From: Candidatus Melainabacteria bacterium 17Bon1m
GTDB lineage: Bacteria > Cyanobacteriota > Vampirovibrionia > Obscuribacterales > Obscuribacteraceae
Assembly (NCBI GenBank): GCA_032128875.1
Contig: JAVLKG010000003.1
Coordinates: forward strand, 641,008-705,007
DNA length: 64,000 nt
Direction of reading: 5' to 3'
In this document: positions 1 through 64,000 of the stretch, one piece after another
How the letters are laid out: each line of letters begins with the position of its first letter
How positions within the stretch are numbered: position 1 is the stretch's first letter
Program-made: the position numbers and the translations under genes
Notes under the pieces: generated by a model
Seen by the model: only the letters and a program-made list of their open reading frames with translations
Database searches by the model: none
Told to the model about the DNA's origin: nothing

Positions 1-1355
1 ATGTCCATGGCGCGCTGATAGAGCGGTTCAGCATCTTCGTACAGTTGCTGACGTTTTAAAATATCTGCGAGTGGATAGAGGCACGAAGCGACATGAGGAT
101 CGTCTGCACCATAACTGCGCTCGCGCAGTTCGACGAGCTTTCTGAAGAGCGGCTCGGCGTCTTTGAGTTTGTTTTGTTGGTAATAGCATGTGGCAAGACT
201 GTACATCGCCGGGTCTATACCGCTGTCGAATTCGCCCAGTAAGCGGCGTTTCATTTCCAGCAAACGTTTAGCATGCTGCTCTGCTACTGCAAAACGCGAG
301 AAGCTTATATAGAAGTTGACCAGATCGCTGAGGTGATTCGCCATTTCGAAGTGATCGTTGCCGAACACTTTTTCCGCGATGGCTAGCGAATCTTTGTAAT
401 GTTGTTCGGCTTGTGCGAATTTGCCGTCTGCTTGATAGACCTTCGCCAGGTCGGTCAAACTGGAGGCAACGTCAGGATGTTGTTTGCCGAGTGCGCGCTC
501 TTTCATCGAAAGAATTCGCTTGTACAACTTTTCCGCCTCGCCTGTCTTGCGCTCTTGCAAGTACATGTCGCCGAGGTGCTTCATGAGCGCCACGACTTCT
601 GGGTGAGTCGGACCGAGGGTAATTTGTTTGCTGGCGAGCTTTCGCTCCAAATATGGCGCCGATTCCTGCGTGCGCCCCTGCAAAGTAAGAATGTCGAGCA
701 GGTAATTGGTTATCGACTCGACTTCGTTGGATTCTTGACCGAGGGCGTTCTCAATCACCGGTAAAGCTCTTTCAAGGCACTGGCGCGCTTGTTCGAGCTT
801 GTTTAATTCCTTGAGGGCAAATCCAAGCTGGTGAAGTGACGAGGCCGTCTCGGGATCATCAAGCCCAAGCGCGCGCTCTCTGATGCGGAAGGCTTTGGTG
901 AAAATCGATTCGGCATCGGTGAATTTCTTCTGGGCCATGTAAAGCAGGCCAAGGTTGTTCAAGCTGGTCGCCACTTCCGGGTGGTCGGGTCCGAGCGCCT
1001 TGGCGTACATTGCGGTGACTTTCCTGCAAATGGGCTCGGCTTTGCCATGTTCGCCCATGAAAAAATAAAGGGCGGAGAGGTTATTCAGGCTGGAGACGAT
1101 GTCCTCGTGACCAGGAATCAGATTGTCTTCGCGCAACTTCAGGGCACGGACGTACAGGGGCTCGGCGTCGGCGAACCTGGACTGCTCGAAGTAAACTTCC
1201 GCAAGGTTGTCGAGCAGAATCGCCAAAGTAAGAGGATCTGACGCAGACTCCGCCTCTAAAAGGGCGGCCCGCATCATCTTCTCAGCCTCTGGAAAGTCGC
1301 CGGCTTGGAAAGCAGCAGCTCCTCTTTCAGCGTATTTCGTCCAGCTCTCACTCAT
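1..1355 (-). CDS. Tetratricopeptide-repeat protein (kinesin-light-chain-like TPRs), 3' end beyond window
   Basis: Not in ORF track; manual translation from ATG 1355 gives MSESWTKYAERG... with repeated 'LGPDHPEVATSLNNLGLLY' / 'LGKQHPDVASSLTDLAKVY' units, open to position 1. Confidence 0.9.
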   Translation of the reverse strand, partial: MSESWTKYAERGAAAFQAGDFPEAEKMMRAALLEAESASDPLTLAILLDNLAEVYFEQSRFADAEPLYVRALKLREDNLIPGHEDIVSSLNNLSALYFFMGEHGKAEPICRKVTAMYAKALGPDHPEVATSLNNLGLLYMAQKKFTDAESIFTKAFRIRERALGLDDPETASSLHQLGFALKELNKLEQARQCLERALPVIENALGQESNEVESITNYLLDILTLQGRTQESAPYLERKLASKQITLGPTHPEVVALMKHLGDMYLQERKTGEAEKLYKRILSMKERALGKQHPDVASSLTDLAKVYQADGKFAQAEQHYKDSLAIAEKVFGNDHFEMANHLSDLVNFYISFSRFAVAEQHAKRLLEMKRRLLGEFDSGIDPAMYSLATCYYQQNKLKDAEPLFRKLVELRERSYGADDPHVASCLYPLADILKRQQLYEDAEPLYQRAMD

Positions 1356-1508
1356 GCCGCAGTGCCAATAGTCCCCGATGTCAGCAGATGGGAGCCGCTG
1401 ACTTACTATCAATTATGCACCGTCGCCAACGTTCTCATTCTCCATTTGAGGAAATTGCGTAATCAAATCTCGACAGCGGTAAACTAAATTGTCAGAAGGA
1501 AGTGAACT

Positions 1509-2588
1509 CTGCGCGATTTTGTCTACAAATCGGAAATTGAATGTCCCGCTCAAACCCTCTATGCGTGGCATCTTCGCCCTTTGGCTTTCGAGCGGCTGAC
1601 ACCGGCCTGGGCCGATGTGCAGGTCAAGGGAGCCCCAAAGAAGCTTGAAAAAGGGCTCAAAATTGATTTAACGGTCCGCAAATTCGGCATCCCTGTCGAA
1701 TGTCAGTTCGTCGTGACCGATCTAGAGACCGATAAGTTTTTCGCCGACCAGCAATTGAAAGGTCCTTTCGCCTTTTGGCGACACGAACATAAATTTGTTG
1801 GGATTTCGGACAGTCGTTCTTTGATGAATGACTCTGTTCAATATTCTTTGCCGCTAGGCTTCCTTTCGGAGGGATTTGCCGGTCCACTAATGGACAAGGA
1901 CCTCGAGAGATTGTTTCGTTATCGCCATGAAATTCTGAAAAATGACCTCTCGGCGTATATGAGAAATCAACATCAACCGCGGATGCATGTACTAGTTTGC
2001 TGCACTCCTGACGCTCTGCGGACACCTCTTGCATCGTATCTTTCGACTCAAGGTCATTCCGTTCTAACTGCCAGTTTTAATGAGAATGCAAATGTGGAGG
2101 ACTATTCTGAAATCTTGAGCCGGCCGATTGAGACTTATATCCATGTAGATGACCTTGGATCTTCGTGTCGCTCGGCAAATCTAGGCATCCTTAATCGCCT
2201 TGTGGAATCTAAACATCTGAAGACATACATTGAGGTTCACGACACACACGATAACTCCAACGAAAATTTCGAGCAGCGTTGTGCACCACTGCGAGCGGCT
2301 TCAGTTAGATGTGCTTACGTTCGCACTGGGGCGATTCTTTCGGCGGCTTTTGGCGTCTTAAAAAACAATGCCAATTGGAAAAGTGAGACACAGCCTTGGG
2401 TTGCCGTTGATGACGTTGCTTCTGCCATTGAATATTGCATGCTCAACGAATCTATTGATGGGCAGATTCATATTTCCGCAAATCAAAAGAAACCGCCAAC
2501 CAAAGAGTTTAGAACCATGCTGGAATGCGGGTATCCATTTAGATACCAATCTTTAACCGCCGCGCGTAAACACGTTCTTGGTCTTTAG
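1509..2588 (+). CDS. SRPBCC domain fused to degenerate TIGR01777-type SDR/epimerase-like domain; probable CTG start
   Basis: Frame open from 1506; 'FVYKSEIECPAQTLYAWHLRPLAFERLTPAW', 'F.D.Q.KGPF..W.HEH.F', 'LERLFRYRH' match SRPBCC-TIGR01777 fusions; AGGAAG SD 6 nt before CTG. Confidence 0.75.
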   Translation: MRDFVYKSEIECPAQTLYAWHLRPLAFERLTPAWADVQVKGAPKKLEKGLKIDLTVRKFGIPVECQFVVTDLETDKFFADQQLKGPFAFWRHEHKFVGISDSRSLMNDSVQYSLPLGFLSEGFAGPLMDKDLERLFRYRHEILKNDLSAYMRNQHQPRMHVLVCCTPDALRTPLASYLSTQGHSVLTASFNENANVEDYSEILSRPIETYIHVDDLGSSCRSANLGILNRLVESKHLKTYIEVHDTHDNSNENFEQRCAPLRAASVRCAYVRTGAILSAAFGVLKNNANWKSETQPWVAVDDVASAIEYCMLNESIDGQIHISANQKKPPTKEFRTMLECGYPFRYQSLTAARKHVLGL

Positions 2589-3154
2589 TGCTTTGCGTAA
2601 AAGAGAACGGCAAGTCCCGAGGAAATTACAAGAAAAATTCCCCAGAAAATCAAAGCGCGCAGGTTCATCGTCTTTTCGTCAATTGAGCGCAACTGTTCTG
2701 CTACAGCCTGATCGACTTTGTAGTCTTCTTCCTTCTCACCAGGCGTAGCGTCCATTGCACGAATACGATTGAGGGTGTTTTTGCCCATCGCCGCTTCCAG
2801 GCTCACAGGCAAATTCGGCATCAAGTTGATTATCTGAGTGATGCGTAATTTCAGGCTCTGATCGAGATCTGCAAGACCATGCTCGGTGTAGTCGTAGTAG
2901 TTGAAGTTGCCTTCTTCTACTTCCAGCAAGCGTTTTATCGCAGGATATCCTGTTTCGTTAGAGCCGTTGATTTTTCCGCCGGTCAAAAAGATGCCGTGAA
3001 AGACGCCAATCTCACCTTCGATTTTTGGCTTCGTTCCGGATATGACCAGAATGCCGCTCTCCACTTTTTGCAATTTCAGAAGAGTCCAAAGGACTTCGCG
3101 TGTTCTTCTGTTCTGCCAGATTTTGCCCGACTGGACGGACCGTGCCTTCGCCAT
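2585..3154 (-). CDS. Hypothetical protein, DUF4388-like N-terminus and C-terminal TM helix
   Basis: ORF with hydrophobic C-terminus 'LRALIFWGIFLVISSGLAVLFY'; start uncertain (3154 or 3169). Confidence 0.6.
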   Translation of the reverse strand: MAKARSVQSGKIWQNRRTREVLWTLLKLQKVESGILVISGTKPKIEGEIGVFHGIFLTGGKINGSNETGYPAIKRLLEVEEGNFNYYDYTEHGLADLDQSLKLRITQIINLMPNLPVSLEAAMGKNTLNRIRAMDATPGEKEEDYKVDQAVAEQLRSIDEKTMNLRALIFWGIFLVISSGLAVLFYAKH

Positions 3155-3250
3155 TGTTACCTGACTCAATTCGTATTACCTGTTTTGCCCAAACTAAGGA
3201 ACAGTAATGAGATCTTAGCGTAGTCCCAATACTGTGGGCTTTATTTCCTC

Positions 3251-4021
3251 TCAAACTTTCAGTGTCAAAGTTACGGGGCAATGGTCCGAACCAAGCACCG
3301 CTGCTTCGATTGTGGCGTGCTCTGCCATCTTTTCCAGCGCTTTGTGGATGAAGAAATAATCGATGCGCCATCCAACATTGCGCGCTCTTGCGTTTGTCAT
3401 CATATGCCACCAAGTGTAATGGTTTGCATCTTTGTTGTATATGCGAAACGTATCGAGGTGTCCGGCCTTTTCGAAGCGGTCCATCCAATCACGTTCTTCA
3501 GGCAGGAAGCCGGATATGCGGTGATTGTCTTTCGGGTGTGCAAGATCGATTTCTTTGTGCGCGGTGTTGAAGTCGCCGCAGACGACCAGCCGTTTTCCTT
3601 CTTTCTGCAACTTCTTCGAGTATTGGAGGAAAGCTTCGTAAAATTCCATCTTGTACTTAAGCCGCTCAGGGCTTGCTTTCCCGTTGGGGAAGTAAATATT
3701 TGCCAGCAAGAAATCGCCGTAGTCTGCAATGACAGTGCGCCCTTCGTTGTCGAACTTTGCGATTCCAAAGCCGTTTAGAACTTCCTTTGGTTTCTCGCGA
3801 GTGTAAATTGCGACTCCGCTGTACCCTTTCTTCTCCGCGTGGCTGAAGTAGGCTGTGTAGCCTTTGCGCTCCATCAATTCTTTAGTCAATTGGTCGGCGC
3901 CGATTTTGGTTTCTTGCAAGCAAACCACGTCATATTTCTCTTTTTCTTTCCACTCGAAAAAGCCTTTTTTGGCGATTGCTCGCAAGCCGTTGACGTTCCA
4001 GGATGCAATTCTGAATTTCAC
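3251..4021 (-). CDS. xth: Exodeoxyribonuclease III / AP endonuclease
   Basis: SWNVNGLR, LQETK, GDFNTAH, GWRIDY, SDHCP motifs. Confidence 0.96.
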   Translation of the reverse strand: MKFRIASWNVNGLRAIAKKGFFEWKEKEKYDVVCLQETKIGADQLTKELMERKGYTAYFSHAEKKGYSGVAIYTREKPKEVLNGFGIAKFDNEGRTVIADYGDFLLANIYFPNGKASPERLKYKMEFYEAFLQYSKKLQKEGKRLVVCGDFNTAHKEIDLAHPKDNHRISGFLPEERDWMDRFEKAGHLDTFRIYNKDANHYTWWHMMTNARARNVGWRIDYFFIHKALEKMAEHATIEAAVLGSDHCPVTLTLKV

Positions 4022-4142
4022 TGTCGATACCGATTTTGCATGTATACAGAGTCGTAGTTATGAGCCACAACTCTGTATTAAAACGTGCCCAAAGCCCTGA
4101 TGGGGACTTCTTTGCAAATTGTTCTTCATTTGGCGGATAAGA

Positions 4143-4173
4143 AAAAGCGTCACACTTCACGCGTGACGCTTTT
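4143..4173 (-). terminator. Intrinsic terminator downstream of ald
   Basis: AAAAGCGTCAC-N9-GTGACGCTTTT inverted repeat with T-tract on minus strand. Confidence 0.75.
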
Positions 4174-4201
4174 CGATATTTCTATGGCGATTAAACCGTG
4201 A

Positions 4202-5302
4202 TTACTTGGCGGTTGCCAATGAATCGCAAGCTTCTTTGACGCCCGGATGGACGATTTCGCCTTCGTGGATGTTGACGCCGAGAGCCAGTGCCGGATCGTC
4301 GAGGCAGGCTTTGTAGCCCAGCTTGGCGAGCTTCAATGCGTAAGGCATTGTGGCGTTGGTGAGGGCTCTGGTCGAGGTCCACGGTACTGCGCCAGGGATG
4401 TTGGCGACGCCGTAGTGCACAACTCCGTCCACAACGTAGATGGGGTCTGAGTGCGTTGTTGCGTGGATGGTCTCGATGCAACCGCCCTGGTCGACTGCGA
4501 CGTCGACGATGACGGAACCTTCTTTCATCTTCTTGATCATGTCTTTGGTGATGACGCGCGGAGCGGCTTTACCAGGGAGCAATACTGCGCCGATGACGAG
4601 ATCTGCACTCGGAAGTGCTTCTTCGAGGTAGTGTCCGACCGAGAATACGGTGCGCACTTGACCGTTGAAGATATCGTCGAGGTAGCGCAAGCGCTCAAGG
4701 TTGACGTCGAACAAGGTAACGCGAGCGCCGAGACCGAGAGCGATCTTCGCTGCGTTTGTTCCTACGACGCCACCGCCGATGATGATGACGCGACCCGGCT
4801 CAACACCAGGAACGCCACCCAGGAGAATACCGCGGCCGCCCATTGGACGCTCGAGGTAGTTGGCACCGATTTGTGCGGACAAACGTCCAGCGATTTCACT
4901 CATTGGTGTGAGCAAAGGCAGTGAGCCGTTTGCCAATTGAACTGTTTCGTAAGCAACACAGGTAGCGCCTGTCTTTGCCAGGTCGTGAGCCAGTTTTGGC
5001 TCAGCTGCCAGGTGCAAGTAGGTGAAAAGCAATTGGCCTTTCTTCAGCATTGCCACTTCGCTTGCTTGCGGCTCTTTTACCTTCATGATCATGTCCGATT
5101 CGCCGAAAACGCTCTTCGCATCAGGCAAAATCTTTGCGCCTACTTTTTCGTAGTCTTTGTCACTGATACCACTGCCGACACCAGCATTCTTCTCAACATA
5201 CACGGTATGTCCGGCTGCAACCATGGCGGCGGCTCCTGCCACAGTCAGGGCAACGCGATATTCGTTGTTCTTGATCTCTTTCGGTACACCAACCTTGGAC
5301 AA
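4202..5302 (-). CDS. ald: Alanine dehydrogenase
   Basis: [38 protein letters not shown] start after GGAGG. Confidence 0.97.
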
Positions 5303-5498
5303 GGTTCAGCCCTCCATATGTGTTGTAAGAATGCGACTTCCTAAAAAAATGCGTAAAGTCGCTAAAGCCCGTAAATTCTAGCCTGACAATATGACTATTG
5401 GATATTGTCTTGATACTTGTTTTAGTTTTTGCGAGTATTTCGGACTTATGGTCAGGTTTTGCGGGTTTGGCAACCCGGTTTATAAGGCGGCGTGAGAA

Positions 5499-6692
5499 AT
5501 GGCAGAGAAGAACGGTAAGGGCGCACTCGTAGTAGTGTCGGGTGCTAGAACGGCTTTTGGTTCGTATGGTGGAGGGTTGGCGTCTCAAACGGCTACCGAC
5601 CTGGCTGTTGCGGCTTCCAAAGGAGCTATCGAAAGGGCCAAAATCGACCCGGCGAAGGTTGATGAGGTTGTTATGGGCAACGTGCTGCAAACGAGCAAGG
5701 ATGCCATTTATCTAGCCAGGCACGTCGGCTTGCGCTCCGGCATGAAGCAAGAAAGCCCGGGGCTTATTCTCAACCTGCTTTGCGGCTCAGGTGTGAAGGC
5801 CGTAGCTACTGCAGAAATGCTTATCGATGCGGATCAAGCACAGATTGTTCTGGCTGGCGGAACCGATTCGCTTTCCATGACCCCTTACATGAGCTGGGCG
5901 ATGCGTTGGGGCGGTCGTATGGGCGCCACCGAGATGTTCGACGGGCTTGACATTCGCGACACTCTGCCGAATGCCTCTATGGGCGAAACAGCGGAGAACC
6001 TGGTCGAGAAGCACAAAATCACAAGAGAAGAGCAAGACGCTTTTGCCGTTGAATCTCAGCAGCGCGCCAAGAAGGCTCAAGATGCCGGCGTTTTCGCTGA
6101 CGAGATCGTCGCGATGGAAGTGGCAGCCGGCAAAGGAAAAACCAAAGTCATCGACAAAGACGAGCACATGCGCCCCGAGACCACAGTTGAAGGTCTGGCG
6201 AAGCTCAAGCCGGCATTTAGAAAAGGTGGTTCCGTAACTGCCGGAAACGCTTGTGGCATCGTAGATGGTGCCGCTGCTCTGATTGTCACCCGCGAGAAGA
6301 TCGCCGAGAAGCAAGGACTGGAGCCGATGGTGAAGGTACTTTCCTGGGCTGTCGTGGGCGTGCCTCCGGAGATCATGGGCATTGGTCCGGTTCCTGCCAT
6401 TCCTAAGGCTCTGGAAAAAGCCGGTCTCAAAATGGAAGATATCGATCTTTTCGAAATCAATGAGGCTTTCGCTGGACAGTATCTTGCTTGCGAGAAAGAA
6501 CTAAAACTCGATCGCAGCCGTGTGAACGTGAATGGTGGAGCGATTGCACTTGGACACCCGTTCGGCGCAACCGGCGCGCGTTTGATTCTAAGCATGGCAC
6601 TCGAATTGAAACGCAGAAAAGCAAAATATGGAGTCGTCAGCCTCTGCATCGGCGGCGGCATGGGCATCGCCATGGTGCTCGAACGCGTTTAG
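5499..6692 (+). CDS. Acetyl-CoA C-acyltransferase (thiolase)
   Basis: LCGSG, NEAF, GHPFGATG, CIGGGMG catalytic motifs. Confidence 0.96.
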   Translation: MAEKNGKGALVVVSGARTAFGSYGGGLASQTATDLAVAASKGAIERAKIDPAKVDEVVMGNVLQTSKDAIYLARHVGLRSGMKQESPGLILNLLCGSGVKAVATAEMLIDADQAQIVLAGGTDSLSMTPYMSWAMRWGGRMGATEMFDGLDIRDTLPNASMGETAENLVEKHKITREEQDAFAVESQQRAKKAQDAGVFADEIVAMEVAAGKGKTKVIDKDEHMRPETTVEGLAKLKPAFRKGGSVTAGNACGIVDGAAALIVTREKIAEKQGLEPMVKVLSWAVVGVPPEIMGIGPVPAIPKALEKAGLKMEDIDLFEINEAFAGQYLACEKELKLDRSRVNVNGGAIALGHPFGATGARLILSMALELKRRKAKYGVVSLCIGGGMGIAMVLERV

Positions 6693-6704
6693 AAGGCAAC
6701 TGCC

Positions 6705-6762
6705 GGAGCGCCTGCTTCTAGCCGGCTTTTGAAGCAAAATGCCGCCAGGATGGCGGCGCTCC
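6705..6762. repeat. REP-like inverted-repeat pair (GGAGCGCC...GGCGCTCC type)
   Basis: GGAGCGCCTGCTTCTAGCCGGC-N14-GCCGCCAGGATGGCGGCGCTCC just after thiolase stop. Confidence 0.6.
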
Positions 6763-6795
6763 CTAGGGCTCAGCCAGTGAGGATTTCTGAACAAC

Positions 6796-6821
6796 AAAAA
6801 AGCCGCCAAAGTGACGGCTTT
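6796..6821 (-). terminator. Probable intrinsic terminator between convergent genes
   Basis: AAAAAAGCCG-N9-CGGCTTT. Confidence 0.6.
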
Positions 6822-6864
6822 CAATCAATTTGCTAGAAGTCAGAAATCGGAATTCTACAATTCG

Positions 6865-7185
6865 CTAGCTTCCCCAGTAGGTTACGTAGGGATTGGGCTT
6901 AGTCGCTTTCGGCTGTTCATAGCCCTCGCGAGTGTAGACATACTTCTTCTCTTCGACTTCTTTCTTTTTCTTCTTTGACTTTGCTTCAGCTATTTGGGGC
7001 TGACCATTCACGTAAACAGCCGGAGTGAGCGAAGGAGTGTAAGCGGGCGGCGGCGGAACGAAGTAGCTTCTAGAGCCGCTTCTCTTTTTGCCTTTCGCTT
7101 CAACATCTTGAGCGCACACGAGATTAACCGACGTTGCCACCAGAGCTAGCATAGCGACGTACAAGGAAGGATTCCTAAAGACCAT
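6865..7185 (-). CDS. Hypothetical secreted Pro/Lys-rich protein
   Basis: Signal-peptide-like N-terminus, SD-like GGGGGT. Confidence 0.7.
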   Translation of the reverse strand: MVFRNPSLYVAMLALVATSVNLVCAQDVEAKGKKRSGSRSYFVPPPPAYTPSLTPAVYVNGQPQIAEAKSKKKKKEVEEKKYVYTREGYEQPKATKPNPYVTYWGS

Positions 7186-7384
7186 AAAAGACCCCCGTAC
7201 CCGGAGTTCTGATAACTCCGGTCATCAAGAGCAGACCATAAGTAATCTTACCATCTAGGTAACGCATATAGGGTGAGATATAGTTACCGCGTGATGAACA
7301 CAACGCACAGCCCTGCTGAGTTTCAGCAGATTGAAACAAATCTCACAGCCGCTTTACATCGGCGATCGATTGTCTGATATTGAA

Positions 7385-7792
7385 CTATCTGGAAGTCGTA
7401 TCTTTCGTCCAGCGAGTAGCACGGCGGATTTTGCTTTGCTGGTCACTGCTATCCACGTTGTGAGCATTCACTGATGGATCCCAGGTGGCTACGGACTCAC
7501 CGAACCACACCTGCAAATCATTGCAAGTTTTGGAAGCCGGCAATTTGTGAGTAGGGGTGGGCGCAGGCATTTCGCCTGTCATCTTGCTGCGAGCTTCCTC
7601 AGCGATTTGAATCACTTGAGGTTGATGCTCGTGCAAAGGCTCGGCCGGTTGGTAAGCCTCTAGACGGTTAAAAGTATCCTTCCAGATTGTTTTAAGTTGC
7701 TCAGGCTTTTCAGCTTTCTCACTTTGCTGGGAGTTCGTTTTCAGCCATTTAAAAGTGAAAAAGTCGATTAGAGCTTGACGCCAAGTACACAT
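7385..7792 (-). CDS. Hypothetical protein
   Basis: 135 aa ORF with GAGGAG SD. Confidence 0.65.
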   Translation of the reverse strand: MCTWRQALIDFFTFKWLKTNSQQSEKAEKPEQLKTIWKDTFNRLEAYQPAEPLHEHQPQVIQIAEEARSKMTGEMPAPTPTHKLPASKTCNDLQVWFGESVATWDPSVNAHNVDSSDQQSKIRRATRWTKDTTSR

Positions 7793-7878
7793 AAAAAGCT
7801 CCTCTCAGTACATAAGGCTGCCTGAGATATGCCCATGACATACGGGCGGTAACTTTTTGGTCTTGGAAATTAAAAAGA

Positions 7879-8559
7879 TTAAAGACTGTTTATATTCAGT
7901 AACGGCAAAACTTCGCCGAATGCACCTTCATTTTCCGGATCGCAATCGATCAGCGATGCCAGAGGCGGCATTTCGGAATGAATTTCGTTAGCCAGCTCCA
8001 GCTTGAGCTGATACTCACTGGGTGGCTCGAAACATGAAAGGCAGCGGGCTTCGTACTGGGCGTCGCCGACCAAAATCTGCTCGTTGGAATTGACCATACG
8101 CTGGGTGCGGCAGGCGAAATCGGAGCCACATTTGCGACAGACAGCCAAAAGCTTGTCTACGCGGTCTGCAATCGCCAGTAGTTCAGGGATTGGACCGAAA
8201 GGTTTGCCTCTGTAGTCCAGGTCCAAGCCTGAGGCAATAATCTTCTTTTTCTGGCGTAGGAGCGCCAAAACAACTTCAGGCACATCTTCGGAAAAGAATT
8301 GGCACTCGTCCATGCCGATCACGACTGCATGAGACGAATACTTCAAAATGTCCTTGGCTGTCTCTACAACAATAGCTTTGGAAGCGAGACCATTTCGCGA
8401 CTCTATTTGATTAGGCTTCGAACGCGTATCGGTAGCTGGGCGCACAATAATAGTCGGAAGATACGCCAGGCGGGCGCGTTCTATTCTGCGAATGAGTTCG
8501 CTGGATTTCCCAGACCTCATGCAGCCGACGATCATCTCGAATCGATATCCAGTCAGCAT
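7879..8559 (-). CDS. tdk: Thymidine kinase
   Basis: GCMRSGKS P-loop, DECQF, LDYRGKPFG, CxxC...CxxC zinc site. Confidence 0.93.
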   Translation of the reverse strand: MLTGYRFEMIVGCMRSGKSSELIRRIERARLAYLPTIIVRPATDTRSKPNQIESRNGLASKAIVVETAKDILKYSSHAVVIGMDECQFFSEDVPEVVLALLRQKKKIIASGLDLDYRGKPFGPIPELLAIADRVDKLLAVCRKCGSDFACRTQRMVNSNEQILVGDAQYEARCLSCFEPPSEYQLKLELANEIHSEMPPLASLIDCDPENEGAFGEVLPLLNINSL

Positions 8560-8774
8560 AAACTCGGATCTACCTCGAAAGTGTTTCCTAAAGGGTGCGC
8601 GAAGATTCAAATATTACCGAAAAACCGGCTGACAATACCTGAAGAAAACGCCCTCCTCAGTTTCATATTTCTTCATATGAAGTAAACGTCAGTGCAGCTT
8701 TGTAAGGCAGACAACACGAAAAAGTCGTGCAATAATGCGCCCCGCGATCGTTTAGATATGCGATCTGTACAGCC

Positions 8775-10238
8775 TCAGCTTGCACCGCCGGTGGTGTCAG
8801 GCTCTTCTGCAGAAGAAAACGCGGCATTCATCCCGGTCAATTCTTTATATGAAAGCATGCGGTCCAATTCCTCTTTAGGAATGAGGCCGCGCTGAGTTAC
8901 GAGTTCTTTCAAAGTCAGATCGGCTTGTTCCGCCTCGCGGGCCAACTCTTGGGCAGGCTTATCGCCCAGGCGTTTGCTGACGACGGCGAGCACAACTCCT
9001 GCTTCTTCCATCTGCAAATTGCATGCGGAATGATTGGCTGTAATCGCGCGCAAATACTTACTGTTGAACGGTTCAATAGTGCTGCGCAGCAAATCTACCG
9101 ATTGAAGAATGTTGTGAATGATGAGCGGTGTCATCACATTTGATTCGAATTGTCCTGACTGGGCGGCCAGTCCGACTACTATGTCATTGCCGAAAACCTG
9201 ACTGGACGCCATGTTGATGCATTCGACCAAAGTTGGAATGCGGCGATTAGGAAGTGTGTTCGGGCGAATGAGAGAACGTTCGACAATCAATTCCGGCGCA
9301 GTGATTTCGCTCAGGCCTGTGCGCGGACCTGAGGAAAGCAGGCGCAAGTCGTTGCCAATCTTCGTGAGTTCAATTGCGAGTTCTTTCAATGCTGAGGAAA
9401 ACTCGACAAAATCGGACATTGACTGAGAAATGCGGAAGAAGTCATCCGATTGGCGCAAGCGTATTCCTGTGTATTGCGAAAGCCGCTCCACTGCTGCATG
9501 TATGTATTGGCTGTCGGCCCCGAGTCCAGTGCCCACATGAGTGGCGCCGATGTTCAACTCTGTAAGACTGACGCTCGCTTCTTTCAAGCGCTTCAAGCAG
9601 CGCTCAATGGATGAACCGAACGCGTTGAATTCCTGACCCAGCGTGATCGGCAGTGCATCTTGCAAATGCGAGCGTCCCATTTTGATGACGCGTTCAAACT
9701 CTAGCGATTTGCGCCTGAGCAGGCGTTCTAAATCTAGAAGGACGGGTTCGAATTCCTTTGTGGCAAGCAACACTGCGATGCGCATAGCGGTTGGAAAAAC
9801 ATCGTTTGGCGATTGTGCCATGTCGACGTGTTTGACCGGATGTATCGTATCGTAGCTGCCCAGCGCGCCACCGAGGATTTCCTGTCCACGATTGGCAAGC
9901 ACTTCGTTGACATTGATATTAAGGGCGGTGCCTGCACCAGAAGAAAGGATTTCCAGGACGAATTGATCGCGCCATTGTCCGCCGCACGCTTCATCTGCCG
10001 CCTGCATGATGGCGCGTGCGACTGAAGCATCCAGCCGCTTGCAGTCGAGATTTGCCTGAGCGCAGGCTTTCTTCACCAAGAGTAAGGCATCGATCAGCCT
10101 TGGATGGACTTTCAGTCCGCTTGTCGGCAGTATTTCTTTGAGCCTGAATGTGTTGGCGCCATAGTAAGCCTTCGCGGGCAGGAAAACTTCTCCCAGCTCG
10201 TCTTTCTCAACTCTGACGTCAGCTCTTTTAGTTACCAT
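8775..10238 (-). CDS. Aspartate ammonia-lyase/fumarase-family protein with degenerate catalytic loop
   Basis: YYGANT, NEVLAN, GRSHLQDA, LLSSGPRTGL present, but GSSIMPGKVNP signature replaced. Confidence 0.85.
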   Translation of the reverse strand: MVTKRADVRVEKDELGEVFLPAKAYYGANTFRLKEILPTSGLKVHPRLIDALLLVKKACAQANLDCKRLDASVARAIMQAADEACGGQWRDQFVLEILSSGAGTALNINVNEVLANRGQEILGGALGSYDTIHPVKHVDMAQSPNDVFPTAMRIAVLLATKEFEPVLLDLERLLRRKSLEFERVIKMGRSHLQDALPITLGQEFNAFGSSIERCLKRLKEASVSLTELNIGATHVGTGLGADSQYIHAAVERLSQYTGIRLRQSDDFFRISQSMSDFVEFSSALKELAIELTKIGNDLRLLSSGPRTGLSEITAPELIVERSLIRPNTLPNRRIPTLVECINMASSQVFGNDIVVGLAAQSGQFESNVMTPLIIHNILQSVDLLRSTIEPFNSKYLRAITANHSACNLQMEEAGVVLAVVSKRLGDKPAQELAREAEQADLTLKELVTQRGLIPKEELDRMLSYKELTGMNAAFSSAEEPDTTGGAS

Positions 10239-10389
10239 CGAACAATTGGAAAACCGTATAAGTCGAAGGGCCGCCACGGAAAATGTCCGTCAAGAATAAC
10301 TAAATAGAAATAGTCATAGATCCAGTATTGAGTAAAACAAATCTCAAAGAGCCCGAATCATAGTATTCCTGCGGCTCATGAAAGAGGTG

Positions 10390-11337
10390 TTACTTCATGC
10401 CCGCTAATAGATTCTCGGCCATGTTGATAACTTGGGGATCCGAATTGATTCCTTTTGCGCGGTCTAGAAATACCTGCAGTTGCTGGCGTGACTCAGCGAT
10501 ATTGCCCATTCCTTTTAGCGCCAGAGCCTCATATAAAGGCAAATTCGGGTCTGTCGCCATCAATTCGTGTGCTCTCTGGAGCTCTCTGAAGGAGCCGGAA
10601 TAGTCGCCCTTGAAAAGAAGCAGTCGCCCGTAATTGAGATGTGCAATCTCGTTTTTGTCGTCGATTTCGATGGCGCGCTTGTAGTCGAATTCAGCTTCCT
10701 TTAGGAAATTGAGCTTCACCAGCGTATTTCCGAGGTTAATGCGCAGTTGAGATGAGTCCATTCCCAGAGCGGTCGCTTTCTTCACCGAGGCGCTATAGTT
10801 GGTCAAAGCCAACTGTGGATTGCCTTTCTGGTCATAAATCAAGCCAAGCAGGAATTGTGGAGTGGGATCCACTCTGCGGTACTCCATCGATTTTTGCAAA
10901 AGCCCAATCGCGGGATCCATCTGCCCGCTTGAAATTAAGTCCGTTGCTTGCCGAATGAGCATCTTGCCGCGAATGAATGGATCTTGTTCGTTCGGCGGCG
11001 CATTTTGGAAGGGCTGGAACACAGGCATTTGTGGTTGCTGTGGAGGCGGCGCTTGCATATTTTGTTGCAGGTTGTTGAACTGCTGAAAATTGAATGGCAA
11101 GGCTGGTGATGAAGATCGCCCTGGCAGGGTCTGCGGTAAAACCTGAGTTTGCGCATAAACCGGGGGCTGCGGAGAAATTGGAGGCTGCGGTGAAAGAGGC
11201 GGGAACGCGCTATTGTCCTGCGCAAGAGTTGGCAGGGCAAGCAGAATTTGCGCCGCAGCCACGCAGCCAATTTTTCCAAAAATAGAATTGGATTTCAGTT
11301 GAATCAAAAACCGTTCGCTCAGTCCAGTGCCTCGCAT
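10390..11337 (-). CDS. TPR protein with Pro/Gln-rich N-terminus, likely exported
   Basis: TPR units 'INLGNTLVKLNFLKEAEFDYKRAIEID'; start uncertain. Confidence 0.8.
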   Translation of the reverse strand: MRGTGLSERFLIQLKSNSIFGKIGCVAAAQILLALPTLAQDNSAFPPLSPQPPISPQPPVYAQTQVLPQTLPGRSSSPALPFNFQQFNNLQQNMQAPPPQQPQMPVFQPFQNAPPNEQDPFIRGKMLIRQATDLISSGQMDPAIGLLQKSMEYRRVDPTPQFLLGLIYDQKGNPQLALTNYSASVKKATALGMDSSQLRINLGNTLVKLNFLKEAEFDYKRAIEIDDKNEIAHLNYGRLLLFKGDYSGSFRELQRAHELMATDPNLPLYEALALKGMGNIAESRQQLQVFLDRAKGINSDPQVINMAENLLAGMK

Positions 11338-11381
11338 TTTAACTGATAGCGATGTGAAAAACGCGCCGAACTCTACTTTCT

Positions 11382-14003
11382 CTATCTTCTATCTAAATTG
11401 TCTTCGACCGCCCTGGCTGCTGGTTGAGCGACTACCGATACGCCTACTTTGATAGGAAGTTTGCGAACTGTTTGAGTATTGTTGGTGATTCTGCCTTCCA
11501 CTGCAGAGAATGATTTCGGATCAATCTGCTTGCCGGCGATATGCTGGGCGATGAGATCGACTTGCGAGACAGGAACAGGCTTCATAGCTATTTCTTGGGC
11601 CACATCTTCCAGGGTGCGCTCCGGTCCGAAGAGTCCGGCTTTTGTCCATTTATGCACAGGGTGCTGGCGAGTGACGACGTTGTAAGTTTTATCGAGCTGA
11701 AGAGGTCCAAACGAACCATCAGCAGCTTGAATTTTTATATTGTTGATTCTGCCGCCCAGTGTGCCTGCTCGCCAGGGCTCTCCAGCCAGGTCTATTGCAT
11801 ATTTCAATCCGCTCACCTGTACAAAATTGCCGGAGAGATCTTGCGGCGCGTCGTCAACTTTAGGGAAGAACAACTGTCCGACACGCTGAGCAACAGAGGG
11901 TTTTTCTGGTGTGTTCAGATCGCGAACACCATATTCCAACCCTTGTTTTATTTGCGCTCCTGTGAGGCGAACATTGACCAGTTCTTTGATTTCGCCTTCT
12001 CTTTTGCCTGCGTTCATAACCAAATTGGCTATGTCGAGTCGAGTCAACGGTTTGCCTGCGACGATTTGATCGCGGATTCCGCCGGAGTGTGTCATGACGA
12101 CGAGATCATCTCCGAGCTGCGGTTTGAGCCCGCTGCGAATTGCATCAGAGACAAGATTCCCGAGCGCTGTTTCTTTGGCTCGCAATCCACGTGCGCTGTA
12201 ATTACCGACCGCCATCGCACCATAGGTTTCCTGTGTAAGAGCGTTGCGCTCCGGCAGAGCATTCTTGATGGCCTGCTCGATAGCTTCATCTGCTCCAAGC
12301 TCGGCGGTGATAGGGACGAGATTGCCGCGGGTGAAATAGCGGTTGGCCGTGCCATCTATATTGACCGCCGATTGGAAATTGCCGAGCCATCTACCGCCCG
12401 AGCCTGCGTGCATAATTGGAATTTCGAAATTGCCACCAACCGGTCTGCCTGCCAGGCGATCTATTGTTCTTCCAATAATTCCTTTTTCCGGGCCGACCCA
12501 AATTGGAGTTGGTGTGATGCTGTGACTGTGTCCGCCCTGAATGCGGGTGACTGGGAGATTCTCGCGGATCAATGCTTTGGCGAGTTTTAAATCTTCGCCA
12601 AGACCGATGTGCGTATCAAGAACGATGTGCTTGATGCCCTGGCTGTTCAAATCTTTGATGGCTGCGATCGCCGTTTGTTCTGCATCGTGATACTTAATTG
12701 CACCGACGGCGCCCTCGTCTGTCGTCAAGCCGATTGTTGCGACTTTTGTTTTGCCCCACGGTGCCATAATTTCTTCAATTACATAAGGTTTTGTCAGCCC
12801 GTTGTATTCCGGATACGCGCTCACATCTAAATTCGAATTGATGACTGAGACGTTTGGATTTTTCTCCAGGATGGGGCGCATGACTTTGCCCCAGCGCGGA
12901 ACATCGAAAAGCCCTCCGGCAGCGTCGTGTTCGTGGTTGCCTAAAATAATCTTGCGCGCTTGCATATCGATGAGCGTTTCATATTCTACTTGTCCGCCCT
13001 TCGTAAATGCAAAGTTGACGTGCCCGGAAAGGGCATCGCCGGTGATATCAAAGCTGGTCGGTCTTCCTTTTGCATAGGACTGAGCATTAAGGTCATCCAG
13101 AGCTGATTTCATGTATGGCAGCTGGTCAAGGTTGCTGTGGAAGTCGCCCATAAATCTGCCATCTATGCGCATGACATTAGCGTCGCTTCGCACTTTGGCA
13201 CCAAGCTCGCCGACAATTTGTCTGCCTCTGAAAAGTGCAGTGCCAGTGCCTGTTAACGCTCCGCCGAAGAGCGAGCCGAATGCTACGTCCTGTCCTATTT
13301 GCGATGCGGTGGTGGTTAGTGCGTCACCAGTATTGGTGGCAAACTGATCTTTGTTTTCCCAGGCGCGTCTGGGCGTGCTCCAAACAAAAGTTCCTGCAGC
13401 ACCGCCCGCCATGCCGCGTACGACGTTATGTTTGATTGCTTCAATGCCTGAATTTTTGACAATTACTTTGGCGCCTTCCATTGCTGTTTCAGTGGAAATG
13501 TTTTCGCCCAGTGCTCGACGTCCGAGTGCCGACAGGTAGCGTTTTGACACTTGCTGGTCTACTGCACTACCGACTACGCCGGCAAGCCCGTCCACAGCAC
13601 CCCATGCCAGGTCAGAGGCTTTGGCTGTTCTGTTTTTTTCATCGAGAATTGCATGCTCGACGCCTGTTTTCACTGTGTATTTTGTGGCACCACCAGCCAG
13701 CATTGCCAGCGGAATGGACATCGCTTTTGCTGCGCCATGAGTGGTTGCATTCAGAAGGCTGTAAGCAACAACGCCGGACACGCCTGCTGTGAGGCTTCCG
13801 GCGAAGTCCGCAGCGGTTTGTTTGGCAGTTACTCCAGAACTCTTTTCTTCTGGGTTGGTCTGCGCGACTGCCTGCGGTTTAAAGCTGTAGGCACCTGCAG
13901 ATTCGAGCAGCATTTTGCTGACCGCAGTACCTTTGGACAGCTGCGACTCTGGGGGTGTTTCTTGCAGCTGTGCAGGGTTTTCTTGTTGCTCGAATGGAGG
14001 CAT
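11382..14003 (-). CDS. 5'-nucleotidase-like metallophosphoesterase with long Gly/Ala-rich N-terminal extension
   Basis: GDFHSN, GDALSG, GNHEHD, HIG, GGHSH motifs; C-terminal 'ETALGNLVSDAIR..SGGIR..QVSGLKY'. Confidence 0.85.
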   Translation of the reverse strand: MPPFEQQENPAQLQETPPESQLSKGTAVSKMLLESAGAYSFKPQAVAQTNPEEKSSGVTAKQTAADFAGSLTAGVSGVVAYSLLNATTHGAAKAMSIPLAMLAGGATKYTVKTGVEHAILDEKNRTAKASDLAWGAVDGLAGVVGSAVDQQVSKRYLSALGRRALGENISTETAMEGAKVIVKNSGIEAIKHNVVRGMAGGAAGTFVWSTPRRAWENKDQFATNTGDALTTTASQIGQDVAFGSLFGGALTGTGTALFRGRQIVGELGAKVRSDANVMRIDGRFMGDFHSNLDQLPYMKSALDDLNAQSYAKGRPTSFDITGDALSGHVNFAFTKGGQVEYETLIDMQARKIILGNHEHDAAGGLFDVPRWGKVMRPILEKNPNVSVINSNLDVSAYPEYNGLTKPYVIEEIMAPWGKTKVATIGLTTDEGAVGAIKYHDAEQTAIAAIKDLNSQGIKHIVLDTHIGLGEDLKLAKALIRENLPVTRIQGGHSHSITPTPIWVGPEKGIIGRTIDRLAGRPVGGNFEIPIMHAGSGGRWLGNFQSAVNIDGTANRYFTRGNLVPITAELGADEAIEQAIKNALPERNALTQETYGAMAVGNYSARGLRAKETALGNLVSDAIRSGLKPQLGDDLVVMTHSGGIRDQIVAGKPLTRLDIANLVMNAGKREGEIKELVNVRLTGAQIKQGLEYGVRDLNTPEKPSVAQRVGQLFFPKVDDAPQDLSGNFVQVSGLKYAIDLAGEPWRAGTLGGRINNIKIQAADGSFGPLQLDKTYNVVTRQHPVHKWTKAGLFGPERTLEDVAQEIAMKPVPVSQVDLIAQHIAGKQIDPKSFSAVEGRITNNTQTVRKLPIKVGVSVVAQPAARAVEDNLDRR

Positions 14004-14179
14004 GAGCCCGCAGAATCCTTTGAAGAGGACTTCTACAGTAGATTAGTAATTAAGCTTCAGTAATGAGGAGATTACGCAAACCCTTGCGTAAGACTCCCCC
14101 GGGGCTGCCCACTGCCAGTCCGGTGGTATATCTTTGAAACGTGCTACAGTACCTGCTCTCGGTGATTATTAATCAATAA

Positions 14180-14485
14180 ATGGACGGCGACCACAAAACC
14201 GATACGGCTATGGACCAGTTGCCGGCCGACTGCTCAAAGTGCAAGCGGCCGTTATGTTTGCGCCAAAAAGTTATGAATTTGACAGTCGGGAATGTCGACG
14301 AGCTTTACTGTCTTGAATGCCTGGGTCTGGAAAGTGACCGGAGAGCAGTTGAAGTTCTTCTTACACTTAAAGGTTATGCGCTCGCCAGGGAGTGTTTTTC
14401 CAAAGAATGGCGCCGCTACACCACAGTCGACGATTGCCCTGACAGGCTGGGCTGCTGCCCGGAGCAATGTTTTTCGCAGCCTTAG
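14180..14485 (+). CDS. Small Cys-rich hypothetical protein
   Basis: CSKC, CLEC, CPDRLGCCPEQC. Confidence 0.65.
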   Translation: MDGDHKTDTAMDQLPADCSKCKRPLCLRQKVMNLTVGNVDELYCLECLGLESDRRAVEVLLTLKGYALARECFSKEWRRYTTVDDCPDRLGCCPEQCFSQP

Positions 14486-14578
14486 TGCTTTAGACTTTTG
14501 TTAGGACACGTGCTGCTCAGATTAGGATGTAAGGTTCCATTTGGCAGCGCTGGCGAGGTTTTAGGGGGTTCTCTACTG

Positions 14579-14812
14579 GTGGCTGATTTTGAACTGGATT
14601 TGCGAGGCGTCGCTTGTCCCATGAATTTTGTCAAAACAAGGCTGTTTCTTGACAAGATTCAAGAAGGTGACCTGGTGACGGTTTTGCTCGATGGGGGTGA
14701 ACCTGTCGAAAGTGTTTCAGAGAGTGTTGTGCAAGACGGGCACACGCTGGAAGGCAAATCTGAGGCGGCAGAAGGGCACTTTAAGCTGGTCATTCGCAAA
14801 GGTAGATTCTAG
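14579..14812 (+). CDS. TusA/SirA-family sulfur carrier
   Basis: 'LDLRGVACPMNFVKTRL', 'LDGGEPVESV'; GTG start after AGGGGG. Confidence 0.85.
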   Translation: MADFELDLRGVACPMNFVKTRLFLDKIQEGDLVTVLLDGGEPVESVSESVVQDGHTLEGKSEAAEGHFKLVIRKGRF

Positions 14813-14911
14813 ATATTAGTAATAACTGTTGACAAACTAGCCTGGTGCAGGCGACTATAACCCGACTGGGCGTAGCCCCTCTCGGGCAAAAGCCCGAATA
14901 ACGGAATCCGG

Positions 14912-15640
14912 TTGGCATTGCGCATGTTTAAACACGAAAGCAACGCTTGCAAGAGCAAAGCTAAAACAGCCCTAGGCGGAAGCGCTCTGGCTGCGCTTTT
15001 GCTTTTCGCCGGCAGCTTGTCCGTAGTGCCTTCGATTGCGGCTGATATAAGCAAAGCGCCGCCCTCAGAGGCCGAGTTCAAAGTCGCCAAGGACAATCTG
15101 GCTGCGGCTCCCAAGGATTTTAAAACTCACCTTGCTCTGGCTGAGCTGTACAAGCGTGCCGGTTCGAACAAGGAAGCAGTCAAAGAGTATGCACAGACCA
15201 CTGAGCTCAACCCTGCCTGCTATGTCGCCTATCACCAGATGGCTTATTCCAATCCGGATTCAGCGACTGTCGAAGCCGCAATTGAGCGCCTGAATAAATT
15301 GAAAGAAGAGAAGCCTCGCGACTTGCTTTTGCGTGTGGCACTTTCTGAGCTTCTGGAGCAGCGCAAAGAGTATTATCATGCCGCCCGCACACTGGTGGAC
15401 CTGCTTTATCAAAATGCAGTGCCTGATCAGCACATCGCCAAGGTGAATTCGCGAATTCGCTTGTTGCTCGGCAAAGCAAAAGACATGCAAACACTTGAGA
15501 AAGCAAAAGGTTTGGAAGACGAAATGGAAGTCGTTCCGCCACCATTGCCTGAGGCAAGCTTGAGACGCAACCTCCATGCCTCTAAAATAAAGGAGCCAAA
15601 GGTAATGCCCGGCGTCGGGCACGCGCCATTGCTTCCCTAG
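14912..15640 (+). CDS. Exported TPR protein
   Basis: Signal-peptide-like segment and TPR repeats; start uncertain. Confidence 0.75.
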   Translation: MALRMFKHESNACKSKAKTALGGSALAALLLFAGSLSVVPSIAADISKAPPSEAEFKVAKDNLAAAPKDFKTHLALAELYKRAGSNKEAVKEYAQTTELNPACYVAYHQMAYSNPDSATVEAAIERLNKLKEEKPRDLLLRVALSELLEQRKEYYHAARTLVDLLYQNAVPDQHIAKVNSRIRLLLGKAKDMQTLEKAKGLEDEMEVVPPPLPEASLRRNLHASKIKEPKVMPGVGHAPLLP

Positions 15641-15649
15641 GCTTTTTCT

Positions 15650-16432
15650 ATGAAATCTTCAATGACATATTTGGTGGTAGCTCAAACCGCTCTACTGCTT
15701 TGTAGCTGCACGTCAAGCGTAAAGACAGATCCCAGCAAATTGGCGCAGGTGTCGATCAAGACGTCTGACGGCTCCCCGACTCAGGGCAAGGTATCCGATT
15801 CTTCTTCGACATCGGTGAAGAAGGTCAATGGTGAGTATTCGCCTGAGGCTGTCACGTCTGAAGCAAGCGCTGCCAACGTCAAAATCGAAGTCGATATGGC
15901 GGCGGAAACGATAATATCCAAAGAGTGTTTGGAAGCCTGGCGAAAAGCATTGAAGGGCGACGAAAAGGGCGCCATGTCTCAGCTTGAAGATTTGGAAAAA
16001 CGATATCCAAAGGTTTCCACAATCAAGTTTATGAAAGGCCAAGTGCTAGAACACCTCGGCAAGGGCGAAGAGGCAGTCAAGTTTTACCGCGAGTCACTCG
16101 ACAACTCGGAGTACAGTTCTATCCGCCAATTCAAGCTGGCTCAGGCTTACGTCAAACTCAAAAAGTTCAAAGAAGCCGAATTGATATATCGGAAACTTTT
16201 AAAGACCTTCACCGATTTTCCGGATGCAAAGCTAGGGCTGGCTCGCTGTCTAATTGCACAGGACACTCATACTAAAGAAGGACACCAACTTTTGGCAGAA
16301 ACGGTTATATTGTGTGAGGCGCTTGTGAAAACCGGTGAACCCCAGAAAGTAGCTGAGGGTCGGCGGGTAATCAAAGAAGTCCTCGAACTCGACCCGGCAA
16401 CACCGGGGGCGAAGGAGCTTTTGGGCAAATAA
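15650..16432 (+). CDS. TPR lipoprotein
   Basis: Lipobox-like LCSC followed by TPR repeats. Confidence 0.75.
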   Translation: MKSSMTYLVVAQTALLLCSCTSSVKTDPSKLAQVSIKTSDGSPTQGKVSDSSSTSVKKVNGEYSPEAVTSEASAANVKIEVDMAAETIISKECLEAWRKALKGDEKGAMSQLEDLEKRYPKVSTIKFMKGQVLEHLGKGEEAVKFYRESLDNSEYSSIRQFKLAQAYVKLKKFKEAELIYRKLLKTFTDFPDAKLGLARCLIAQDTHTKEGHQLLAETVILCEALVKTGEPQKVAEGRRVIKEVLELDPATPGAKELLGK

Positions 16433-16488
16433 GCGCCTTGGTATCCACAGTGCCACAGTGGGTGGCAATCTGCTTTGAGGTGTTGGTA

Positions 16489-17622
16489 ATGCTTAAAGAA
16501 AAGGATTTGTTGGAATCGCCGTCCGTGGAAGAAATCGCTATCGACGGGTTTGATTTCATCGAGTTTTACGTAGGCAACGCGCTGCAAGCGGCTTACTACT
16601 ACGAACGTGGGTTTGGTTTCGATCTGGTCGGTTATAGCGGATTAGAAACAGGCAGGCGCGATCAAGTTTCTTATGCCTTGAAGCAAGACCATGTTTATTT
16701 GGTATTAACCGGCTCTCTGAACAAAGACCACGAAGTCGCAGAACACGTCCATGTTCATGGAGATGGCGTCAAAACCATCGGTCTAAGAGTTCGTGACTGC
16801 CAGAAGGCTTATGAGATTGCCATCGCCCGCGGTGCCAAGAGCGTAAAGGCTCCTGAAGTTGTTGAAGATGAAAACGGTAGGTACGTATCTGCATCTGTGT
16901 ACACCTATGGAGAAACTCTCCACACCTTCGTCGAACGCAAAGACTACAAAGGTTTTGCACCCGGATTTAAGACCGTCGACAGAAAGTATATTGATAATCA
17001 AAACGATAACAAAGTCGGACTGGCTGCCGTCGATCACGTTGTCGGCAACGTAGAAGTCGGTCGCATGGAGCATTGGGTCGATTTCTACAAAAAGGTTTTC
17101 GGCTTCTATGTCTATCAGTATTTTGATAAGGGTGATATCAGCACTCAGTATTCCGCGCTCGTCTCCAAAGTGATGGCTAACAAATCCGGCTCGGTCAAGA
17201 TGCCGATCAACGAGCCATCGGAAGGTGTCAGACGCTCACAAATTCAAGAGTATTTGGACTATTACACGGCACCGGGCGTGCAGCATATTGCGATTGTCAC
17301 TCGCGACATCATCAAGACGGTTGCGGAGTTACAGAAGCGCGGCATCGAGTTTTTAAAGGTTCCACGCACCTACTACGATGCACTGCCTGAGCGCGTCGGA
17401 CAAATTGACGAAGACATTGAGGAATTGGCCAAGCTGCACATTCTGGTGGATAGAGAATCAGAAGGTTATCTCTTGCAGATATTCACTAAACCTGTGCAAG
17501 ACAGACCGACACTGTTCTTTGAGGTAATTCAAAGAAAGGGTGCAAAAGGTTTTGGCAAGGGCAACTTCAAAGCGCTATTCGAATCTATCGAACGCGACCA
17601 GGCCGAAAGAGGAAATCTCTAA
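16489..17622 (+). CDS. hppD: 4-hydroxyphenylpyruvate dioxygenase
   Basis: DHVVGN, GVQHIA, LLQIFT, FFEVIQR, GFGKGNFKALFESIE. Confidence 0.97.
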   Translation: MLKEKDLLESPSVEEIAIDGFDFIEFYVGNALQAAYYYERGFGFDLVGYSGLETGRRDQVSYALKQDHVYLVLTGSLNKDHEVAEHVHVHGDGVKTIGLRVRDCQKAYEIAIARGAKSVKAPEVVEDENGRYVSASVYTYGETLHTFVERKDYKGFAPGFKTVDRKYIDNQNDNKVGLAAVDHVVGNVEVGRMEHWVDFYKKVFGFYVYQYFDKGDISTQYSALVSKVMANKSGSVKMPINEPSEGVRRSQIQEYLDYYTAPGVQHIAIVTRDIIKTVAELQKRGIEFLKVPRTYYDALPERVGQIDEDIEELAKLHILVDRESEGYLLQIFTKPVQDRPTLFFEVIQRKGAKGFGKGNFKALFESIERDQAERGNL

Positions 17623-17628
17623 CGCAAA

Positions 17629-17682
17629 GTACGGGAGCCGCATGCGGCTTCCTGGCAAGGACGGCGCATGCGCCGACCCTAC
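17629..17682. repeat. GTAG-type REP doublet
   Basis: GTACGGGAGCCGCATGCGGCTTCC...GGACGGCGCATGCGCCGACCCTAC; near copy at 33506. Confidence 0.8.
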
Positions 17683-17697
17683 GAAGTGTGACGGCTT

Positions 17698-19878
17698 CTA
17701 AGAGGTTCGGTGACGGCGGGACTGCAGCTCTTTCACGCGCAAATCGGTGAGCACTGATTTGACATAATTCCCCTTCTTCCACATCAGTTGGGAGTACTCG
17801 CGCAAGGCTGCGATCACGTCAGGATCGGACTCTCCCAATTCCGATTCCATTTTTGGCAATGCTGATTCGTAGAGATAGCGAGCCCGCTTGTAATGCCCTT
17901 CTTGAAAGTGCACAAAGGCAAGCAGTCGTGTCGTAGCAATTAGCTGCGAAGTATCTTTGTTGTCTTTGCTCCAAATTTTGAGGGCGCTTTCATACGCTTT
18001 CTCTGCATTGGCAAACTGGCTGCTCATGCGATAGCAGTCGCCAAGCCTGCACAAAATTCGCGCTCGCCGCTTTTCTTTTGGATTGCTAGTTTCACTATAT
18101 TTCTTGAACTCGGAAAGTAAAATCTCGTACTTGATTGCCGCTTCACCATAACGACCACTGGCATAAAGAGCATTTGCTAAGTCTTCACCAACGTCATTGA
18201 ACATTGAATGACGGTTACCCTCGGACTTGTGCATTTTGTTGGGATCTTTTACGTCCGGGTCCGATTCTAGTTTGTGATAAAGGTCACTATACACTGCGAT
18301 GGAATCCGCCCAGTTGCCGGTTTTGCCGAGAGTTTTAGCAAAATTCCATTGAGCTTCGAGCGTATCGTCGGTTGCCTCACCGTCAAACTCTTTCAAAGAA
18401 AAGTACGCCTTCTTTCGATAGTCGAGAGCTTCTCGATAGTGACCGTTTTCTTCGTAGAACTGGGCAAGCATCTGTTGCCCGTTTATATAGTGTGGAGATG
18501 TGACACCTTCGGGGCGGTACTTCTTCAAGGCAACTTGAAGAAGTCCTAAGTTCGAAGCGAAATTTGACTTTTCTTCCGGTGGCTTTTTAATGACAGACCA
18601 AGCCGACGCCGCTCCCGGTGGGGGTTCGCTGACGTCTTTGAAATAGATACTTAAATACTGCACGGCGACGACTGCACAAACAACCACCGCTGCCAGTGCC
18701 ACCAATAACAGTTTTTTCTCACGACCGACGAATGGCGCAACTTTCAATCTCAGCAATTCGAGTTTCAACTTTGCATTCGTGATCCAGCCGGCATCCATTT
18801 GATCGAGAAACTCGTGTAGATCTTTGGCTAACTCTTCCATGCTTTGGTGGCGCATGGCAGGGTCTTTTGCGAATGCTTTGAAGACGATTGCTTCCAGTCT
18901 TTCCGGTACCTTAGACTCAGGGCAAGAAACCGAAAATGAAGCAGGAACCTCGCTCAACTGTCTGTACAAAGTCTCCATTAAGTTTGCGCCGACGATAGGA
19001 GGCTTGCCGGCAATAACTTCGTACATCAAACATCCCATCGAATACACATCCGAGCGTGCATCGACTTTTTCGCCGCGACACTGCTCAGGACTCATGTAGA
19101 ACGGACTGCCGAAAACCTCTCCTGTCTTAGTTAAATGTAGCGATTCGCCGCCGTCCTGTGGTATCAACTTTGCAATGCCGAAGTCCACAAGTTTTACTAT
19201 ATCCAGCGCCGGATCCTGGTGAATAAGCAGCACATTGCTGGGTTTTAGATCCCTGTGCAAAACATTATTCGAGTGTGCGCACTGTAGTGCATCTGCAATC
19301 TGCACGAAAATCGCCACTGAACGTTCAAGTGCCAAGCCGCGCAGCATCTTGATTGCTTCGTTTAGCGGAGTACCGTCTAAGTAGTCCATCACGATGAAGG
19401 GCTCGTTATTGTCGCCGGCGCCGAAATCGTAAATCGAAACAATGTTTGTGTGCGAGAGGCTGCTGGCGGCTCGAGCTTCTTGCTGGAAGCGTGCGTAAGT
19501 GACTGGGTCATTCACCAAATGCGGTAGCAAAAGTTTGACAGCAACTATCTTGCCAAGCTGCTTGTCCACGCCTTTGTAGACGACACTCATACCGCCTTGT
19601 CCAATGTAGGATTTCAGTTCGTAGCGGTTAGCCAGCACCGTGCCTACGAGTGCGTCCATTCTATGTCTGACGAGAGTTTCTTCGCCGTCGTTATCGGCGT
19701 TGGCAGCGCCATCTGAGTCGCAAGCGCTGCTCTCCTTTTTATCAGTCGAACCAAGCGCGACCTTTTCTTTGATTTCTGGGGTGGCCGACAGAAAGGCTGA
19801 TTCAGCTCCGGGAGGAATCTGGTCGGCCTTCAGTTTCGCGGGTTCTTTCTTTGCTTTTTTGTCTGATTTTTCGGACAT
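17698..19878 (-). CDS. Hanks-type Ser/Thr kinase with TM helix and C-terminal TPRs
   Basis: GQGGMSVVY, VAVK, HRDLKPSN, DFG, GSPFYMSPE; TM; TPRs. Confidence 0.95.
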   Translation of the reverse strand: MSEKSDKKAKKEPAKLKADQIPPGAESAFLSATPEIKEKVALGSTDKKESSACDSDGAANADNDGEETLVRHRMDALVGTVLANRYELKSYIGQGGMSVVYKGVDKQLGKIVAVKLLLPHLVNDPVTYARFQQEARAASSLSHTNIVSIYDFGAGDNNEPFIVMDYLDGTPLNEAIKMLRGLALERSVAIFVQIADALQCAHSNNVLHRDLKPSNVLLIHQDPALDIVKLVDFGIAKLIPQDGGESLHLTKTGEVFGSPFYMSPEQCRGEKVDARSDVYSMGCLMYEVIAGKPPIVGANLMETLYRQLSEVPASFSVSCPESKVPERLEAIVFKAFAKDPAMRHQSMEELAKDLHEFLDQMDAGWITNAKLKLELLRLKVAPFVGREKKLLLVALAAVVVCAVVAVQYLSIYFKDVSEPPPGAASAWSVIKKPPEEKSNFASNLGLLQVALKKYRPEGVTSPHYINGQQMLAQFYEENGHYREALDYRKKAYFSLKEFDGEATDDTLEAQWNFAKTLGKTGNWADSIAVYSDLYHKLESDPDVKDPNKMHKSEGNRHSMFNDVGEDLANALYASGRYGEAAIKYEILLSEFKKYSETSNPKEKRRARILCRLGDCYRMSSQFANAEKAYESALKIWSKDNKDTSQLIATTRLLAFVHFQEGHYKRARYLYESALPKMESELGESDPDVIAALREYSQLMWKKGNYVKSVLTDLRVKELQSRRHRTS

Positions 19879-20028
19879 TGTTGCAGAGCTAAGCTGAAGC
19901 TTGGCAGCTCCCCCCAGTCAAGACATACCTCACTAAAGGGGTATCCAAACCGCACGGTCTGTTTTGTGCGATGATACAACCGTAATCGTTGCTTACCAAC
20001 CATTTTTTGACCGGCGAAAGTTTCTCAA

Positions 20029-20727
20029 ATGACTGCAAAAGATGTTGTACCAAGTTCACAACGACGCGTGATTTCGGCACAAAATTGCGTGCCTGCTTTA
20101 CTGGGAATTCTCATCTCCCTGGCTGTGCAATCCGCTTCGGCTGCGCCTTCTGATACCGGTTGGATAATCGAACAGAAGAGTGAAGAGCGCGGGCGGACGG
20201 TCATTCGCATGACTGAAAACAGCATGGTTCTTACCAGCAAGTTGATGTCGGCGATTCTGACGGCGCCGAAGTTCGACGCTTGTTTTTTCAATGAAAGCAC
20301 TCGCAAGTATGTGCTCATGCCGCATAACGACTGGATGAAGCGTTATGCGCCCGGTAAGAAAGAAATGAAGGGACCGTTTGCGGGCGAGAAAATTGCCGGC
20401 TACTCTACGAAGAAGTACACGTGGCAAACCAAAAATCGACACAAAATAATGGAATTGTGGGTTACGAAAGAGCTGCCTCTAAGTGCGCCCCTGCAAGAGT
20501 TTGTCTCAAGTACCATTGGCATCCCGCAGAGCATTGGTATGCCGTTGCGTATGGTTTCTAAATTCGATGACCGTGAGCCTCGAATCGACATGGATACGAA
20601 GTCGATCAAAAAGACCAAAATCCCGAAAAGCGCCTTCGAGCTGCCCAAGGGATTCAAAAAGTGCAAAAGCGAGATGGAGTTGTTGTTGGGCGACGACGAG
20701 AGCGGCATTGACGCGTTTATCAAGTAG
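20029..20727 (+). CDS. Hypothetical exported protein (DUF4412-like)
   Basis: Signal peptide, 'EKIAGY.T.KY', 'FELPKGFK'. Confidence 0.65.
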   Translation: MTAKDVVPSSQRRVISAQNCVPALLGILISLAVQSASAAPSDTGWIIEQKSEERGRTVIRMTENSMVLTSKLMSAILTAPKFDACFFNESTRKYVLMPHNDWMKRYAPGKKEMKGPFAGEKIAGYSTKKYTWQTKNRHKIMELWVTKELPLSAPLQEFVSSTIGIPQSIGMPLRMVSKFDDREPRIDMDTKSIKKTKIPKSAFELPKGFKKCKSEMELLLGDDESGIDAFIK

Positions 20728-20827
20728 TTGAGTCATTAAGGACCTTCAGTTGCCATATATGGTTTGCTTTGTATTTGGCGTGGTATTGAATGTTCACCCC
20801 CCTTGCAGCATTTGAGGTGCCCCTTCT

Positions 20828-21199
20828 GTGGCTTCCATTTTGGTAGTCGAAGACGACGAAGACCTTTCCTCGACCATGGTCGAATGGCTGGTTTTCAATT
20901 CGCATGACGCAGAGGCCGCACTGACCGGCGAAGATGGTCTGGCACGCATGTGCGAGAAGTCGTTCGATGTCATCATTCTCGACTGGCAGCTGCCGGGAAT
21001 GGCCGGTATCGAAGTTTGCCGAGCCTACAGAGAGCAAGGAGGCAAAACACCGGTTCTAATGTTGACCGGCAGGCGCGATCCCACCGAGAAGGAAGCCTGT
21101 ATGAAAGCGGGCGCTACTGAGTTTCTTCCCAAGCCTTTCCGGCTAGAGCAATTGAGCAATCAAATCCAAAAAGTGCTGGAATTGGCTGGCACAAAGTAA
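20828..21199 (+). CDS. Single-domain response regulator (REC)
   Basis: VVEDD, ILDWQLPG, LTG, KPF. Confidence 0.92.
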   Translation: MASILVVEDDEDLSSTMVEWLVFNSHDAEAALTGEDGLARMCEKSFDVIILDWQLPGMAGIEVCRAYREQGGKTPVLMLTGRRDPTEKEACMKAGATEFLPKPFRLEQLSNQIQKVLELAGTK

Positions 21200-21229
21200 T
21201 CCGGTCCTCACACCCCTCTCGAGAGTTTT

Positions 21230-22906
21230 TTGATGGAAAGCTGGCTTCCCAGGATGACCCAAAAGAAAGCGGAATTCATCGCGAAAACTCGCGACCGCTT
21301 GACCGAGATGGAAGGTCTGCTCGCTACTCTGACTTACCGTCCTGCGGACGCTGGCATCATCAAGCAATTGGCTGGTCACTTCCACCAATTGGCTGGTGGC
21401 GGTGGCATCTACGAACTCGATGACTTGTGCATGTACGCGCAATTCGGCGAGACCATTGTTTTTGCCCTTGTAAGACAGGGAGGATCGGCATCACCTGATT
21501 CGATCGACAAGCTCAAAGAAGCCGTCGAAAGTATGCGAGGCGCGATTGAAGTCGGGCGTCCTGACGCAAGACCGCAAGACGATACGGGTCCTTTGCCCGC
21601 AGTTGCACCGCAGATTACTGTGACTTCCCCTGCCAAAGACGCTGGTCGTCTGCGCATCTTTGTGGTCTCTTCCGATCCTGAGCACACTGACGCGTTAGAG
21701 CCGCTGCTTGCCGGTAATGATTTCGAATTCCGTGTCTTTACCACTTCGGCAGAAGCGCTTGATGCCCTCAAAATGACTTTCCCAGACGGAATGATTGTCG
21801 ACATTCCCTTGTCCGACGGCAACGGTTATGAGTTGGTTGCTAATTTGCGAAATCTACCCGGTGGCAATAAGCCGCCTGTGGTCATGCTTTCGCGCGAGCA
21901 GGGCTTTCTCGACAAAGTCGGCGCTATCAGAGCCGGCGTGGATGCCTTCTTCGAGCACCCATTGGACTTTCAATCAATCGTAGACAAGCTGCGCTATTTG
22001 CTCGACAGAGACAAGCCCGAGCGCTTCCGAATTCTTTCCGTTGAGGACGATCCGGATCAAGCCGAATTCATTCGAGCTACGCTAGAGTTTGCCGGATATA
22101 ACGTTCTTACTTTGAACGATCCCAAAGCGTTTGAAGAAGCGCTTCTCGCCTTTTGCCCAGATTTGCTGCTGCTGGACGTAATGATGGGAGACATGACTGG
22201 CTTCGAAATTGCGAAGTACGTCCGGCAAATGGAGCGCTTCGTGGCGCTGCCAATTTTATTTTTAACAACGCAAAACCAGCTCGAGGCACATATTGAGAGC
22301 GCGCGGTCCGGTGGCGATGATCACTTGATCAAACCGATAGCACCGCCGCTTTTGGTTGCAACCGTTGCCGGCAGATTGGAGCGTTATCGCGTCTTCCAGA
22401 AGATGTTAAAACGCGAAGGTCTCACCCAATGCTTGACGCACAGTGCTTTCATTGAACGCGCCGGCGCGCTTGTAGAGCCGTTTCAGCGCCGTTTTTCGTT
22501 GGTGTTGATGTTGATTGATATTGACGGATTGCGTTATGTCAATGAGCGGTATGGATTCCCTGCGGGTGACAAGGTCATTCTCACTGTTTCCAATCTTTTG
22601 AAGAAAACTTTCCGGCACTCGGAATTGATCGGGCGCATTGGTGGTGACTCTTTTGGTGTGATGGTGGAAAACCTTTCAGTGCCGGAAGTTGCAGAGCTTG
22701 GTCAAACATTCTTGCGGGAACTCGCGGCCGTCGAACACGTCGGTGGTGGAGAACCATTTTTCGTAACAGCGTCAAGTGGTGTGGCGTCGCTCGGAGACGG
22801 AATGGATTTGAAAGTGCTGATTTCAGACGCGGAACAAGCCTTGCAAAGCGCGAAAGCGCAAGGGCGTAACCGCCTCGTAAGGGCCGCAGGTAAAGCGTTG
22901 CGTTAA
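21230..22906 (+). CDS. Hpt-REC-REC-GGDEF-like protein with degenerate GGDSF site
   Basis: FHQLAGGG Hpt; VEDD..LLDVMM..KP REC; DID..RIGGDSF. Confidence 0.88.
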   Translation: MMESWLPRMTQKKAEFIAKTRDRLTEMEGLLATLTYRPADAGIIKQLAGHFHQLAGGGGIYELDDLCMYAQFGETIVFALVRQGGSASPDSIDKLKEAVESMRGAIEVGRPDARPQDDTGPLPAVAPQITVTSPAKDAGRLRIFVVSSDPEHTDALEPLLAGNDFEFRVFTTSAEALDALKMTFPDGMIVDIPLSDGNGYELVANLRNLPGGNKPPVVMLSREQGFLDKVGAIRAGVDAFFEHPLDFQSIVDKLRYLLDRDKPERFRILSVEDDPDQAEFIRATLEFAGYNVLTLNDPKAFEEALLAFCPDLLLLDVMMGDMTGFEIAKYVRQMERFVALPILFLTTQNQLEAHIESARSGGDDHLIKPIAPPLLVATVAGRLERYRVFQKMLKREGLTQCLTHSAFIERAGALVEPFQRRFSLVLMLIDIDGLRYVNERYGFPAGDKVILTVSNLLKKTFRHSELIGRIGGDSFGVMVENLSVPEVAELGQTFLRELAAVEHVGGGEPFFVTASSGVASLGDGMDLKVLISDAEQALQSAKAQGRNRLVRAAGKALR

Positions 22907-22983
22907 TATTTTTTCTGCTTGGCACTATATGTGGTGCTGCGTTGATTGTTGTTCTTATTGTTTGACTTGAAGGAGAAAGTTCT

Positions 22984-23613
22984 GTGACTGAACAAACATT
23001 GATGGAAAATCTCAAATCGACGACTCGTGCAGATCACGATTCCGCCGAAGGTCATGATTTCCAGCGATTGCTTTTCTCCGGTCAATTGCCGTACGAGACC
23101 TTCTGTGATTATGTAGGTCAGCTTTTCGTTCTGCATAAAGCGCTTGAGGATGAGCTAAAACTTGCTGCCTCTGACGAACGTGTGAAGAAAGTTCTCGGTG
23201 ACTGGCAGTTTCAAGAAGGGTTTCTCGACAAAGATCTCACTGCCCTTGGTCGTAAAAGCGCTGATTGCAAGCCGCTTCCAGCTACTGCCAAGATAATTGA
23301 GTCCATTAAAGAAACAAGCAAGAAGCACCCGATTGCATTGTTGGGCTATCACTATGTCTTGCTGGGCAGCAAACACGGAGCGCGCATGATTTGCCCCAAC
23401 CTAAAGAAGTCTTACAACCTCGAGGGGCATGACGGCACTCTTTACTTCGACCCTTACGAAGGTAAGTTCATGCAGCTCTGGGGCGAGTTCAAAGACTCTA
23501 TGAACGCCAATCATTTAAATGAATCAGAGACTGCCGAGATTTTGGATGCAGCCAAGAAGATGTTCCGTTCGATGGGCGAGATTGGCGAAGGGCTTCATGC
23601 CAACGCTGCTTGA
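22984..23613 (+). CDS. Heme oxygenase-like protein
   Basis: 'LKSTTRADHDSAE' heme His, 'HYVLLGSKHGARMI' distal helix. Confidence 0.8.
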   Translation: MTEQTLMENLKSTTRADHDSAEGHDFQRLLFSGQLPYETFCDYVGQLFVLHKALEDELKLAASDERVKKVLGDWQFQEGFLDKDLTALGRKSADCKPLPATAKIIESIKETSKKHPIALLGYHYVLLGSKHGARMICPNLKKSYNLEGHDGTLYFDPYEGKFMQLWGEFKDSMNANHLNESETAEILDAAKKMFRSMGEIGEGLHANAA

Positions 23614-23812
23614 TTGCCTGGGCGCCTTAACCGCCGCCCGCCATTCGTTGTGCACGCGCCGGTATACCGAACCAAGTTGTCATCGATTCGGTTTTGTGGT
23701 GCTAGAGACGTCCCTGTCCTGAATTGCACTTTTAATTGTTTTCGCGCGGACAATCCGTTGACTTTCCCGCGGTACATCTTTTAAACTAAGTCGAAGATTA
23801 GACTCGTTCTAA

Positions 23813-26194
<2,382 letters not shown>

Positions 26195-26197
26195 CTT

Positions 26198-26256
26198 GTA
26201 GGGGCGATGCCATGCATCGCCCTCTTTTTATCGTGGGGGCGCATTGCATGCGCCCT
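26198..26256. repeat. Two tandem GTAG-type REP units
   Basis: GTAGGGGCGATGCCATGCATCGCCCT and GTGGGGGCGCATTGCATGCGCCCT. Confidence 0.75.
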
Positions 26257-26320
26257 CTTTTTTCCTTTAGTCGTATTTTGAAACGTCAAACACTGCAGGA
26301 TTTCAAATTAGCTAAAAAGC

Positions 26321-26350
26321 CAAAAACCCCGGGCGAACCCGGGGTTTTTG
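26321..26350. terminator. Bidirectional intrinsic terminator
   Basis: Perfect CAAAAACCCCGGG-CGAA-CCCGGGGTTTTTG between convergent genes (UUCG loop on minus strand). Confidence 0.9.
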
Positions 26351-26390
26351 TTCTTCCAAATACTTTGAATACTTTGAAGAAGTGCTGCGA

Positions 26391-26870
26391 TTACTCTTTG
26401 ATGAAGGTCAAGGTTACGCAGTTTTCGCCTTCGAATTTGGTTTCGCCCTTGAAGCCGAATTCTTTTGCGAACATCGATGTGCAGTTCTCAAATTGAGCGC
26501 CCATCTTTTCTTCTTGTTCTTTGCTCATGTGGCCGTACTTCTTGAGTGCTTCCCACATTCCGCAGGTCTTGTAGCTGAGGTGAGCTTGTTTGTCATCGCC
26601 CCAGATTTCGATCTTGCTGCCGAAAACATTGGCTTCGAATTCAGCCATTGCTTTGACGAGTTCCATCGGGGTGGTTACTTTGAGAGCCTTGAAGTAGGCT
26701 ACTTTTTCTTGACGCTTGACGTTTTCAAACTTTTTGATTGCTTCTTCGCCGTGCTCGCAGATGACGCCATATGCGGCCATCCATTGCGATGCCAGAAGAC
26801 GAGCGGTTTCTTCTTGAATCTTTTGTGTGTTCCACTTGGATTCGATAAGTTGTTTTGTTGCTGTTGTCAT
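26391..26870 (-). CDS. Hypothetical protein, possibly V4R/ATC-hydrolase-like fold
   Basis: Spaced cysteines 'YKTCGMW', 'NCT', 'NCVT'. Confidence 0.65.
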   Translation of the reverse strand: MTTATKQLIESKWNTQKIQEETARLLASQWMAAYGVICEHGEEAIKKFENVKRQEKVAYFKALKVTTPMELVKAMAEFEANVFGSKIEIWGDDKQAHLSYKTCGMWEALKKYGHMSKEQEEKMGAQFENCTSMFAKEFGFKGETKFEGENCVTLTFIKE

Positions 26871-27130
26871 TTCGATGTACAAAGCTCCGTGTGTGATTTG
26901 ATGCGCTCAGTATAGGCGTGTATTCGATAAAATTAGCCACCTTTAAGAGAGCCTTTCGTATTCTTCTTGACATAGTGAGTCTCGTTTAATGTTCTCTGAG
27001 CCGGGCTTACTATCAGGGTTTTACCGCGTGACGATAGAAGTATAAATTTGGCACAGACTTCTACAATGATGGAACAAAAGCGGAGTTTTCCACTCCTCCC
27101 TCAGGTAGGTTTGAGTAACAGGAGTGAAGC

Positions 27131-27685
27131 ATGAACGTCAAAAAGCTGGTTGCCCTTGGTGGTTGTGCAGTGCTCGGTGCATTGTCCGTGTGCGCTGCTT
27201 ATTCGAAGGATTTGACGACATCAGGACCGATGTCTACCGCGGCAAAGCAAGACATCATCAATACTTTGCGCAGCAAGGGTTCTTTCCACAAAATGCTCCA
27301 GGGTCTTGAACAGACATACGAATTGGACAACGAATTGAAAGGCAAAGGACCTTACACGGTGTTTGCTGCAGATGATAAAGCCTGGAAGAAAATCAATCAG
27401 GCTGACCAGGATACGCTTTTCGGAAATAAGAAGAAACTCGACGAAGTGATGAGGTACGGCGTCATTAAAGGACAAGCCTTGGATACCGATCATTTGTATA
27501 AGATGCAAGGACAACAAGTGCAATCGCTCGAAGGTCGTCTTATCAACGTTCGCATGACTGCGGGTGAGAAGGAGCAAGCGTTTCTCTTTTTGAACGATTC
27601 AAAAGTGAAAGACGCAGACATCAAATGCAGCAATGGGATTATCCATATAGTTGATGCACCGCTGATGCCACCACTGAAAAAGTAG
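27131..27685 (+). CDS. Fasciclin (FAS1) domain protein, exported
   Basis: GPYTVFAADDKAW, CSNGIIHIVDAPL. Confidence 0.9.
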   Translation: MNVKKLVALGGCAVLGALSVCAAYSKDLTTSGPMSTAAKQDIINTLRSKGSFHKMLQGLEQTYELDNELKGKGPYTVFAADDKAWKKINQADQDTLFGNKKKLDEVMRYGVIKGQALDTDHLYKMQGQQVQSLEGRLINVRMTAGEKEQAFLFLNDSKVKDADIKCSNGIIHIVDAPLMPPLKK

Positions 27686-27687
27686 GT

Positions 27688-28653
27688 TTATTGCACAACT
27701 GGGATGACTTCAGCTGAGTTTTCTCGCTCTGCGAGCAAGCTCAAGAGGTTCTTTTCAATGGTCATAGATATCTCGTCCAACGGCAGATGGCTGAGATTGT
27801 GGACGTTGAACGGGTTCTGCAGTTCTACCCCGAGTTGATCAAGTGAGAAAAGAGGGTAGGCGACGAGCATCGTCACTAAAGGGACGAGAAAAAAATTGTC
27901 CAGAGAGTGCAGAAGCGCGAATGGCAAGGTAAGTACAAACAATGCAATAAATCTGCGAATCTTTATGGAGTACGCCTGAGCTAATGGCGTCTTCAATATT
28001 CGCTCGCAGGCGCCGATATGATCTATCAGCTGCGCACGTTCTCGATCGACTTGCATGTAGGCGAAGCTGTCAATGTCTCCTTTTTCTAGCGCTTCTTTCA
28101 GAAGCAATCCTAGATTCAAGGAGATTGTGCTCGGCGGATGGCGCGTATCCAAAATTTGTGAAGCCGTCTGCGGACCTAGAAGCGCATTTAACTCTTTGGA
28201 AGAATTTTGTCCCCGCAAGACTAGTCTCGCCGAATGCGGAAACGAAGCGGCTAAGCGCACAAATTTCTCGCGCCACGTTTGGTCTTGTGGTCCGTAAGCT
28301 AGCGCAGAAATCGTGATGTTGCGAGACTGGTTGACTATGCCGCCCCAAAGCTTTCTTGCTTCCCACCAGCGGTCATATCCAGCATTTGTTCTTAATACCA
28401 ACAGCAATCCCAGTGCGGTTCCAATGAACTCGTAAGGAGTCAATTCAAGTGAAAGTCGGACGCCTAGGTATTTTTGCGTCAGTGCCGCTACCGCACAGAT
28501 GAGCGAAGCCACCACTCCGACAGTGAGCACGTTCGGCAACACGTGCGGAGTAATTGATCCTTGTATGGCAAAGGCATCAAACCAAAATGATTCCCACTTG
28601 CTGCTAGATGACGCTGTTGAGGGAAAGTCTTGGTTTTGAGATTGCTGTGACAT
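27688..28653 (-). CDS. Bestrophin-family anion channel
   Basis: LRTNAGYDRWWEARKLWG, GACERILKTP, ELQNPF..LPLD; GGAGG SD lies inside upstream CA gene. Confidence 0.93.
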   Translation of the reverse strand: MSQQSQNQDFPSTASSSSKWESFWFDAFAIQGSITPHVLPNVLTVGVVASLICAVAALTQKYLGVRLSLELTPYEFIGTALGLLLVLRTNAGYDRWWEARKLWGGIVNQSRNITISALAYGPQDQTWREKFVRLAASFPHSARLVLRGQNSSKELNALLGPQTASQILDTRHPPSTISLNLGLLLKEALEKGDIDSFAYMQVDRERAQLIDHIGACERILKTPLAQAYSIKIRRFIALFVLTLPFALLHSLDNFFLVPLVTMLVAYPLFSLDQLGVELQNPFNVHNLSHLPLDEISMTIEKNLLSLLAERENSAEVIPVVQ

Positions 28654-29281
28654 CAGAAGCCTCCAATATTTCAGCAAACTGACCAGATTTGCTGTCATAA
28701 CTAAAAACTTGTCCTGTCTCGATTTTGTATGTCCATCCGTGCAGGTTGATCTCGCCTCGAGACAATTTCACAGCCACTGCTGGGTGCGTTTTCAAATTCT
28801 CTAATTGAACCAGAACGTTTTCCTGAATGGCGACATTGAGAAGCTCTTCAGCGTTCAAACCGGCGTCAATGTAATTTTCTTCGACAATGCGTCGAGTGGC
28901 TTCTGCGTGCGACAACCACGAAACTACACTCGGAAGTTTTTTGATTGATTCAAGATTGAGTAGCCCTTTTACCGCTCCGCACAGCGAATGTCCGCATACG
29001 ATAATGTCCTTGACGCCCAGACCCGCAATAGCGAATTCAATAGTAGCGCCTTCCCCACCGTTTGCTGCACCAAAAGGCGGAATTATATTGCCGGCATTTC
29101 TGAGAATAAAAAGGTCACCAGGCTGTGTCTGAGTGATGAGATTGGGATTTATCCTTGAATCGGAACACGTAATGAATAGAGCGTCCGGACTCTGTCCTTG
29201 CGCCAATCTTTCGAAGAGCTCCTGATGACTCTCAAAAACTCTAGATTGAAAGTGATGCAGACCCGTGATGAGTTTTTGCAT
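28604..29281 (-). CDS. Beta-class carbonic anhydrase
   Basis: CSDSR and GHSLCG zinc motifs, RNAGN. Confidence 0.96.
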   Translation of the reverse strand: MQKLITGLHHFQSRVFESHQELFERLAQGQSPDALFITCSDSRINPNLITQTQPGDLFILRNAGNIIPPFGAANGGEGATIEFAIAGLGVKDIIVCGHSLCGAVKGLLNLESIKKLPSVVSWLSHAEATRRIVEENYIDAGLNAEELLNVAIQENVLVQLENLKTHPAVAVKLSRGEINLHGWTYKIETGQVFSYDSKSGQFAEILEASDVTAISKPRLSLNSVI

Positions 29282-29456
29282 GTAAAGCTCCTTTACTACC
29301 TCTAAACGCCTACCCTTTTAGGAAGCCAAATATTGCGAACCCTTTTTACCGCTGACTCAAACTCGTGAGGCTCTGCCTGAAACGGTCCTGCAAATTGAAG
29401 TCCGCCGAGAATCCAAACAACCCGAGATTTCGAAAACGCATTGTTGCGAAGCTCAA

Positions 29457-29476
29457 ATATGCAAAAGTTTGCATGT
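29457..29476. promoter_or_regulatory. Putative ArsR operator upstream of CA-bestrophin
   Basis: ATATGCA-AAAGTT-TGCATGT within a 28-bp near-palindrome (to 29484) that overlaps the -10 of minus-strand TTGCGC-N18-TATATT. Confidence 0.65.
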
Positions 29477-29528
29477 TTGAATATAACATCTTTGCTGGCT
29501 GTTGCGCAAGTCTCCCCGCCCTGTAAGC

Positions 29529-31592
29529 TCAGTTAACTGATTTGTCCTTAAGGATGTACACTCCGCCTTCTTCAGCGGCAATGTATATGATTCCGTTTTT
29601 CGCCTCGATATCGGAAGCGGAAAGTGGTATCGCGCTGAGATCAACGGTGCCTACTAGTTTTGGATTTTTCGGGTTGCTGATGTCGACTGAGTTGACCTGC
29701 ATAAATCCTTGAACGTAGGCTCGGTTGCCTTCTATTTTCAATCTATCGGCCTGTTTGATTTTGATCGAGCTTACACGCTTCAATCTACCTGATGTGGTTC
29801 TGTCAAGGATGCTAAGTTCTCTGTCGCCCCAGATGCTGCCTTCCAGAACATACAGGTGTCGTGTATCAGTGTCGAGCGCAAATGCTTTTTGATCAATTTC
29901 TGTCTGTGCAATTTTTTTGAGGTGTTGGGGATCTTTGGTGTCGAAGACAAGGAGCAGCGTCTCTTTCGGTCCTGTATCCGTCACAACGTAGAGGAAGTCG
30001 TCATGAGCACTCAGAATATCCGCGCCTGTCTTGATCGGATGGAAGAAGCGCTGCGCGCCGGATTTTTTGAAGATATGTACACCGTCTTCTGCAGCAGTGA
30101 AAACATAGTTTTTATTGCAAGCTAATTCACGATTTGACTTATCTACCTTTTGCGACCATTTCTCTTTGAAGGTGCCATCTGGCTGCTTCTCCAGGAGGGT
30201 AGTCACTGTAATGCGTGAGCCTTTGGAAGGAAACCGCTCATCAGCAACGACAATGTCGGAGTCAGATTGGCACATTGCGCGCACCCCTTTGAAGTTCAAC
30301 GTTTGAACAGCGGGTGACGTCTTATCTTCTGGTTTTGAATGGAAAGACTGAACTTCAGATGGATTGGATGTCGCATATAGTGTTTCGTCCATAAGCGCCA
30401 GCATTTGCGCATCGCCGCCAAGATGGTGGCGTGACACCAAAAGTGGTGTAAATGGATCGCTTATGTCTACGATTGCGAGGTCACCGGCATTCGTCGTTGC
30501 ATACAGCTTTGTGCCTTCTACATCAAGGTCCACAATGCCCGTAATAACTGTGCTTGTGGATAATGTCTTTGGTTTTTTTCTATCGTGAATGTCAATAATC
30601 ATCAAACCTGAAGACGTGCCGATGAATGCAAATCCATTGCGAATCGTGGCGCCTGTCCCATACCAATATGCTGGAACATCAAGGCTTGATGCCAGTTGCG
30701 GCTTTTTTCCCTCGATACTAAGAATTGAAATTCCAGCATCCGGTGAATCTCCAGCTATTACGATCGTATTGCCTTCAACAGCGGCGGCTCCACGTCTAAG
30801 CCCACGTCCACCGGCTTTCCATTCGCCAAGTTTTACTGGGCTGCGTGGGTTTTTGATATCAAACAATCGCAATCCTTGATCTTCATCGATCACGCACAAG
30901 CGGTTAGCATCGATGCAAACATTCAATGCATCCAGGGTTTCCGAACTCTTTTCAGGCGTGTCCTTGAAACTAACAGTCGATGGAGAGGTCGGGTTCTTCA
31001 CATCAATGATTTCCAGCCCGTTCATTCCAGAGGCGATGTATGCGCACTCTGCACCGATAGCGACATTCTTTGGCGCAGCCATGTGTCCGTAGGCGGCAAC
31101 TTCGCGCGGTGAGTCCGGCTTGCTTACGTCGATTATTCGCAATCCGCCCCGCCCATTGCAGACGTATGCGAAATTGCGTTCTACTTTGATATTGCTGATT
31201 TGACCTAAGAGAAGGAGTGAGCCCACAGTTTCCACATGCTGCGGGTCTTGGATGTTTACTACCAGCATTGTTTCACCGGCGCCAATGTACGCGTATTTGC
31301 CTTCAACCGCGATTGCCGACAGTTTTCCGCCTTTCTGGGCGACCACGTCGATGTTCTTACTGGGCGGCAGGCGAGGGATGTCGAAGCGCTTCTGGCTAAA
31401 AATGTCGTAGCCGGTTATTAATTGTGTAAATGCAGCAAGGCGCCACAAACCGGCACTCTGCACGTATGCAGCGACCACGATGAACGCTGAAGCTGTCACC
31501 CACATCAATAGAAGGGGCGATATCCTTACGCGTCTTCCAGGCACCTTGGGCGCCGGTTGTGATACTTGCTCTTCCACAGAAGTGTCCTGCAA
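29529..31592 (-). CDS. LVIVD-repeat beta-propeller protein with N-terminal TM anchor
   Basis: Repeated 'GLRIIDVSKPDSP', 'GLEIIDVKNPTSP', 'LAIVDISDPFTP'. Confidence 0.9.
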   Translation of the reverse strand: MQDTSVEEQVSQPAPKVPGRRVRISPLLLMWVTASAFIVVAAYVQSAGLWRLAAFTQLITGYDIFSQKRFDIPRLPPSKNIDVVAQKGGKLSAIAVEGKYAYIGAGETMLVVNIQDPQHVETVGSLLLLGQISNIKVERNFAYVCNGRGGLRIIDVSKPDSPREVAAYGHMAAPKNVAIGAECAYIASGMNGLEIIDVKNPTSPSTVSFKDTPEKSSETLDALNVCIDANRLCVIDEDQGLRLFDIKNPRSPVKLGEWKAGGRGLRRGAAAVEGNTIVIAGDSPDAGISILSIEGKKPQLASSLDVPAYWYGTGATIRNGFAFIGTSSGLMIIDIHDRKKPKTLSTSTVITGIVDLDVEGTKLYATTNAGDLAIVDISDPFTPLLVSRHHLGGDAQMLALMDETLYATSNPSEVQSFHSKPEDKTSPAVQTLNFKGVRAMCQSDSDIVVADERFPSKGSRITVTTLLEKQPDGTFKEKWSQKVDKSNRELACNKNYVFTAAEDGVHIFKKSGAQRFFHPIKTGADILSAHDDFLYVVTDTGPKETLLLVFDTKDPQHLKKIAQTEIDQKAFALDTDTRHLYVLEGSIWGDRELSILDRTTSGRLKRVSSIKIKQADRLKIEGNRAYVQGFMQVNSVDISNPKNPKLVGTVDLSAIPLSASDIEAKNGIIYIAAEEGGVYILKDKSVN

Positions 31593-31670
31593 TACATCAC
31601 CGATTCAGCAGTAAGTTCTACTGAATAGATGTGATTTTTAGGCCACAGTTCCGTTTATCCGTTTATCGGG

Positions 31671-32837
31671 TTAAAGGATTGTTTTTAAATGCTTGACCAG
31701 CAAATGGTTCTCGGCTGGGCGGCCGGTTGTTACACGGAAGCAAGTCGGCAGTCCGAAAGCAGCCAGCGGGCGGATTGCGATGCCGCGCTTCAGCAGTTCT
31801 TCGTGAATGCGATTGACCTTTTCCTGGCAATTCATCTCAACGAGGATGAAATTGCCATGCGAGGGCACCCGCTGCAGTCCAAGCTTGTCAAAAGCATCTT
31901 GCAAGAAAGCCATCGCATGACGATTGTTTGCGAGTGTTTCTTCCAGGAAGTCTTCATCTTGTAGAGCTGCCAAACCAGCGGCTTGTGCCAGTGAATTGGG
32001 CTCGAAAGGAAGTCTGATGCGGTTTACGAAGTCGATCAAATATTCGTGACCGAGTCCGTAGCCAAGTCTCAAACCTGCCATAGCGTAGGCTTTTGCGAAT
32101 GTTCTCAGAGTGAGTACATTGTCCATGCGATAGCTCATCGAATCCGGATAATCCGGGTTGTCGCAAGCAAACTCGTAATAGGCTTCATCCATGATGACGA
32201 GCACATGCTCTGGAATCTTCTTGATGAAAGTGTCGAATTCCTGACGCGTAAAGATTGTGCCTGTGGGGTTATTGGGGTTGCACAGGTAAATGATCTTGGT
32301 GCGGTCGTTGACAGCATCAGCAATCGCGTCCAGGTCGAAGTGATAGTTTTTGAGTGGAACGGTGCGGAGCTTGACTCCCTGGGCTTTTACAAGCACCAGA
32401 AGTCCGATGAAAGTACCCTCGGATGTCAGCACTTCGTCATCGCCGTGCAGGAAAGCACGCACAATGTTAGCCATGATACTTTCGGAGCCGCTGCCAACCG
32501 CGAGGTTTTCGATGTTGACGCCCAGCTTGTGTCCAAGCGCTTCTCTGAGCTTGAAACTGCCTGATTCGGGATAACGGCAGATGTCGGGTAATGCAGCGGT
32601 TATGGCTTTCAATGCCGATTCCGGCGGTCCAAGTGGATTTTCATTGGAAGCCAGGTTGATAAACTTCTCAATCCCGAGCTCTTTCTTCAGCTGCTCGGGC
32701 GGTCTGCCGGGCTTGTACGAAATCAACTGTTCGATGTGTGTTGGCACGAGTTTTCTCGGTGCCAGCCTTCCACCTTGTTGCACCACTAGTCTCAGTGGGT
32801 CGGTCTTCGCTGCCAGTTGTTGAATGTATGTTGCCAT
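31671..32837 (-). CDS. hisC: Histidinol-phosphate aminotransferase
   Basis: YKPG, LASNENP, CNPNNPTG, DEAY, RTFAKAYAMAGLRLGY. Confidence 0.92.
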   Translation of the reverse strand: MATYIQQLAAKTDPLRLVVQQGGRLAPRKLVPTHIEQLISYKPGRPPEQLKKELGIEKFINLASNENPLGPPESALKAITAALPDICRYPESGSFKLREALGHKLGVNIENLAVGSGSESIMANIVRAFLHGDDEVLTSEGTFIGLLVLVKAQGVKLRTVPLKNYHFDLDAIADAVNDRTKIIYLCNPNNPTGTIFTRQEFDTFIKKIPEHVLVIMDEAYYEFACDNPDYPDSMSYRMDNVLTLRTFAKAYAMAGLRLGYGLGHEYLIDFVNRIRLPFEPNSLAQAAGLAALQDEDFLEETLANNRHAMAFLQDAFDKLGLQRVPSHGNFILVEMNCQEKVNRIHEELLKRGIAIRPLAAFGLPTCFRVTTGRPAENHLLVKHLKTIL

Positions 32838-33083
32838 GGCTTCCGTTTAGTAATCAGTTGGTAATTTCCCGCGCAAAACCAGTCGGGCGGCGTGCCCGAA
32901 ACCTCTCAATGTCACTGCGTTTGGCGCGGTCGGCATTAAGAAACTTTGACGCTAAAGTAACATCTCTTTTTCCCATGTACAAGTTAATGCAGGGTGAATT
33001 CCGTATTTATCAGATATATCTAACCTTAAGACTTCCTTGTGTATCGGGCATATCTTTAGATAAATAGCGTAAAGGGGCAATCT

Positions 33084-33503
33084 ATGGACGTTTCGGGACT
33101 GAATACGCGCAGTAAGGGCCGGTTGCCAGGTTTAATCGGCATAGAAATTGTTGAGAGCGCTAATGAAAAACTGATTAGTAAGCTTGATATCCGAGATGAG
33201 CTTTTAGCTCCTAATGGTTATCTACATGCGGCATCAGTGATCGCCCTTGCGGATACAACTTGTGGATACGGCTGTGTACTGAATTTTAAGCCTGATGTGG
33301 CGTCATTCACGACAGTCGAGCTTAAGGCCAACTTCATAGGCACAGCCCGAAAAGGCACGATTTTTTGCCATGCTGAGAGAATTCATAGCGGCAAAACGAC
33401 GGAAGTTTGGGATGCCAGGGTGAGCGACGCCGAAAGCGGCAAGTTGATCGCCCTGTTTCGTTGCACCCAAATGCTTCTCTATAGAAAGGAAGCGCAATCC
33501 TAA
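33084..33503 (+). CDS. PaaI-family hotdog thioesterase
   Basis: 'NGYLHAASVIALADT', 'TVELKANF'. Confidence 0.9.
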   Translation: MDVSGLNTRSKGRLPGLIGIEIVESANEKLISKLDIRDELLAPNGYLHAASVIALADTTCGYGCVLNFKPDVASFTTVELKANFIGTARKGTIFCHAERIHSGKTTEVWDARVSDAESGKLIALFRCTQMLLYRKEAQS

Positions 33504-33505
33504 AT

Positions 33506-33558
33506 GTAGGGGAGTCGCATGCGACTCCCTGGCAGGGCGGCGCATGCGCCGCCCCTAC
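33506..33558. repeat. GTAG-type REP doublet
   Basis: GTAGGGGAGTCGCATGCGACTCCC-TGGCA-GGGCGGCGCATGCGCCGCCCCTAC. Confidence 0.85.
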
Positions 33559-33653
33559 TTATTATGCAAACCCTACAAATTAGAGATATATGACCCTGTA
33601 AAGGGCGCCAGAGTGTTCTTTATATAGCTGTGTGATAAGATCTTGCATATTAC

Positions 33654-33727
33654 GCGGGTGTAGTTCAATGGTAGAACGGCAGCCTTCCAAGCTGCACACG
33701 CGGGTTCGATTCCCGCTACCCGCTCCA
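33654..33727 (+). tRNA. tRNA-Gly(TCC)
   Basis: Cloverleaf GCGGGTG..GCAGC-CTTCCAA-GCTGC..GGGTTCGATTCCC..TACCCGC-T-CCA. Confidence 0.97.
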
Positions 33728-33817
33728 TTTTTTTCTGCATACCGCAACATCGGCTAAGAGTCTTCGCCGGTTTTTTCTAGTACAGATATATTCGTGCTGA
33801 CATTTGAGGAGCGCGCC

Positions 33818-34810
33818 GTGGTTGATAACAAAATCTCTTTGAATGATGTTTTCGTTGCTCGCAAGAAAATTGCCGGCAAAGCAATTAACACGCCGTTTCG
33901 CAAATCGGTCTGGTTGTCTGAACTGACCGGTGCCGAAGTTTATTTGAAACTTGAGAATCTTCAGGTAACAGGATCATTCAAATATAGAGGTGCGTTGAGC
34001 GCTCTTACACGTAGCAAAGAGAACGCTCTTAGCAAGGTGTTCACAGCTTCGGCTGGCAACCATGGACTAGCAGTGGCGGAAGCCGCAGTAGAACTCGGTC
34101 GCGATGTGACAATTTGCATTCCTGTAAATGCATCGGCTATTAAACGTCAGCGATTGAAAGATTACAGCGTCGCTGTAATTGAACACGGCGACGATTGCGA
34201 AGTGACTGAGAGTTACGCGCAACGCATGGCGAAAGAGAAGAAAGCTTTTTACATCTCGCCCTACAACAATAGAGAAGTTATTGCAGGGCAAGGAACAGTT
34301 GCGCTGGAAATGTTCGAGCAAGTTCCGGAGTTGAACAAAATTGTTTGCTCTGTTGGTGGCGGCGGACTTATAAGCGGCATCGGTGTCGTTGCGCAAGCCG
34401 TCAAACCGAAAACAGAAGTTTTAGGCGTTGTCGCAGCGAATTCTGCAGCGATGACTTCTTCCATAAATCAAGGAAGAATCGTAAAGGTTATGCAAGAGCC
34501 GACCATTGCTGATGGTATCGCCGGTAATATCGAGCCTGATTCAATTACTTTTCCGATGTGCCAAGAGCTTGTTTCCGATTGGGCTGTTGTTGAAGATCAA
34601 GACATCAAAACAGCGATCTTCGAATTTCTAGATAACGAAGGCATGCTCATTGAAGGCGCTTCCGCAGCCGCAATTGCCGCGGTGTTGCGCAAGCAAGTTC
34701 AAATCAAACCGAAAGAAACGGTTGGCATTGTTGTTTGCGGCGGCAACATCTCGAAGAACGAGTGGCGCGAGATTGTTGTCGAACATCTGGTCTCCCAGAC
34801 TCGCAAGTAA
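33818..34810 (+). CDS. Threonine/serine dehydratase (PLP, no ACT domain)
   Basis: KLENLQVTGSFKYRGA, SAGNHG, VGGGGL, CGGN. Confidence 0.9.
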   Translation: MVDNKISLNDVFVARKKIAGKAINTPFRKSVWLSELTGAEVYLKLENLQVTGSFKYRGALSALTRSKENALSKVFTASAGNHGLAVAEAAVELGRDVTICIPVNASAIKRQRLKDYSVAVIEHGDDCEVTESYAQRMAKEKKAFYISPYNNREVIAGQGTVALEMFEQVPELNKIVCSVGGGGLISGIGVVAQAVKPKTEVLGVVAANSAAMTSSINQGRIVKVMQEPTIADGIAGNIEPDSITFPMCQELVSDWAVVEDQDIKTAIFEFLDNEGMLIEGASAAAIAAVLRKQVQIKPKETVGIVVCGGNISKNEWREIVVEHLVSQTRK

Positions 34811-34817
34811 TTCGAAT

Positions 34818-35387
34818 TTACTCGTACAGACCTGAAAACAATCTCAATGCATTTAGATTGTCGTACTTTTGCACACTCATTTTTGCTGGTTCGTCTTCTT
34901 TGTGATCAATAAGGACTGTTCCATCTTTTAGATCTATCAGTCCTTTCAGTACGGGCGTATAAAAATCCGTTTTGGACCGCCCTTCAGGTTTTTTCGAAAC
35001 TTCAGTTTGCCCGAACTTTACTTCTTCGCCAGGGCCTTTAAAGAACTTGGTTTTATGAATGTTCTTTTCCTTGGCAAATTCAGTTGTAAAAGCGTCCTCG
35101 AATTTTCCATCGTTATCTTTATCAATTTCGACAACCGCGAGCTTGTTGTCTCCAATGATTGTAACCCTGGCTAAGCCATCGGCCTGTCCGTCCTGGTCTC
35201 TGTGTATTTCAAGCTGCATTCGCCGCTGCTGGATGGAATTCAACGTTTCGTCTGATTTGACTTTGAATTCCGGTATCTTGTACGCGTCATCAACTGCATT
35301 GTTCAAGTAAGTCTCCGACGCTACCAGTGGTCCCATTATTTGATCGGGAATTTTGTCGACATATGGTTGGTCAGGCACTTTGTTCAC
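34818..35387 (-). CDS. Hypothetical protein
   Basis: 189 aa ORF; DxDxDG-like segments 'DQDGQAD', 'DKDNDG'. Confidence 0.55.
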   Translation of the reverse strand: MNKVPDQPYVDKIPDQIMGPLVASETYLNNAVDDAYKIPEFKVKSDETLNSIQQRRMQLEIHRDQDGQADGLARVTIIGDNKLAVVEIDKDNDGKFEDAFTTEFAKEKNIHKTKFFKGPGEEVKFGQTEVSKKPEGRSKTDFYTPVLKGLIDLKDGTVLIDHKEDEPAKMSVQKYDNLNALRLFSGLYE

Positions 35388-35574
35388 CCTTCTTAACTGA
35401 TGGTTTTACTCTAAGACGGTGCCATGACATTGCGTTGACAGAATGAAGGCGACCACCCTCATTGCGAAGCTAAGATCTTTCGTCACAACCTCTCCGGAAG
35501 CGCTTGGGCCGAGGGAACGATTCGTGTATCGAGTTAAGGTTGTCGTGGCATTCTTGAAGCTTTCAAGTGTTCAA

Positions 35575-35594
35575 ATATTCAAAGTATTGCACAT
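35575..35594 (+). promoter_or_regulatory. Putative ArsR operator upstream of ABC-HlyD-TolC
   Basis: ATATTCA-AAGTAT-TGCACAT, 47 nt before ATG. Confidence 0.7.
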
Positions 35595-35641
35595 TTGCAC
35601 AGATTGTGTTAGATTCGAAATGTCTTCTGGAGTGGTATTCG

Positions 35642-37441
35642 ATGTTTTCCAACGAGAGCGTCCGTGCTCCCTATGAGCACGTCAGTCCTATGACACGCCT
35701 CTGGGGTTTGCTTGTTGCGGACAAGCACGATCTCGTTGTGCTGCTCGTCTATACCTTAATGACGGGCATTGTCTCGCTAGCCGTTCCGCTTGCTGCCCAA
35801 GCGCTCGTAAATACAATTGCCGCCGGCATATTTCTTCAACCGCTCATCGTCCTTTCGTTGCTTGTTTTGGCAGGCCTTCTTTTCGGAAGTATTTTGCGAC
35901 TCTTGAAATTTTGCCTTGTGGAAGAATTACAGCAAAGAATATTCGCGCGCATCACGTTGCGGCTGGGCGAGCGCATTCCGGTCATAAAAGCTTCAGCTCT
36001 CAACACCGAGTACATGCCTGAGCTGATCAATCGTTTCTTTGATGTGATGAATGTTCAGAAATCCTGGGGAAAACTTCTCCTTGAAGGTCCGTCAGCCTTA
36101 CTGCAAGTGTTGATTGGCCTTGTTCTCATGGCGTTTTACAGCCCGTTTCTCCTCGCATTTGATGTCCTGATTATTCTTTTCGTTTTCTTCGCTGTAAGCG
36201 TATTGGGAATCGGAGGACTTAAATCGAGCATAAAGGAATCTGCGTTCAAGTATCGGGTGGCCGAATGGCTAGAGGACATGGGGCGTTGCCAGACCAGTCT
36301 CAAGACCAACGGGATAAGTCATTTTCTCTTCAGGCGCTCTGATGCGCTGGTGCTCAACTATCTGAGAGCACGTCGTGAACATTTCAGTGTTTTGTTTCGG
36401 CAAGCGTTGGGGACTTATTTTTTTCAGGCAGTCGCGAGCGCGGGAATTCTTGCAATTGGTGGTTGGCTGGTGATCAACAAGCAGCTTACATTGGGGCAAT
36501 TGGTGGCTGCGGAACTAGTTGTTTTAAACGTGCTATCGGCTCTGGAGAAATTGATCCGCAACTGCGATACATTCTATGATTTGCTCACCGGTCTCGACAA
36601 GGTCGGTCACCTGACGGACTTGCCTAGCGAACGCGAAGGCGGAGTCACTCTGCCCGAGAGCTCGGGCGGGCTGAGTGTAGAGTGCATGAAATTGCATTTC
36701 TCTTACGGAACAAGAGAAATACTCAGCGATCTGGAGTTGGAATTGCAAGCGGGTGAGCGAGCCAGTCTCGTTGGTGCCAGCGGGGCCGGCAAGACAACTC
36801 TTGCATCCATCATCTGTGGATTGCAGGAAGCGTTGCACGGAACCGTGGAGGTGGGCGGTTTCGACGTGCGAGATCTAGACCTGAAAGACCTGCGCAAACG
36901 GGTCGGTTTGGTTGGGGACATCAATGAAATTTTCGAAGGCACCATTGAAGAGAATGTTGGGCTGGGCAGACCGACGGTTTCCCATCAGGATATTCGCTGG
37001 GCTCTTGATGCTGCACAATTTTCTGATGATCTCGTGCATCTTCCGGATGGTATCAATACGATGCTGGTTAGTGGCGGGCGAAATTTGTCGCGTGGACAGG
37101 TTCAAAGGCTCTTGATCGCAAGAGCCGTAGCCGAACGTCCTCGGCTCTTGATACTGGATGAAGCATTCACCGGAATTGATGAAAAAACAAAATTGAAGAT
37201 CATTGATTCATTGCTCGCTCGCGAAAATGACTGGACGGTGCTCGATATTTCTCACGATGCTGAAGTCGTTATGCGCTCGGATAAAGTCTATGTGCTCGGT
37301 GGCGGCAAAATTAGTGAATGTGGGACGCCGGCAGATCTCGCCTGGCGTAACGAGAGCGAATTTTCAACTCTCTTTCCTGACCTGGCAACGCAAATTCGCA
37401 TGGTCGAGAGAAGAAAAAAAGAGCGTGTGGGGAAACTGTAA
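35642..37441 (+). CDS. Type I secretion-like ABC exporter (TMD+NBD, no C39 peptidase)
   Basis: GASGAGKTT, LSRGQ, LILDEA; GGAG SD before ATG 35642. Confidence 0.92.
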   Translation: MFSNESVRAPYEHVSPMTRLWGLLVADKHDLVVLLVYTLMTGIVSLAVPLAAQALVNTIAAGIFLQPLIVLSLLVLAGLLFGSILRLLKFCLVEELQQRIFARITLRLGERIPVIKASALNTEYMPELINRFFDVMNVQKSWGKLLLEGPSALLQVLIGLVLMAFYSPFLLAFDVLIILFVFFAVSVLGIGGLKSSIKESAFKYRVAEWLEDMGRCQTSLKTNGISHFLFRRSDALVLNYLRARREHFSVLFRQALGTYFFQAVASAGILAIGGWLVINKQLTLGQLVAAELVVLNVLSALEKLIRNCDTFYDLLTGLDKVGHLTDLPSEREGGVTLPESSGGLSVECMKLHFSYGTREILSDLELELQAGERASLVGASGAGKTTLASIICGLQEALHGTVEVGGFDVRDLDLKDLRKRVGLVGDINEIFEGTIEENVGLGRPTVSHQDIRWALDAAQFSDDLVHLPDGINTMLVSGGRNLSRGQVQRLLIARAVAERPRLLILDEAFTGIDEKTKLKIIDSLLARENDWTVLDISHDAEVVMRSDKVYVLGGGKISECGTPADLAWRNESEFSTLFPDLATQIRMVERRKKERVGKL

Positions 37442-38851
37442 ATGGATTCAACTCAAATTCGCCAGATAGAAGATCTTTCGTACAAGGCTGATTACGAATC
37501 CCTCAAAGCAGTGACATCGCGCAGAGGCTACGCAGTCATTGCCGTCATGCTTTCCATAACCCTTGTTTCGTTTGTTCTAATGCTCGTCTATGTTCCCTGG
37601 CAACAAAGCGTTGCGGGCACTGGAAAGATCATTATTCTGTCTCCAATGCACAGACCTCACAACATAGAGGCTCCTATACCTGCGCGCTTGAAGCATTGGT
37701 ATGTAAGGGATGGGCAATTCGTAAAACAGGGTGAATTAATTGCTGAACTTTCTGATCTCGATCCGAAATTTCTTGATCCGGAGCAAGGTAAACGTATCAC
37801 TTTTCAAAAGCACGCTCTTCTTGCACGTAGAGGTGCCGCTTCAAACAGGTTCCATGCGTTGGAAAAACAATTGGATAGTCTTAAGCGATCACAGAATGCC
37901 GCTGTGCCCTCGGCTCGAGAACGCTCTCATCAAGCCAAGGATCGCATCTGGGCAGCAGAGCAGGGTGTTGAGGCCGCCAAACAAAATCAGTTAACAGCCA
38001 GGCTCAATCTTGACCGCATGCGAGAGCTGCATGAGAAAGGTTTGCGATCAAAACGCGACTTGGAGTTAGCAGAACTTGAACATACTCGCGGTATCACTGA
38101 CTTAGAGCGGGCACATGCAGCTCTTGATGTGGCGCGGCGCGATCAGACAGTGGCAGTACTGGAACAGGAAAAAATTGTCGCGGATACTGATGCGACAATG
38201 AGCAGCATTGCTGCTGCAATGGCCGCGGCGCAAGAGACAATAGAGTCGACTTCAAGTGAGATTTACAAGCTCGATATTGAGTTACAAAATGTCAGTGCAA
38301 GGCACGAACAGCGCAAAGTTTTCGCGCCGTCTTCCGGGAAAATAGTACGGCTACTAACAGTAGGAGCCGGTGAGACTGTTGATGCAGGAATGGTGCTAGC
38401 AGTCATCGCTCCAGAAACACAAGATCTTGCTGCCGAACTGACTATTAGTGACAACGACGCGCCGCTCGTTGCTGTCGGCAGACCGGTGCGATTGCAATTC
38501 GCCGGCTGGCCTGCGTTGCAATTCTCCGGCTGGCCCTCAATTGCGGTTGGCACATTCGGTGGACGCATAGCTGTTATCGATGCTGTTGATGACGGACGGA
38601 ACAGTTATCGCGTTATTGTCAAACCCGATGCAGATGCGATCGCCAACGGAAAAGACGAGCCTTGGCCCGATGCCAGATTTCTCAGGCCTGGTGCTGAGGT
38701 AAGCGGCTGGATCATGCTGGACACCGTCAGTCTTGGCTTTGAGTTGTGGAGGCAATTCAACGCGTTTCCTCCAACTGTCAAACCGGAGGAACTTGGATTG
38801 CACAAAACATCTCAAGGCGATAAGGCAGAAATCAAACGCAAATCGAAGTGA
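37442..38851 (+). CDS. HlyD-family membrane fusion protein
   Basis: TM anchor, lipoyl-like halves, coiled coil, 'VRLQFAGWPALQFSGWP', 'ELWRQFNAFPP'. Confidence 0.93.
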   Translation: MDSTQIRQIEDLSYKADYESLKAVTSRRGYAVIAVMLSITLVSFVLMLVYVPWQQSVAGTGKIIILSPMHRPHNIEAPIPARLKHWYVRDGQFVKQGELIAELSDLDPKFLDPEQGKRITFQKHALLARRGAASNRFHALEKQLDSLKRSQNAAVPSARERSHQAKDRIWAAEQGVEAAKQNQLTARLNLDRMRELHEKGLRSKRDLELAELEHTRGITDLERAHAALDVARRDQTVAVLEQEKIVADTDATMSSIAAAMAAAQETIESTSSEIYKLDIELQNVSARHEQRKVFAPSSGKIVRLLTVGAGETVDAGMVLAVIAPETQDLAAELTISDNDAPLVAVGRPVRLQFAGWPALQFSGWPSIAVGTFGGRIAVIDAVDDGRNSYRVIVKPDADAIANGKDEPWPDARFLRPGAEVSGWIMLDTVSLGFELWRQFNAFPPTVKPEELGLHKTSQGDKAEIKRKSK

Positions 38852-38864
38852 GGATTACGAAGTA

Positions 38865-40346
38865 ATGCGTTTGAGTCAGAAATTATTGAACTCGATAATA
38901 TTTCCAATCTCATTTTGTGCGGTGCTAGCCAACGCTGCATTGGCGCAAGACAGTCAGCTCCAAAATGTTCCTGTGCCGAGCAATTTAAGAGGCATAGGGC
39001 TTCAAGCGCCGGAAGGTAAAAGTTTCACGCTCGAACATTTCCTGAAGCTGGTCGAGAAAAATTATCCCAAGCTGTTGGCTGCCGATGCCGAGCGGAGAAT
39101 CTTCAGCGCCAAGCGTCTGGAAAAGGCGGGTGCGTTTGATCCTGTTTTAAGCAGTATCAATGAGTATTTGAGAGTTCAAGACACATTCATACCTGGCAAA
39201 GCAAAAGACGCTATTCACAATGAATCAAGAATAGATCTTCTGACGCGGTCAGGAATAAAAATATTTACCGGTATGCGCCTGAACCCAAATGACACGAAAA
39301 CACCTTTTGTGCCGACCGGTAAAAGCGGCGAGTATTTTGCCGGTGTTTCTGTGCCGTTGCTCAGAGGATTGGGCATCAACGAGAAAATCGCTGCTGAGTC
39401 GCAAGCCAAATTAGGTGAGCCCCTGGCATTGCAATTATTCGGCGCTACGCGACTGGAAGTTCTTCTCAAAGCGGCTGCAGTTTATTGGGATTGGGCAGGA
39501 GCAAAAGCTCGCGTTGATATTGCGCGAGATCTCCTTTCGATTGCTGAAGCCAGGGTCGGTCAGATCAAAGAACGTGTAAACAGCGGTGATCTTCCTGCTC
39601 TCGATATTGCCGAATCTGAGCAAGAAATTCACAGACGGCAGGCTGCTCTCGTCAAGCAAGAGCGTGAATTTCAAAAAGCATCACTGCTACTTTCTGTTTA
39701 TCTATGGGATGAAAATGGCGTTCCTCGTAATGTACCTGGTGTTGAGGACGTACCTGCTCTAAAGCCCGAGCCTCGTAAATTAGCGGACTCCGAATGGTTG
39801 GACGGACGCAAAATGGCGTTGGCACTTCGCCCAGAATTAAAGAAAATTGCTTTGGAGCGAGATCAAGTAAAAGTCGATTTGCGTCTTGCGGAAAACATGA
39901 TCCTTCCGTCGATGGATGCATACGTCTTGCAAGGCGCAGACACGGGTCCTCAGGGGATCGGTCCGATTGTCAGGGCGGGGGTGGCTGTTTCGGCTCCATT
40001 GAGGCAGCGAACCGCAAGAGGCCAGGCACAAGCTGCCAGACTGAAACTTCAAAAGCTAAATCTGGATGAGAAAGCCGAGAAATTGCGTATTCAAGCCGAG
40101 GTGGATGACACAGTTTCAGCCATAAATACTTCATATGAGCGGTGGGCTGCCACTATGGTTGAAGTGCAGAAAGCAAAGCAGGTGGAAAAGGGTGAGCGTT
40201 TGCGCTTTGGTGCGGGTGACAGCACTTTGTTTCTCGTCAATCAAAGAGAAAGAGCTTCTGCCGAAGCGCAGCTGCGACTGGCTGAGGTACATGTTGAATA
40301 TTTACAGTCCATGGCTGCTTTTCGTGCTGTCACTTGCAAACTATGA
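38865..40346 (+). CDS. TolC-family outer-membrane channel
   Basis: Signal peptide, 'GAFDP', 'RF.AGDSTLFLVNQRE'. Confidence 0.92.
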   Translation: MRLSQKLLNSIIFPISFCAVLANAALAQDSQLQNVPVPSNLRGIGLQAPEGKSFTLEHFLKLVEKNYPKLLAADAERRIFSAKRLEKAGAFDPVLSSINEYLRVQDTFIPGKAKDAIHNESRIDLLTRSGIKIFTGMRLNPNDTKTPFVPTGKSGEYFAGVSVPLLRGLGINEKIAAESQAKLGEPLALQLFGATRLEVLLKAAAVYWDWAGAKARVDIARDLLSIAEARVGQIKERVNSGDLPALDIAESEQEIHRRQAALVKQEREFQKASLLLSVYLWDENGVPRNVPGVEDVPALKPEPRKLADSEWLDGRKMALALRPELKKIALERDQVKVDLRLAENMILPSMDAYVLQGADTGPQGIGPIVRAGVAVSAPLRQRTARGQAQAARLKLQKLNLDEKAEKLRIQAEVDDTVSAINTSYERWAATMVEVQKAKQVEKGERLRFGAGDSTLFLVNQRERASAEAQLRLAEVHVEYLQSMAAFRAVTCKL

Positions 40347-40379
40347 AAGAACTTTCTTGACTAATTGTTGTATATATAG

Positions 40380-40399
40380 ATATGCTAATGTTTGCAAAA
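40380..40399 (+). promoter_or_regulatory. Putative ArsR operator and promoter of arsR1
   Basis: ATATGCT-AATGTT-TGCAAAA overlapping -10 of TTGACT(40357)-N18-TATGCT. Confidence 0.6.
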
Positions 40400-40418
40400 G
40401 TCAGAATGAGGACGCGTC

Positions 40419-40805
40419 ATGCCCTACAGAGCAGTTGTGAGCGCGGAGTTGGCAAAGCTCTTCAATGTGCTTTCGCACCCGGTTCGCATTCGAATAATTG
40501 AAGAGTTGAAGAAAGAAGATCTCGCTGTGGGCACACTGAAAGATATTCTTGGTATTACGCACTCTGCTGTTTCTCAACAACTTGCTGTGTTGAGAAGCCA
40601 TCACCTGGTCGTCGAGATGCGTCAGGGGCGGAATGTTTTCTATCATCTGAGAAAGCCGGAACTTGCTCAGTGGATTATGCAAGGAGTTGGTTTTATCTCA
40701 CCAGACACAACGGAAGTAGAAGATTTGATGTCTGCTATTCAGAACGTCAAGACTGTTTGGGGTGATGAAACTCCTCAGCCTAAGCGAAAAAAACGCGGCG
40801 CCTGA
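40419..40805 (+). CDS. ArsR/SmtB-family repressor (no cysteine)
   Basis: LSHPVRIRII..SAVSQQLAVLR..RQGRNVFY. Confidence 0.93.
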   Translation: MPYRAVVSAELAKLFNVLSHPVRIRIIEELKKEDLAVGTLKDILGITHSAVSQQLAVLRSHHLVVEMRQGRNVFYHLRKPELAQWIMQGVGFISPDTTEVEDLMSAIQNVKTVWGDETPQPKRKKRGA

Positions 40806-41195
40806 TTATTTCTCTCTAGCCTCTTTTGAGCGAACCTTTTCTTTTTCATCCGACCAATGATTAATAGCCCTCTGGGCCGCTGACTTGAGTAAATTGGATT
40901 CTGAATCGTCAGGGACGATAAGTGGAATTCCTTCAATCAGCCATGTTGCAATTTCAGGTGATGCCAGCCGGTACAAAATGTTGCGGCCGTCTCGTCTTTC
41001 TTTTATTAGTCGCTGCGACTTAAGCAGCGCGAGATGTTGCGAGACTGCGGATTGTCTAATGCCGAGAATGTCCTGAAGCGAATTAACACATAGCTCGCCT
41101 GCCCTCAGCTCGACAATGATGCTGATTCGCACAGGATGGGACAGAGTTGAATACATCGCTGCAAGCTGTTGCGCAATCAAAGCTCTATGAGGCAT
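40806..41195 (-). CDS. ArsR/SmtB-family repressor paralog (single Cys, ELCV)
   Basis: LSHPVRISII..ELCV..SAVSQHLALLK..RDGRNILY. Confidence 0.93.
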   Translation of the reverse strand: MPHRALIAQQLAAMYSTLSHPVRISIIVELRAGELCVNSLQDILGIRQSAVSQHLALLKSQRLIKERRDGRNILYRLASPEIATWLIEGIPLIVPDDSESNLLKSAAQRAINHWSDEKEKVRSKEAREK

Positions 41196-41224
41196 AAAGG
41201 CTTCGTTCCTTGTGATATTTGCAA

Positions 41225-41244
41225 ATGTGCAAGTATATGAATAT
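41225..41244 (-). promoter_or_regulatory. Putative ArsR operator upstream of arsR2
   Basis: Minus strand ATATTCA-TATACT-TGCACAT. Confidence 0.7.
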
Positions 41245-41344
41245 CAAGACACATAAATACTAGCAAATATTCGCAGTTTGGGCAAGGCTGGTGTTCGAGC
41301 CATTTTGCGCTATTCGATTTATCTAGAAATGTCTTCAGGGCCTT

Positions 41345-41372
41345 TTGACAAAAGTCTTCGATCCGCTATACT
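41345..41372 (+). promoter_or_regulatory. Sigma70-type promoter of pseudo-murF/dab operon
   Basis: TTGACA-N16-TATACT. Confidence 0.7.
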
Positions 41373-41393
41373 TGCAATTGTTGAGAGTTTTAG

Positions 41394-41413
41394 ATATTCA
41401 AACATTTGCAAAT
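41394..41413 (+). promoter_or_regulatory. Putative ArsR operator upstream of pseudo-murF/dab operon
   Basis: ATATTCA-AACATT-TGCAAAT. Confidence 0.75.
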
Positions 41414-41427
41414 GACTGAGGTGAACC

Positions 41428-42399
41428 ATGAGTGCAACTTTTACAGCTGAAGAAATTCTCTGCGCAACCGGAGGACATTTGAAATCAGGATTCGTCGACG
41501 AAAGACGAGGTCGGCTGACGTGGGACATAGAAGAGGTAAGGCCCGGTGATTGGTTTATATGCATACCCTCTCAATTTGATGATCCACACGACAGGCTCGG
41601 TTTGGCATTCGATAGGGGAGCTCTGGGTGTAATAGTCAATCGGCGCAGTCGTTTTTCGTCGGCTTCGAAGGATGCGACTATCATTTCGGTTTCTGATACA
41701 AAGACAAGCATCCTTGAGCTTGCACGCTACTGGCGTTATCGTGTTCAGCCTAAAGTCGTCGGCGTGTCTGGCAGTTGCGGTCGGCGAGTGACTGTTGCTC
41801 TTCTCAGCCGGCTGCTCGAGGGCACTCAAAAAATTCATGTCGCTTTTATGAACAATCTCGGTTGGTTCTCTTGCCTGGAGGATGTTCTTTCCATGCCGGA
41901 AGATACTGAGGTCTTGATCTTCGAAGCCGGAGGAGTAGAAAGAGGCGATGTCAGCCGCATAGGTGGTTGTCTAGATCCTGATCTGGCTGTCTTGACGCGA
42001 GTTGCTCATCCGCTTCCATCCGCAGAGCGTGATGCATTTATTGCATCGCTCTACTGCGAAATACTAGAGACTCTGCCTAATGGCTCTTCTGAGAAGCTTA
42101 GTGCTGTGATTTACGATGATAATTCTGCGGTCCAAAAGCGAGTAGAAGAACTGTTCGATGATCCTAACGTGAAGAGGCGTTCGCTGAGCGGAGCTGGAAT
42201 GTCTGGAAGATTGTCGGAAGCTTCGCTTAAAGAGTTGAGTGCAACCATGGAATCGATTTTTGCACAACATGTTACGCAGGCAGAAATCTGGTGCGCAATA
42301 GAAGCGGCATCTGCTCTGGGAGCTACAGAGTTTGAGATAGAAGAGCTTTTCGAGTTGCAAAATGATTCATGCGACGCTCAATTGAGCCTACTGAAATGA
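41428..42399 (+). CDS. Truncated, degenerate MurF-like Mur-ligase-fold protein
   Basis: MurF-like N and central domains; P-loop GSCGRRVT; no C-terminal domain. Confidence 0.8.
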   Translation: MSATFTAEEILCATGGHLKSGFVDERRGRLTWDIEEVRPGDWFICIPSQFDDPHDRLGLAFDRGALGVIVNRRSRFSSASKDATIISVSDTKTSILELARYWRYRVQPKVVGVSGSCGRRVTVALLSRLLEGTQKIHVAFMNNLGWFSCLEDVLSMPEDTEVLIFEAGGVERGDVSRIGGCLDPDLAVLTRVAHPLPSAERDAFIASLYCEILETLPNGSSEKLSAVIYDDNSAVQKRVEELFDDPNVKRRSLSGAGMSGRLSEASLKELSATMESIFAQHVTQAEIWCAIEAASALGATEFEIEELFELQNDSCDAQLSLLK

Positions 42400-42430
42400 A
42401 ACGAGGGTCTGATTTTAAGTTATTGAGGAA

Positions 42431-43927
42431 ATGATGAACACGCAGTTTCTTGTTGCAAATGAGCTGGCGGCACTTCTCGCCGCGCCCCTAGCTCTTCTTC
42501 TAAGTTGTTTGGCGACCATTACGTGGAAAACGCGAATACTCATATTTGGTCAGATTGCTGCTTTCAGCTTTGCATTTTTTGGTCTTTCATGGGGTTTGAT
42601 TAATCCATCTCTTGTGCCATCTGCGGCAATGCTCAAGCATTTGCCGTTCAATTTGGATGTTGCCTCGTGTTGCTTGCTTACTGCTATCACATTCATTGCA
42701 GCGGTTGTGCTCTCGTTTAGTGATCGATACTTGCTTGGTGACGCTCATCGGCTGAGTTTTTTGCGACTGCTTGCATTTATGTCGTCGTGCGCAGCGCTGT
42801 TGAGTGTAAGTGACAGTATATGCTTAGCATTTGTTTGTTGGAATGCACTTTCTTTGGGACTCTGGGCAATTATGCGATTGCACTCTGAGTCTAAAGAGTT
42901 CTCAAATGTTGTTCTCGGCTACCACTTGCTTAGCGACCTCGGGTTGCTCGTTGCACTAGTACTGATTGTCGGAGGCACTGAAAGCACACAATTTAGCAAT
43001 TTAACCAGCGCGTCCTTTTCTTTGACGCAGACAATCAATCAGTCGACAAGCTTGGTGGCTTGCTTGCTTCTGGTCCTCTCTTTCGGCATAAAGTCAGCGC
43101 TTTTCCCCTTTCACCGATGGTTGCTGGCTACATTGAATGCCCCCACTCCGCTGTCTGGTTTTTTGCATGCCGGCGTGGTGAATGTTTCAGCGATCATGGC
43201 CTGGCGATTAATGCCGATACTTCATGAACAAACAGAAATTCTCCTCTTCTGGGGGTTATGGTCGGCTGTTTCGGCGATTGTGGGAACTCTCGGCATGTCT
43301 GCCCAGCCGGATGTAAAACGCAAACTGGTTTACTCAACTGCAGGTCAGATGGGTTTTATGTCTCTGCAATGTGCTGTGGGCGCTCCTGGAGCGGCCCTTT
43401 TCCATTTGATTGCTCATGGACTCTTCAAATGTCAGATGTTCCTTCAATCAGGAAGTGCGGTGGCAGAAGGATTGAACAGTAGGAAATTCGCCTATGGGCT
43501 GCAGGATGGTAGTGAAGGAAAAGGTCTGAAAAATCTGCTGATTGTCGTAACCGTGGCTCTGGCCTTTGTCTGTTTCTATACGACATGCATCGACTTCGAT
43601 TGGACGTCGCTGTCAGCTGCAATAACAGCTGCGGCCATTCTGTGTGCGATTCCTGCTCTGGACCGAGTTGATATGAGGTCTCTTTGTTTATTTTTGCTGA
43701 CCACATTACTGTTCGGAGTTGCGACCGGGTTTGGGCGTCGCTTCTTCGAAGGGCTTTTACCCGCAGAATACGCGATAAATGAATGGCTTCTACCTGGTTT
43801 TTTGCTCCTCGCTCTGGCGCTTGCATTTGCCCTGCACATCGCTCGAAGAAGCAGCATTTCCAGGGCCTTATACGTGCACAGCCTGAATGGATTTTATTTG
43901 GGCGAAGTGGAATTGAGCCGTAAGTAA
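42431..43927 (+). CDS. dabB: DAB inorganic carbon transporter membrane subunit (NuoL/ND5-like)
   Basis: KSALFPFHRWL..APTPLSGFLHAG, YSTAGQMGF, HLIAHGLFK; adjacent to dabA, no other nuo genes. Confidence 0.9.
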   Translation: MMNTQFLVANELAALLAAPLALLLSCLATITWKTRILIFGQIAAFSFAFFGLSWGLINPSLVPSAAMLKHLPFNLDVASCCLLTAITFIAAVVLSFSDRYLLGDAHRLSFLRLLAFMSSCAALLSVSDSICLAFVCWNALSLGLWAIMRLHSESKEFSNVVLGYHLLSDLGLLVALVLIVGGTESTQFSNLTSASFSLTQTINQSTSLVACLLLVLSFGIKSALFPFHRWLLATLNAPTPLSGFLHAGVVNVSAIMAWRLMPILHEQTEILLFWGLWSAVSAIVGTLGMSAQPDVKRKLVYSTAGQMGFMSLQCAVGAPGAALFHLIAHGLFKCQMFLQSGSAVAEGLNSRKFAYGLQDGSEGKGLKNLLIVVTVALAFVCFYTTCIDFDWTSLSAAITAAAILCAIPALDRVDMRSLCLFLLTTLLFGVATGFGRRFFEGLLPAEYAINEWLLPGFLLLALALAFALHIARRSSISRALYVHSLNGFYLGEVELSRK

Positions 43928-43952
43928 ATATTGGAAAACTACAGGAGGCATA

Positions 43953-46403
43953 ATGAAAAGCACTCAGATAAGCCGGTCTCAATCACTCAGCGACGCGATT
44001 GGCGATGCGTCGAATTGCATCGCTCCGTTATATCCACTTACCAATTTCATCGCTGGCAATGCTCTGAAGGGTCTTGAAGAAATTCCTTTTGCGTCGGCGA
44101 TGCGGCAGGCTGCTCATCTTTTCGGTGCTCATGGTTTTCTTCTGCTGTCAGAGTATCGCGCGATGTATGAATACGGGCGTATTTCTCCAGCCAATCTCGA
44201 GGAAGCTTTTCTGAGAAAGCACGAAAGTGAAACTGCTCAGCAAGATTCAGAAAAAGAAATTCTCACGTTAGCGGAAATGCTTGACCGCACGAGCGGTTCG
44301 AAAGTTGTAGCCGCTATTAACAGTCAAATGGTGAAGTGGTGTGCGGCTTATTCAGATCGGACACAGGCTCCGTGGAAAGCTTGCAGAAAAGATGATCTGT
44401 ATATCTTTTGGCGAGATTTAGCTAAGTACGATCTTTCGCTTTCTTTTCACGGTGTCAAAGATTGGACTCAAACAATTGCTTCAATGCCTGAGAAGGCGGA
44501 AGACGCTTTAGAAGCGCTTCTAAATGCGCTTGACGTGAGAGGAGAAAACATCTCGCCGTATTTGAGAAGGCATTTAGTTGAGATGCCTGGCTTTGCTAGT
44601 TATTTCAAGTGGCGCGAACAAGAAGGGCATGATCAAGGAGTCTTGTGCGCTTATTTGGCAATTAGGCTGTGCTACGAGAAAGTTTTGTCGCAACCTGTTG
44701 CACGTCGTTTATACAAATCTGATGATCTGGGACTGGTCAGACCCTTGCTTGAATTAGAAACGCTTGCCAAAAAGGCACCGCCTGCTAGCGAAGACTATGG
44801 ACCGGTCTGGCAAGAAGCCTATGAGCTGAATTATCGCGACAGACTTTTGTCTTTGTTGGATAACAAAACGCGAAGCAGCACGGACTCGAAGTGCCAGATG
44901 ATCTTCTGCATCGACGTTCGTTCTGAGCCTATCAGGCGAGAGTTGGAAAGATGTGGACCATATACGACTTATGGCTTTGCCGGATTTTTCGGTATGCCTA
45001 TGAGGATGAGTGAATTGGGAAGCGCCCTTTCAATTGATCTGTGCCCTGTTCTATTGAAGCCTGAGCGTGAAGTTAGAGAAAGCGCGGTCGGTTTATCTGC
45101 GACAAAACGCATAAGCTGGCAAGCTCTGCGAGTGTCCGCTCTGCAATTGAAAAAGAAGCTCAAATGTAATCTTTCCGGTGCCTTCGGACTTGTTGAGATG
45201 TTGGGAATTTTCTCCGCCGTGCCTCTTGCTCTGAAAACATTCTTCCCCTCTCTTGCGAAGAGGATGTGGAATCGTATCGAGTCTAGTGTCGCTGCTGATG
45301 TCCGTACAAGTCTTGATTTGACGAATTTTTCGCTTGAGGAAAAAGTTGCCCTGGCGCAGAGGGCTGTCAAAGGAATCGGTCTGGAGAACTTCGGCGAACT
45401 GATAGTTCTTTGCGGTCACAGAAGTACTTCAACTAACAACCCATTTGCTTCCTCGCTTGACTGCGGTGCGTGTGGTGCCAATGCCGGTGGATTCAGTGCA
45501 CGTTTGGCGGCCGACGTTTTAAACGATTCTGAGGTCCGGGGTGAGCTGATGGTTAGAGGTTTGATAATTCCCGACCGGACGCATTTCATTGCCGCAGAGC
45601 ATGATACGACAACCGATCTGTTTATGTTTTTCGATTGCGACGATTTGTCGCAACAGCATACAGAGATTCTCGATAAGCTCAGATTTGATCTGGTTTGCGC
45701 TGGGGATGAGGTTCGGCGAAGACGAGCGGAGCGCCTGCCTCAGAGTAGTTTGCCCAAATTCGACGATCCACTCGAGCGTTCTTGTGATTGGGGGCAGATA
45801 GCACCAGAATGGGGACTCGCCGGCAATGCCGCTTTTGTCGCCGCTCCCCGGTCCGTGACAAAGCATGCTGACCTAGAAGGAAGGGTATTCCTACATTCAT
45901 ATGAATACAGCACAGATAGTGATGGACAGATCCTCGAGTTGATTATGACAGCACCGCTGGTAGTGGCGCAGTGGATCAATATGCAATATTACCTGTCTAC
46001 CGTTGATAATAAAGTTTTTGGCAGTGGAAGTAAGGTCTTTCATAATGTAGTCGGTGACTTTGGCGTCATGCAAGGCGCACATAGCGATCTGAGGATGGGC
46101 TTGCCGCTCCAATCTGTGGTGACTGAGTCCGGTGTTTTTCATGAGCCGATGCGCTTGCTTGCTGTAATTCGAGCTCCTCTGAGCGCTATAGATTCTGTTC
46201 TAGATAAGCACCATGATGTGCGTAAGCTGGTAGCCAATCGTTGGATTCGATTAGTAGCACTAGAGCCGCAGAGCGGTGAGTTTTTCGAAGCCGAGGATAG
46301 CGGATCGTGGAGACGAATAAACTTTCAATCTCAAGCTGCAAGCGCGGGTTTAGCCGGTCTCTCTGAGGAAGCTTGTGTCGCACGCCAGTCAATACTTCGG
46401 TAA
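43953..46403 (+). CDS. dabA: DAB inorganic carbon transporter soluble subunit (DUF2309, beta-CA-like)
   Basis: FCIDVRSE, GFAGFFG, CGH..NNP..LDCGACG, DWGQIAPEWGLAGNA, WINMQYY. Confidence 0.95.
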   Translation: MKSTQISRSQSLSDAIGDASNCIAPLYPLTNFIAGNALKGLEEIPFASAMRQAAHLFGAHGFLLLSEYRAMYEYGRISPANLEEAFLRKHESETAQQDSEKEILTLAEMLDRTSGSKVVAAINSQMVKWCAAYSDRTQAPWKACRKDDLYIFWRDLAKYDLSLSFHGVKDWTQTIASMPEKAEDALEALLNALDVRGENISPYLRRHLVEMPGFASYFKWREQEGHDQGVLCAYLAIRLCYEKVLSQPVARRLYKSDDLGLVRPLLELETLAKKAPPASEDYGPVWQEAYELNYRDRLLSLLDNKTRSSTDSKCQMIFCIDVRSEPIRRELERCGPYTTYGFAGFFGMPMRMSELGSALSIDLCPVLLKPEREVRESAVGLSATKRISWQALRVSALQLKKKLKCNLSGAFGLVEMLGIFSAVPLALKTFFPSLAKRMWNRIESSVAADVRTSLDLTNFSLEEKVALAQRAVKGIGLENFGELIVLCGHRSTSTNNPFASSLDCGACGANAGGFSARLAADVLNDSEVRGELMVRGLIIPDRTHFIAAEHDTTTDLFMFFDCDDLSQQHTEILDKLRFDLVCAGDEVRRRRAERLPQSSLPKFDDPLERSCDWGQIAPEWGLAGNAAFVAAPRSVTKHADLEGRVFLHSYEYSTDSDGQILELIMTAPLVVAQWINMQYYLSTVDNKVFGSGSKVFHNVVGDFGVMQGAHSDLRMGLPLQSVVTESGVFHEPMRLLAVIRAPLSAIDSVLDKHHDVRKLVANRWIRLVALEPQSGEFFEAEDSGSWRRINFQSQAASAGLAGLSEEACVARQSILR

Positions 46404-47277
46404 GAGAGCCATCCTGGGCACCATGCACAAAAAGGCTGAAGCTTTGACTTTACCCTTTAAGGTTGGTCTGGGAATGGAGCTGCAGACCTGTGAATTCGAC
46501 ACTGACCAGTTGGGGACATTTACAGGTGAGATAGAGAGGCAGGGCAGTGCGGTCGAGACTGCTGGAAAGAAAGCTCGATTGGCAATGTGCAAGACCGAAG
46601 AACCGCGCGGGCTTGGCAGTGAAGGTAGTTTTGGACCGCATCCCCTCATTCCGTATATGGCCTTAAGTCAGGAATTTCTTGTTCTTGTCGATGATGAGTT
46701 GGAAATTCAGGTAGCAGAGAGCGTCGTGACAACCAGGACAAATTACTGTCACACAGAGGTAAATTGCGTCGATGAGACTGAAGAATTTTTGCACCGTGCA
46801 AAATTTCCTTCTCATGCGCTCATCGTAAAGCCTGTCAAAAGCCAATCATCCGTTTTTGACAATGTCAAAAGACTATTCAGCGGGCAGGTCGTGACGTCGC
46901 AGATCTATAAGGGAATTCGAGACAGGGACTCTCTGGCATGTGCAATTCGCACTTGTCGGCAGCATTCCTCTTCTGGGCGCGTTCATATCGAGACTGATAT
47001 GCGAGCGCACATGAATCCAACAAGGATGCGCGTATTAAGGTCATTAGGTATTAAGTTGGTTAGGCGTTTGCTCTCTTCTTGTCAGGCGTGTGGCTGTCCG
47101 GGTTTTGGAATTTCAGGACAAGACGGAAATCTTCCCTGTGAGGAATGCGGCTTTCCATCGGATGCCTATGCTCAAGAGTTGCATTCCTGTCCTCGCTGCC
47201 AATTTACAAAAACACTGCCGCGAAGCGACGGGCTCACTTATGTGGAGGCTCTCTTTTGTCAGCGTTGCAATCCTTGA
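46375..47277 (+). CDS. DUF6671-family protein with C-terminal CxxC zinc ribbons
   Basis: TMHKK, DTDQLGTFTGEIER, SEGSFGPHP, ETDMRAHMNPTRM, four CxxC; overlaps dabA stop. Confidence 0.85.
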   Translation: MSHASQYFGKRAILGTMHKKAEALTLPFKVGLGMELQTCEFDTDQLGTFTGEIERQGSAVETAGKKARLAMCKTEEPRGLGSEGSFGPHPLIPYMALSQEFLVLVDDELEIQVAESVVTTRTNYCHTEVNCVDETEEFLHRAKFPSHALIVKPVKSQSSVFDNVKRLFSGQVVTSQIYKGIRDRDSLACAIRTCRQHSSSGRVHIETDMRAHMNPTRMRVLRSLGIKLVRRLLSSCQACGCPGFGISGQDGNLPCEECGFPSDAYAQELHSCPRCQFTKTLPRSDGLTYVEALFCQRCNP

Positions 47278-47371
47278 TAAAGGAGTAATTAAGTCGCACA
47301 CCTAAGGATATCGCTGGAGCCCTTGTGGCTCGCTAACCGTATCGGTCTTAATGGAGGAGTGAGTTAATTAA

Positions 47372-48175
47372 ATGGATAAGAATCTCAAAGACCTGGAGAA
47401 CGAAAGCATATTTATCATCAGAGAGGCTTATGCAAAGGTGAAGGATCTGGCTTTGCTCTGGTCTATGGGAAAAGATTCTACCGTCCTTCTGCATCTCGTG
47501 AAAAAGGCCTTCATGGGTCACTGCCCTATCCCCTTGGTACATGTGGACGAGAGTTATGAACCAGAGGAAATGACAAACTGGAGAGATGATTACGTGAAGA
47601 GGCATGGATTGCGCCTCATCGTTGGACAAAACAAGCAAGCTCTCGCCGATGGCATGGGTCCTCACAAGGGTCGGCTTGTTTGTTGCAATGCACTAAAAAC
47701 AGTCGCCTTACATCAGACGGTGAAAGAGCGCAAAATTCAGGCGCTTCTCGTCGGCATCAGACGGGATGAAGAAGGATCTCGCGGAAAAGAACGCGTTGTA
47801 TCCCCCAGGTCGGCCGGCGGCGAGTGGATGTATAAGGATCAGCCGGCTGAAATTTGGAACTACTACAACTTGCATGCGCCGAAGGATGTTCATCTGCGTG
47901 TTCATCCTATTCTGCACTGGACGGAGCTGGCGATTTGGGAGTACATACTCAGCGAATCTATTGAAGTTATTCCGCTATATTTCTCTCGAAACGGTATGCG
48001 TTATCGTAGTCTTGGATGTGCGCCTTGCACAGGTGCATTCCCTTCGGAGTCGTCTAGTGTTGAAGAGATCATCGAAGAGCTTAAGCTCTCTAATGACTCC
48101 GAGAGAGCTGGCAGAGCTCATGATCAAGAAGAAATGTATGCCTTGCAGAAGCTGCGAAAAACGGGCTTTATGTAA
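47372..48175 (+). CDS. cysD: Sulfate adenylyltransferase subunit 2-like PP-loop protein
   Basis: LENESIFIIRE, SMGKDS, GIRRDEEGSRGKER, RSLGC, ERAGR. Confidence 0.85.
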   Translation: MDKNLKDLENESIFIIREAYAKVKDLALLWSMGKDSTVLLHLVKKAFMGHCPIPLVHVDESYEPEEMTNWRDDYVKRHGLRLIVGQNKQALADGMGPHKGRLVCCNALKTVALHQTVKERKIQALLVGIRRDEEGSRGKERVVSPRSAGGEWMYKDQPAEIWNYYNLHAPKDVHLRVHPILHWTELAIWEYILSESIEVIPLYFSRNGMRYRSLGCAPCTGAFPSESSSVEEIIEELKLSNDSERAGRAHDQEEMYALQKLRKTGFM

Positions 48176-48223
48176 GTTTGCAATTAGAGCTTGCTACGAA
48201 TTCTAGACGTCCAACGGATGAGG

Positions 48224-49432
48224 CTAAAAAATTATTTCGGCTTGGTTCATTAGAATGCCCAGATGGCGCTTGTCTAGACTTTCTGGATGAATGTCGAAAG
48301 GACGCAGAGCTGCGTTTATTCTGAATGAAATGCGAACTGTCTCTTGGTCACGATTTACGCCTATGAGTTTTGCTTCGTGGACAAAACCGAGAGCATCCTG
48401 CACTCGTGTGAATTGCAGTGGCTGACCGTCGGCCGCAATTTTCAGGCTGAGTAGTTGATCTGGTTTGAGAGCGCTCACTATTCGAAATCGAAGATAAGCA
48501 TCGCCAATTTTAGGAACCCTGAAGTCCAGCCACGACTCATTAGTTGGTCCTGACCATGATGCCTTGTACGCTCCATGATCCTCTTCTTCATACCAACCTC
48601 CGCGAGCGATTGGCTTTGACCTTTTACCGTCGCGTTGTTCCAAATAGTCCGCCGTCGCTGCGTCTTTCTGAACTTCCAATAGAAGTACTTTTCTTCTCAG
48701 TTCAATTACTTCGCGGCACAAGCTGTCTTCTCTGAAGGAGACTATTTGGTCTGCGTGACTCAACGGCATCTCGAAATGCACAGCGAGTTCGGGATGCTCA
48801 GGCGATGTATAAAAACGATTGAGACCATCGAAATATCTGAAGATGTATCCTTGATCTTCCAAAACGTGATGCCATTTTGCCCATGATGGAACATCACTGA
48901 GGGGCTCGAGTGATTCGATAACGATGATCCATGGTTTGAACTTCGCAAAATTGATACCGCCGAGTACTTCGAACTCAGAACCCTCAGCGTCAATCTTGAG
49001 AAAATGAGCTTCTTTGACATTGTGCTCGTCGAGAATATCGCTCAGCGGTAATGCTGATTTCTCTGAGCGTGTAATGGTGATTCCTAAATTTGCTTCGTAG
49101 AGCTTTGCCTGTTGCTCATCTGTAGTTGATAGCCCGGATTCTTTGACTTCGAAAAATGTCACTGTCTCTCGCTTATTCCACGCAATCACCTGCAGGTTGA
49201 TATCATCAGGTCTTTCTGATTCGAGCTTGTTGAACCAGTGCGAAACAGGATCTATGTTTATTCCACGCCATCCTCTGTCGTAGAAAGCTTTAGTCACCGA
49301 ATCCCGCACAGGATCGCAGGCGCCAACATCCACGTAACAACCGCGCTCGATGTGTTTCAACGCTCGATGCAACAACGCGTCTTCTCGATTCTGTGCGTAT
49401 GAAATGAAGTGCGTGTTAGACCAGTTTGTCAT
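48224..49432 (-). CDS. FkbM-family methyltransferase
   Basis: SYAQNRED, YVDVGA, WRGINIDP, FLKIDAEG, FDGLNRFY. Confidence 0.9.
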   Translation of the reverse strand: MTNWSNTHFISYAQNREDALLHRALKHIERGCYVDVGACDPVRDSVTKAFYDRGWRGINIDPVSHWFNKLESERPDDINLQVIAWNKRETVTFFEVKESGLSTTDEQQAKLYEANLGITITRSEKSALPLSDILDEHNVKEAHFLKIDAEGSEFEVLGGINFAKFKPWIIVIESLEPLSDVPSWAKWHHVLEDQGYIFRYFDGLNRFYTSPEHPELAVHFEMPLSHADQIVSFREDSLCREVIELRRKVLLLEVQKDAATADYLEQRDGKRSKPIARGGWYEEEDHGAYKASWSGPTNESWLDFRVPKIGDAYLRFRIVSALKPDQLLSLKIAADGQPLQFTRVQDALGFVHEAKLIGVNRDQETVRISFRINAALRPFDIHPESLDKRHLGILMNQAEIIF

Positions 49433-49557
49433 TGTTTGTTTTCTTCGCTTCCCCGTCTATTGATTATCCCGATCCTTCGTCACTCCAACCGCATCGCCTT
49501 CTCAATCTGCTTGCAGTTCAGCTGATATGTTCTCTTGCCGAATCGTACGAACCGCTT

Positions 49558-51921
49558 TCAGTTATGCGCGCGTTTATGAAGCGCGAATGCTACCAGCGCA
49601 GTCGCAAGCAGGCTGAAGAGAGAGATTGCCATGCCTGTTTTAAGTGGGGCCGGTTCAAAGGAAAACTTTACTGTGCTGCTGCCGGCTGGAACCGTTGTCG
49701 CCCGTATGGCATAGTCAGCTCGATAGACACCGCGACCTAAAGCTTTCACACCATTTACTGAGACGTTCCAACCCGGATAATAACTGTCTGCTGTCACTAG
49801 TAGTGCCGATTCTTTAGTCTGTACTTTGAGGGTCATTGCATTTTCATTTGATTCAATGATTTCTACTGTTGCATTTGGATCGCGCTTTGAGTCAGGCACG
49901 TGTAGAGACCAACCGAGAATTTCCTCTAGCAACACTGTGCGGTTTGGGTCGATTGATGCGGTGCCTATTTGTCCAGTCTGCAATCCTTTTGCAAGTACTT
50001 CCGGTTTTAGAGTAGGCGGCAATATTCTATAGTCACTGACAAGCCAAGCTCTGGGAAACGCCCGCAAGTTCTCATAGATCAGAGCATCACCAGCTTCTTT
50101 CACCACCTTCCAGCGCGGTCCGACTGGCGCCGGACAACGACTATCATTCTTCGGTAGAAGGACATATTTGACAGCAAGAATATCGAGAGTGCGGTCCTCA
50201 TCTTTGGACCATGTGCTATCAACAAGGAAGCCGCCTTCCTTCATGTTGAGCAAGTTTGCGATGCGCTCAGGAAAGAGGTTTTCGTAACCGCTGGCATTTT
50301 GAACGCCCCACAGCATCGACAGATTTACTGGAAGTTCGTCTGCGCGTCCTGAGTTGCCGCGTAAACTCAACAAGCGCTGATGTGTTTTCGCTAGTTCACT
50401 GTTCAACCACGCGACGTGCTCCGGCTGATTCAGTGCAGATGCTGGTGGAGAGGCAACGAAATATTCGCTGCCTAGTGCTACTGTTGCGAAATCGAGAATA
50501 AAAACCAACGTTAGCGCATTCAGAAAAATGTACGAACGCTTCAAGCACAACACATAAACAATCGAACCGAAGATGAATAAGATAATCGGTATTCCTAGAG
50601 CTGGATTTGTCCATGGATACAGCCCAAAGACTCCGGACGCTGTCTCGTGGACCCTTTCTTGTGATGCGCCTGCGATTAGATAGGTAAAGATTGCAGCGAT
50701 GATGAAAAACCCAACGAAGATCGCGTGGGCACGCATAGCAACCTTCTGAGAAACTTGCTTTGTTGCAAGAGCAGCAACACCAGCAGCGGTTAAACAGCTA
50801 AGCGCCATGCTGATTTCGAGGAAGTGTCTAGTTGGTGCTCTAAATCTGTTGTAGCAAGGAAGTTGGTACGCAAGCTGGGAGAGAGGACCGACATCTCCGA
50901 ATATCAAAATGGAGAAAACCAGCAAAGCGATCGACCAGTAAACGATCACCGGCTTCTTTCGAAAAGCAAAAATACCTAGCGGGAAGAGCAGCCAGCTAAA
51001 GAGACCGCAGTAGCCGAGCACGCTTTGTAAGTTGTATGCGCCGAAGTAATTGCAGCCGTAGATAGAATCTTTGAAGCTTCCAAATGCGTAAGGAAAAATT
51101 TGATTGATAAAGTTGACCGGCAGCAATGCGTACTCGACGAAGAGTTTGTAGGTCATTTTCCAGCGCCAGGTGAATGTCCCTAATTCTGCCGCGGGCAAGA
51201 TTACAACGCTGCTTATTCCCACTCCCAGCATGATCGCAAGGAGCGCGAGGAGTGCAAAACGTAGGCGACTCCCTTTTTCTGCTTCAAGTGTTTCTGCAAC
51301 TACAGAACCACCTAATAACGCTAGACCATAGCAAAACATTTGTGGATGTCCTGCGAAACAGAGAAGAGCGGTTGCGAGGACGGTGAGCGAAAACCAGAGC
51401 GCAGGCTTGCTTGGTTGGAGGCGTGCACTTCTGATTGCCCACAGCCCGAGGGGCAGCCAGACTGCGGAATGAACCATAGTTGTGTGGCGGAGGTTTGAAA
51501 GTAGGAAGCCATTGAATGCAAAAATACATCCCGCCACCAGCGCCGCTGTCCAGCAGCTAGTCAAAGAGTACGCATAGAGTGTGGCAAAAAATCCTGCTAA
51601 CGCAAACGCGATAATAATGTACAAATTCCAGCCGCCGGGCAGCAGAGAAAAGATGTGTTTCAGCGGATAGAACGTTTGTGATTGTGGATCGGCATACCAT
51701 GGAAAGCCGCACAGTATCTGGTTAGTCCAAAGGTGTGTTCCGTTTTGAAATGCCGGCAAATACTGAACGAGTGCGTCGCCCGGCGCTAAAAGTTTTCCCT
51801 GAAAAACTACAGGTAAGAAAAAGATGCAAGAAACAATGGCGAAAAAAACAGCTGCATACAGTGAAGGATTGCTTCTGAATTTTTCGACAATGACGCTCAT
51901 GTTGTCGATTCGCTGCATCAA
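49558..51921 (-). CDS. YfhO-family multi-TM membrane protein (GT-C-like)
   Basis: LAPGD, WT..ILCGFP..ADPQ, GHPQ, FRAP.R, ADSYYPGW. Confidence 0.88.
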   Translation of the reverse strand: MMQRIDNMSVIVEKFRSNPSLYAAVFFAIVSCIFFLPVVFQGKLLAPGDALVQYLPAFQNGTHLWTNQILCGFPWYADPQSQTFYPLKHIFSLLPGGWNLYIIIAFALAGFFATLYAYSLTSCWTAALVAGCIFAFNGFLLSNLRHTTMVHSAVWLPLGLWAIRSARLQPSKPALWFSLTVLATALLCFAGHPQMFCYGLALLGGSVVAETLEAEKGSRLRFALLALLAIMLGVGISSVVILPAAELGTFTWRWKMTYKLFVEYALLPVNFINQIFPYAFGSFKDSIYGCNYFGAYNLQSVLGYCGLFSWLLFPLGIFAFRKKPVIVYWSIALLVFSILIFGDVGPLSQLAYQLPCYNRFRAPTRHFLEISMALSCLTAAGVAALATKQVSQKVAMRAHAIFVGFFIIAAIFTYLIAGASQERVHETASGVFGLYPWTNPALGIPIILFIFGSIVYVLCLKRSYIFLNALTLVFILDFATVALGSEYFVASPPASALNQPEHVAWLNSELAKTHQRLLSLRGNSGRADELPVNLSMLWGVQNASGYENLFPERIANLLNMKEGGFLVDSTWSKDEDRTLDILAVKYVLLPKNDSRCPAPVGPRWKVVKEAGDALIYENLRAFPRAWLVSDYRILPPTLKPEVLAKGLQTGQIGTASIDPNRTVLLEEILGWSLHVPDSKRDPNATVEIIESNENAMTLKVQTKESALLVTADSYYPGWNVSVNGVKALGRGVYRADYAIRATTVPAGSSTVKFSFEPAPLKTGMAISLFSLLATALVAFALHKRAHN

Positions 51922-51990
51922 TAAAATCCGGGCAATTCCGAGTGGCTTGAGACATCAGCATTTTAATGGGTTGCCACGCGAACGTCAAAG

Positions 51991-52626
51991 CTAAGGCAAG
52001 CGGATTGGGTCTCGAGGCACGATTTCAAAATTTATGAAGTCGAAACACAAAACTTGCTGTTTTCCAAAGTCAATTATGCAAAATCCGGGACCGTGCTTTT
52101 GTAGCAGAGTGCCGGCGTTGACGAAAGTTACGTCGTCAATTCTACGGACCATTCTGCGATGACTATGCCCTTTGATTACATACCGGTAGTCGCACTCATA
52201 CAACAACTTCTCTAGCGCTTCGTTGCTCGTGAGCGCGTATCCCTCATCGCCAGGGAGAAGTGTTTTCATATCATTCTCGCCAAGTCCATGGCAGAGCAGC
52301 ACGCTACCTCTCACCGATTCAAGCACCCTCGTAGGTGGAACCTGTCTTAGCCACTGAAGGTTTTCTCTTTCAAAATCCTCTTGGTAGTGCACGTCGGCGA
52401 ACAAGCGCATTTCATTATTAAGCAACCAGCGCTCGTGATTGCCTCTCACCGCTGGAATTTTGTTTTCTCGCAAAAGTGCAACGCAGCGGTTGACGTCGCC
52501 GCTTCCATCTACGATGTCTCCAACACTGACAATTTGCTCAACTTGTGGTCGACAAAAGTTGATTGCCTTGTCCAGCAATTCATCTTCAGCGTGGATATCT
52601 CCAATGGCTGCAATTCGCTTAAGCAT
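51991..52626 (-). CDS. Metallophosphoesterase
   Basis: GDIHA, GDIVD, RGNHE, CHG, GHSH, NAG. Confidence 0.9.
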   Translation of the reverse strand: MLKRIAAIGDIHAEDELLDKAINFCRPQVEQIVSVGDIVDGSGDVNRCVALLRENKIPAVRGNHERWLLNNEMRLFADVHYQEDFERENLQWLRQVPPTRVLESVRGSVLLCHGLGENDMKTLLPGDEGYALTSNEALEKLLYECDYRYVIKGHSHRRMVRRIDDVTFVNAGTLLQKHGPGFCIIDFGKQQVLCFDFINFEIVPRDPIRLP

Positions 52627-52759
52627 CGTATGCCATATTAACACCGAGAGGGATTCGTCGCTTGTTGCCGCCTTTTTGAAATGCCTTAGGGGCGCGAGTA
52701 GCAGTCTGTTTTAAGCATTTTTCTTTCTATGGTTTGCCTGCCCTTGATAAGATGTTTCT

Positions 52760-53218
52760 ATGAAGGTCAAGCAATATGGGTTGATATTTTTCGGAGCCTT
52801 ATTGATAGGCTCGTTATCCGGATGCAGCGAGCAAACCGAGCGATTAGGCCATAGCCACCACGAGACCGGATATGTTTCGTGGGGAATCGATGAATTTGAG
52901 CTGTTTGGGTTGACTAAGGAAGAGGTAGCAGAGAAGTTCAAAGGGCGGTTGTCGCTGTCTGAAGAGGATACGGCGGTAACCTTTGATGATGGACACTGTG
53001 GGCATTTCCACCTTTCATTCAACAAGGATAAGAGGATTGATGGTGTTCAGCGCGTTTTCATAGACGGCGCTGGTTGCGAGATTTTTGGTCCTTACCTGGG
53101 TTCAAAGAGATCTGCGCTCGAATTCTCGATAAATGGTTTGACTCAGAATGAGCATTTGGACAAAGACGATACGACCAAGCTGGCAACAGCGCGCAAACTC
53201 TTGGAAGAATCAAATTAG
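52760..53218 (+). CDS. Hypothetical lipoprotein
   Basis: Lipobox LSGC. Confidence 0.7.
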   Translation: MKVKQYGLIFFGALLIGSLSGCSEQTERLGHSHHETGYVSWGIDEFELFGLTKEEVAEKFKGRLSLSEEDTAVTFDDGHCGHFHLSFNKDKRIDGVQRVFIDGAGCEIFGPYLGSKRSALEFSINGLTQNEHLDKDDTTKLATARKLLEESN

Positions 53219-53269
53219 GTTAGTTCCGAGGGCTATTGATACACGGTTTCTTACCGCATCTGACTTTTC

Positions 53270-53389
53270 GAACGAGTGCGTCCCCGGCGCTAAAAGTTTT
53301 CCTTGAAGCATGACGGACAGAAAGAAAAGGCACGAAATGCTCGCAAAGAAAATTGCCGTGTAGAGATGCGATCTCTTCCGAAATTTCGC
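53270..53389 (-). pseudogene. Frameshifted 5' remnant of a YfhO-family paralog
   Basis: DNA and peptide similarity to 51765-51885; 1-nt deletion; no in-frame start. Confidence 0.8.
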
Positions 53390-53558
53390 ACCTAGTGAAT
53401 TTCGGTCTGAATTTGCAAATTATCATTCTGCTGACGATTGAAAACGTCCAATTCAGCGGTAGACTTTTGAAATGCGCAATGTAAATTTTATACCAGGCGT
53501 GTTTTTTTGTACTCCGCCTGACGCCACTGCATTCAGTGGCGAATACGCTGGCAATTAG

Positions 53559-54953
53559 ATGATCCGGAGTTTTTTAGTGAAAACAAATTTGCGCACGGTT
53601 GCTCTTCTCACTTCACTGTTGGCGGTACTGAACAGCTTTCCACTTAAAAGTCCGGCTGCTGATGCTACTTTTAGCGGGCAGTACACTGAGCTGACCAAAA
53701 AGATATTACTGCAGGGTATCGAGCTTGAGAGATTTAGTTTGAATTACCGTAAGGAGGTTGCAAAACCCCCACGTTTCAGGACCCTACGCTACCTGGGAGC
53801 GCAAGAAGGCGCCGCTAGCTGCTTGTTGGCTTTTGAAATTGGAGCAATGAAGCAATTTGACAATGGTAGACGTAATCCTCTTACACTTGATACGGCTAAA
53901 TTATCCAATGCTCTCAATGCCGCACTTACGGGATCGATTATTGGGGCATCGTCATCGACATTCGAACTATCATCAAATGTGCTTCATTCATTTAAGAATG
54001 GACGCCGAGGATTCGACTCTCGTTCAGCCAATAGATTTGTCTCATCCCACCTCAAGGAAGTCGATAAGCTACTCTCACAACGCGCTGCACTTGTGGATGC
54101 CAATCAGGGCGATCCTGCATATTCTCGTATGGTTGCCGAAGGGCGAGTATTGCAGCAAATGCGTAATTCTTTCGTGAATGAGTATTCGCAATTCAATATC
54201 GATGCAAATCGTTTTTTGGCTCTTCAAAATTCCTTTTTCTTGCTGAATACTGCTTACAACACATTGGGAGCGGTTGGGGCCGGACTTGGTAAACAAGGTA
54301 TTACAAAACCTGCAGCGAATGGACCGTCCAATATACTTTTCATTGTTTCCGGTGCCATTGCTGGCGCTACTCCGACGCTCAGCTACTTGAGCGGCAAATT
54401 GGCGGAGCATCGCTCAAGGCGCGCCTTAGCCCGTGAGATAGGCAGCGATCATATTTTCGATCCTGAGTCGTTTGCCAAAGCTTGCGCGGAATTGCACAAT
54501 TTAAGCGGGGCGGAGCCGGGAAGCTTGATCCCGTCCTTGCCGCAGACGGAAAGGTTTGCTCTCTACAGTGAGTCAAGCAGTCGTTTTCAAAAGCAACTCG
54601 ACAATGAAACCACCATGGTTCGCCGCATTGATAAGGTCGCCTTGGGAAATGCCTTTGCCGGTCCTGCCATCGGTGGTCTTTTAATGACTCAAGGTGTGAT
54701 AGGAACCTTTGGTTACTATCATTATGGAGCCAGTCGCCTCCACCGTCTCAGAAAAGAATTCGATCAGCTCTACAAAGGAACGCTAGTTGGTACTGTAGGC
54801 GCAGGCATGAATGTAGTGGGAAACGCAGCATTCCTGCTCGGGACGCTTGCTTATGAACACAAGCTATCCAAGGAAAAGAGGTTGCCCGCACAGTTAATAG
54901 CCGAGCGCCTTAATTATTTAGATGAAGTTGAGAAAACCGTGAAGTCTATGTGA
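53559..54953 (+). CDS. Hypothetical exported/membrane protein with Gly/Ala-rich helices
   Basis: 464 aa ORF with signal-like N-terminus. Confidence 0.75.
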   Translation: MIRSFLVKTNLRTVALLTSLLAVLNSFPLKSPAADATFSGQYTELTKKILLQGIELERFSLNYRKEVAKPPRFRTLRYLGAQEGAASCLLAFEIGAMKQFDNGRRNPLTLDTAKLSNALNAALTGSIIGASSSTFELSSNVLHSFKNGRRGFDSRSANRFVSSHLKEVDKLLSQRAALVDANQGDPAYSRMVAEGRVLQQMRNSFVNEYSQFNIDANRFLALQNSFFLLNTAYNTLGAVGAGLGKQGITKPAANGPSNILFIVSGAIAGATPTLSYLSGKLAEHRSRRALAREIGSDHIFDPESFAKACAELHNLSGAEPGSLIPSLPQTERFALYSESSSRFQKQLDNETTMVRRIDKVALGNAFAGPAIGGLLMTQGVIGTFGYYHYGASRLHRLRKEFDQLYKGTLVGTVGAGMNVVGNAAFLLGTLAYEHKLSKEKRLPAQLIAERLNYLDEVEKTVKSM

Positions 54954-54982
54954 GTAGCGCAGCGCTTGGCGCGCCTGGCACT

Positions 54983-57493
54983 TTATTCACTAGCTTGGTT
55001 GTTGCGTTGCCCCTTCGTTTCGAGAGTCTTGATGTCTTCCGGCGTGAGCGGCGGAGGCGGGTCGAGGTTAAGTGTGATTTTGTTCAGTTTGCCGGTAAAA
55101 CAAAATGGTGTCTGATAGTCTTCGTCGGCAACTGGAGTGCCGGTATCAGAGCCGATATCGAAATTCTCGTCCCACTGAAGAATGATAGGCAAGGTATTCG
55201 GCATCTTCTTGCGGGCAACCTCTTTCCCGTCTACCATGAGAATACCGGTGCCACTACGACCAATACCACTGAGATTGTTGTAGGCGAGGGTTTGCGCACC
55301 CAGTCCATCATATTTGAACTGGAATTCCAGTAAGTGTTTGCCGGGCTTCAGCGCCTCAGAGCCCTCCCACTTTACGTGATCGAGTCCAACCATATTCCAG
55401 CAGAAAACCGGTTTGCTCTTTAATACATAGAAGCCATAGCCGGCAAAACGTCCTCCGCAAGTCAAAAGCATTCCGTCCGCTCCGTTTTCGGGAATGTCTA
55501 TGTCTGCTAAGAGTTTGTATGACGTATTGAGCAGTGACGGCGCATCGCCCAGAGGAATACCGGTCTGAGGCCTGGTGTAGATAAACTCGCGCCTGCCGGC
55601 AGTTATATTCGGTTTAGCGCTGGCAATTCTTGTTGCGCAGCTAGCATCAAGAGGCAGAACTTGATACTTTTTCGCTTCTTCCAAGAACATTCGCTTGAGT
55701 TCATCTAGCTTTGCCTTATTTGACTCGGCGAGATTATTGCACTGAGTTGGATCTTTGGTTAGATCATAGAGTTCCCATGTTACGTTGTTCAATGGATCTG
55801 TATTTACGGGTCCTGATGTAATCCATGGTGGACGTACAACTTTAGTCGAAGCAATCCAACCATCGTGATACAGTGCATGGTCACCCATCATCTCGAAGTA
55901 CTGCGTCTTATGTTTTGAAGGCGCGGTGCTTTCGTCGAAGGTATAAACGAAACTGGTGCCTTCGATTGGCTTTTGGTCTATTCCGTCTACACTTTCAGGT
56001 GCATTTATACGTGTTGCTTCCAGTATCGAAGGCATTACATCGATCACGTGATGAAACTGATTGCGAATACCGCCCTGCTCCTTTATACGGTCAGGCCAAG
56101 AAACGCACATTCCCTGGGTGGTGCCACCGAGGTGGGAAGCAATTTGTTTCGTCCATGAGAAAGGAGTGTCGAATGCCCATGTCCAGCCCACTGCCATATG
56201 ATTATAGGTGCGGTCGGTTCCCCACGCATCGTAAAAGTTCTTGAGTTGGGATTCAACCGGGACATCAACGCCGTTAAACATTGCAACTTCGTTTGGAGTG
56301 CCTGTCGGAGTGCCCTCAGCGCTGGAGCCATTATCACCACTCACGTAAATGCAAAGCGTGTTATTCCACTTGCCCATGTCCTTAACGGCTTGAATTACGC
56401 GACCGATCTCGTGATCGGTGTAGGCAAGGTAGGCTGCGTAGACATCAGCTTGGCGAATGAACATCTTCTTTTCGTCAGCGCTCAGGCTAGACCAGTTCTT
56501 CAGTAAATCTTTGGGCCATGGCGTCAGTTGCGCCTGTTTTGAAATTATGCCCAGGCGTTTTTGATTGGCGAAGATTTGGTTGCGCAGTTCATTCCAACCC
56601 TTGTCGAACAAGTGCATGTCGCTAATTTTTTTTGTCCACTCAGGAGTAGGGTGATGTGGTGCATGCGTGCCGCCCGGAACGTAATAGCAGAAGAATGGCT
56701 TGCTTGGTTCAATTTGATTGATTTGATTGAGCCAGCCGATTGCCTCGTCCGCTTGGGCGGTTGTTAGATTCCAGCTCTTCTGTCCTATATAAGGATAGAT
56801 TGGGCTCGTATTGCGGAATAGGTTTGGTTGCCACTGGCTGGTGTCTCCACCAATAAAACCGTAGAAGTATTCAAAACCCATTCCATTCGGCCAGAGATCA
56901 AACGGACCGGCTTGACTGGCTGCAAAAGACGGCGTGTTATGCGCTTTGCCGAACCATGAGGTGGAATAGCCGTTGTCTCTCAAAATTCGGCCGATTGTTG
57001 CTCCATCTTTTGGAATTAAGCTGTTGTATCCGGGGAAGCCGGTTGCTTGCTCGGACACAACGCCAAAACCCACCGAGTGATGATTGCGTCCAGTGATTAT
57101 TGCCGCTCGTGTTGGCGAGCATAATGCGGTCGAGTGAAAATTGGTGAATCGTAAACCGCTTTTTGCGACTTCATCCAGAGCGGGCGTTGGAATCACTCCA
57201 CCAAAAGTGCTTGGTGCGCCAAAACCGACATCATCAGTCATTATCAAGAGAATGTTGGGTGCGCCTTTGGGAGGAACAATGCGTGGAGCCCACCAGGATT
57301 TCGAATCCAGCGCATTATCCTTAATAGTGCCTGACCACACTGGGTCTGCAGCAGGCAGTCTTTTGCCTTCGATGGTAGTTCTAGCGCTTGGTGAGCCGAG
57401 TTCACCTGTCACTTGTTGCGCTAGAGCTCCAGAAGGAGAAATCAAAAGCCCGCTAGTTAAGAAACTGAGCAGACTCGCTTGCCACTTTTTCAC
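54983..57493 (-). CDS. Exported arylsulfatase with C-terminal LamG-like region
   Basis: DDVGFG, CSPTR formylglycine motif, GRNHH, HAPHH, GDNG. Confidence 0.93.
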   Translation of the reverse strand: MKKWQASLLSFLTSGLLISPSGALAQQVTGELGSPSARTTIEGKRLPAADPVWSGTIKDNALDSKSWWAPRIVPPKGAPNILLIMTDDVGFGAPSTFGGVIPTPALDEVAKSGLRFTNFHSTALCSPTRAAIITGRNHHSVGFGVVSEQATGFPGYNSLIPKDGATIGRILRDNGYSTSWFGKAHNTPSFAASQAGPFDLWPNGMGFEYFYGFIGGDTSQWQPNLFRNTSPIYPYIGQKSWNLTTAQADEAIGWLNQINQIEPSKPFFCYYVPGGTHAPHHPTPEWTKKISDMHLFDKGWNELRNQIFANQKRLGIISKQAQLTPWPKDLLKNWSSLSADEKKMFIRQADVYAAYLAYTDHEIGRVIQAVKDMGKWNNTLCIYVSGDNGSSAEGTPTGTPNEVAMFNGVDVPVESQLKNFYDAWGTDRTYNHMAVGWTWAFDTPFSWTKQIASHLGGTTQGMCVSWPDRIKEQGGIRNQFHHVIDVMPSILEATRINAPESVDGIDQKPIEGTSFVYTFDESTAPSKHKTQYFEMMGDHALYHDGWIASTKVVRPPWITSGPVNTDPLNNVTWELYDLTKDPTQCNNLAESNKAKLDELKRMFLEEAKKYQVLPLDASCATRIASAKPNITAGRREFIYTRPQTGIPLGDAPSLLNTSYKLLADIDIPENGADGMLLTCGGRFAGYGFYVLKSKPVFCWNMVGLDHVKWEGSEALKPGKHLLEFQFKYDGLGAQTLAYNNLSGIGRSGTGILMVDGKEVARKKMPNTLPIILQWDENFDIGSDTGTPVADEDYQTPFCFTGKLNKITLNLDPPPPLTPEDIKTLETKGQRNNQASE

Positions 57494-57571
57494 ATTTTCA
57501 CCCGAGGAAATCCAAACGGACCAATGATAAATCAGAAATTCAGCTTGAAAACGCCAACAGCGCCACCTTCT

Positions 57572-57601
57572 ACATTAATGTTTGATATCTAACATTAATG
57601 T
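57572..57601. promoter_or_regulatory. 30-bp near-perfect palindrome upstream of arylsulfatase
   Basis: ACATTAATGT-TTGATATCTA-ACATTAATGT. Confidence 0.65.
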
Positions 57602-57722
57602 CTGAGCCAGAGGCAAGACGTAATGTTTAAGCTTTCCGGTTCAAAAGCCAAAGAGTGAAAGTCTTTGGCACCATATTTAGTGGCGTCAGTCTTGTCTTTG
57701 AAGGTGGTTCTGGAATGCTTAG

Positions 57723-60700
57723 TTAGAAGCCGCCGAGGGCGGCTGCCGACGTTGCTTTTCCGGACCAGACTTCTCCGAGGCGTACAGGCTCAAGCATGTT
57801 TGCCTCGGGTGTCGGGCGTTTGAAATCGTATTTGAGAACGCTTGCTTTGGTTTTTCCATCAACAGAACCACTCACTACGAGGTGAGCACCTGTGGTCGTA
57901 CTTGTAGTTGCTACGTGTACGGCACCAGATTCGGTGAACGGATTGAAGCTGGAAGTCTCACGGAAAGGAGCATCCTTACCGCATCTGCATTGTCCCATGT
58001 ACACTGCAGGACCTTTGTCCAATGCAGAGCCGCTCGAGAATACTTTTACGGTTCCACTGCCCGCTAGTTGGCTAGCGATAATTGACTTCGCGCCACCAAG
58101 TGAGCCTGCGATCCATCCTGTGGTCAGTGAGACCCCACCCGAATAGTCTTTGCCGAATGGGAAGAAGCTCGTGTTGTTTTGAAGCGTATCTGCCGGATTC
58201 GTTTGACCTTTTCTGGCTTTTTCGTTTGGATAGAATAGGCTGTAGGCGAAAGTCTTGATTTCGGTTGGGGTGCCGGCGCCTGGTGCCGTAACGATGTCCT
58301 CGCGGCCGGTCACAAAATCGACCATACCAGCGGCAACACTGACACCGGACTTATCGTCGCCATAGGGCTTAAAGCTGGCGAACAAGGTGGGTCCGCTATT
58401 AGAACCGGCCAACGGAATATCGTAGACCTTCACTTCATCTGTGATGCCCGCTGGGGAGCCTACGATGAGGTTGTCTGACTGTGTTCCATCAATCTGTGCA
58501 GAAGCGACGGTCACACCTTCTCGTGCACTAGAGTCAAACGGCTTGAAGTGCGCAAGCTCTGTTCCGAAAATGCCTTTGCCTAGAATGGATGCTCCCGCGT
58601 AGGCGATTACTTCGGGCTCGTGATCTTTGCCGGAACCAACGAGTAAGTCGAGTATGCCGTCACCGTCTACATCGCCCATTGCGACATTGACATTGCCTTC
58701 GTAGAAGGGAAATGGAATTACGGAAGCGACAAGCCGATCATCTTCGCCGTCGTACACATGAATTTCAGTGGCTCTGCCGGGCGCACCAGGAATTGCTACC
58801 GCGTAAGTAGAAACTGCTGGTATCACGTTGATCGTCGACATCAGCCCGTTGTCTTCATGGTTGAGGCGATGGCAGTGCGTTACATAAGTACCGGTATATT
58901 CGTCGAACCGAGTACGGAACGAAAGAATACCTGGTGCGCTTACGTTCTCTTCCAAGTCAATTTTTGGTGCCGGTGCATTGGCATTGTCGACTGAAAAATT
59001 TTCTGGGCCAAAACGCGCACCGTTTGTCGGATCGTGATACTCAGTCACCTGAAAATCATTGACGTGCACATGAATAGGATGCTCGTCGTTGTTGTAGTTG
59101 ACGAAGTTCCATTCCTCGATCGAATTTAGTCGAGGCTGGATCAGCGAAGTATTGGGGAATGTTTGTCCATCGAATGCATACATGAATGCTTTCGGATCAT
59201 TCTTGTCTGCTAGCGAATTTAGAAATCCACCGTTCATCATAATCTTTCGCTTAACGTCCGGGGTCGCCTTGGAAAGATCAACATAAGATGTGTACGCACC
59301 AATCTTCTGACCTTCTACGAAAGCCGTAGTCACACCGCCTGGTTCCACCGCTTTTGCTCGCATAAGAACCTGCGTTGGAAATATGAAGAACCCATCAAAA
59401 TAGCTGATGTACTTCGGATCAATGCTCATCCTTCCCAACACAGCGGGAGGATTTTCGGTTCCATTACTGGTGTACATAACACCCGGGCTGCTGAGCGTTT
59501 TGGTCAGATCGTACTGTCCATTATTCACAGCAGTTTTTCCGAGATTGGGCATCTCCAAAATGAGCTCGCCTTCTGCCGGAATGGTCACCGCGATTGCAAA
59601 GCGTGTCGCCGGCGGAATCAGCAGACGCGTGCCATCGACTGTCCGCGGATAATGAACTGTTGAATAAGGGTTGCCATCTTGCCCAACAATGGCGATCTTA
59701 GGATGCCGCCCGGTCGCTGTCTCAGTTAGCTGCACATTCATATAGGCAAGGTCGCTTATATTTGCGAGTACCCATATTTCAGTTTGACCAGCCTTGCTTT
59801 TGATGACCGGCTGAAATTGACCATTCACTGTGTATTGCACGTCGCGCAGATAGTCGGGAAGTGTCGGATTCTCCGGCAGACTGCCAGCCTTTTTGTCATT
59901 TGGTGTGAAGCTCTGGAGATTGGTTGGGATGAGTGAAAACTGTCCCCTGTGATTGCGAACTGATAGCGGACCTTCATACCAGATGGTGGCAAATTTGGTG
60001 CCCTTCTTTGATTCGTTGAAATTGACCGGCATTTGCGAAGGGCGGTATTTACCACTTTCCAGTTCGCCCTTTTTCGGCGGAACTAGTGTGTTGAGCCACA
60101 TCGGCCACATCGTGTTGTTGAGGTCTGCAGAGCCGCCCGCGCGATCAAAAACAAAGTTGTATTGGAGCGCCATATTGCGGACAGGAATTTTATTGTCCGT
60201 GACAAGAGGAATGTTGCCATCCGTCTTTCCAACCGCAAGTAAGCCAGCGAGCCCACAATAAGTCTGCGGCGAAGTCAGCCCATGAAGATGGCAGTGGTAC
60301 CAGTACAGCCCCTGCGGCATGTTCTTCGGAATGTCGTAAGTGTAGGTGTTGGTCATGCCAGGCGGAATGTCCAACATGACATTGTCAGCGTTTCCTTTCG
60401 GACTGATGTGAGCTCCATGGATGTGGAGATTCATCGGAGACTCTTTCATCTGCGGCGGGGTCAGTGGAATCGGCTGACCCTCGGCTGTATATGATGGAAT
60501 GAAATAATCTTTGATCGTCAGATTTTTGAGTTCATTCTCAAAGTGGACGATCATCTTTTCGCCCGGATAAACCTTGAGCGTCGGTGCTGGATAAAGATTG
60601 GTGGCGGAATTGTGTCCGTCTGATGCGGTGCCTCTGATTACTTCATAACTGAAAAGAAGAAAGTTGTTGACCGGCTTGGCTACTGTGTCGAGCTTTGCTT

Positions 60701-60959
60701 GTCCTTGTCTTGCGGTGAGGCGAACTTCGAGGACACCATCCTTGCTCGCCAACACAACCGGCTCTTTAAGATCTTGACGAATAGAGATGTCTGATTTTTT
60801 GCCAGAAGTTGTTTTGACTGAATTTGTTTTGACAACCGGTTTCCCTAAAGCAGCTTCGCCAGACCAGGCAAACGACATACAAAGGGTTGTGACACTTAGA
60901 AGTAAGCTGTACACGCGAGCATTTGACATGAAGGGAAGTCCTTTGTGGGAGTTATGCAA
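57723..60959 (-). CDS. Exported multicopper oxidase with C-terminal FG-GAP-like repeats
   Basis: HIHG, WYHCHLHG, HPIHVH, HCHRLNHEDNGLM; GDVDGDG repeats; start uncertain. Confidence 0.92.
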   Translation of the reverse strand: MHNSHKGLPFMSNARVYSLLLSVTTLCMSFAWSGEAALGKPVVKTNSVKTTSGKKSDISIRQDLKEPVVLASKDGVLEVRLTARQGQAKLDTVAKPVNNFLLFSYEVIRGTASDGHNSATNLYPAPTLKVYPGEKMIVHFENELKNLTIKDYFIPSYTAEGQPIPLTPPQMKESPMNLHIHGAHISPKGNADNVMLDIPPGMTNTYTYDIPKNMPQGLYWYHCHLHGLTSPQTYCGLAGLLAVGKTDGNIPLVTDNKIPVRNMALQYNFVFDRAGGSADLNNTMWPMWLNTLVPPKKGELESGKYRPSQMPVNFNESKKGTKFATIWYEGPLSVRNHRGQFSLIPTNLQSFTPNDKKAGSLPENPTLPDYLRDVQYTVNGQFQPVIKSKAGQTEIWVLANISDLAYMNVQLTETATGRHPKIAIVGQDGNPYSTVHYPRTVDGTRLLIPPATRFAIAVTIPAEGELILEMPNLGKTAVNNGQYDLTKTLSSPGVMYTSNGTENPPAVLGRMSIDPKYISYFDGFFIFPTQVLMRAKAVEPGGVTTAFVEGQKIGAYTSYVDLSKATPDVKRKIMMNGGFLNSLADKNDPKAFMYAFDGQTFPNTSLIQPRLNSIEEWNFVNYNNDEHPIHVHVNDFQVTEYHDPTNGARFGPENFSVDNANAPAPKIDLEENVSAPGILSFRTRFDEYTGTYVTHCHRLNHEDNGLMSTINVIPAVSTYAVAIPGAPGRATEIHVYDGEDDRLVASVIPFPFYEGNVNVAMGDVDGDGILDLLVGSGKDHEPEVIAYAGASILGKGIFGTELAHFKPFDSSAREGVTVASAQIDGTQSDNLIVGSPAGITDEVKVYDIPLAGSNSGPTLFASFKPYGDDKSGVSVAAGMVDFVTGREDIVTAPGAGTPTEIKTFAYSLFYPNEKARKGQTNPADTLQNNTSFFPFGKDYSGGVSLTTGWIAGSLGGAKSIIASQLAGSGTVKVFSSGSALDKGPAVYMGQCRCGKDAPFRETSSFNPFTESGAVHVATTSTTTGAHLVVSGSVDGKTKASVLKYDFKRPTPEANMLEPVRLGEVWSGKATSAAALGGF

Positions 60960-61112
60960 TGTCTTCCTATGTTTTCTTCAGCACCGCTGATGGTGCGCTT
61001 CAGATTCAACGAGCAGCAGCAGAGCCGCGCTCCTTGTGGATGCTGTTCAGCACGAACAATTTGGAAATTATGCGGGGTCTAGCGATCATAGTTTGATTTC
61101 GACGGGTGCGGC

Positions 61113-61688
61113 TCAACGTCCCTCGCCTTTAACGAACACACTGATCGATACAATCGCACCCGTCTTGGAATCAACAGTAACTACTTTCTTGCCATCCTTG
61201 CCTACGACGCGAAAGTCAAAGACAAGCTTGCCTTCTGTTCCTGATTCCCATAGAAGAAGTTCCCAGGCCTCAACAGTGCCGGGGTATGCATTGAGTGCTT
61301 TTTCCTGGGTCTGCTCTCTGGTCAGCTTCGGTTCTTTCAATCTGGCAAGGTCTTTCTCGTTGGTGGTTTTGATTGTTTTGCCGTCTTTGCCAAGTGACTC
61401 AATCAAAATACCGATGTTGGTTTTCTTGCCTGTGTTTCCGTCCAACTCTACTTCGCTAATTCTTCCGTCTTTGCCTTTTATGTAATAAGCGTATTCAGGT
61501 ATGCCATCTTCAATCTGCAGATCCCAACAAAGTAATTTACCTGGGACCAATTTCAATGAAGCTTCCTTTGCCTTTTTCTCTGAAATTTTTGCTGTTACGG
61601 TTTTGCTGGTCTTGCCTTCATCGGCCGCAAACGTTGGACCACAACCGACGGCAATTGCCAAAGCCAAAAGCGAAGACAAAAATTTCAT
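61113..61688 (-). CDS. Exported tandem PepSY-domain protein
   Basis: Two units ending 'VELDGNTGK' and 'VTVDSKTGAI'; GGAGG SD. Confidence 0.8.
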   Translation of the reverse strand: MKFLSSLLALAIAVGCGPTFAADEGKTSKTVTAKISEKKAKEASLKLVPGKLLCWDLQIEDGIPEYAYYIKGKDGRISEVELDGNTGKKTNIGILIESLGKDGKTIKTTNEKDLARLKEPKLTREQTQEKALNAYPGTVEAWELLLWESGTEGKLVFDFRVVGKDGKKVVTVDSKTGAIVSISVFVKGEGR

Positions 61689-61837
61689 AGACCCTCCAGG
61701 AAAGTACAATCGGTGCGTGCCAAAGAAGACCATATTTTACATCAGATGGATGTGCATAAGCTGGCTACAAGATTTATTTCTGGTGGGTTAGTCTTCTGTT
61801 TGCGATAATGACGCAGACTCAACGTAAGGGACGAACA

Positions 61838-62860
61838 ATGAATCGAATGTTTTGTAAATTAGCTGTTTTTGGCATCATCGCGCTGAGATTCATTGCAACC
61901 GCTGAGCCCGCATGTGCCGGCAGCCAGTCTGGAAAGTTCACAAACTATCCCGTTCCGCAGGCGTCCCCGCACGGGATTGTTTACTTTGGCGCGGGCCCGT
62001 TGAAGGGCGTTTGGTTCACCAACTCTACCCGCGATGCAAAATCGGGAGCGGTAGAATTTTCGAGCAAAGGTGCAAAGACGACTTTCCATGCAACTCCTAC
62101 TGCGGCCGCTGTGGCTGGCTCGATCAACTTTTACTCAGGCAAAGAGCCGCTTTGGTTTACTGAAACTGGCGCCAACAAGATTGCAAGAATTGATGCATCA
62201 AGAAAGATCACCGAATTTGCAATCCCGACGGCAGGCAGCAAGCCATTTGATATCCAGCACGGCCCTGACGACGACTGCATGTGGTTTACGGAATCAGGAG
62301 CAGGCAAGATCGGGCGGATCGATTCAAACGGAAAGATTTCGGAGTTCACTGTTGGTAAGGCGGACGATGCACCAACATCTCTTATGGCTCAAGACGGAGT
62401 TATCTGGTTTACAGAAGTTGGCAGTGGACAGATTGGCCGTCTGACGACCTCCGGGGAGGTGAAACATTTCGCTGCTGGTAAAGGGCGACTCACCGGTGAC
62501 ATCACTAATAGCAACGACGGTGCCTTGTGGGCTCCCAAATTGTCGTCGGTCGTAAGGTTGAAAACCGACGGAACTCTTGATGAATTTCCGCTTCCTAATG
62601 TTGTCAACACAGGTGCGATTTTCGGACACGATGACGGTGTCTACATCGGAGCAATGAAGGCCGATGGGCAGGGAGCGATTCTCTCGATAGACGGCTCGGG
62701 CAAGGTGCATGAATACAATCTTCCTCGCAAGTATTTGATGCCGGCAGCAATGGCAATCAATCCCGATGGCGGCTTCTTCATGACGGTTAGCAGCAGCAGG
62801 CCCGGACAATCTGTGTCTATGATCTGGCGTTTGCAACTAGATCCTACGAAGAAAAAGTAG
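61838..62860 (+). CDS. Vgb (virginiamycin B lyase)-like beta-propeller, exported
   Basis: Repeats 'WFTE.GA.KIGRID..G.I.EF'. Confidence 0.85.
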   Translation: MNRMFCKLAVFGIIALRFIATAEPACAGSQSGKFTNYPVPQASPHGIVYFGAGPLKGVWFTNSTRDAKSGAVEFSSKGAKTTFHATPTAAAVAGSINFYSGKEPLWFTETGANKIARIDASRKITEFAIPTAGSKPFDIQHGPDDDCMWFTESGAGKIGRIDSNGKISEFTVGKADDAPTSLMAQDGVIWFTEVGSGQIGRLTTSGEVKHFAAGKGRLTGDITNSNDGALWAPKLSSVVRLKTDGTLDEFPLPNVVNTGAIFGHDDGVYIGAMKADGQGAILSIDGSGKVHEYNLPRKYLMPAAMAINPDGGFFMTVSSSRPGQSVSMIWRLQLDPTKKK

Positions 62861-62874
62861 CGTCACGCACCATT

Positions 62875-64000
62875 TCAATCGACGGCCTTTAGCAGTTCAT
62901 AGAAACCAACATTACTGCTTCTCAGCACCGCACGTAAATCAAAAAGCATGGTCAGCCGGTTGTTGACCATTTTGATGGTTTCAGACCACCAGTGGTGCGC
63001 TTTTCCTTCAGCAGAAAGCTTTTGGACTTCTGTGTCTTTGTTGATATTGATGCTCAAAACCTTCGACTCTTTCCAGTACTTGATCAATGTTTCCCTTCTG
63101 GACAAGTTCACCTTCGAATCCGGCGCTGTTGAATTGAGATATTGAAATGTGACTGGAGACAAATCGAGGCGCTCGGAATATTTTCCGAAAGCAGCACCCA
63201 GGGCATTTGGCTTGGCTTTGTCCGGCCGCCATCCGCCGTGTTGTTCAAGCATAGAGAGTGCCGCCATGCCGGTACCGATTGCCGAAGTAGTGATAACTGT
63301 ATAGTTTGCTGCCTTTACATCTTGTGGTTTGCCGGTTAAGCCGAGCGAAGTTGCAACGAGACCGAGAATGCCTCCCTGCAAAAAGTTGAGATTGTCTGTC
63401 AGTTGAGTAACCCTGTTTTTTAGCCTTTCCATGCGGTTCAAGGCTTTGAACTCCGAGTCTATTTCATGCCCTATTTCATCGGCATCGGTAATCAAAGAAA
63501 GAAAACCTTCAAGCACTTGTCTTGTGACCAGCAGCTTGGCGTCCTCATCTGATTGCCGTTCAGGGGTCAGTAATCCGTGCACTCCGAGCAGTGTTGCTGC
63601 AGCATTAGCAGAAGGATTAAGCCCTGAGTTGGCGTCAGGAGGACTTGCAGAGATGGTCACAGGCCAGGCTTTGCGCAACAAATCCAGCAGCTCCACGTCG
63701 AACTCATTCAATTGTTGACGCAGAGAAGTTAGTAGGGCGATTCGATTTACGACCAATTTGATTGTGTCGCGCTTGCAAGACGGCATACTTCCTAGCCGCT
63801 CAAGGTTGCGCCGATCCTTGAGATTTACGGTAGCGACAGACCTTTTAGCCCATAATTCCATCAGGCACTGGCGCCTGGTTTTGCCATCAGTTCTTTCGGG
63901 CGCGGGTGTATTCAGATAGTTCATGACCAAGGGGGAAAACCCTTTTTCAGACGCAGATTTCAGATTGAAAAAGTCTGCAAGCGAATTTGGTCCTGTTTCG
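62875..64000 (-). CDS. Hypothetical protein with internal domain duplication, 5' end beyond window
   Basis: Frame open to window end; two similar 'PN.L...SP....YLN..AP....RR..L...W' units. Confidence 0.8.
   Translation of the reverse strand, partial: ETGPNSLADFFNLKSASEKGFSPLVMNYLNTPAPERTDGKTRRQCLMELWAKRSVATVNLKDRRNLERLGSMPSCKRDTIKLVVNRIALLTSLRQQLNEFDVELLDLLRKAWPVTISASPPDANSGLNPSANAAATLLGVHGLLTPERQSDEDAKLLVTRQVLEGFLSLITDADEIGHEIDSEFKALNRMERLKNRVTQLTDNLNFLQGGILGLVATSLGLTGKPQDVKAANYTVITTSAIGTGMAALSMLEQHGGWRPDKAKPNALGAAFGKYSERLDLSPVTFQYLNSTAPDSKVNLSRRETLIKYWKESKVLSININKDTEVQKLSAEGKAHHWWSETIKMVNNRLTMLFDLRAVLRSSNVGFYELLKAVD

Follow-up and report, generated by a model that had tools for sequence, protein, structure and literature searches.

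Gene content of the locus

The window (the whole 64,000-nt stretch analysed) contains a beta-carbonic anhydrase (beta-CA) and bestrophin unit, an ABC-HlyD-TolC exporter, two genes of the ArsR/SmtB family and a dab operon, in which dabB and dabA follow a pseudo-murF gene and precede genes for a DUF6671 protein and a CysD paralog (Table 1). All 17 genes matched the description given earlier by a sequence-only reading when they were searched against Pfam and NCBIfam profiles. The non-photosynthetic host genome comprises 7.55 Mb and is 93% complete; a RuBisCO large subunit was not found in it, and the closest relatives are Melainabacteria/Obscuribacterales, which supports the earlier view of the host as a heterotroph.

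Table 1. Genes, promoters and predicted operators of the locus
Feature	Position	Strand	Evidence
Bestrophin-type anion channel, second gene of CA unit	27688-28698	-	Pfam Bestrophin_2 247.7 bits
beta-CA, cytosolic	28604-29281	-	Pfam Pro_CA 1-156/156, 157.5 bits
Predicted operator, beta-CA-bestrophin	29457-29476		176 nt upstream of beta-CA start; 26.7 bits, rank 3; core ATGCAAA-N2-TTTGCAT
ABC exporter, fused membrane and ATPase domains	35567-37441	+	Pfam ABC_membrane, ABC_tran
Predicted weak operator, ABC exporter	35575-35594		17.5 bits, about rank 10
HlyD-family periplasmic adaptor	37442-38851	+	Pfam HlyD_3, Biotin_lipoyl_2, HlyD_D23; TIGR01843 76.9 bits, below cut-off
TolC-like outer-membrane factor	38733-40346	+	Pfam OEP, two stretches, 98.5 bits
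ArsR1 promoter TTGACT-18-TATGCT and predicted operator	40357-40399	+	Promoter scan; operator 40380-40399 covers -10 hexamer; 27.3 bits, rank 2
ArsR1 (ArsR/SmtB family)	40419-40805	+	Pfam HTH_5/HTH_20; NF033788 79.4 bits (cut-off 55)
ArsR2	40806-41195	-	Pfam HTH_5; NF033788 86.9 bits
Predicted operator, ArsR2	41225-41244		30 nt upstream of ArsR2; 23.4 bits, rank 4
dab promoter TTGACA-16-TATACT (41345-41372) and predicted operator (41394-41413)	41345-41413	+	28.7 bits, rank 1
Pseudo-MurF, 323 aa, first gene of dab operon	41428-42399	+	TIGR01143 77 bits (cut-off 288), profile positions 2-218 of 418
DabB, NuoL-like proton-conducting membrane subunit	42431-43927	+	Pfam Proton_antipo_M 134.9 bits
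DabA, vectorial beta-CA-like subunit	43953-46403	+	Pfam DabA 3-747/747, 808.6 bits
DUF6671 protein	46375-47277	+	Pfam DUF6671 169.9 bits
CysD paralog, PP-loop ATP pyrophosphatase	47372-48175	+	Pfam PAPS_reduct; NF003587 321.9 bits (cut-off 195)

The beta-CA carries the CxDxR and HxxC motifs, and no signal-peptide-like N-terminus was seen in it. As homologs of the bestrophin align from about residue 13-31, its true start probably lies inside the listed reading frame; orthologs (54-95% identity) occur in 19 other genomes of the order. The ABC exporter is HlyB/PrtD-like without a peptidase domain, and its best NCBIfam matches, to ABC proteins of bacteriocin and type I secretion systems, all score far short of the cut-offs. 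The GTG start listed for it overlaps the weak operator, and the true start is likely to be the ATG at 35643.

In the dab operon, DabA aligned with the solved DabA2 of Halothiobacillus neapolitanus (9rd0) with an E-value of 4.8e-109. Its zinc ligands are intact, as had been claimed: C319, D321, H489 and C504 align with C351, D353, H524 and C539 of DabA2, residues whose roles are described in the paper on that structure. Judged from its sequence, pseudo-MurF is a truncated Mur-ligase homolog, covering only the N-terminal half of MurF (N-terminal and central domains); a Pfam search gave no match. Its P-loop reads GxxGRR, with GRRV replacing the GKTT of solved MurF in the alignment, and the GRR loop is invariant in 8/8 orthologs.

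The AlphaFold2 model of the DUF6671 protein (pLDDT 87) indicates an ITPase/Maf/YjjX-like fold with an inserted subdomain. Foldseek matched the model to VC0702/YjjX with a probability of 1.00, and the model core superimposed by VIA-align on Ham1 (Z 12.1, rmsd 3.0 over 126 residues) and on YjjX (Z 12.0, rmsd 3.5 over 138 residues). The core fold is thus common to the ITPase/Ham1/Maf/YjjX nucleoside-triphosphate pyrophosphatases, although identity to them is only 9-16%. Unlike these enzymes, DUF6671 has an inserted subdomain at 124-210 that resembles the ATP-grasp B domain (Z 8.5), and four invariant C-terminal CxxC pairs.

The last gene had been called an orphan CysD. There is indeed no adjacent CysN, but the protein, which scores below the CysD equivalog cut-offs, is a paralog 68% identical to a second CysD that lies beside a CysN-like gene on contig C5. 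No site of at least 14.5 bits was present upstream of it, so it can join the unit only by co-transcription. Neither a plus-strand promoter nor a terminator was seen in the 94-nt gap after DUF6671, and the paralog is probably co-transcribed with the dab operon.

A shared palindrome, the predicted operator

The predicted operator consensus is an imperfect 20-bp palindrome, ATATTCAAATATTTGCATAT. We scored it with a 20-bp matrix trained on 34 orthologous sites at 14 loci from other genomes only; the host genome and its 89%-identical relative (L005) were left out, and no CA site was included. On both strands of the 7.55-Mb genome, the four best sites all fell in the window, upstream of the dab operon, ArsR1, beta-CA and ArsR2 in order of score. 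All four are in promoter positions within 12 kb. Six second-order Markov genomes contained 0, 1, 2, 2, 0 and 0 sites of at least 23 bits (mean 0.83). The sharing of the palindrome is beyond chance for these four sites, and such strong sites are rare in the genome, where the sequence-only reading had named random genome-wide frequency as grounds for its own refutation. No repeated mobile sequence that would account for the sites was seen.

A shared palindrome had been claimed upstream of all five units. It is present at all five and above chance at four; the site before the ABC gene, taken alone in the host, is at chance level (9 host sites of at least 17.5 bits against 5-18 in simulated genomes). 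Among relatives, sites of 19.2-29.2 bits upstream of ABC and of 22.2-29.2 bits upstream of ArsR1 were present at 6/6 loci outside the training set (L089-L094), and further ABC-upstream sites occur in L005, L008, L010, L011, L012 and L045. The operator at ArsR1 is kept in every ArsR1 upstream region that we read. At the dab operon, the promoter matches at 11/12 positions, with the operator just downstream of it and immediately before the ribosome-binding site; the same layout was observed in L003, L004, L005, L007, L015, L026, L038, L039 and L042. Even where DabA identity falls to about 50%, the operator sites keep their orthologous positions.

For the beta-CA-bestrophin unit, the site that ranks third in the genome was found by a matrix with no CA site in its training. 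The palindrome has the same position upstream of CA in L049, L064 and others. Where a beta-CA adjoins a bestrophin ortholog, 10 of the 11 other loci have a site of at least 16 bits upstream, and in 8 of those 10 an ArsR paralog (50-54% identical to ArsR1) is the first gene of the operon; at loci with bestrophin paralogs only, 0/10 have a site of even 13 bits. When five other genomes were scanned blind with an IUPAC pattern, a perfect palindrome turned up in G036, 128 nt ahead of a lone beta-CA. Site conservation, the relatives and the blind scan thus support the claim that one operator type joins the CA-bestrophin unit, both ArsR genes, the dab operon and the exporter.

The ArsR pair and the linkage of its neighbours across genomes

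ArsR1 and ArsR2 are convergent neighbours, not divergent; it is from the dab operon that ArsR2 is divergent. The two proteins are 47% identical. ArsR1 orthologs (61-99% identity) adjoin the exporter and/or dab, and at least 11 other genomes of the order have a second ArsR, similar to ArsR2, on the opposite strand beside ArsR1. An alignment of 21 clade members showed an invariant N-terminal MPxR and, in a clade-specific C-terminal extension, invariant P95, S105, A106 and W114. A gene for a SulP/STAS anion transporter precedes the host's third ArsR paralog. None of 11 ArsR-clade loci inspected in other families of the phylum had a matrix site or a homolog of a window gene within 1.5 kb.

We sampled 81 genomes of the order, related and hence not independent observations, and found DabA in 42. 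Of these, 32, representing 12 of the 13 DabA-bearing genera, have an ArsR-clade gene no more than 10 kb from DabA on one contig; the other 10 have no ArsR within that distance on the contig, several being cut by contig ends. Pseudo-MurF at ortholog level occurs in 28 genomes and DUF6671 in 25, all among the 42 with DabA; the former adjoins dab in 26, and the latter lies directly downstream of dabA in 17. Among 301 sampled Gammaproteobacteria, DUF6671 scored above cut-off in 16 and directly follows dabA in 11, which places this gene order in two phyla; in a Cellvibrio dabB-dabA-CysD-like-DUF6671 arrangement, stops and starts overlap. An ArsR-family reading frame within about 10 kb was seen at 0/38 DabA loci of other phyla. 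The co-occurrence of partners with dabA, on which the sequence-only reading had staked its proposal, was therefore found for DUF6671, pseudo-MurF and ArsR.

A proposed ArsR-type regulon and its alternatives

It is highly probable that a real ArsR-type regulon joins these units. We also think it reasonably likely that a lineage-specific ArsR/SmtB clade governs a small, local regulon in this heterotrophic member of the Obscuribacterales, with bicarbonate supply as the likely purpose. The chances that shortage of inorganic carbon is the inducing signal are about even, and we know of no ArsR/SmtB protein that senses CO2 or bicarbonate.

In the proposed mechanism, dimers of ArsR1 and of ArsR2 would bind the 20-bp palindrome. 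As the operator covers the -10 hexamer of the ArsR1 promoter, ArsR1 would repress its own gene; just past the near-consensus promoter of the pseudo-MurF-dabB-dabA-DUF6671(-CysD paralog) operon, a bound repressor would act as a roadblock. The palindromes before ArsR2, before beta-CA-bestrophin and, weakly, before ABC-HlyD-TolC would bring these units under the same control, and under the inducing condition the repressors would leave the DNA and all units would be expressed together. The most likely purpose would be to provide and manage bicarbonate under CO2/HCO3- shortage: DabBA would hydrate CO2 vectorially, driven by the proton motive force, while the cytosolic beta-CA and the bestrophin-type channel would equilibrate and move HCO3-, and DUF6671 may be an accessory protein devoted to one subtype of DAB. 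We infer repression itself and which ArsR paralog binds which site, as well as any role in the regulon for the exporter, pseudo-MurF, DUF6671 and the CysD paralog. Three "RNA" runs contain the region on contigs of 50-138 kb that span it, and therefore carry no information on transcription. Some observations weigh against the proposal: the exporter site is at chance level in the host, the exporter stands beside ArsR1 in only 8 of 13 ArsR1-bearing DabA loci, 10 of the 42 DabA genomes have no ArsR near DabA on the contig, and neither the ArsR-clade loci examined in other families nor the DabA loci examined in other phyla show the linkage. The integrated low-CO2 regulon of the sequence-only reading is thus retained in part: one operator type recurs across the units, but a carbon role for the exporter, or membership of the CysD paralog through a site of its own, is not borne out.

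In the ArsR/SmtB family, the typical target of a repressor is an efflux system that exports the repressor's inducer. ArsR1 might accordingly sense the substrate of the exporter, or some stress relieved by export, and the carbon genes would then have been recruited to the same operator for a reason other than CO2 shortage. ABC-HlyD-TolC-ArsR1, with both sites (before ABC and before ArsR1) intact, persists in 6/6 examined genomes where DabA was not found, so the exporter, and not carbon uptake, may be the primary target. We nevertheless hold this to be unlikely. The beta-CA-bestrophin operons of relatives have the operator and an ArsR paralog with no exporter nearby; the operator also precedes the lone beta-CA of G036; and in the host the exporter has none of the strongest sites, which belong to dab, ArsR1 and CA. 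In one gammaproteobacterium, moreover, a homologous exporter lies beside dabB-dabA-DUF6671 under a LysR regulator, and this hints at a functional tie between exporter and DAB.

An improbable reading is that DabBA, CA and the anion channel form a pH or ion homeostasis module that would acidify the cytoplasm or balance charge, at alkaline pH for instance, and would not serve carbon supply. DabB is a member of the antiporter-like Mrp/NuoL family, and where the membrane potential is negative inside, anions tend to flow out through a channel. In G036, the lone beta-CA with the motif has a Na+/H+ exchanger gene next to it, although the exchanger is convergent to it and not co-oriented. Possible pH roles of prokaryotic CAs are mentioned in the 2018 DAB preprint; in published accounts, however, inorganic-carbon uptake is the function of the DAB/MpsAB systems tested to date.

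We consider it very improbable that an SmtB-like regulator of zinc or another metal controls zinc proteins (DabA, beta-CA and the Cys-rich DUF6671) together with efflux. The closest solved relative of the ArsR clade is indeed the cyanobacterial zinc sensor SmtB (72.6 bits), and the CxxC pairs of DUF6671 would suit such a role. However, ArsR1 contains no cysteine; SmtB D104, H106 and C61, which we take to be the residues that matter for zinc sensing, align with K79, E81 and A36 of ArsR1; and across the 21 clade members no cluster of Cys, His, Asp or Glu is conserved, the sole invariant histidine being the structural H20 of the HPxR motif. That DabA and beta-CA are zinc enzymes also fits the metal reading.

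Finally, the host has about the number of weak sites (15-20 bits) expected from simulation (42 sites of at least 15 bits, where simulated genomes had 33-53), and the fifth-best site in the genome (C1:158782, 21.6 bits) is found where two convergent genes end, but the promoter positions of the top four sites, their conservation and the prediction of CA genes absent from training make a chance or compositional palindrome among unrelated neighbours extremely improbable.

Comparison with known systems

We found no description in the literature of an ArsR-palindrome regulon joining a CO2 pump, a CA/anion channel pair and an exporter, and the placing of these under one small repressor family in a non-photosynthetic relative of cyanobacteria seems to be an undescribed arrangement.

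The two-gene core, PF10070 with a PF00361 NuoL-like partner, is common to DAB2 (DabA2-DabB2) of H. neapolitanus and MpsAB of Staphylococcus aureus. In mpsAB the membrane subunit comes first, as in the host dabB-dabA, and all four zinc-site residues of DAB2 are conserved in the host DabA. Unlike both systems, the host operon begins with a truncated Mur-ligase homolog and runs on into DUF6671 and the CysD paralog. The genes ahead of it encode ArsR-type and not LysR-type regulators, the latter being named for H. neapolitanus DAB; LysR genes do stand beside dab in L047 and L101. The host dab operon has no DabC-like membrane gene of the kind described in 10.64898/2026.05.01.722082. DAB homologs in heterotrophs have already been noted in print.

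ArsR1 shares the winged-helix family with SmtB/CzrA-type repressors that use 12-2-12 operators, SmtB being its best solved match. The likeness extends to an imperfect AT-rich inverted repeat that overlaps or follows the promoter, and to autoregulation and control of an efflux system, both predicted here. In contrast to SmtB/CzrA, the host clade does not conserve the alpha5 and alpha3N ligand positions, has the invariant MPxR and the C-terminal extension, and has carbon-handling genes as its predicted targets.

In the sister lineage, the cyanobacterial CCM regulators CcmR/NdhR and CmpR, of the LysR family, exert repressor or activator control over inducible inorganic-carbon uptake genes. The host resembles them in having regulated carbon-uptake genes, as predicted here, but differs in the protein family and operator of the regulator and in having no RuBisCO found and no photosynthesis. 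A pairing of bestrophin and CA is known from Chlamydomonas, where the bestrophin-like bicarbonate channels BST1-3 work with the carbonic anhydrase CAH3; the host pair differs from it in that the two genes form an operon in a bacterium and the CA is a cytosolic beta-CA.

Gene content of the locus and its host

The sequence-only reading had proposed an ArsR-controlled inorganic-carbon regulon at this locus, and all of the genes that it named were borne out by the ORF listing and the profile searches (table below). We refer to the beta-carbonic anhydrase and bestrophin genes as the CA unit, to the ABC-HlyD-TolC set as the exporter, and to pseudo-MurF, dabB, dabA and the DUF6671 and CysD-like genes as the dab operon. 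The CA unit and the exporter are ∼6.3 kb apart. This interval holds genes for an LVIVD-repeat protein, an aminotransferase, a thioesterase, tRNA-Gly, a PLP enzyme and a 189-aa protein of no assigned family. None of these carries a palindrome site in the matrix scan of the genome, and they are not part of the unit. The tRNA-Gly (tcc) gene is at window 33654-33727, and contigs from all four sequencing runs examined break or branch at 33505-33730, as at repeated sequence.

Features of the locus and highest-ranking palindrome sites of the host genome (positions are of the window unless a contig is given)
Feature	Position	Strand	Score (bits)	Remark
Bestrophin-type channel	27688-28698	minus		profile search
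Beta-carbonic anhydrase	28604-29281	minus		Pro_CA
ABC exporter	35567-37441	plus		ATG at 35643 likelier true start
HlyD adaptor	37442-38851	plus
TolC-like outer-membrane factor	38733-40346	plus
ArsR1	40419-40805	plus
ArsR2	40806-41195	minus		convergent with ArsR1
Mur-ligase-like protein (pseudo-MurF), 323 aa	41428-42399	plus
DabB	42431-43927	plus
DabA	43953-46403	plus
DUF6671 protein	46375-47277	plus
CysD-like protein (CysD paralog)	47372-48175	plus
Site, rank 1	41394		28.7	dab operon
Site, rank 2	40380		27.3	ArsR1
Site, rank 3	29457		26.7	beta-carbonic anhydrase
Site, rank 4	41225		23.4	ArsR2
Site, rank 5	C1:158782		21.6	at ends of two convergent genes
Site, rank ∼10	35575		17.5	ABC exporter

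The host genome (7.55 Mb, 35 contigs, 93% complete) has a single copy of dabA, and the closest DabA loci among public genomes are titled Melainabacteria, Obscuribacterales or Obscuribacteraceae. These names belong to the non-photosynthetic sister group of the oxygenic cyanobacteria. The 93%-complete genome yielded no RuBisCO large subunit, which makes the earlier description of the host as a probable heterotroph reasonable. Three libraries recorded as RNA-Seq (X2-X4) gave contigs of 50-138 kb that were identical to the window over 28001-48000, with a flat depth over all 20 kb, genes and spacers alike. Such contigs indicate that DNA is present in these libraries, which are therefore uninformative on transcription.

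A palindrome upstream of the transcription units

An AT-rich inverted repeat common to the five upstream regions was visible by eye. The orthologous upstream regions of 15 related loci were examined, and a mismatch scan located the sites in them. Fourteen of these loci supplied the 34 sites of a 20-position matrix; L005, the 89%-identical relative of the host, was excluded, and none of the sites came from the host genome. The matrix consensus is ATATTCAAATATTTGCATAT (22.1 bits). The whole 7.55-Mb host genome was then scanned on both strands, and six second-order Markov genomes of the same size served as control.

Sites of at least 23 bits numbered 0, 1, 2, 2, 0 and 0 in the six simulated genomes. 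The sites of dab, ArsR1, beta-carbonic anhydrase and ArsR2 are far beyond chance, which becomes even less likely as a 12-kb stretch holds all four, each in a promoter position. Since the training set of the matrix had no CA site, the CA site counts as a true prediction. The proposal of one palindrome shared by five units thus stood for these four, which take the first four ranks of the genome, but the ABC site falls within the simulated range (nine sites of at least 17.5 bits in the real genome versus 5-18 in the simulated ones). The exporter site in the host genome depends on comparative support. The rank 5 site was dropped as a regulon member, its position making it a probable chance match, and a site in locus L098 falls inside a hemerythrin ORF.

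The dab operon has a near-consensus promoter (TTGACA-16-TATACT, 41345-41372), with the putative operator ∼20 nt downstream of it and just before the ribosome-binding site, a layout that recurs in relatives. At ArsR1, the -10 hexamer of the promoter (TTGACT-18-TATGCT, 40357-40386) is inside the operator. Both of these predicted arrangements fit repression. The promoter scan gave no consensus promoter upstream of the beta-carbonic anhydrase or ABC gene. As no plus-strand promoter or terminator was found between the DUF6671 gene and the CysD paralog, the latter is probably the last gene of the dab operon.

The proposed regulon in related genomes

Six extra loci, none of them used in training and all from genomes without detected DabA, have the ABC-HlyD-TolC-ArsR1 set intact, with sites before ABC at 19.2-29.2 bits (6/6) and before ArsR1 at 22.2-29.2 bits (6/6).

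A search of 81 genomes of the order gave bestrophin orthologs of at least 54% identity in 19 genomes other than the host. Beta-carbonic anhydrase adjoins bestrophin in 11 of those loci, ten of which have an upstream site of at least 16 bits, while at ten loci whose only bestrophin genes are distant paralogs no site reaches 13 bits. In eight CA-bestrophin loci with sites, the operon starts with a gene for an ArsR paralog that shares 50-54% identity with ArsR1. At the CA-linked paralogs the operators have the symmetric form TTCAAA...TTTGAA, and the ArsR1-type sites are of the form TKCWAA...TTTGCA. In the host genome and in its closest relative, the CA unit no longer has an ArsR of its own, and the half-sites of its operator are of the TGCA type. 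The CA unit may therefore have been rewired, in these two genomes, to ArsR1 or ArsR2.

A loose IUPAC scan of five other genomes returned 11-17 matches each versus 1-3 for the reversed control. The interpretable matches were only the known sites and one blind prediction, a perfect palindrome that precedes a stand-alone beta-carbonic anhydrase gene by 128 nt in genome G036; most matches are unexplained. This lone motif-bearing gene (L097 4015-6923, on contig C2 of G036) is convergent with a Na+/H+ exchanger gene carrying TrkA domains.

Linkage was counted by our own reading of the match tables for the 81 genomes, host included. DabA was found in 42 of them; in 32 of these an ArsR-clade match (E 1e-15 or better) is on the DabA contig, no more than 10 kb from DabA, and the 32 cover 12 of the 13 DabA-bearing genera. 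These counts, and those of DUF6671 and pseudo-MurF given below, overstate independence since the genomes are kin. Among the remaining ten genomes, without a nearby ArsR, several are split by contig ends.

A third ArsR paralog of the host (C1:486994-487347; L095 8956-9441, minus strand) is 41% identical to ArsR1. Its gene is immediately preceded by one for a SulP/STAS anion transporter and followed by one for a universal stress protein, and a weak site (15.9 bits) is located 66 nt upstream of the SulP gene. The score of this SulP protein on BicA does not allow its assignment there (90 bits, cut-off 880).

DabA, DabB and beta-carbonic anhydrase

DabA of the window is full length on its profile (PF10070; 808.6 bits, positions 3-747 of 747). 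In DabA2 the zinc site is Cys-His-Cys with an Asp-Arg dyad, following the residue roles in the DAB2 structure paper. C319, D321, H489 and C504 of the window protein align with C351, D353, H524 and C539 of the solved H. neapolitanus DabA2 (9rd0), so that the zinc ligands are intact as had been read from the sequence. DabB, the NuoL-like membrane partner (PF00361, 134.9 bits), ends 25 nt upstream of dabA. With DabA full length, the zinc-site residues kept and a PF00361 partner adjacent, the pair is by sequence a predicted DAB/MpsAB pump, a class marked by energy-coupled inorganic-carbon uptake (rescue of CA-free E. coli).

The beta-carbonic anhydrase covers positions 1-156 of the 156 of Pro_CA (157.5 bits). 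Its translation has CxDxR and HxxC, which we take to be the zinc motifs defining this class, and no signal peptide was found in it.

We also observed the following around DabA. Two size classes are present in the order, ∼810-850 aa (as in the window) and ∼960-1110 aa (81-genome survey); both co-occur in several Obscuribacterales genomes, and the long form is likewise adjoined by ArsR and pseudo-MurF. In L042 (10001-12500) and in G034 (contig C73), the dab operon is cut to a C-terminal dabA fragment directly after the twin ArsR genes; DUF6671 is retained in both and the CysD paralog also in L042. A beta-carbonic anhydrase-like gene is directly downstream of dabA in six of nine Haloferax loci (L019, L020, L022-L025), and is on the strand opposite to dabA in a Bradymonadaceae locus (L018).

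DUF6671 as a predicted partner of DAB

The DUF6671 protein of the window scores 169.9 bits on PF20376 (Pfam cut-off 23.8). In the order, this family is present in 25 of the 81 genomes, all among the 42 with DabA; in 17 of the 25 it is the next gene after dabA, in two it is no more than 10 kb away, and in six it is on another contig. In a first set of 46 DabA loci, DUF6671 was also near dabA in Bacillota/Sulfobacillus, Micromonospora and Cellvibrio. In the Cellvibrio genome (a MAG; L047 4835-18107), stops and starts overlap along dabB-dabA-CysD-like-DUF6671. A divergent LysR gene adjoins this set, and downstream of it is carAB, which encodes carbamoyl-phosphate synthase, an enzyme that uses bicarbonate.

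We sampled 301 Gammaproteobacteria and found DabA in 78, a tally that includes G123, a genome flagged unpublished on which no other claim rests. DUF6671 scored above the cut-off in 16 of the 301: directly after dabA in 11, on another contig in one, far away in one, and with DabA not found in three, one of these being a 45-aa fragment at a contig edge. Ten of the gammaproteobacterial loci were inspected; they read dabB-dabA-DUF6671 and the CysD-like gene is absent. Judged from these neighborhoods, DUF6671 is a predicted wider partner of DAB, beyond the order.

The AlphaFold2 model of the protein (mean pLDDT 87.1) has a core resembling ITPase/Ham1, YjjX, Maf and the CinA C-terminal domain (Z 12.1, 12.0 and lower); against the ITPase/Maf/YjjX NTP pyrophosphatases the fold Z is 12 and the identity 9-16%. 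An inserted subdomain, residues 124-210, is like the ATP-grasp B domain (Z 8.5), and the C-terminus has four invariant CxxC pairs. The model suggests DUF6671 as a candidate nucleotide-binding, zinc-ribbon protein. A complex prediction for the CysD paralog with DUF6671 gave a score of 0.00, which speaks neither for nor against binding. Downstream of dabA in L002 (4917-7604) and in G075 (contig C91), the CysD paralog has a DUF6671 copy on either side; the two are 56% and 36% identical to the DUF6671 protein of the window. The literature search gave no paper naming DUF6671.

Pseudo-MurF and the CysD paralog

Pseudo-MurF scores 77.4 bits on the MurF profile (cut-off 288.6; positions 2-218 of 418). 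Its alignment to solved MurF proteins covers the N-terminal and central domains, the C-terminal domain being absent, and it reads GRRV where the MurF P-loop (GxxGKT) has GKTT. The protein has 323 aa, versus 460-520 aa for the MurF-like ORFs of the same genomes. Membership in MurF, the UDP-MurNAc-tripeptide:D-Ala-D-Ala ligase, was therefore rejected on score, P-loop and C-terminal domain alike. The GRR loop is invariant in all eight pseudo-MurF orthologs compared, which argues that the change is selected and not decay. Orthologs (38-89% identity, ORFs of 305-354 aa) occur in 28 of the 81 genomes, all among the 42 with DabA, and are beside dab in 26 of the 28, among which the second family of the order is represented. 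An atlas look-up of pseudo-MurF returned only generic short Mur-ligase clusters. The host has a second short Mur-ligase-like ORF far from dab (C3:121763-122671; 325 aa, 32% identical to pseudo-MurF), and similar ORFs are present in genomes of the same genus.

The CysD-like protein passed the NF003587 subfamily model (321.9 against 195) and was below the cut-offs of the equivalog models (255 against 413, and 245 against 397). It retains the PP-loop, and no CysN gene is beside it in the window. A second CysD copy on contig C5, 68% identical, adjoins a CysN-like gene. The CysD-like protein is 80-97% identical among relatives whose DabA proteins are 53-89% identical. Linkage of its gene to dab is confined to part of the order, to Cellvibrio and to a single Polyangiales locus.

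The candidate repressors

Both ArsR proteins exceed the cut-off of 55 bits on NF033788 (ArsR/SmtB; 79.4 bits for ArsR1 and 86.9 for ArsR2), and Pfam HTH_5 also matches. The closest solved relative of their clade is SmtB. In the SmtB ligand numbering (DxH, Cys61), the DxH positions are taken by K79 and E81 in ArsR1 and the Cys61 position by A36. ArsR1 lacks cysteine altogether, and ArsR2 contains a single one. No conserved Cys/His metal-ligand cluster was found across 21 clade members. A metal sensor of the SmtB/CzrA type (alpha5 and alpha3N sites) was accordingly rejected, its ligand positions not being conserved. A persulfide/sulfite sensor of the BigR/SqrR type fared no better, with NF040642 scores of 53.8 and 60.3 bits against a cut-off of 155 and no paired cysteines. 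As the SmtB ligand positions are not kept and ArsR1 is without cysteine, a metal bound at one of the known sites is an unlikely signal for the clade. The 21 members have in common an invariant N-terminal MPxR and a C-terminal extension. To our knowledge, sensing of CO2 or bicarbonate is not a known type in the ArsR/SmtB family.

Of 200 genomes from elsewhere in the phylum, outside the order, 24 have clade members at ∼50% identity. Neither carbon genes nor a matrix site were found near such members from other families of the phylum (0/11 loci, 1.5-kb flanks). In loci L113-L123, the clade member is followed by a small ORF of 124-162 aa with no assigned family (three loci inspected). In other phyla, none of 38 loci has an ArsR-family ORF within ∼10 kb of DabA.

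The exporter

The exporter was rejected as a curated type I secretion system (HlyB-HlyD-TolC): all scores are far below the cut-offs for the ABC protein (TIGR01846, 210.7 against 725.6; TIGR01842, 195.4 against 510.2), the adaptor (TIGR01843, 76.9 against 208.7) and the outer-membrane factor (TIGR01844, 28.7 against 225.2), and general Pfam domains only were matched. No conserved secretion substrate was found nearby, where there are Ser/Thr kinases, a SOUL-domain protein and small unknown ORFs.

In the first set, the exporter is beside ArsR1 in eight of the 13 ArsR1-bearing DabA loci. A gammaproteobacterial locus (L101; G138 C13:882000-897000) has a homologous ABC-HlyD-OEP set (28-33% identity) which, together with a LysR gene, is divergent from dabB-dabA-DUF6671; dabA reads as two ORFs there. 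This locus is a single, independent hint of a possible functional tie between exporter and DAB.

Inorganic-carbon supply as a possible common theme

Gene identities and palindrome sites together confirm what had been observed from the sequence alone, and ArsR-type control of these units is well supported by computation. The most economical theme for its purpose would be carbon supply in a heterotroph, because Dab, beta-carbonic anhydrase, bestrophin and perhaps SulP all handle CO2 or anions.

A fuller reading joins four parts. The ArsR clade would be a CO2/bicarbonate-responsive repressor, sensing through the invariant Pro-x-Arg or the C-terminal extension. DUF6671, with its nucleotide-binding ITPase-like fold and two zinc ribbons, would act as the third functional part of a DAB subtype that is widespread and occurs in at least two phyla. 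Further working parts in the handling of bicarbonate would be the Mur-ligase homolog with the GRR loop, the tripartite exporter and the CysD paralog. Taken together, these would give the non-photosynthetic sister lineage of cyanobacteria a complete heterotrophic system of inorganic-carbon acquisition. That all four parts hold jointly is, in our judgment, unlikely.

We know of no DAB regulation or accessory proteins outside autotrophs. In the abstracts and passages searched, supplementary neighborhood annotations such as Figure 5 S3 of 10.1101/476713 aside, neither ArsR control of DAB nor this operator was found, nor were DUF6671 or the Mur-ligase homolog described as DAB partners. Among the papers that the search covered, none links ArsR either to DabA/DabB or to CO2-responsive control of carbonic anhydrase.

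The locus offers a defined putative operator, candidate repressors and promoters, and it points to DUF6671 as an uncharacterised protein that recurs as a partner of dabBA in several phyla. DAB pumps are under study structurally and for engineering. The system described here bears on inorganic-carbon handling by the non-photosynthetic relatives of cyanobacteria, and on carbon-uptake equipment that may predate the cyanobacterial CO2-concentrating mechanism.

What the first reader, a model, noticed from the sequence alone, without database searches (positions are those of the whole stretch)
27688..48175. Candidate ArsR-controlled inorganic-carbon regulon: CA-bestrophin, ABC/HlyD/TolC exporter, twin ArsR, pseudo-MurF-DabB-DabA-DUF6671(-CysD)
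Seen: two CO2/bicarbonate modules (beta-CA plus bestrophin; DabAB with intact zinc ligands), a tripartite exporter, two repressors and three poorly explained genes, with one shared palindrome upstream of all five units, although the CA unit is about 6 kb from the rest. Established: DabAB (Halothiobacillus) and MpsAB (Staphylococcus aureus) are energised inorganic-carbon pumps. Inference: an integrated low-CO2 response in a probable heterotroph (no Rubisco or carboxysome genes in this window), in which the exporter, pseudo-MurF, DUF6671 and orphan CysD are uncharacterised components. I know of no description of this combination.
Basis: partly seen in the sequence, partly recalled or inferred. 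Interest (0 to 1): 0.9.

Follow-up and report, generated by a model that had tools for sequence, protein, structure and literature searches.

The report
ArsR-controlled inorganic-carbon supply regulon
A non-photosynthetic relative of cyanobacteria carries a CO2-to-bicarbonate pump, a carbonic anhydrase and an export pump that all share one repressor-binding site, together with helper genes of unknown role that also sit beside bicarbonate uptake genes in distant bacteria.

Summary
All named genes are present. A 17-nt word fitted to the five sites, ATATKCWWANNNTTGCA, half of an imperfect palindrome, matches exactly 5 times in the 7.55 Mb genome. All five lie upstream of beta-CA/bestrophin, ABC-HlyD-TolC, arsR1, arsR2 and murF-like-dabB-dabA-DUF6671. 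Left-out sites rank 5th to 36th of about 15.1 million positions.

The nearest named relatives are Candidatus Obscuribacter / Obscuribacterales MAGs. No RuBisCO large subunit was found in the 93% complete genome.

The operator and gene set persist in relatives despite rearrangement. The exporter's ABC orthologue is found in 6 of 7 DabA-positive and 0 of 5 DabA-negative genomes of the genus.

In 80 metagenome loci it lies near DabBA (20), SbtA (6, two of them with PII), beta-CA, CysD and Mur ligases.

Best reading: a locally ArsR-repressed bicarbonate-supply regulon. The signal, the exporter's cargo and the accessory proteins' chemistry remain inferred. It is a new variant of a known kind.

The parts
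27688..28698 (-). Bestrophin-family channel, downstream of the CA in the same unit. The ORF start overlaps the CA's 3' end, so the true start may be internal.
   Evidence: PF25539, 247.7 bits. 95.5% identical in G011. No match in the G008 CA locus.
28604..29281 (-). Beta-carbonic anhydrase, one of five Pro_CA matches in the genome.
   Evidence: PF00484, 157.5 bits, profile positions 1-156 of 156. Five Pro_CA matches in G000. All exact operator matches lie in the window.
29457..29473 (+). Operator A, upstream of the CA-bestrophin unit. It also reads on the minus strand at 29460 with one mismatch.
   Evidence: Orthologous sites in G011 and at G008 C180.
35575..35591 (+). Operator B, about 30 nt before the probable ABC start codon at 35621.
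   Evidence: Orthologous sites in G011, G008 C302, L037, L040 and L051.
35621..37441 (+). ABC exporter half-transporter (TMD-NBD), HlyB/PrtD-like. Alignments to the peptidase-bearing models start after their first ~130 positions.
   Evidence: PF00664 + PF00005. NCBIfam type I secretion and bacteriocin ABC models all score below their cut-offs.
37442..38851 (+). HlyD-family periplasmic adaptor.
   Evidence: PF13437, PF13533, PF16576. TIGR01843 scores 76.9 bits, below its cut-off.
38733..40346 (+). TolC/OEP outer-membrane duct.
   Evidence: PF02321, two stretches, 98.5 bits.
40380..40396 (+). Operator C, overlapping the -10-like hexamer before arsR1.
   Evidence: Promoter-like TTGACT-18-TATGCT at 40357-40386. 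Conserved in G011, G008, L037, L039, L040 and L051, and with one mismatch in G022.
40419..40805 (+). ArsR1: ArsR/SmtB-family regulator with no cysteine and a conserved C-terminal extension.
   Evidence: NF033788, 79.4 bits against 55. Sequence, alignment. Nearest solved structure is SmtB, E 1.3e-12.
40806..41195 (-). ArsR2: paralogue about 46-47% identical to ArsR1, with a single conserved Cys in ELCVNSL.
   Evidence: NF033788, 86.9 bits..
41228..41244 (-). Operator D, upstream of arsR2.
   Evidence: Conserved in G011, and with one mismatch in G008.
41345..41372 (+). Promoter-like TTGACA-16-TATACT for the murF-like operon.
   Evidence: 11 of 12 consensus matches. This is a consensus match only.
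41394..41410 (+). Operator E. It starts 22 nt after the -10-like hexamer and ends 18 nt before the murF-like start codon.
   Evidence: Conserved in G011, L035 and L039. One mismatch in G008 and L124, two in G022. A perfect-palindrome form occurs in G025.
41428..42399 (+). Truncated MurF-derived protein. N-terminal domain plus part of the middle domain. P-loop Lys replaced by Arg. No C-terminal domain.
   Evidence: TIGR01143, 77.4 bits against 288.6, profile positions 2-218 of 418. G(R) in 27 of 27 family members against GK(T) in 3 of 3 full-length Mur ligases. 52 relative clusters of 302-368 aa at 39% identity or more; the organism names given are Melainabacteria, Obscuribacterales or 'Cyanobacteria bacterium'.
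42431..43927 (+). DabB/MpsA-like NuoL-type membrane subunit.
   Evidence: PF00361, 134.9 bits.
43953..46403 (+). DabA/MpsB-like beta-CA-like subunit.
   Evidence: PF10070, 808.6 bits. PDB 9rd0_A, E 4.8e-109, with the FCIDVRSE and GH..DCGAC stretches kept. Single copy in the genome.
46375..47277 (+). DUF6671: Ham1/ITPase/YjjX/Maf-like fold with an inserted subdomain and two C-terminal CxxC...CxxC zinc ribbons.
   Evidence: PF20376, 169.9 bits. Model pLDDT 88.4. 1vp2_A Z 13.1, 138 residues aligned. Foldseek 2j4e_A E 3.5e-4. Invariant motifs.
47372..48175 (+). Second cysD copy, with no cysN beside it. Probably co-transcribed with DUF6671.
   Evidence: NF003587, 321.9 against 195. 68% identical to the cysD that sits next to a cysN-like gene on C5. 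No terminator-like or plus-strand promoter-like site in the 95-nt gap. In L051 the DUF6671-cysD unit has its own one-mismatch operator.

Best explanation
The window holds a small, locally controlled regulon for supplying cytoplasmic bicarbonate in a non-photosynthetic, Rubisco-less Obscuribacter-like bacterium.

Two paralogous ArsR/SmtB-type repressors lack the family's usual metal or thiol sensing residues. I infer that they bind a roughly 20-bp imperfect palindrome, core ATATKCAAA-N3-TTGCA, placed over or just downstream of the promoters of four to five units:
1. a beta-carbonic anhydrase, here with a bestrophin anion channel;
2. an ABC-HlyD-TolC exporter;
3. and 4. the two arsR genes themselves (autoregulation);
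5. an operon murF-like, dabB, dabA, DUF6671, probably continuing into a second cysD.

When an unknown effector releases the repressors, DabBA hydrates CO2 vectorially and the CA equilibrates CO2 and bicarbonate. The accessory proteins act on or regulate this supply. They are a P-loop-degenerate MurF derivative, an ITPase-fold zinc-ribbon protein and a CysD paralogue.

Shown: the gene identities, the specificity and conservation of the motif, and the co-occurrence and synteny of the partners.

Inferred: repressor-operator binding, the direction of regulation, the effector (low inorganic carbon is my best guess, about 35%), the exporter's cargo, and the chemistry of the three accessory proteins.
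For: Motif specificity. 5 of 5 exact genome-wide matches of the fitted 17-mer lie at these units. Leave-one-out ranks are 5 to 36 of about 15.1 million positions.

Phylogenetic footprint.
- G011 has exactly 5 exact hits, all orthologous, and its reversed-pattern control has 0.
- In G008 the three exact hits lie before arsR1, CA and ABC on three different contigs.
- Sites also occur before arsR and murF-like genes in G022, G025, L035, L037, L039, L040, L051, L087, L124 and G017.
- Apart from the loci that carry the window's arsR and exporter genes (L051, L087, L124), none of the 80 metagenome loci has a hit at one mismatch or fewer (704 kb scanned including three genome loci).

Position. Operator C overlaps a -10-like hexamer. 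Operator E starts 22 nt after a TTGACA-16-TATACT promoter-like site.

Synteny across rearrangements.
- G014 has dabA-dabB-arsR, then divergently ABC-HlyD-TolC, without a murF-like gene. DUF6671 follows TolC there.
- L051 has DUF6671-cysD as a separate unit with a one-mismatch operator.
- G017 has an arsR pair, then murF-like and a second type of dabB-dabA.

Co-occurrence. An ABC orthologue of 66% identity or more is present in 6 of 7 DabA-positive and 0 of 5 DabA-negative genomes of the genus.

Inorganic-carbon link of the accessory genes. Among 80 DUF6671-anchored metagenome loci, 20 hold dabA within the fetched flanks. Among the 47 loci whose neighbours I scanned with Pfam, 6 have SbtA (2 with PII), 2 have beta-CA, 5 have a PAPS_reduct gene (CysD by NCBIfam in the 5 tested) and 2 have full-length Mur ligases.

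Precedent. DAB/MpsAB supplies bicarbonate in heterotrophs. I saw the abstracts of PMC8552792 and PMC11394868 in a search listing, and read passages on B. subtilis ndhF-mpsB-canC.
Against: - There is no binding or expression data. The four RNA-labelled runs held 7 to 57 kb pieces at flat depth and therefore behave like DNA.
- The fitted pattern is circular for the five sites themselves. Only the leave-one-out ranks and the relatives are independent, and relatives are kin.
- ArsR/SmtB proteins are best known as metal, metalloid or persulfide sensors, and I recall no member described as sensing CO2 or bicarbonate. The regulon could therefore answer to another signal.
- An ABC-HlyD-TolC exporter and a CysD have no obvious role in carbon supply.
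- Bestrophin is missing from the G008 CA unit.
- DUF6671 is not an obligate DAB partner. 0 of 22 DabA-positive genomes outside families f1 and f2 of the class sample have it.
- 27 of 40 DabA-positive genomes in that sample lack DUF6671 altogether.
Confidence: 0.62

Rival explanations
1. The regulon is real, but its purpose is anion or sulfur homeostasis rather than carbon supply. Bicarbonate made by DAB and CA would serve as counter-ion or co-substrate for sulfate uptake and activation. The second CysD and DUF6671 would be the core, and the exporter would remove a sulfur- or anion-related product.
For: - cysD lies directly beside DUF6671 in the window's relatives (G011, G008, G010, G001, L035, L051).
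- It also does so in distant loci, next to DabA (L095) or SbtA (L077).
- That cysD reaches the CysD equivalog cut-offs in L109 and the subfamily cut-off in L095 and L077.
- In L095 and L109 the scanned neighbours include no cysN, and DUF6671 occupies the position after cysD.
- In L051 the DUF6671-cysD unit has its own operator.
- The ArsR proteins' second-best NCBIfam hit is the sulfite-sensing BigR model, though far below its cut-off.
- From recall: beta-CA genes next to cysDN, and CA fused to SulP transporters, are known in other bacteria.
Against: - ArsR1 has no Cys and ArsR2 has one, so BigR/SqrR-type dithiol sensing is excluded.
- No sulfate transporter, cysN, cysH or cysC lies in the region.
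- Most DUF6671 loci lack cysD; it is present in 7 of 80 by tblastn.
- L037, L040 and G025 carry the operon without a cysD match.
Confidence: 0.15
2. The regulon is a stress or efflux response centred on the ABC-HlyD-TolC exporter and its ArsR repressors, triggered by a toxic compound or envelope stress. DAB and CA would contribute pH or membrane-potential homeostasis, which was the original 'membrane-potential-generating' reading of MpsAB. They would not be there for carbon acquisition.
For: - arsR1 always follows the exporter.
- From recall: ArsR/SmtB regulators typically control efflux of what they sense.
- DabB is a NuoL/Mrp-type proton-translocating subunit.
- Na+/H+ exchangers lie next to DUF6671 in 2 of the 47 loci scanned.
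- The exporter and DAB are present or absent together within the genus.
Against: - The accessory protein DUF6671 associates across lineages with three unrelated classes of bicarbonate or CO2 proteins (DabBA, SbtA/PII, beta-CA). This points to inorganic carbon, not to efflux.
- Outside the loci that carry the window's own gene set, only 1 of the 80 loci (L076) has a similar ABC-HlyD pair near dabBA-DUF6671.
- Current structural and genetic work treats DAB as a vectorial CO2 hydratase (passages of PMC13684180).
Confidence: 0.13
3. The shared motif is not an ArsR operator. It would be a promoter element or the site of another factor, and the clustering of the genes would reflect shared ancestry of a mobile or island-like segment without common control.
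For: - The motif is AT-rich and overlaps -10-like hexamers.
- There is no experimental binding data.
- All the supporting genomes belong to one order, so conservation could partly reflect shared descent.
Against: - The motif is an inverted repeat of the size and half-site style that I recall for SmtB/CzrA operators.
- It occurs beside arsR genes in every genome examined, including G017 and G025, where the surrounding genes differ.
- It is kept at the CA and ABC units when these lie on other contigs or in other contexts. In G008 the ABC gene sits next to YfhO.
- It is absent from the other four beta-CA genes, since all exact matches lie in the window.
- GC content across the region is unremarkable, 0.46-0.50.
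Confidence: 0.08

Closest known systems
MpsAB(C) of Staphylococcus aureus and ndhF-mpsB-canC of Bacillus subtilis (DAB-type bicarbonate supply in heterotrophs)
   Same: - Gene order is NuoL-like subunit, then DabA-like subunit.
- The host is a heterotroph.
- In B. subtilis a beta-CA belongs to the same operon and the systems are redundant suppliers of bicarbonate for growth in air (passages of bioRxiv 10.64898/2026.09.08.750065; abstracts of PMC8552792 and PMC11394868 seen in the listing).
   Different: - Here the CA lies about 12 kb from the operon and is tied to it only by the operator.
- No MurF-like, DUF6671, CysD, ArsR or TolC-type exporter genes appear in the passages I read of those systems.
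- No repressor of those operons is named in the passages I read; the term 'repressor' occurs 0 times in the B. subtilis preprint.
DAB2 and DAB1 of Halothiobacillus neapolitanus and Thermithiobacillus (vectorial CO2 hydratases of chemoautotroph CCMs)
   Same: DabA aligns over residues 11-787 to DabA2 of PDB 9rd0 (E 4.8e-109), with the active-site stretches kept. A DabB partner lies adjacent.
   Different: - No Rubisco or carboxysome context.
- I noted no small DabC-like ORF between or beside dabB and dabA. DabC is what defines DAB1, according to passages of PMC13684180.
- Three extra soluble proteins are encoded in the operon.
SbtA-SbtB of cyanobacteria (bicarbonate transporter with a nucleotide-binding PII-like regulator)
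   Same: The concept is a soluble nucleotide-binding accessory protein encoded beside an inorganic-carbon transporter. DUF6671 lies directly after SbtA-PII in 2 metagenome loci and beside SbtA in 4 more.
   Different: DUF6671 has a Ham1/ITPase-like fold with zinc ribbons, not a PII fold. Nucleotide binding by DUF6671 is inferred from the fold only. That SbtB binds adenine nucleotides is recalled, not taken from a call.
SmtB/CzrA/NolR-type ArsR-family repressors
   Same: Winged-helix core; SmtB is the best solved match at E 1.3e-12. The genes are autoregulated, sit next to their targets, and have an inverted-repeat operator.
   Different: - No alpha3N or alpha5 metal ligands and no Cys pair are visible. 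ArsR1 has no Cys; ArsR2 has only the first Cys of an ELCVNSL relic.
- A conserved extra C-terminal helix carries an invariant Trp.
- Two paralogues sit tail to tail.
Ham1/RdgB/ITPA, YjjX and Maf NTP pyrophosphatases
   Same: The DUF6671 model matches 1vp2_A at Z 13.1, 1u5w_A at Z 12.0, 2i5d_A at Z 10.9 and 4heb_A at Z 9.0, over about 130-145 residues spanning model residues 5-244.
   Different: - Sequence identity is 8-16%.
- An inserted subdomain (121-210) resembles an ATP-grasp B domain (Z 7-9).
- There are two C-terminal zinc ribbons.
- The catalytic residues have not been mapped.

Membership tests
DAB / MpsAB inorganic-carbon pump | DabA (PF10070) protein above the family cut-off | tested here: met
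   808.6 bits against a cut-off of 25, profile positions 3-747 of 747.
DAB / MpsAB inorganic-carbon pump | Beta-CA-like zinc site residues (Cys, Asp, His, Cys) | tested here: met
   FCIDVRSE and GH...DCGAC align with DabA2 of PDB 9rd0. The identity of the ligands is recalled.
DAB / MpsAB inorganic-carbon pump | Adjacent NuoL/Mrp-type membrane partner (DabB) | tested here: met
   PF00361, 134.9 bits, in the gene immediately upstream.
DAB / MpsAB inorganic-carbon pump | Energy-coupled CO2 hydration, or rescue of a CA-free strain | not testable with these tools
   Needs complementation and uptake assays.
ArsR/SmtB repressor | Winged-helix HTH_5 domain above the NCBIfam subfamily cut-off | tested here: met
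   NF033788 scores 79.4 and 86.9 bits against 55.
ArsR/SmtB repressor | Recognised sensing site (alpha3/alpha3N Cys cluster, alpha5 His/Asp/Glu site, or BigR-type Cys pair) | tested here: not met
   By inspection, ArsR1 orthologues have no Cys, ArsR2 has one, and no His/Asp cluster follows the wing. The positions of the known sites are recalled.
ArsR/SmtB repressor | Inverted-repeat operator at its own and target promoters | tested here: met
   Sites at 40380 and 41228 precede the two arsR genes and are conserved in relatives. Binding itself was not tested.
MurF (UDP-MurNAc-pentapeptide synthetase) | Score above the murF model cut-off | tested here: not met
   TIGR01143 scores 77.4 bits against 288.6 and covers only profile positions 2-218 of 418.
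MurF (UDP-MurNAc-pentapeptide synthetase) | P-loop GxxGK(T/S) | tested here: not met
   GSCGRR. Arg replaces Lys in 27 of 27 family members, against GKT in 3 of 3 full-length Mur ligases.
MurF (UDP-MurNAc-pentapeptide synthetase) | C-terminal Mur_ligase_C domain | tested here: not met
   The protein ends at 323 aa. No Pfam Mur_ligase_C or Mur_ligase_M hit at E 0.001. Alignment.
CysD (sulfate adenylyltransferase small subunit) | Score above the NCBIfam CysD subfamily cut-off, and PP-loop motif | tested here: met
   NF003587 scores 321.9 against 195. The SMGKDS motif is in the sequence. TIGR02039 (245.4 against 396.6) and NF009214 (255.2 against 413) are not reached, and the same holds for the genome's other cysD copy.
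CysD (sulfate adenylyltransferase small subunit) | Adjacent CysN GTPase partner | tested here: not met
   No cysN in the window. The best CysN-like match follows the other cysD on C5.
Type I secretion-like tripartite ABC exporter | ABC (TMD+NBD), HlyD adaptor and TolC/OEP encoded together | tested here: met
   Pfam hits in three consecutive genes.
Type I secretion-like tripartite ABC exporter | Scores above curated type I secretion models; an identifiable substrate | tested here: not met
   TIGR01846 scores 210.7 against 725.55, TIGR01842 195.4 against 510.15, TIGR01843 76.9 against 208.65 and TIGR01844 28.7 against 225.15. No substrate gene was identified.
Ham1/ITPase/Maf NTP pyrophosphatase superfamily (for DUF6671) | Shared fold | tested here: met
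   VIA-align Z 13.1, 12.3, 12.0, 11.4 and 11.1 for five different entries of this fold group. Foldseek E 3.5e-4, TM 0.41 to target.
Ham1/ITPase/Maf NTP pyrophosphatase superfamily (for DUF6671) | Catalytic and nucleotide-binding residues; NTPase activity | not tested
   No residue-level superposition was available. The invariant D, E, K, R and H residues are listed.
Beta-carbonic anhydrase | Pro_CA domain over the full profile length | tested here: met
   157.5 bits, profile positions 1-156 of 156.
Bestrophin | Bestrophin_2 domain | tested here: met
   247.7 bits, profile positions 12-287 of 288. Ion selectivity is not testable here.

The most novel reading that the evidence does not exclude
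DUF6671, often with a CysD and a Mur-ligase-type protein, is a previously unrecognised, widely distributed accessory module of bacterial inorganic-carbon uptake systems of unrelated types (DabBA, SbtA/SbtB, beta-CA). It would be a nucleotide-dependent enzyme or sensor that ties bicarbonate supply to nucleotide or sulfate-activation chemistry. In Obscuribacterales the whole set, plus a TolC-type exporter, has come under a new class of effector-sensing ArsR repressors that lack the known metal and thiol sites and may sense inorganic-carbon status.
Probability: 0.3. Interest if true: 0.8.

Novelty: new variant of a known kind. Interest (0 to 1): 0.66.

Why it matters
DAB/MpsAB pumps and carbonic anhydrases are known bicarbonate suppliers in autotrophs and heterotrophs. 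In the papers I read, their regulation in heterotrophs and any soluble partners are not described.

This locus offers three things. First, a defined operator and two candidate repressors that can be tested directly. Second, a genus-level presence/absence link between a DAB pump and a TolC-type exporter that has no current explanation. Third, a cross-lineage association of one uncharacterised family (5292 relative clusters) with three unrelated classes of inorganic-carbon proteins. That association turns DUF6671 into a tractable target for finding a missing step or regulator of bacterial carbon acquisition.

It also documents inorganic-carbon uptake machinery in the non-photosynthetic sister lineage of cyanobacteria.

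Tried and rejected
- **Expression evidence.** The look-up of sequencing runs gave four RNA-labelled runs of one sample holding all sampled words. Laid on 27600-47599, they gave pieces from contigs of 7 to 57 kb at flat depth and behave like DNA. No statement on transcription, operon ends or co-expression is possible.
- **Complex prediction.** The DUF6671 with CysD job was not available and nothing was folded.
- **Sequence logo.** The consensus I give is read by eye.
- **ESM Atlas for DUF6671.** With its own family excluded there was no usable hit.
- **Rfam.** The region 27000-49000 yields only tRNA-Gly and no riboswitch.
- **Extra regulon members in relatives.**
  - orf189 (34818-35387, minus), divergent from ABC, is poorly conserved: 78 of 189 residues aligned in G011.
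  - It is unrelated to the small ORFs next to operators in L037 and L040.
  - The L040 ORF is a marginal Pro_CA hit, 26.1 bits against 25.7.
  - The exact-pattern hit G025:C9 lies inside an 840-aa ORF. The hit G017:C4 lies between a PAS/HisKA kinase and an unrelated ORF. I treat both as probable chance hits.
- **Second truncated MurF-like paralogue.** It lies at G000:C3:121763-122677, is 28% identical, and has no inorganic-carbon neighbours.
- **BigR-like persulfide sensing.** Rejected on cysteine content.
- **Literature.** 0 papers for 'DUF6671' and 0 for 'PF20376'. 0 for 'Rv1284' with 'cysD'. For 'ArsR' with 'carbonic anhydrase', 'bicarbonate transporter' and 'repressor' there were 2 papers, with unrelated titles and abstract openings. 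For 'Obscuribacter' with 'bicarbonate' there were 10 papers, 9 listed, none with a title or abstract opening on inorganic-carbon uptake in this lineage.

Full report
**What is there**

On the minus strand a full-length beta-carbonic anhydrase (28604-29281) is followed by a Bestrophin_2 protein (27688-28698). On the plus strand lie:
- an ABC half-transporter (ORF from 35567, probable start 35621, to 37441);
- a HlyD adaptor (37442-38851);
- an OEP/TolC protein (38733-40346);
- arsR1 (40419-40805).

arsR2 (40806-41195) is on the minus strand, tail to tail with arsR1. Then follow, on the plus strand, a MurF-like gene (41428-42399), dabB (42431-43927), dabA (43953-46403), DUF6671 (46375-47277) and cysD (47372-48175).

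Between the CA unit and the exporter lie genes with no operator. They are an LVIVD beta-propeller protein, hisC, a hotdog thioesterase, tRNA-Gly(TCC) at 33654-33727, a PALP-dependent threonine/serine dehydratase, and a 189-aa ORF without family.

DabA aligns over almost its whole length to DabA2 of PDB 9rd0 (E 4.8e-109). The stretches FCIDVRSE and GH...DCGAC are conserved. I recall these as carrying the Cys/Asp/His/Cys zinc site.

**The organism**

The window is G000:C3:641008-705007 of a 7.55 Mb assembly in 35 contigs, 93% complete. The nearest named relatives of the MurF-like gene are MAGs labelled Candidatus Obscuribacter, Obscuribacterales, Obscuribacteraceae or Melainabacteria. That is the non-photosynthetic sister lineage of cyanobacteria.

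The RuBisCO large-subunit family finds nothing in the genome, while its controls ring in 5 of 14 known genomes.

The genome has one DabA and five Pro_CA matches.

**The palindrome is real and specific**

Reading the intergenic DNA gives five sites that align as ATAT(G/T)C(A/T)(A/T)A-N3-TTGCA. This is the better-conserved part of an imperfect inverted repeat, whose idealised form is ATATGCAAAT|ATTTGCATAT. G025 carries a perfect version.

The fitted 17-mer has exactly 5 matches in both strands of the whole genome, all five at these places. Allowing one mismatch gives 21 hits, of which 6 are in the window.

Because the pattern was fitted to the sites, I built 21-nt weight matrices from four sites and ranked the fifth. 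The ranks were 22, 14, 6, 36 and 5 out of roughly 15.1 million positions.

The site before arsR1 overlaps a -10-like hexamer. The site before the MurF-like gene starts 22 nt after a TTGACA-16-TATACT promoter-like match. These placements fit repression, but they are consensus matches only.

**Conservation**

Relatives were found with DabA, fetched and mapped by tblastn.

- G011 (DabA 89% identical) is colinear over the whole interval. It has exactly five exact pattern hits genome-wide, the five orthologous sites, and none for the reversed control pattern.
- G008 (72%) has TolC-arsR1-arsR2-murFlike-dabB-dabA-DUF6671-cysD on one contig. The operator-bearing CA and ABC units lie on two other contigs, the ABC gene next to a YfhO gene rather than the window's neighbours. 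Its CA unit lacks bestrophin.
- L037 and L040 keep ABC-HlyD-TolC-arsR1-arsR2-murFlike-dabB-dabA-DUF6671, with operators before ABC and arsR1 and one more after DUF6671. In L040 that site lies next to a marginal Pro_CA ORF.
- G014, another genus, has dabA-dabB-arsR and then, divergently, ABC-HlyD-TolC, with no MurF-like gene. DUF6671 lies just beyond TolC.
- G017 has a divergent arsR pair with an exact operator, followed by murFlike and a larger dabB-dabA of a second type.
- G025, another family of the order, has arsR, operator, murFlike-dabB-dabA-DUF6671.
- L051, a metagenome contig with the same gene families, has DUF6671-cysD as a separate unit with a one-mismatch operator 160 nt upstream. 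Exact operators precede arsR1 and ABC.
- Apart from L051, L087 and L124, which carry the window's arsR and exporter genes, none of the 80 metagenome loci has a hit at one mismatch or fewer. The scan covered 704 kb including three genome loci.

**Co-occurrence**

Within the genus (12 genomes besides G000), an ABC orthologue of 66% identity or more is present in 6 of the 7 genomes with a DabA match. It is present in 0 of the 5 without. The one exception, G001, is 77% complete and in 830 contigs.

In G007, ABC, DUF6671 and DabA lie within 15 kb on one contig. In G005, ABC lies about 4 kb from DabA. In G040, another family of the class, a 45%-identical ABC lies 4.3 kb from a DabA.

These genomes are kin and many are incomplete, so the counts are descriptive and not a test.

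**The three 'poorly explained' genes**

*(a) MurF-like.* It scores 77 bits on the murF model (cut-off 288.6), covering only profile positions 2-218 of 418.
- In an alignment of 27 family members and 3 full-length Mur ligases, the Walker lysine is Arg in 27 of 27 (GxGR[R/Q/K]) and Lys in 3 of 3 ligases.
- The whole C-terminal domain is missing.
- The family comprises 52 relative clusters of 302-368 aa at 39% identity or more. Where an organism is named it is Melainabacteria, Obscuribacterales or 'Cyanobacteria bacterium'. Scores then drop sharply to ordinary Mur ligases at E 1e-12.

'Pseudo-MurF' is therefore a fair label: a lineage-restricted, conserved, probably non-ligase derivative.

*(b) DUF6671.* The family has 5292 relative clusters.
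- Invariant motifs are DTDxxGTF, KAR, SEGSFGPxP, TDMRAxxNPxR, four CxxC pairs and a C-terminal CNP.
- An AlphaFold2 model from 27 sequences has pLDDT 88.4.
- Foldseek gives weak ITPase, YjjX, RdgB and Maf matches, the best being 2j4e_A at E 3.5e-4.
- The Foldseek-independent search gives Ham1/XTPase 1vp2_A at Z 13.1 (138 residues, rmsd 3.7), 3brc_B at 12.3, YjjX at 12.0, PH1917 at 11.4, S. aureus Ham1 at 11.1, ITPA at 10.9 and Maf at 9.0-9.3.
- A separate set of matches covers only the 121-210 insert and points to ATP-grasp B domains at Z 7-9.

The fold is nucleotide-binding. Activity is untested.

*(c) CysD.* It passes the CysD subfamily cut-off and is 68% identical to a second copy on contig C5 that is followed by a CysN-like gene. 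It is thus an extra, partner-less copy. It is the best-conserved gene of the cluster, 80-97% identical in relatives against 45-86% for DUF6671. No terminator-like or plus-strand promoter-like site separates it from DUF6671.

**A cross-lineage link to inorganic carbon**

A scan of metagenome contigs with the DUF6671 alignment confirmed 592 relatives, and the best 80 loci were kept.
- By tblastn with the window's proteins (30% coverage or more, E 1e-6 or better), 20 of 80 loci hold dabA, 17 dabB and 7 cysD within the fetched flanks. Most of the 80 have short flanks.
- I then called ORFs greedily in 47 loci with longer flanks and scanned 138 neighbours (positions -2, -1 and +1; position +2 was dropped to fit the limit) against Pfam.

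| Neighbour of DUF6671 | Loci |
|---|---|
| SbtA | L070, L071, L077, L102, L120, L129 |
| SbtA followed by a PII protein | L120, L129 |
| Beta-CA | L053, L070 |
| Isocitrate dehydrogenase | L052, L055, L056, L057, L097, L119 |
| PAPS_reduct | L051, L067, L077, L095, L109 |
| Full-length Mur ligase | L079, L090 |
| Amidohydrolase | L074, L090, L099, L100 |
| LarB-like AIRC protein | L061, L062 |
| Sua5 | L119 |
| NMT1-type binding protein | L106, L128 |
| Na+/H+ exchanger | L092, L098 |

All five PAPS_reduct neighbours are CysD by NCBIfam, L067 only below the cut-offs.

L090 combines amidohydrolase, DUF6671 and a Mur ligase with dabB-dabA-cysD 3 kb away. This is the same family set as the window, at 36-44% identity.

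Counting loci with at least one of DabA, SbtA or beta-CA gives 27 of 80. That is a lower bound.

In a sample of 151 genomes of the class, DUF6671 is in 15 and DabA in 40. Of the 15 with DUF6671, 13 also have DabA, and in 9 the two lie on one contig within 8 kb. No DabA-positive genome outside families f1 and f2 (0 of 22) has DUF6671. DUF6671 is therefore a frequent but optional companion of inorganic-carbon systems, not a DAB subunit.

**The repressors**

Both proteins pass the ArsR/SmtB subfamily model, and SmtB is the nearest solved structure. ArsR1 and its seven aligned orthologues have no cysteine. ArsR2 and its orthologues keep one, in ELCVNSL. I recall the canonical arsenite site as ELCVCDL.

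No His/Asp/Glu cluster follows the wing. Both groups share a conserved C-terminal extension with invariant Pro95, Ala106 and Trp114. The known sensing sites are thus absent, and the effector is open.

**How it most likely works**

I commit to a local repressor-operator circuit in which ArsR1, ArsR2 or both hold down the CA, the exporter, the DAB operon and themselves. An unknown small molecule would release them, raising cytoplasmic bicarbonate supply.

Known physiology supports the direction. DAB/MpsAB and CA are alternative or redundant bicarbonate suppliers for growth of heterotrophs in air (abstracts of PMC8552792 and PMC11394868 in the listing; passages of the B. subtilis preprint; passages of PMC13684180).

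The exporter's conserved coupling is the least explained part. The CysD-DUF6671 pairing keeps a sulfur or anion reading alive (rival 1).

**Comparison and novelty**

DAB in heterotrophs and DAB with a CA in one operon are known. Not found in my searches were:
- control by an ArsR-type pair with a defined operator;
- the link to a TolC-type exporter;
- the MurF-derived protein;
- the association of DUF6671 and CysD with DAB, SbtA and CA loci.

Supplements of the DAB papers were not examined and could list neighbourhood data.

I rate the finding a new variant of a known kind, with a moderately high interest score. The reason is that it makes the regulation and accessory factors of bacterial inorganic-carbon uptake directly testable.

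Noticed in passing
window 33654-33727 (+): tRNA-Gly (anticodon TCC) between the thioesterase and the PALP dehydratase. Contigs of the laid runs break or branch here (loose ends at 33505-33730), as expected for a repeated tRNA sequence.
   Followed up: partly
G000:C3:121763-122677 (L139:9764-10678): A second truncated MurF-like paralogue (304 aa, 28% identical to the window's) with a degenerate P-loop. It sits between a nicotianamine-synthase-like gene and a DCC1-like oxidoreductase. Truncated MurF derivatives are therefore not confined to the DAB operon in this genome.
   Followed up: partly
L025 (G010:C91) 6723-11459: After cysD this relative has a second DUF6671 paralogue (37% identical) and a GNAT acetyltransferase. 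Two operator-like sites follow (8675 and 8837, with 2 and 1 mismatches), then three small family-less ORFs and a full-length Mur ligase (488 aa, GK P-loop).
   Followed up: partly
G000:C5:484.6-486.5 kb (L042, L044): The genome's other cysD (268 aa) lies here, followed by a CysN-like gene in a 627-aa open frame. The window's cysD is the extra copy.
   Followed up: yes
window 23819-26194 (+) and 29529-31592 (-): A KatG-type catalase-peroxidase lies upstream of the region. A 687-aa LVIVD-repeat beta-propeller protein lies between the CA unit and hisC. Both neighbours are conserved in G008, and neither carries the operator.
   Followed up: no
L040:19094-20587, and L052, L055, L056, L057, L097, L119: An isocitrate dehydrogenase with the bacterial C-terminal domain lies next to or near DUF6671 in 6 of the 47 metagenome loci scanned, and 3 kb downstream of it in L040. 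This is a recurring link to a CO2-releasing enzyme and is unexplained.
   Followed up: no
runs X1-X4 on window 27600-47599: Runs labelled TRANSCRIPTOMIC RNA-Seq hold near-identical contigs, laid as 7 to 57 kb pieces across the region at flat depth. They behave like genomic DNA and may be the source sample of the assembly.
   Followed up: yes
L076:8038-12900: In a distant metagenome locus, dabB-dabA-DUF6671 is followed by an ammonium transporter, then an ABC (34% identical) and a HlyD (33% identical). This may be a second, independent DAB-exporter neighbourhood.
   Followed up: no

Follow-up and report, generated by a model that had tools for sequence, protein, structure and literature searches.

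We suggest that five 20-bp palindromes in the 64,000-nt window, i.e. the whole stretch of DNA analysed here, are quite probably operators of ArsR/SmtB-family regulators encoded at the same locus. The symmetry and rarity of the sites and their recurrence at the same promoter positions beside orthologous ArsR genes support this operator reading, which the initial annotation had proposed. The sites lie at the promoters of five units: (i) carbonic anhydrase (CA)-bestrophin, (ii) ABC-HlyD-OEP, (iii) arsR1, (iv) arsR2, and (v) MurF-like-DabB-DabA-DUF6671 (Table 1). The putative regulon comprises genes for inorganic-carbon acquisition (DabBA, beta-CA and bestrophin) plus a tripartite ABC exporter, a composition that the initial annotation missed. 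If true, a carbon-uptake set and an export pump are jointly switched in an Obscuribacterales bacterium, a non-photosynthetic relative of cyanobacteria.

Table 1. Genes, putative operators and predicted promoter elements at the locus (positions in the window).
Feature	Position	Strand	Remarks
Bacterial bestrophin (anion/bicarbonate channel family)	27688..28698	-	Pfam Bestrophin_2 247.7 bits; downstream of CA
Beta-carbonic anhydrase (CA)	28604..29281	-	Pfam Pro_CA 157.5 bits
Putative operator 1, ATATGCAAAAGTTTGCATGT (as read on the forward strand)	29457..29476	-	176 nt before CA start codon; upstream of CA/bestrophin operon
Extended -10, CA promoter, TGT-TATATT	29480..29488	-	assigned by eye; 3 nt before operator 1
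Putative operator 2, ATATTCAAAGTATTGCACAT	35575..35594	+	at ABC-HlyD-OEP exporter promoter
Candidate third half-site, TTTGCA	35594..35599	+	8 bp after operator 2 right half
Extended -10, exporter promoter, TG-T-TAGATT	35607..35615	+	predicted; not flagged by scan
ABC exporter (fused permease/ATPase, HlyB-like)	35642..37441	+	Pfam ABC_tran, ABC_membrane
HlyD-type membrane fusion protein	37442..38851	+	Pfam HlyD_3, Biotin_lipoyl_2
Outer membrane efflux protein (TolC-like)	38733..40346	+	Pfam OEP 98.5 bits
arsR1 promoter, TTGACT-18-TATGCT	40357..40386	+	promoter scan, 9/12 matches
Putative operator 3, ATATGCTAATGTTTGCAAAA	40380..40399	+	19 nt before arsR1 start codon
arsR1	40419..40805	+	128 aa, no cysteine; Pfam HTH_5 30.2, HTH_20 35 bits
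arsR2	40806..41195	-	129 aa; convergent with arsR1
Candidate third half-site, TTGCAAATAT	41215..41224	-	directly after operator 4
Putative operator 4, ATATTCATATACTTGCACAT	41225..41244	-	29 nt before arsR2 start codon
arsR2 promoter, -10 TATTCA, -35 TTGCTA	41243-41238, 41266-41261	-	assigned by eye
dab operon promoter, TTGACA-16-TATACT	41345..41372	+	promoter scan, 11/12 matches
Putative operator 5, ATATTCAAACATTTGCAAAT	41394..41413	+	14 nt before MurF-like start codon; ~+15 to +34 of dab promoter
Mur-ligase-like protein, truncated	41428..42399	+	323 aa; first dab operon gene
DabB (proton-conducting membrane subunit)	42431..43927	+	Pfam Proton_antipo_M 134.9 bits
DabA (vectorial carbonic-anhydrase subunit)	43953..46403	+	Pfam DabA 808.6 bits
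DUF6671 protein	46375..47277	+	Pfam 169.9 bits; conserved after DabA (synteny)

All five 20-mers reported in the initial annotation are found exactly at their positions and on their strands. The consensus is a perfect palindrome (ATATGCAAAT/ATTTGCATAT) with the core AT(G/T)C-N8-G(C/A)AT, and this core shares the 4-8-4 geometry of the SqrR box ATTC-N8-GAAT, which the initial annotation had cited and which agrees with the published literature. The sites are clearly enriched over background: the pattern ATATKCW-N6-TGCA occurs five times in the window compared to 0.16 expected from shuffles, none of 100 shuffles reaches five, and of its 22 occurrences in the 7.55-Mb genome, both strands counted, five fall in the 12-kb span of the locus. 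With leave-one-out matrices, each held-out site ranks between 5th and 22nd of 15.1 million positions. A genome-wide scan, as had been proposed, used a symmetric matrix derived from 21 sites in nine further genomes, with this genome and its 95%-identical relative G011 excluded; it places the five sites at ranks 1, 2, 3, 4 and 6, with operator 5 at rank 1 and operator 1 (score 26.0) at rank 2. Besides the five sites, a single position in the genome scores at least 20.6 with this matrix and it lies within a 533-aa ORF, while six of the eight next-best matches checked are inside ORFs of at least 90 aa. Strong motif sites are essentially confined to this locus. The description of all sites as intergenic holds generally, with the caveat that site 2 falls inside the ABC gene when its longest ORF (from GTG 35567) is taken; since alignments with ABC orthologues begin only at residue 25-37, translation probably starts at the in-frame ATG at 35642. 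Similarly, the longest bestrophin ORF overlaps the CA ORF by 95 nt and its true start is therefore probably further in.

Dozens of Obscuribacterales genomes share the layout of the locus. In five congeners, pattern matches at the orthologous locus amount to 5/21 in G011, 5/21 in G007, 5/16 in G010, 2/14 in G001 and 3/26 in G008, where further matches mark the CA and ABC promoters, which are located on other contigs. Among 80 loci (973 kb) collected with an ArsR alignment, 138 of the 150 sites scoring at least 15 fall within 340 bp upstream of ArsR, ABC, MurF-like, DabB or CA genes, as scored with a matrix whose nine training genomes are included in this set; because the genomes are kin, this and the following conservation counts overstate independence. 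A site is present at most 150 nt upstream of arsR1 in 48 of 57 related loci (nine are without a detectable site), before ABC in 31/34 and before MurF-like/DabB in 28/31, and most of the 59 listed sites that precede ArsR1 genes share the ATATGCTAA left half. For CA, the family keeps the synteny with bestrophin; 18 of 30 CA loci have a site and 12 are without a detectable one, and orthologues of operator 1 are present in G011 and G008. As arsR2 orthologues are likewise preceded by a site, this conservation lends support to the autoregulation previously suggested from the sites before both arsR genes.

The proposal that the sites are next to promoter-like elements is borne out in part by a consensus promoter scan, which flags sigma-70-like promoters at sites 3 and 5 but none at sites 1 and 2, where the extended -10 elements were assigned by eye and conservation; nor does it flag the hexamers proposed for arsR2. 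At the CA promoter, the extended -10 coincides with the flanking TTTGAATAT in the initial annotation, and the arrangement TGnTAwATT-CAA-operator is kept in G011 and G008. At the exporter promoter, the right half of operator 2, TTGCAC (35587-35592), occupies the -35 position, and the combination of right half, 17-nt spacer with TG and TAnnnT hexamer is found in 26 of 31 ABC-promoter sites. The -10 of the arsR1 promoter falls within the left half of operator 3, and in 21 of 28 related loci the dab operator is preceded, at a distance of exactly 21 nt, by a -10-like hexamer. In total, the promoter-operator geometry is fixed in related loci while the spacer sequence varies. The only RNA-labelled runs in which the locus is present contain genome-like contigs of 50-137 kb and are uninformative on transcription.

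Sites 2 and 4 both run on as TTGCACATTTGCA, as had been described. The interpretation of this extension as an overlapping second half-site fits part of the clade only: TTG(C/A)A follows about 19 of 28 ABC-promoter sites (counted from the listing) and a similar ttgcaaa follows the orthologous arsR2 sites in L052, L053, L061 and L064, whereas the extension is missing at the ABC-promoter sites of the L074-L090 subclade and at site 1 the corresponding sequence is the -10 element.

Pfam and NCBIfam assign both ArsR1 and ArsR2 to the ArsR/SmtB family, with ArsR1 scoring 79.4 bits against the NCBIfam subfamily cut-off of 55; ArsR2 is a paralogue with 46-48% identity to ArsR1. The fold model shows a canonical winged helix with alpha6, an extra C-terminal helix. 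Known metal and thiol sensor residues are absent from both proteins, the subfamily alignment identified no conserved ligand-binding residue, and no His, Cys or Asp is invariant across 22 subfamily members. Among the neighbouring genes, the ABC exporter is without a peptidase domain and its best NCBIfam matches, none of which reaches the cut-off, are to type I secretion and bacteriocin exporters. The MurF-like protein matches NCBIfam murF far below cut-off (E 1e-21) and Pfam Mur_ligase_M below cut-off (17 bits), and falls with Atlas clusters of proteins with Mur ligase N-terminal and middle domains. A single copy of DabA was found in the genome, and a search of the 93%-complete genome yielded no RuBisCO large subunit.

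Combining these data, we suggest a model in which ArsR1 and ArsR2 very likely bind the motif and probably act as repressors, with ArsR1 as the putative universal binder and ArsR2 as a lineage-specific paralogue. A dimer would occupy the two-fold symmetric 20-mer ATATGCAAA-nn-TTTGCATAT by inserting one recognition helix per half-site, AT(G/T)C, into successive major grooves, which is how SqrR has been shown to contact its box. Bound repressor would block RNA polymerase at all five promoters by covering (i) the -35 of the exporter promoter, (ii) the -10 of both arsR promoters, giving rise to negative autoregulation, (iii) the start region of the CA/bestrophin promoter, and (iv) positions +15 to +34 of the MurF-like/DabB/DabA/DUF6671 promoter, so that release would jointly induce the CO2-hydrating DAB pump, the CA together with the anion/bicarbonate channel, and the tripartite exporter.

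What the repressors sense is a separate question. The proposal that they respond to a signal of inorganic-carbon or pH status is tentative and rather doubtful. Alternatively, the operators and repressors may function as described but respond to the exporter substrate or to stress (envelope or chemical), with Dab and CA simply recruited into that regulon; we regard this as a credible scenario that falls just short of being probable. Classic ArsR-family members are de-repressed by whatever their efflux target removes. In 22 distant loci outside the Obscuribacterales, the ArsR gene neighbours an ABC-HlyD-OEP exporter in 11 and Dab genes in one, and related palindromes precede distant ArsR members in Acidobacteria and Myxococcales records, in the former between ArsR and divergent exporter genes. 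Because these distant members adjoin exporters and almost never Dab, the ancestral signal may concern the exporter substrate. Nevertheless, two different inorganic-carbon modules are linked independently to the ArsR subfamily in the Obscuribacteraceae, with Dab genes in 38 of 58 of its loci and, in 12 of 30 family loci, a third ArsR paralogue directly at the head of the CA-bestrophin operon, which is hard to reconcile with one chance recruitment.

Other explanations concern the motif itself. AT-rich palindromes are recognized by many factor families, but it is improbable that a transcription factor encoded elsewhere binds the motif and that the ArsR adjacency is incidental, given that the strong genomic sites are confined to this locus, that the motif lies directly before three paralogue groups of the subfamily as well as travelling with distant homologues in other phyla, and that the half-site spacing is that of a solved ArsR-family complex. 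Because motif halves coincide with the -35 (ABC) or -10 (arsR1, arsR2) hexamers, the motif could instead be a promoter element, either an alternative sigma factor site or an UP-like element. We consider this highly improbable: the motif is two-fold symmetric and takes four positions relative to the predicted -35/-10 elements (covering the -35, the -10 or the start site, or lying 21 nt past the -10), whereas a promoter element would hold one position and orientation. The chance that the palindrome acts in RNA, as a 5' leader hairpin controlling stability or translation, is slighter still. Start codons do follow sites 3, 4 and 5 at a distance of 14-29 nt, transcription of site 5 is predicted, and the region of site 1 folds better than shuffles (z -2.19); however, the other four regions show no advantage over shuffles in folding (z +0.07 to +1.37), site 2 is upstream of the predicted -10 and so would be outside the transcript, and there is no Rfam match.

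The operator/repressor module proposed here resembles several known systems. SqrR binds a 22-bp symmetric operator with the core ATTC-N8-GAAT as one dimer, and the persulfide-sensing SqrR, BigR and YgaV share fold and family with ArsR1 and ArsR2. The operators are also alike: they are two-fold symmetric and 20-22 bp long, with 4-nt cores 8 bp apart, and a single dimer binds, or here would bind, on top of RNA-polymerase recognition elements. The motif described here has a T-variant (ATATTCAAAnnTTTGAATAT), frequent upstream of CA operons, that includes the SqrR core exactly, and in a gapless alignment the base-contacting R60, Q61 and Q66 of SqrR are matched by R47, Q48 and Q53 of ArsR2. Membership in the SqrR/BigR group is ruled out, as the sensing cysteine pair is absent (ArsR1 is without Cys, and ArsR2 has Val at the position of the SqrR Cys) and the two proteins score 54 and 60 bits against the BigR equivalog cut-off of 155. 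Moreover, the present proteins differ by the extra C-terminal helix, many of the present sites prefer the core ATGC/GCAT, and the targets are carbon-uptake and exporter genes rather than sulfide oxidation genes. By sequence and fold, the closest solved structures are SmtB, CzrA and M. smegmatis SmtB (8qkf). SmtB/CzrA-type metal sensors are negatively autoregulated repressors on AT-rich inverted repeats over promoters. In contrast, the stretch aligned to the SmtB 'DHH', which we take to be metal ligands, reads 'kpe' in the present family consensus, and genes for metal efflux or sequestration are not among the targets.

Joint switching of carbon-uptake modules, as proposed here, is known from other bacteria, but through regulators of other protein families and operator types. 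The cyanobacterial carbon-uptake regulators CcmR/CmpR are LysR-type. LysR-type and Crp/Fnr-type regulators control DAB-type or other carbon-uptake genes; regulators of both types have high-CO2-requiring phenotypes in Halothiobacillus neapolitanus, and they are the only ones named in the accessible portions of the DAB papers. In our literature search, no paper connected DabA/DabB, carbonic anhydrase or bestrophin to regulators of the ArsR family. The present operon has the DabB-DabA order of DAB2-type DabBA/MpsAB, and the genome, in which no RuBisCO was found, matches the described use of DAB/MpsAB and carbonic anhydrase by heterotrophs to supply bicarbonate. Unlike DAB2-type/MpsAB operons, it starts with a truncated Mur-ligase-like gene, ends with DUF6671, and has a partner CA-bestrophin operon that carries the same operator.

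The five 20-bp palindromes that the initial annotation proposed as operators are all present, at positions 29457, 35575, 40380, 41244-41225 (minus strand) and 41394 of the window (sites 1 to 5), and their consensus, ATATGCAAATATTTGCATAT, is a perfect palindrome. In the draft genome of 17Bon1m (7.55 Mb in 35 contigs, 50% G+C, with the window on contig C3) the pattern ATATKCW-N6-TGCA, which covers all five, has 22 matches on both strands, five of them within a 12-kb span; in the window five matches compare with 0.16 expected, and at least five were reached in 0 of 100 dinucleotide-preserving shuffles. The remaining 17 genome matches, mostly with G+C-rich spacers, look like noise. Because this pattern was chosen post hoc, two less circular checks were used: (i) with leave-one-out matrices, the held-out sites rank 5 to 22 among 15.1 million positions, and (ii) with an independent symmetric matrix trained on 21 sites of nine further genomes, with 17Bon1m and a 95%-identical relative excluded, the five sites head the genome-wide scan at ranks 1, 2, 3, 4 and 6. 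The sole intruder and five of the seven subsequent matches fall within ORFs of at least 90 aa. On the strength of the shuffles, the leave-one-out ranks and the independent-matrix ranks, the motif is therefore enriched over AT-rich intergenic background, and in these respects the annotation held. No further regulon member was accepted in this genome: six of the eight best matches away from the locus lie inside ORFs of at least 90 aa, and for one intergenic match, C12:15020 (score 17.9), tblastn showed no related neighbour.

The same genes are present in ten related genomes with the motif alongside, and in five congeners the loose pattern is concentrated at the orthologous locus (5/21, 5/21, 5/16, 3/26 and 2/14 matches); two more matches in one relative (G008) are the promoters of its beta-carbonic anhydrase (CA) and ABC exporter genes on other contigs. 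An alignment of 22 ArsR proteins, used to scan 185,579 species genomes, gave 80 loci (973 kb), nine of which come from genomes used for matrix training, the genomes being akin. At a score of at least 15, 138 of 150 sites fall within upstream windows of 340 bp at ArsR, ABC, MurF-like, DabB or CA genes. Predicted operators stand before both arsR genes of the window (sites 3 and 4), as had been argued for autoregulation, and in the 58 closest loci sites occur ahead of arsR1 in 48/57, of ABC in 31/34 and of MurF-like or DabB in 28/31 cases, with none at threshold in 9, 3 and 3 cases, respectively. A family-wide search for CA gave 30 loci, 18 with a site upstream and 12 with none at threshold; in 12 of the 30 a third paralogue, ArsR3, directly heads the CA(-bestrophin) operon and is itself preceded by a site. 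Sites in related genomes converge on the perfect palindrome ATATGCAAAT/ATTTGCATAT. ArsR1 is found in all loci and ArsR2 in some only, and the loci without ArsR2 retain the sites.

Several arrangements in these relatives differ in detail. In one genome (G007, L033 13207-15110) a conserved promoter, a 21-nt spacer and the operator stand directly before DUF6671 and PAPS reductase genes on the other strand, in an operon without MurF-like, DabB and DabA genes, and a second, more distant CA-DabB set follows arsR2. The ArsR3-headed CA operons of the family (L134-L155) mostly carry T-type palindromes, ATATTCAAA-nn-TTTGAATAT; the CA gene of 17Bon1m has an operator upstream and no ArsR gene there. More distant members of the ArsR subfamily adjoin ABC-HlyD-outer membrane efflux protein (OEP) genes in L113, L114-L116, L120, L121, L126, L130 and L131 (Acidobacteria, Luteitalea and Myxococcales records), and related palindromes such as ATGTTCAAATGTTTGAACAT lie upstream of distant members.

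A sequence shared by five promoters might instead be a promoter element or part of an RNA element, and the position of the palindrome relative to the polymerase elements bears on the first of these explanations. A consensus promoter scan places the dab promoter, TTGACA-16-TATACT, at 41345-41372, so that site 5 spans about +15 to +34, and the arsR1 promoter, TTGACT-18-TATGCT, at 40357-40386, so that the -10 falls within the left half of site 3; this overlap accounts for the predominance of ATATGCTAA as the left half among the 59 sites listed upstream of ArsR1 genes. The promoter-like elements described in the initial annotation are thus flagged by the scan at sites 3 and 5, but it flagged none at sites 1 and 2, where their recognition is conservation-based. 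The CA promoter has a predicted extended -10, TGT-TATATT (minus strand), which stops 3 nt short of the operator, an arrangement kept in two relatives (G011 and G008), and 26 of 31 ABC promoters have a TAnnnT hexamer 17 nt beyond the right half of the operator (TTGCAT), with TG in the spacer; by sequence, the ABC promoter appears to be of the extended -10 type with the operator half-site serving as -35. Among dab promoters, 21 of 28 have a TATACT-like hexamer exactly 21 nt before the operator, with a freely variable spacer sequence, and the arsR2 promoter was read by eye as TTGCTA-17-TATTCA. The palindrome therefore occurs in four registers (over the -35, over the -10, at the start site and at +15 to +34), which fits a repressor site and not a promoter element.

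The RNA-element explanation finds a point in its favor at site 1, the one site region that folds better than shuffles; it was rejected because four of the five regions fold no better. Rfam searches of 27000-48000 at E up to 0.1 gave no match at any of the five sites or within the 176-nt leader of the CA gene, the only hits being a tRNA gene at 33654-33724 (71.9 bits), between thioesterase and PLP-enzyme genes, and a sub-threshold plastid match over it. The palindromes have two-fold symmetry and cores one helical turn apart, overlie predicted promoter elements and precede the regulator's gene, as ArsR-family operators do, and the operator interpretation is supported as a computational prediction. 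As a separate observation, three runs labelled RNA-Seq, from the same sample as a possible source DNA run, contain 27500-47400 in contigs of 50-137 kb that are identical to the genome and cover the stretch evenly, and several contigs from these runs break at the tRNA gene; the size and identity of the contigs indicate that these RNA-labelled libraries contain DNA-like assemblies of the 17Bon1m organism, and they were set aside as evidence on transcripts or transcription starts.

Genes around the five predicted operators, with window coordinates
Feature	Position	Strand	Evidence	Relation to sites
Bestrophin	27688-28698	-	profile search	
Beta-carbonic anhydrase	28604-29281	-	profile search	site 1 176 nt upstream
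ABC exporter	likely start 35642	+	profile search	site 2 upstream
HlyD	37442-38851	+	profile search	
Outer membrane efflux protein	38733-40346	+	profile search	
arsR1	40419-40805	+	profile search	site 3 19 nt upstream
arsR2	40806-41195	-	profile search	site 4 29 nt upstream
Truncated Mur-ligase-like gene (MurF-like), 323 aa, first dab-operon gene	41428-42399	+		site 5 14 nt upstream
DabB	42431-43927	+	Proton_antipo_M, 134.9 bits	
DabA, adjoins DabB	43953-46403	+	PF10070, 808.6 bits	
DUF6671	46375-47277	+	profile search	

The neighbouring DabB and DabA genes, identified by their Proton_antipo_M and PF10070 domains, constitute the gene pair of a DAB pump. DabA is single-copy in the genome, the 93%-complete assembly yielded no RuBisCO large subunit, and the predicted pump serves a heterotroph. 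DAB complexes are described as energy-coupled CO2-hydrating pumps that occur in heterotrophs as well, and bestrophins as Cl-/HCO3- channels that are induced by low CO2 in algae. Given this content of DAB, CA and bestrophin genes, the predicted regulon combines an exporter with a gene set for inorganic-carbon acquisition, which the initial annotation had missed. The MurF-like protein comprises solely the Mur ligase N-terminal and middle domains, matches NCBIfam murF far below the cut-off (E 1e-21) and Pfam Mur_ligase_M with 17 bits, and has a homologue in 27 of the 58 closest loci; it and DUF6671, both conserved, are likely to be parts of DAB function. Downstream of DabA (46375-48175), DUF6671 is followed by a gene with a PAPS-reductase domain, as in many related loci, and the two may be co-transcribed with the pump genes.

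The sites carry additional sequence of possible regulatory significance. An extension, TTGCACATTTGCA, had been noted at sites 2 and 4 and attributed to an overlapping second half-site; the extension is indeed common to both sites, and it exceeds chance in part of the clade but is not universal. By manual counting, TTG(C/A)A comes after the site in about 19 of 28 listed ABC promoters, one subclade being devoid of it; the extension also follows several arsR2 sites and coincides with the -10 element at site 1. Most genomes also have TTGCA(n)AT directly after the dab -10 TATACT (window 41367-41380), which resembles an isolated right half-site, situated about 34 bp ahead of the right half of the operator itself. 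The arsR-dab operator pair (41225-41413; 14 loci among L052-L104) is spaced 148-151, 160-161 or 169-171 bp apart, with outliers of 123, 143 and 177 bp; the spacings step by about one helical turn, and the upstream operator is retained in four loci without arsR2. These pairs hint at an auxiliary operator or looping. Looping is not claimed from the helical phasing, since the lineages concerned are too small in number and too closely akin. Across L052-L155, ArsR1 proteins with ...VSQQL in the recognition helix go with ATGC-type half-sites in their own promoters, and ArsR2, ArsR3 and outgroup proteins with ...VSQHL go with ATTC/GTTC-type half-sites. A simple residue-to-base rule was rejected: SqrR has SQQL with ATTC, and in evolutionary terms the pattern comes down to one or two events. 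Hybrid target sites are common; in them a T-type left half is joined to a G-type right half, in a fixed orientation.

Combining these data, we consider ArsR1 and ArsR2 very probably the proteins that bind the five predicted operators, and their action on the five units is probably repression. The motif accompanies three paralogue groups of the ArsR subfamily, and related palindromes lie ahead of distant members in Acidobacteria and Myxococcales records; as loci without ArsR2 keep the sites, ArsR1 alone should suffice. In our model, (i) ArsR1, together with ArsR2 where present, would occupy the operators as dimers, (ii) the bound proteins would keep all five units silent, their own genes included, and (iii) a signal would free them, resulting in joint induction of the DAB pump, the CA-bestrophin pair and the exporter. 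That this signal reports carbon or pH status is a tentative idea that we hold to be rather unlikely: two independent links of the subfamily to carbon modules in Obscuribacteraceae speak for it, whereas in 22 more distant loci the neighbour is an ABC-HlyD-OEP exporter in 11 and Dab in one. These exporter neighbours suggest that the ancestral signal may concern the exporter. Somewhat more doubtful still is the wider proposal that the subfamily is an unrecognised class of sensors of CO2/bicarbonate status, or of linked pH, in which one family of operators would serve all three paralogues. It would run a dedicated regulon of DAB pump, CA and bestrophin channel in the non-photosynthetic sister lineage of the cyanobacteria, and the paralogues may either split the hybrid ATTC/GCAT sites among themselves or occupy them jointly, for example as heterodimers or by way of extra half-sites and a second operator about 150-170 bp upstream.

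Full-text literature searches found no paper linking ArsR-family regulators to DabA/DabB, carbonic anhydrase or bestrophin, although supplementary tables might, and none on carbon uptake in Melainabacteria; the regulators named in the available parts of the DAB papers are LysR and Crp/Fnr. Bacterial transcription factors for CO2/bicarbonate acquisition are few, and none in the literature searched is of the ArsR family. Here, a compact and conserved predicted regulon of five operators and two small repressors ties together a DAB pump, a CA and a bestrophin channel in a heterotrophic, uncultured lineage beside the cyanobacteria. It offers a view of how carbon-uptake genes are regulated in the non-photosynthetic relatives of cyanobacteria, the operator-repressor pair provides a handle on the signal controlling carbon uptake in a heterotroph, and a sensor and operator pair that is possibly new could be of use in synthetic biology. 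By defining a predicted carbon-acquisition regulon, the result goes beyond the initial annotation in both specificity and interest.

ArsR1 and ArsR2 belong to the ArsR/SmtB family, with 30.2 and 41.7 bits for Pfam HTH_5 (cut-off 22) and 79.4 and 86.9 bits for NCBIfam NF033788 (cut-off 55). The AF2 model of ArsR1 (mean pLDDT 83.2) has the alpha1-alpha5 winged helix-turn-helix fold, with helices at 2-17, 21-32, 37-44 and 48-60, a hairpin at 64-77 and a helix at 80-93, and beyond this canonical fold an extra C-terminal helix (97-114) and a basic tail. Its best Foldseek matches are SmtB, CzrA and SqrR (probability 1.00), the closest solved relatives being SmtB, CzrA, M. smegmatis SmtB and SqrR; no paper was found on PDB entry 8qkf. 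A further ArsR paralogue at C1:486967-487347 (L041 6968-7348) is 42% identical to ArsR2 and was rejected as a regulon member, as it follows a 548-aa ORF and lacks an upstream palindrome.

ArsR1 is devoid of cysteine, and the 22 aligned family members share no invariant His, Cys or Asp. The SmtB residues 'QDHH', which we take to be metal ligands, align with 'rkpe' in the family profile, and SmtB ELCVGDL aligns with ELCVNSL in ArsR2, where ArsR1 has DLAVGTL in the same family-alignment column; judging from these alignments, the alpha5 or alpha3N metal ligands of SmtB/CzrA appear to be absent from both proteins. SqrR binds as a single dimer to a 22-bp two-fold symmetric operator with the core ATTC-N8-GAAT (10.64898/2026.05.15.721447; PMC9774250), which bears out the box given in the initial annotation, and contacts bases through R60, Q61, Q66 and K84 (10.64898/2026.05.15.721447). 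The motif described here, AT(G/T)C-N8-G(C/A)AT, has the same 4-8-4 layout; its left core reads ATTC or ATGC, its right core GCAT or GAAT, and the T-variants alone match the SqrR core exactly. ArsR2 aligns with SqrR ungapped, and its R47, Q48 and Q53 correspond to R60, Q61 and Q66. The SqrR Cys at chain position 42 is, however, matched by Val28 in ArsR2, the 22 members have no conserved Cys column that could supply the sensing pair of SqrR/BigR, and the BigR model NF040642 scores 53.8 and 60.3 bits against a cut-off of 155. Because of these low scores, the Cys-free ArsR1 and the Val facing the SqrR Cys, ArsR1 and ArsR2 fall outside the SqrR/BigR persulfide sensors. Compared with these systems, neither the operator type nor the regulator family is new; the novelty lies in the regulon, in the lineage and in a sensor-less ArsR subfamily that has an extra helix.
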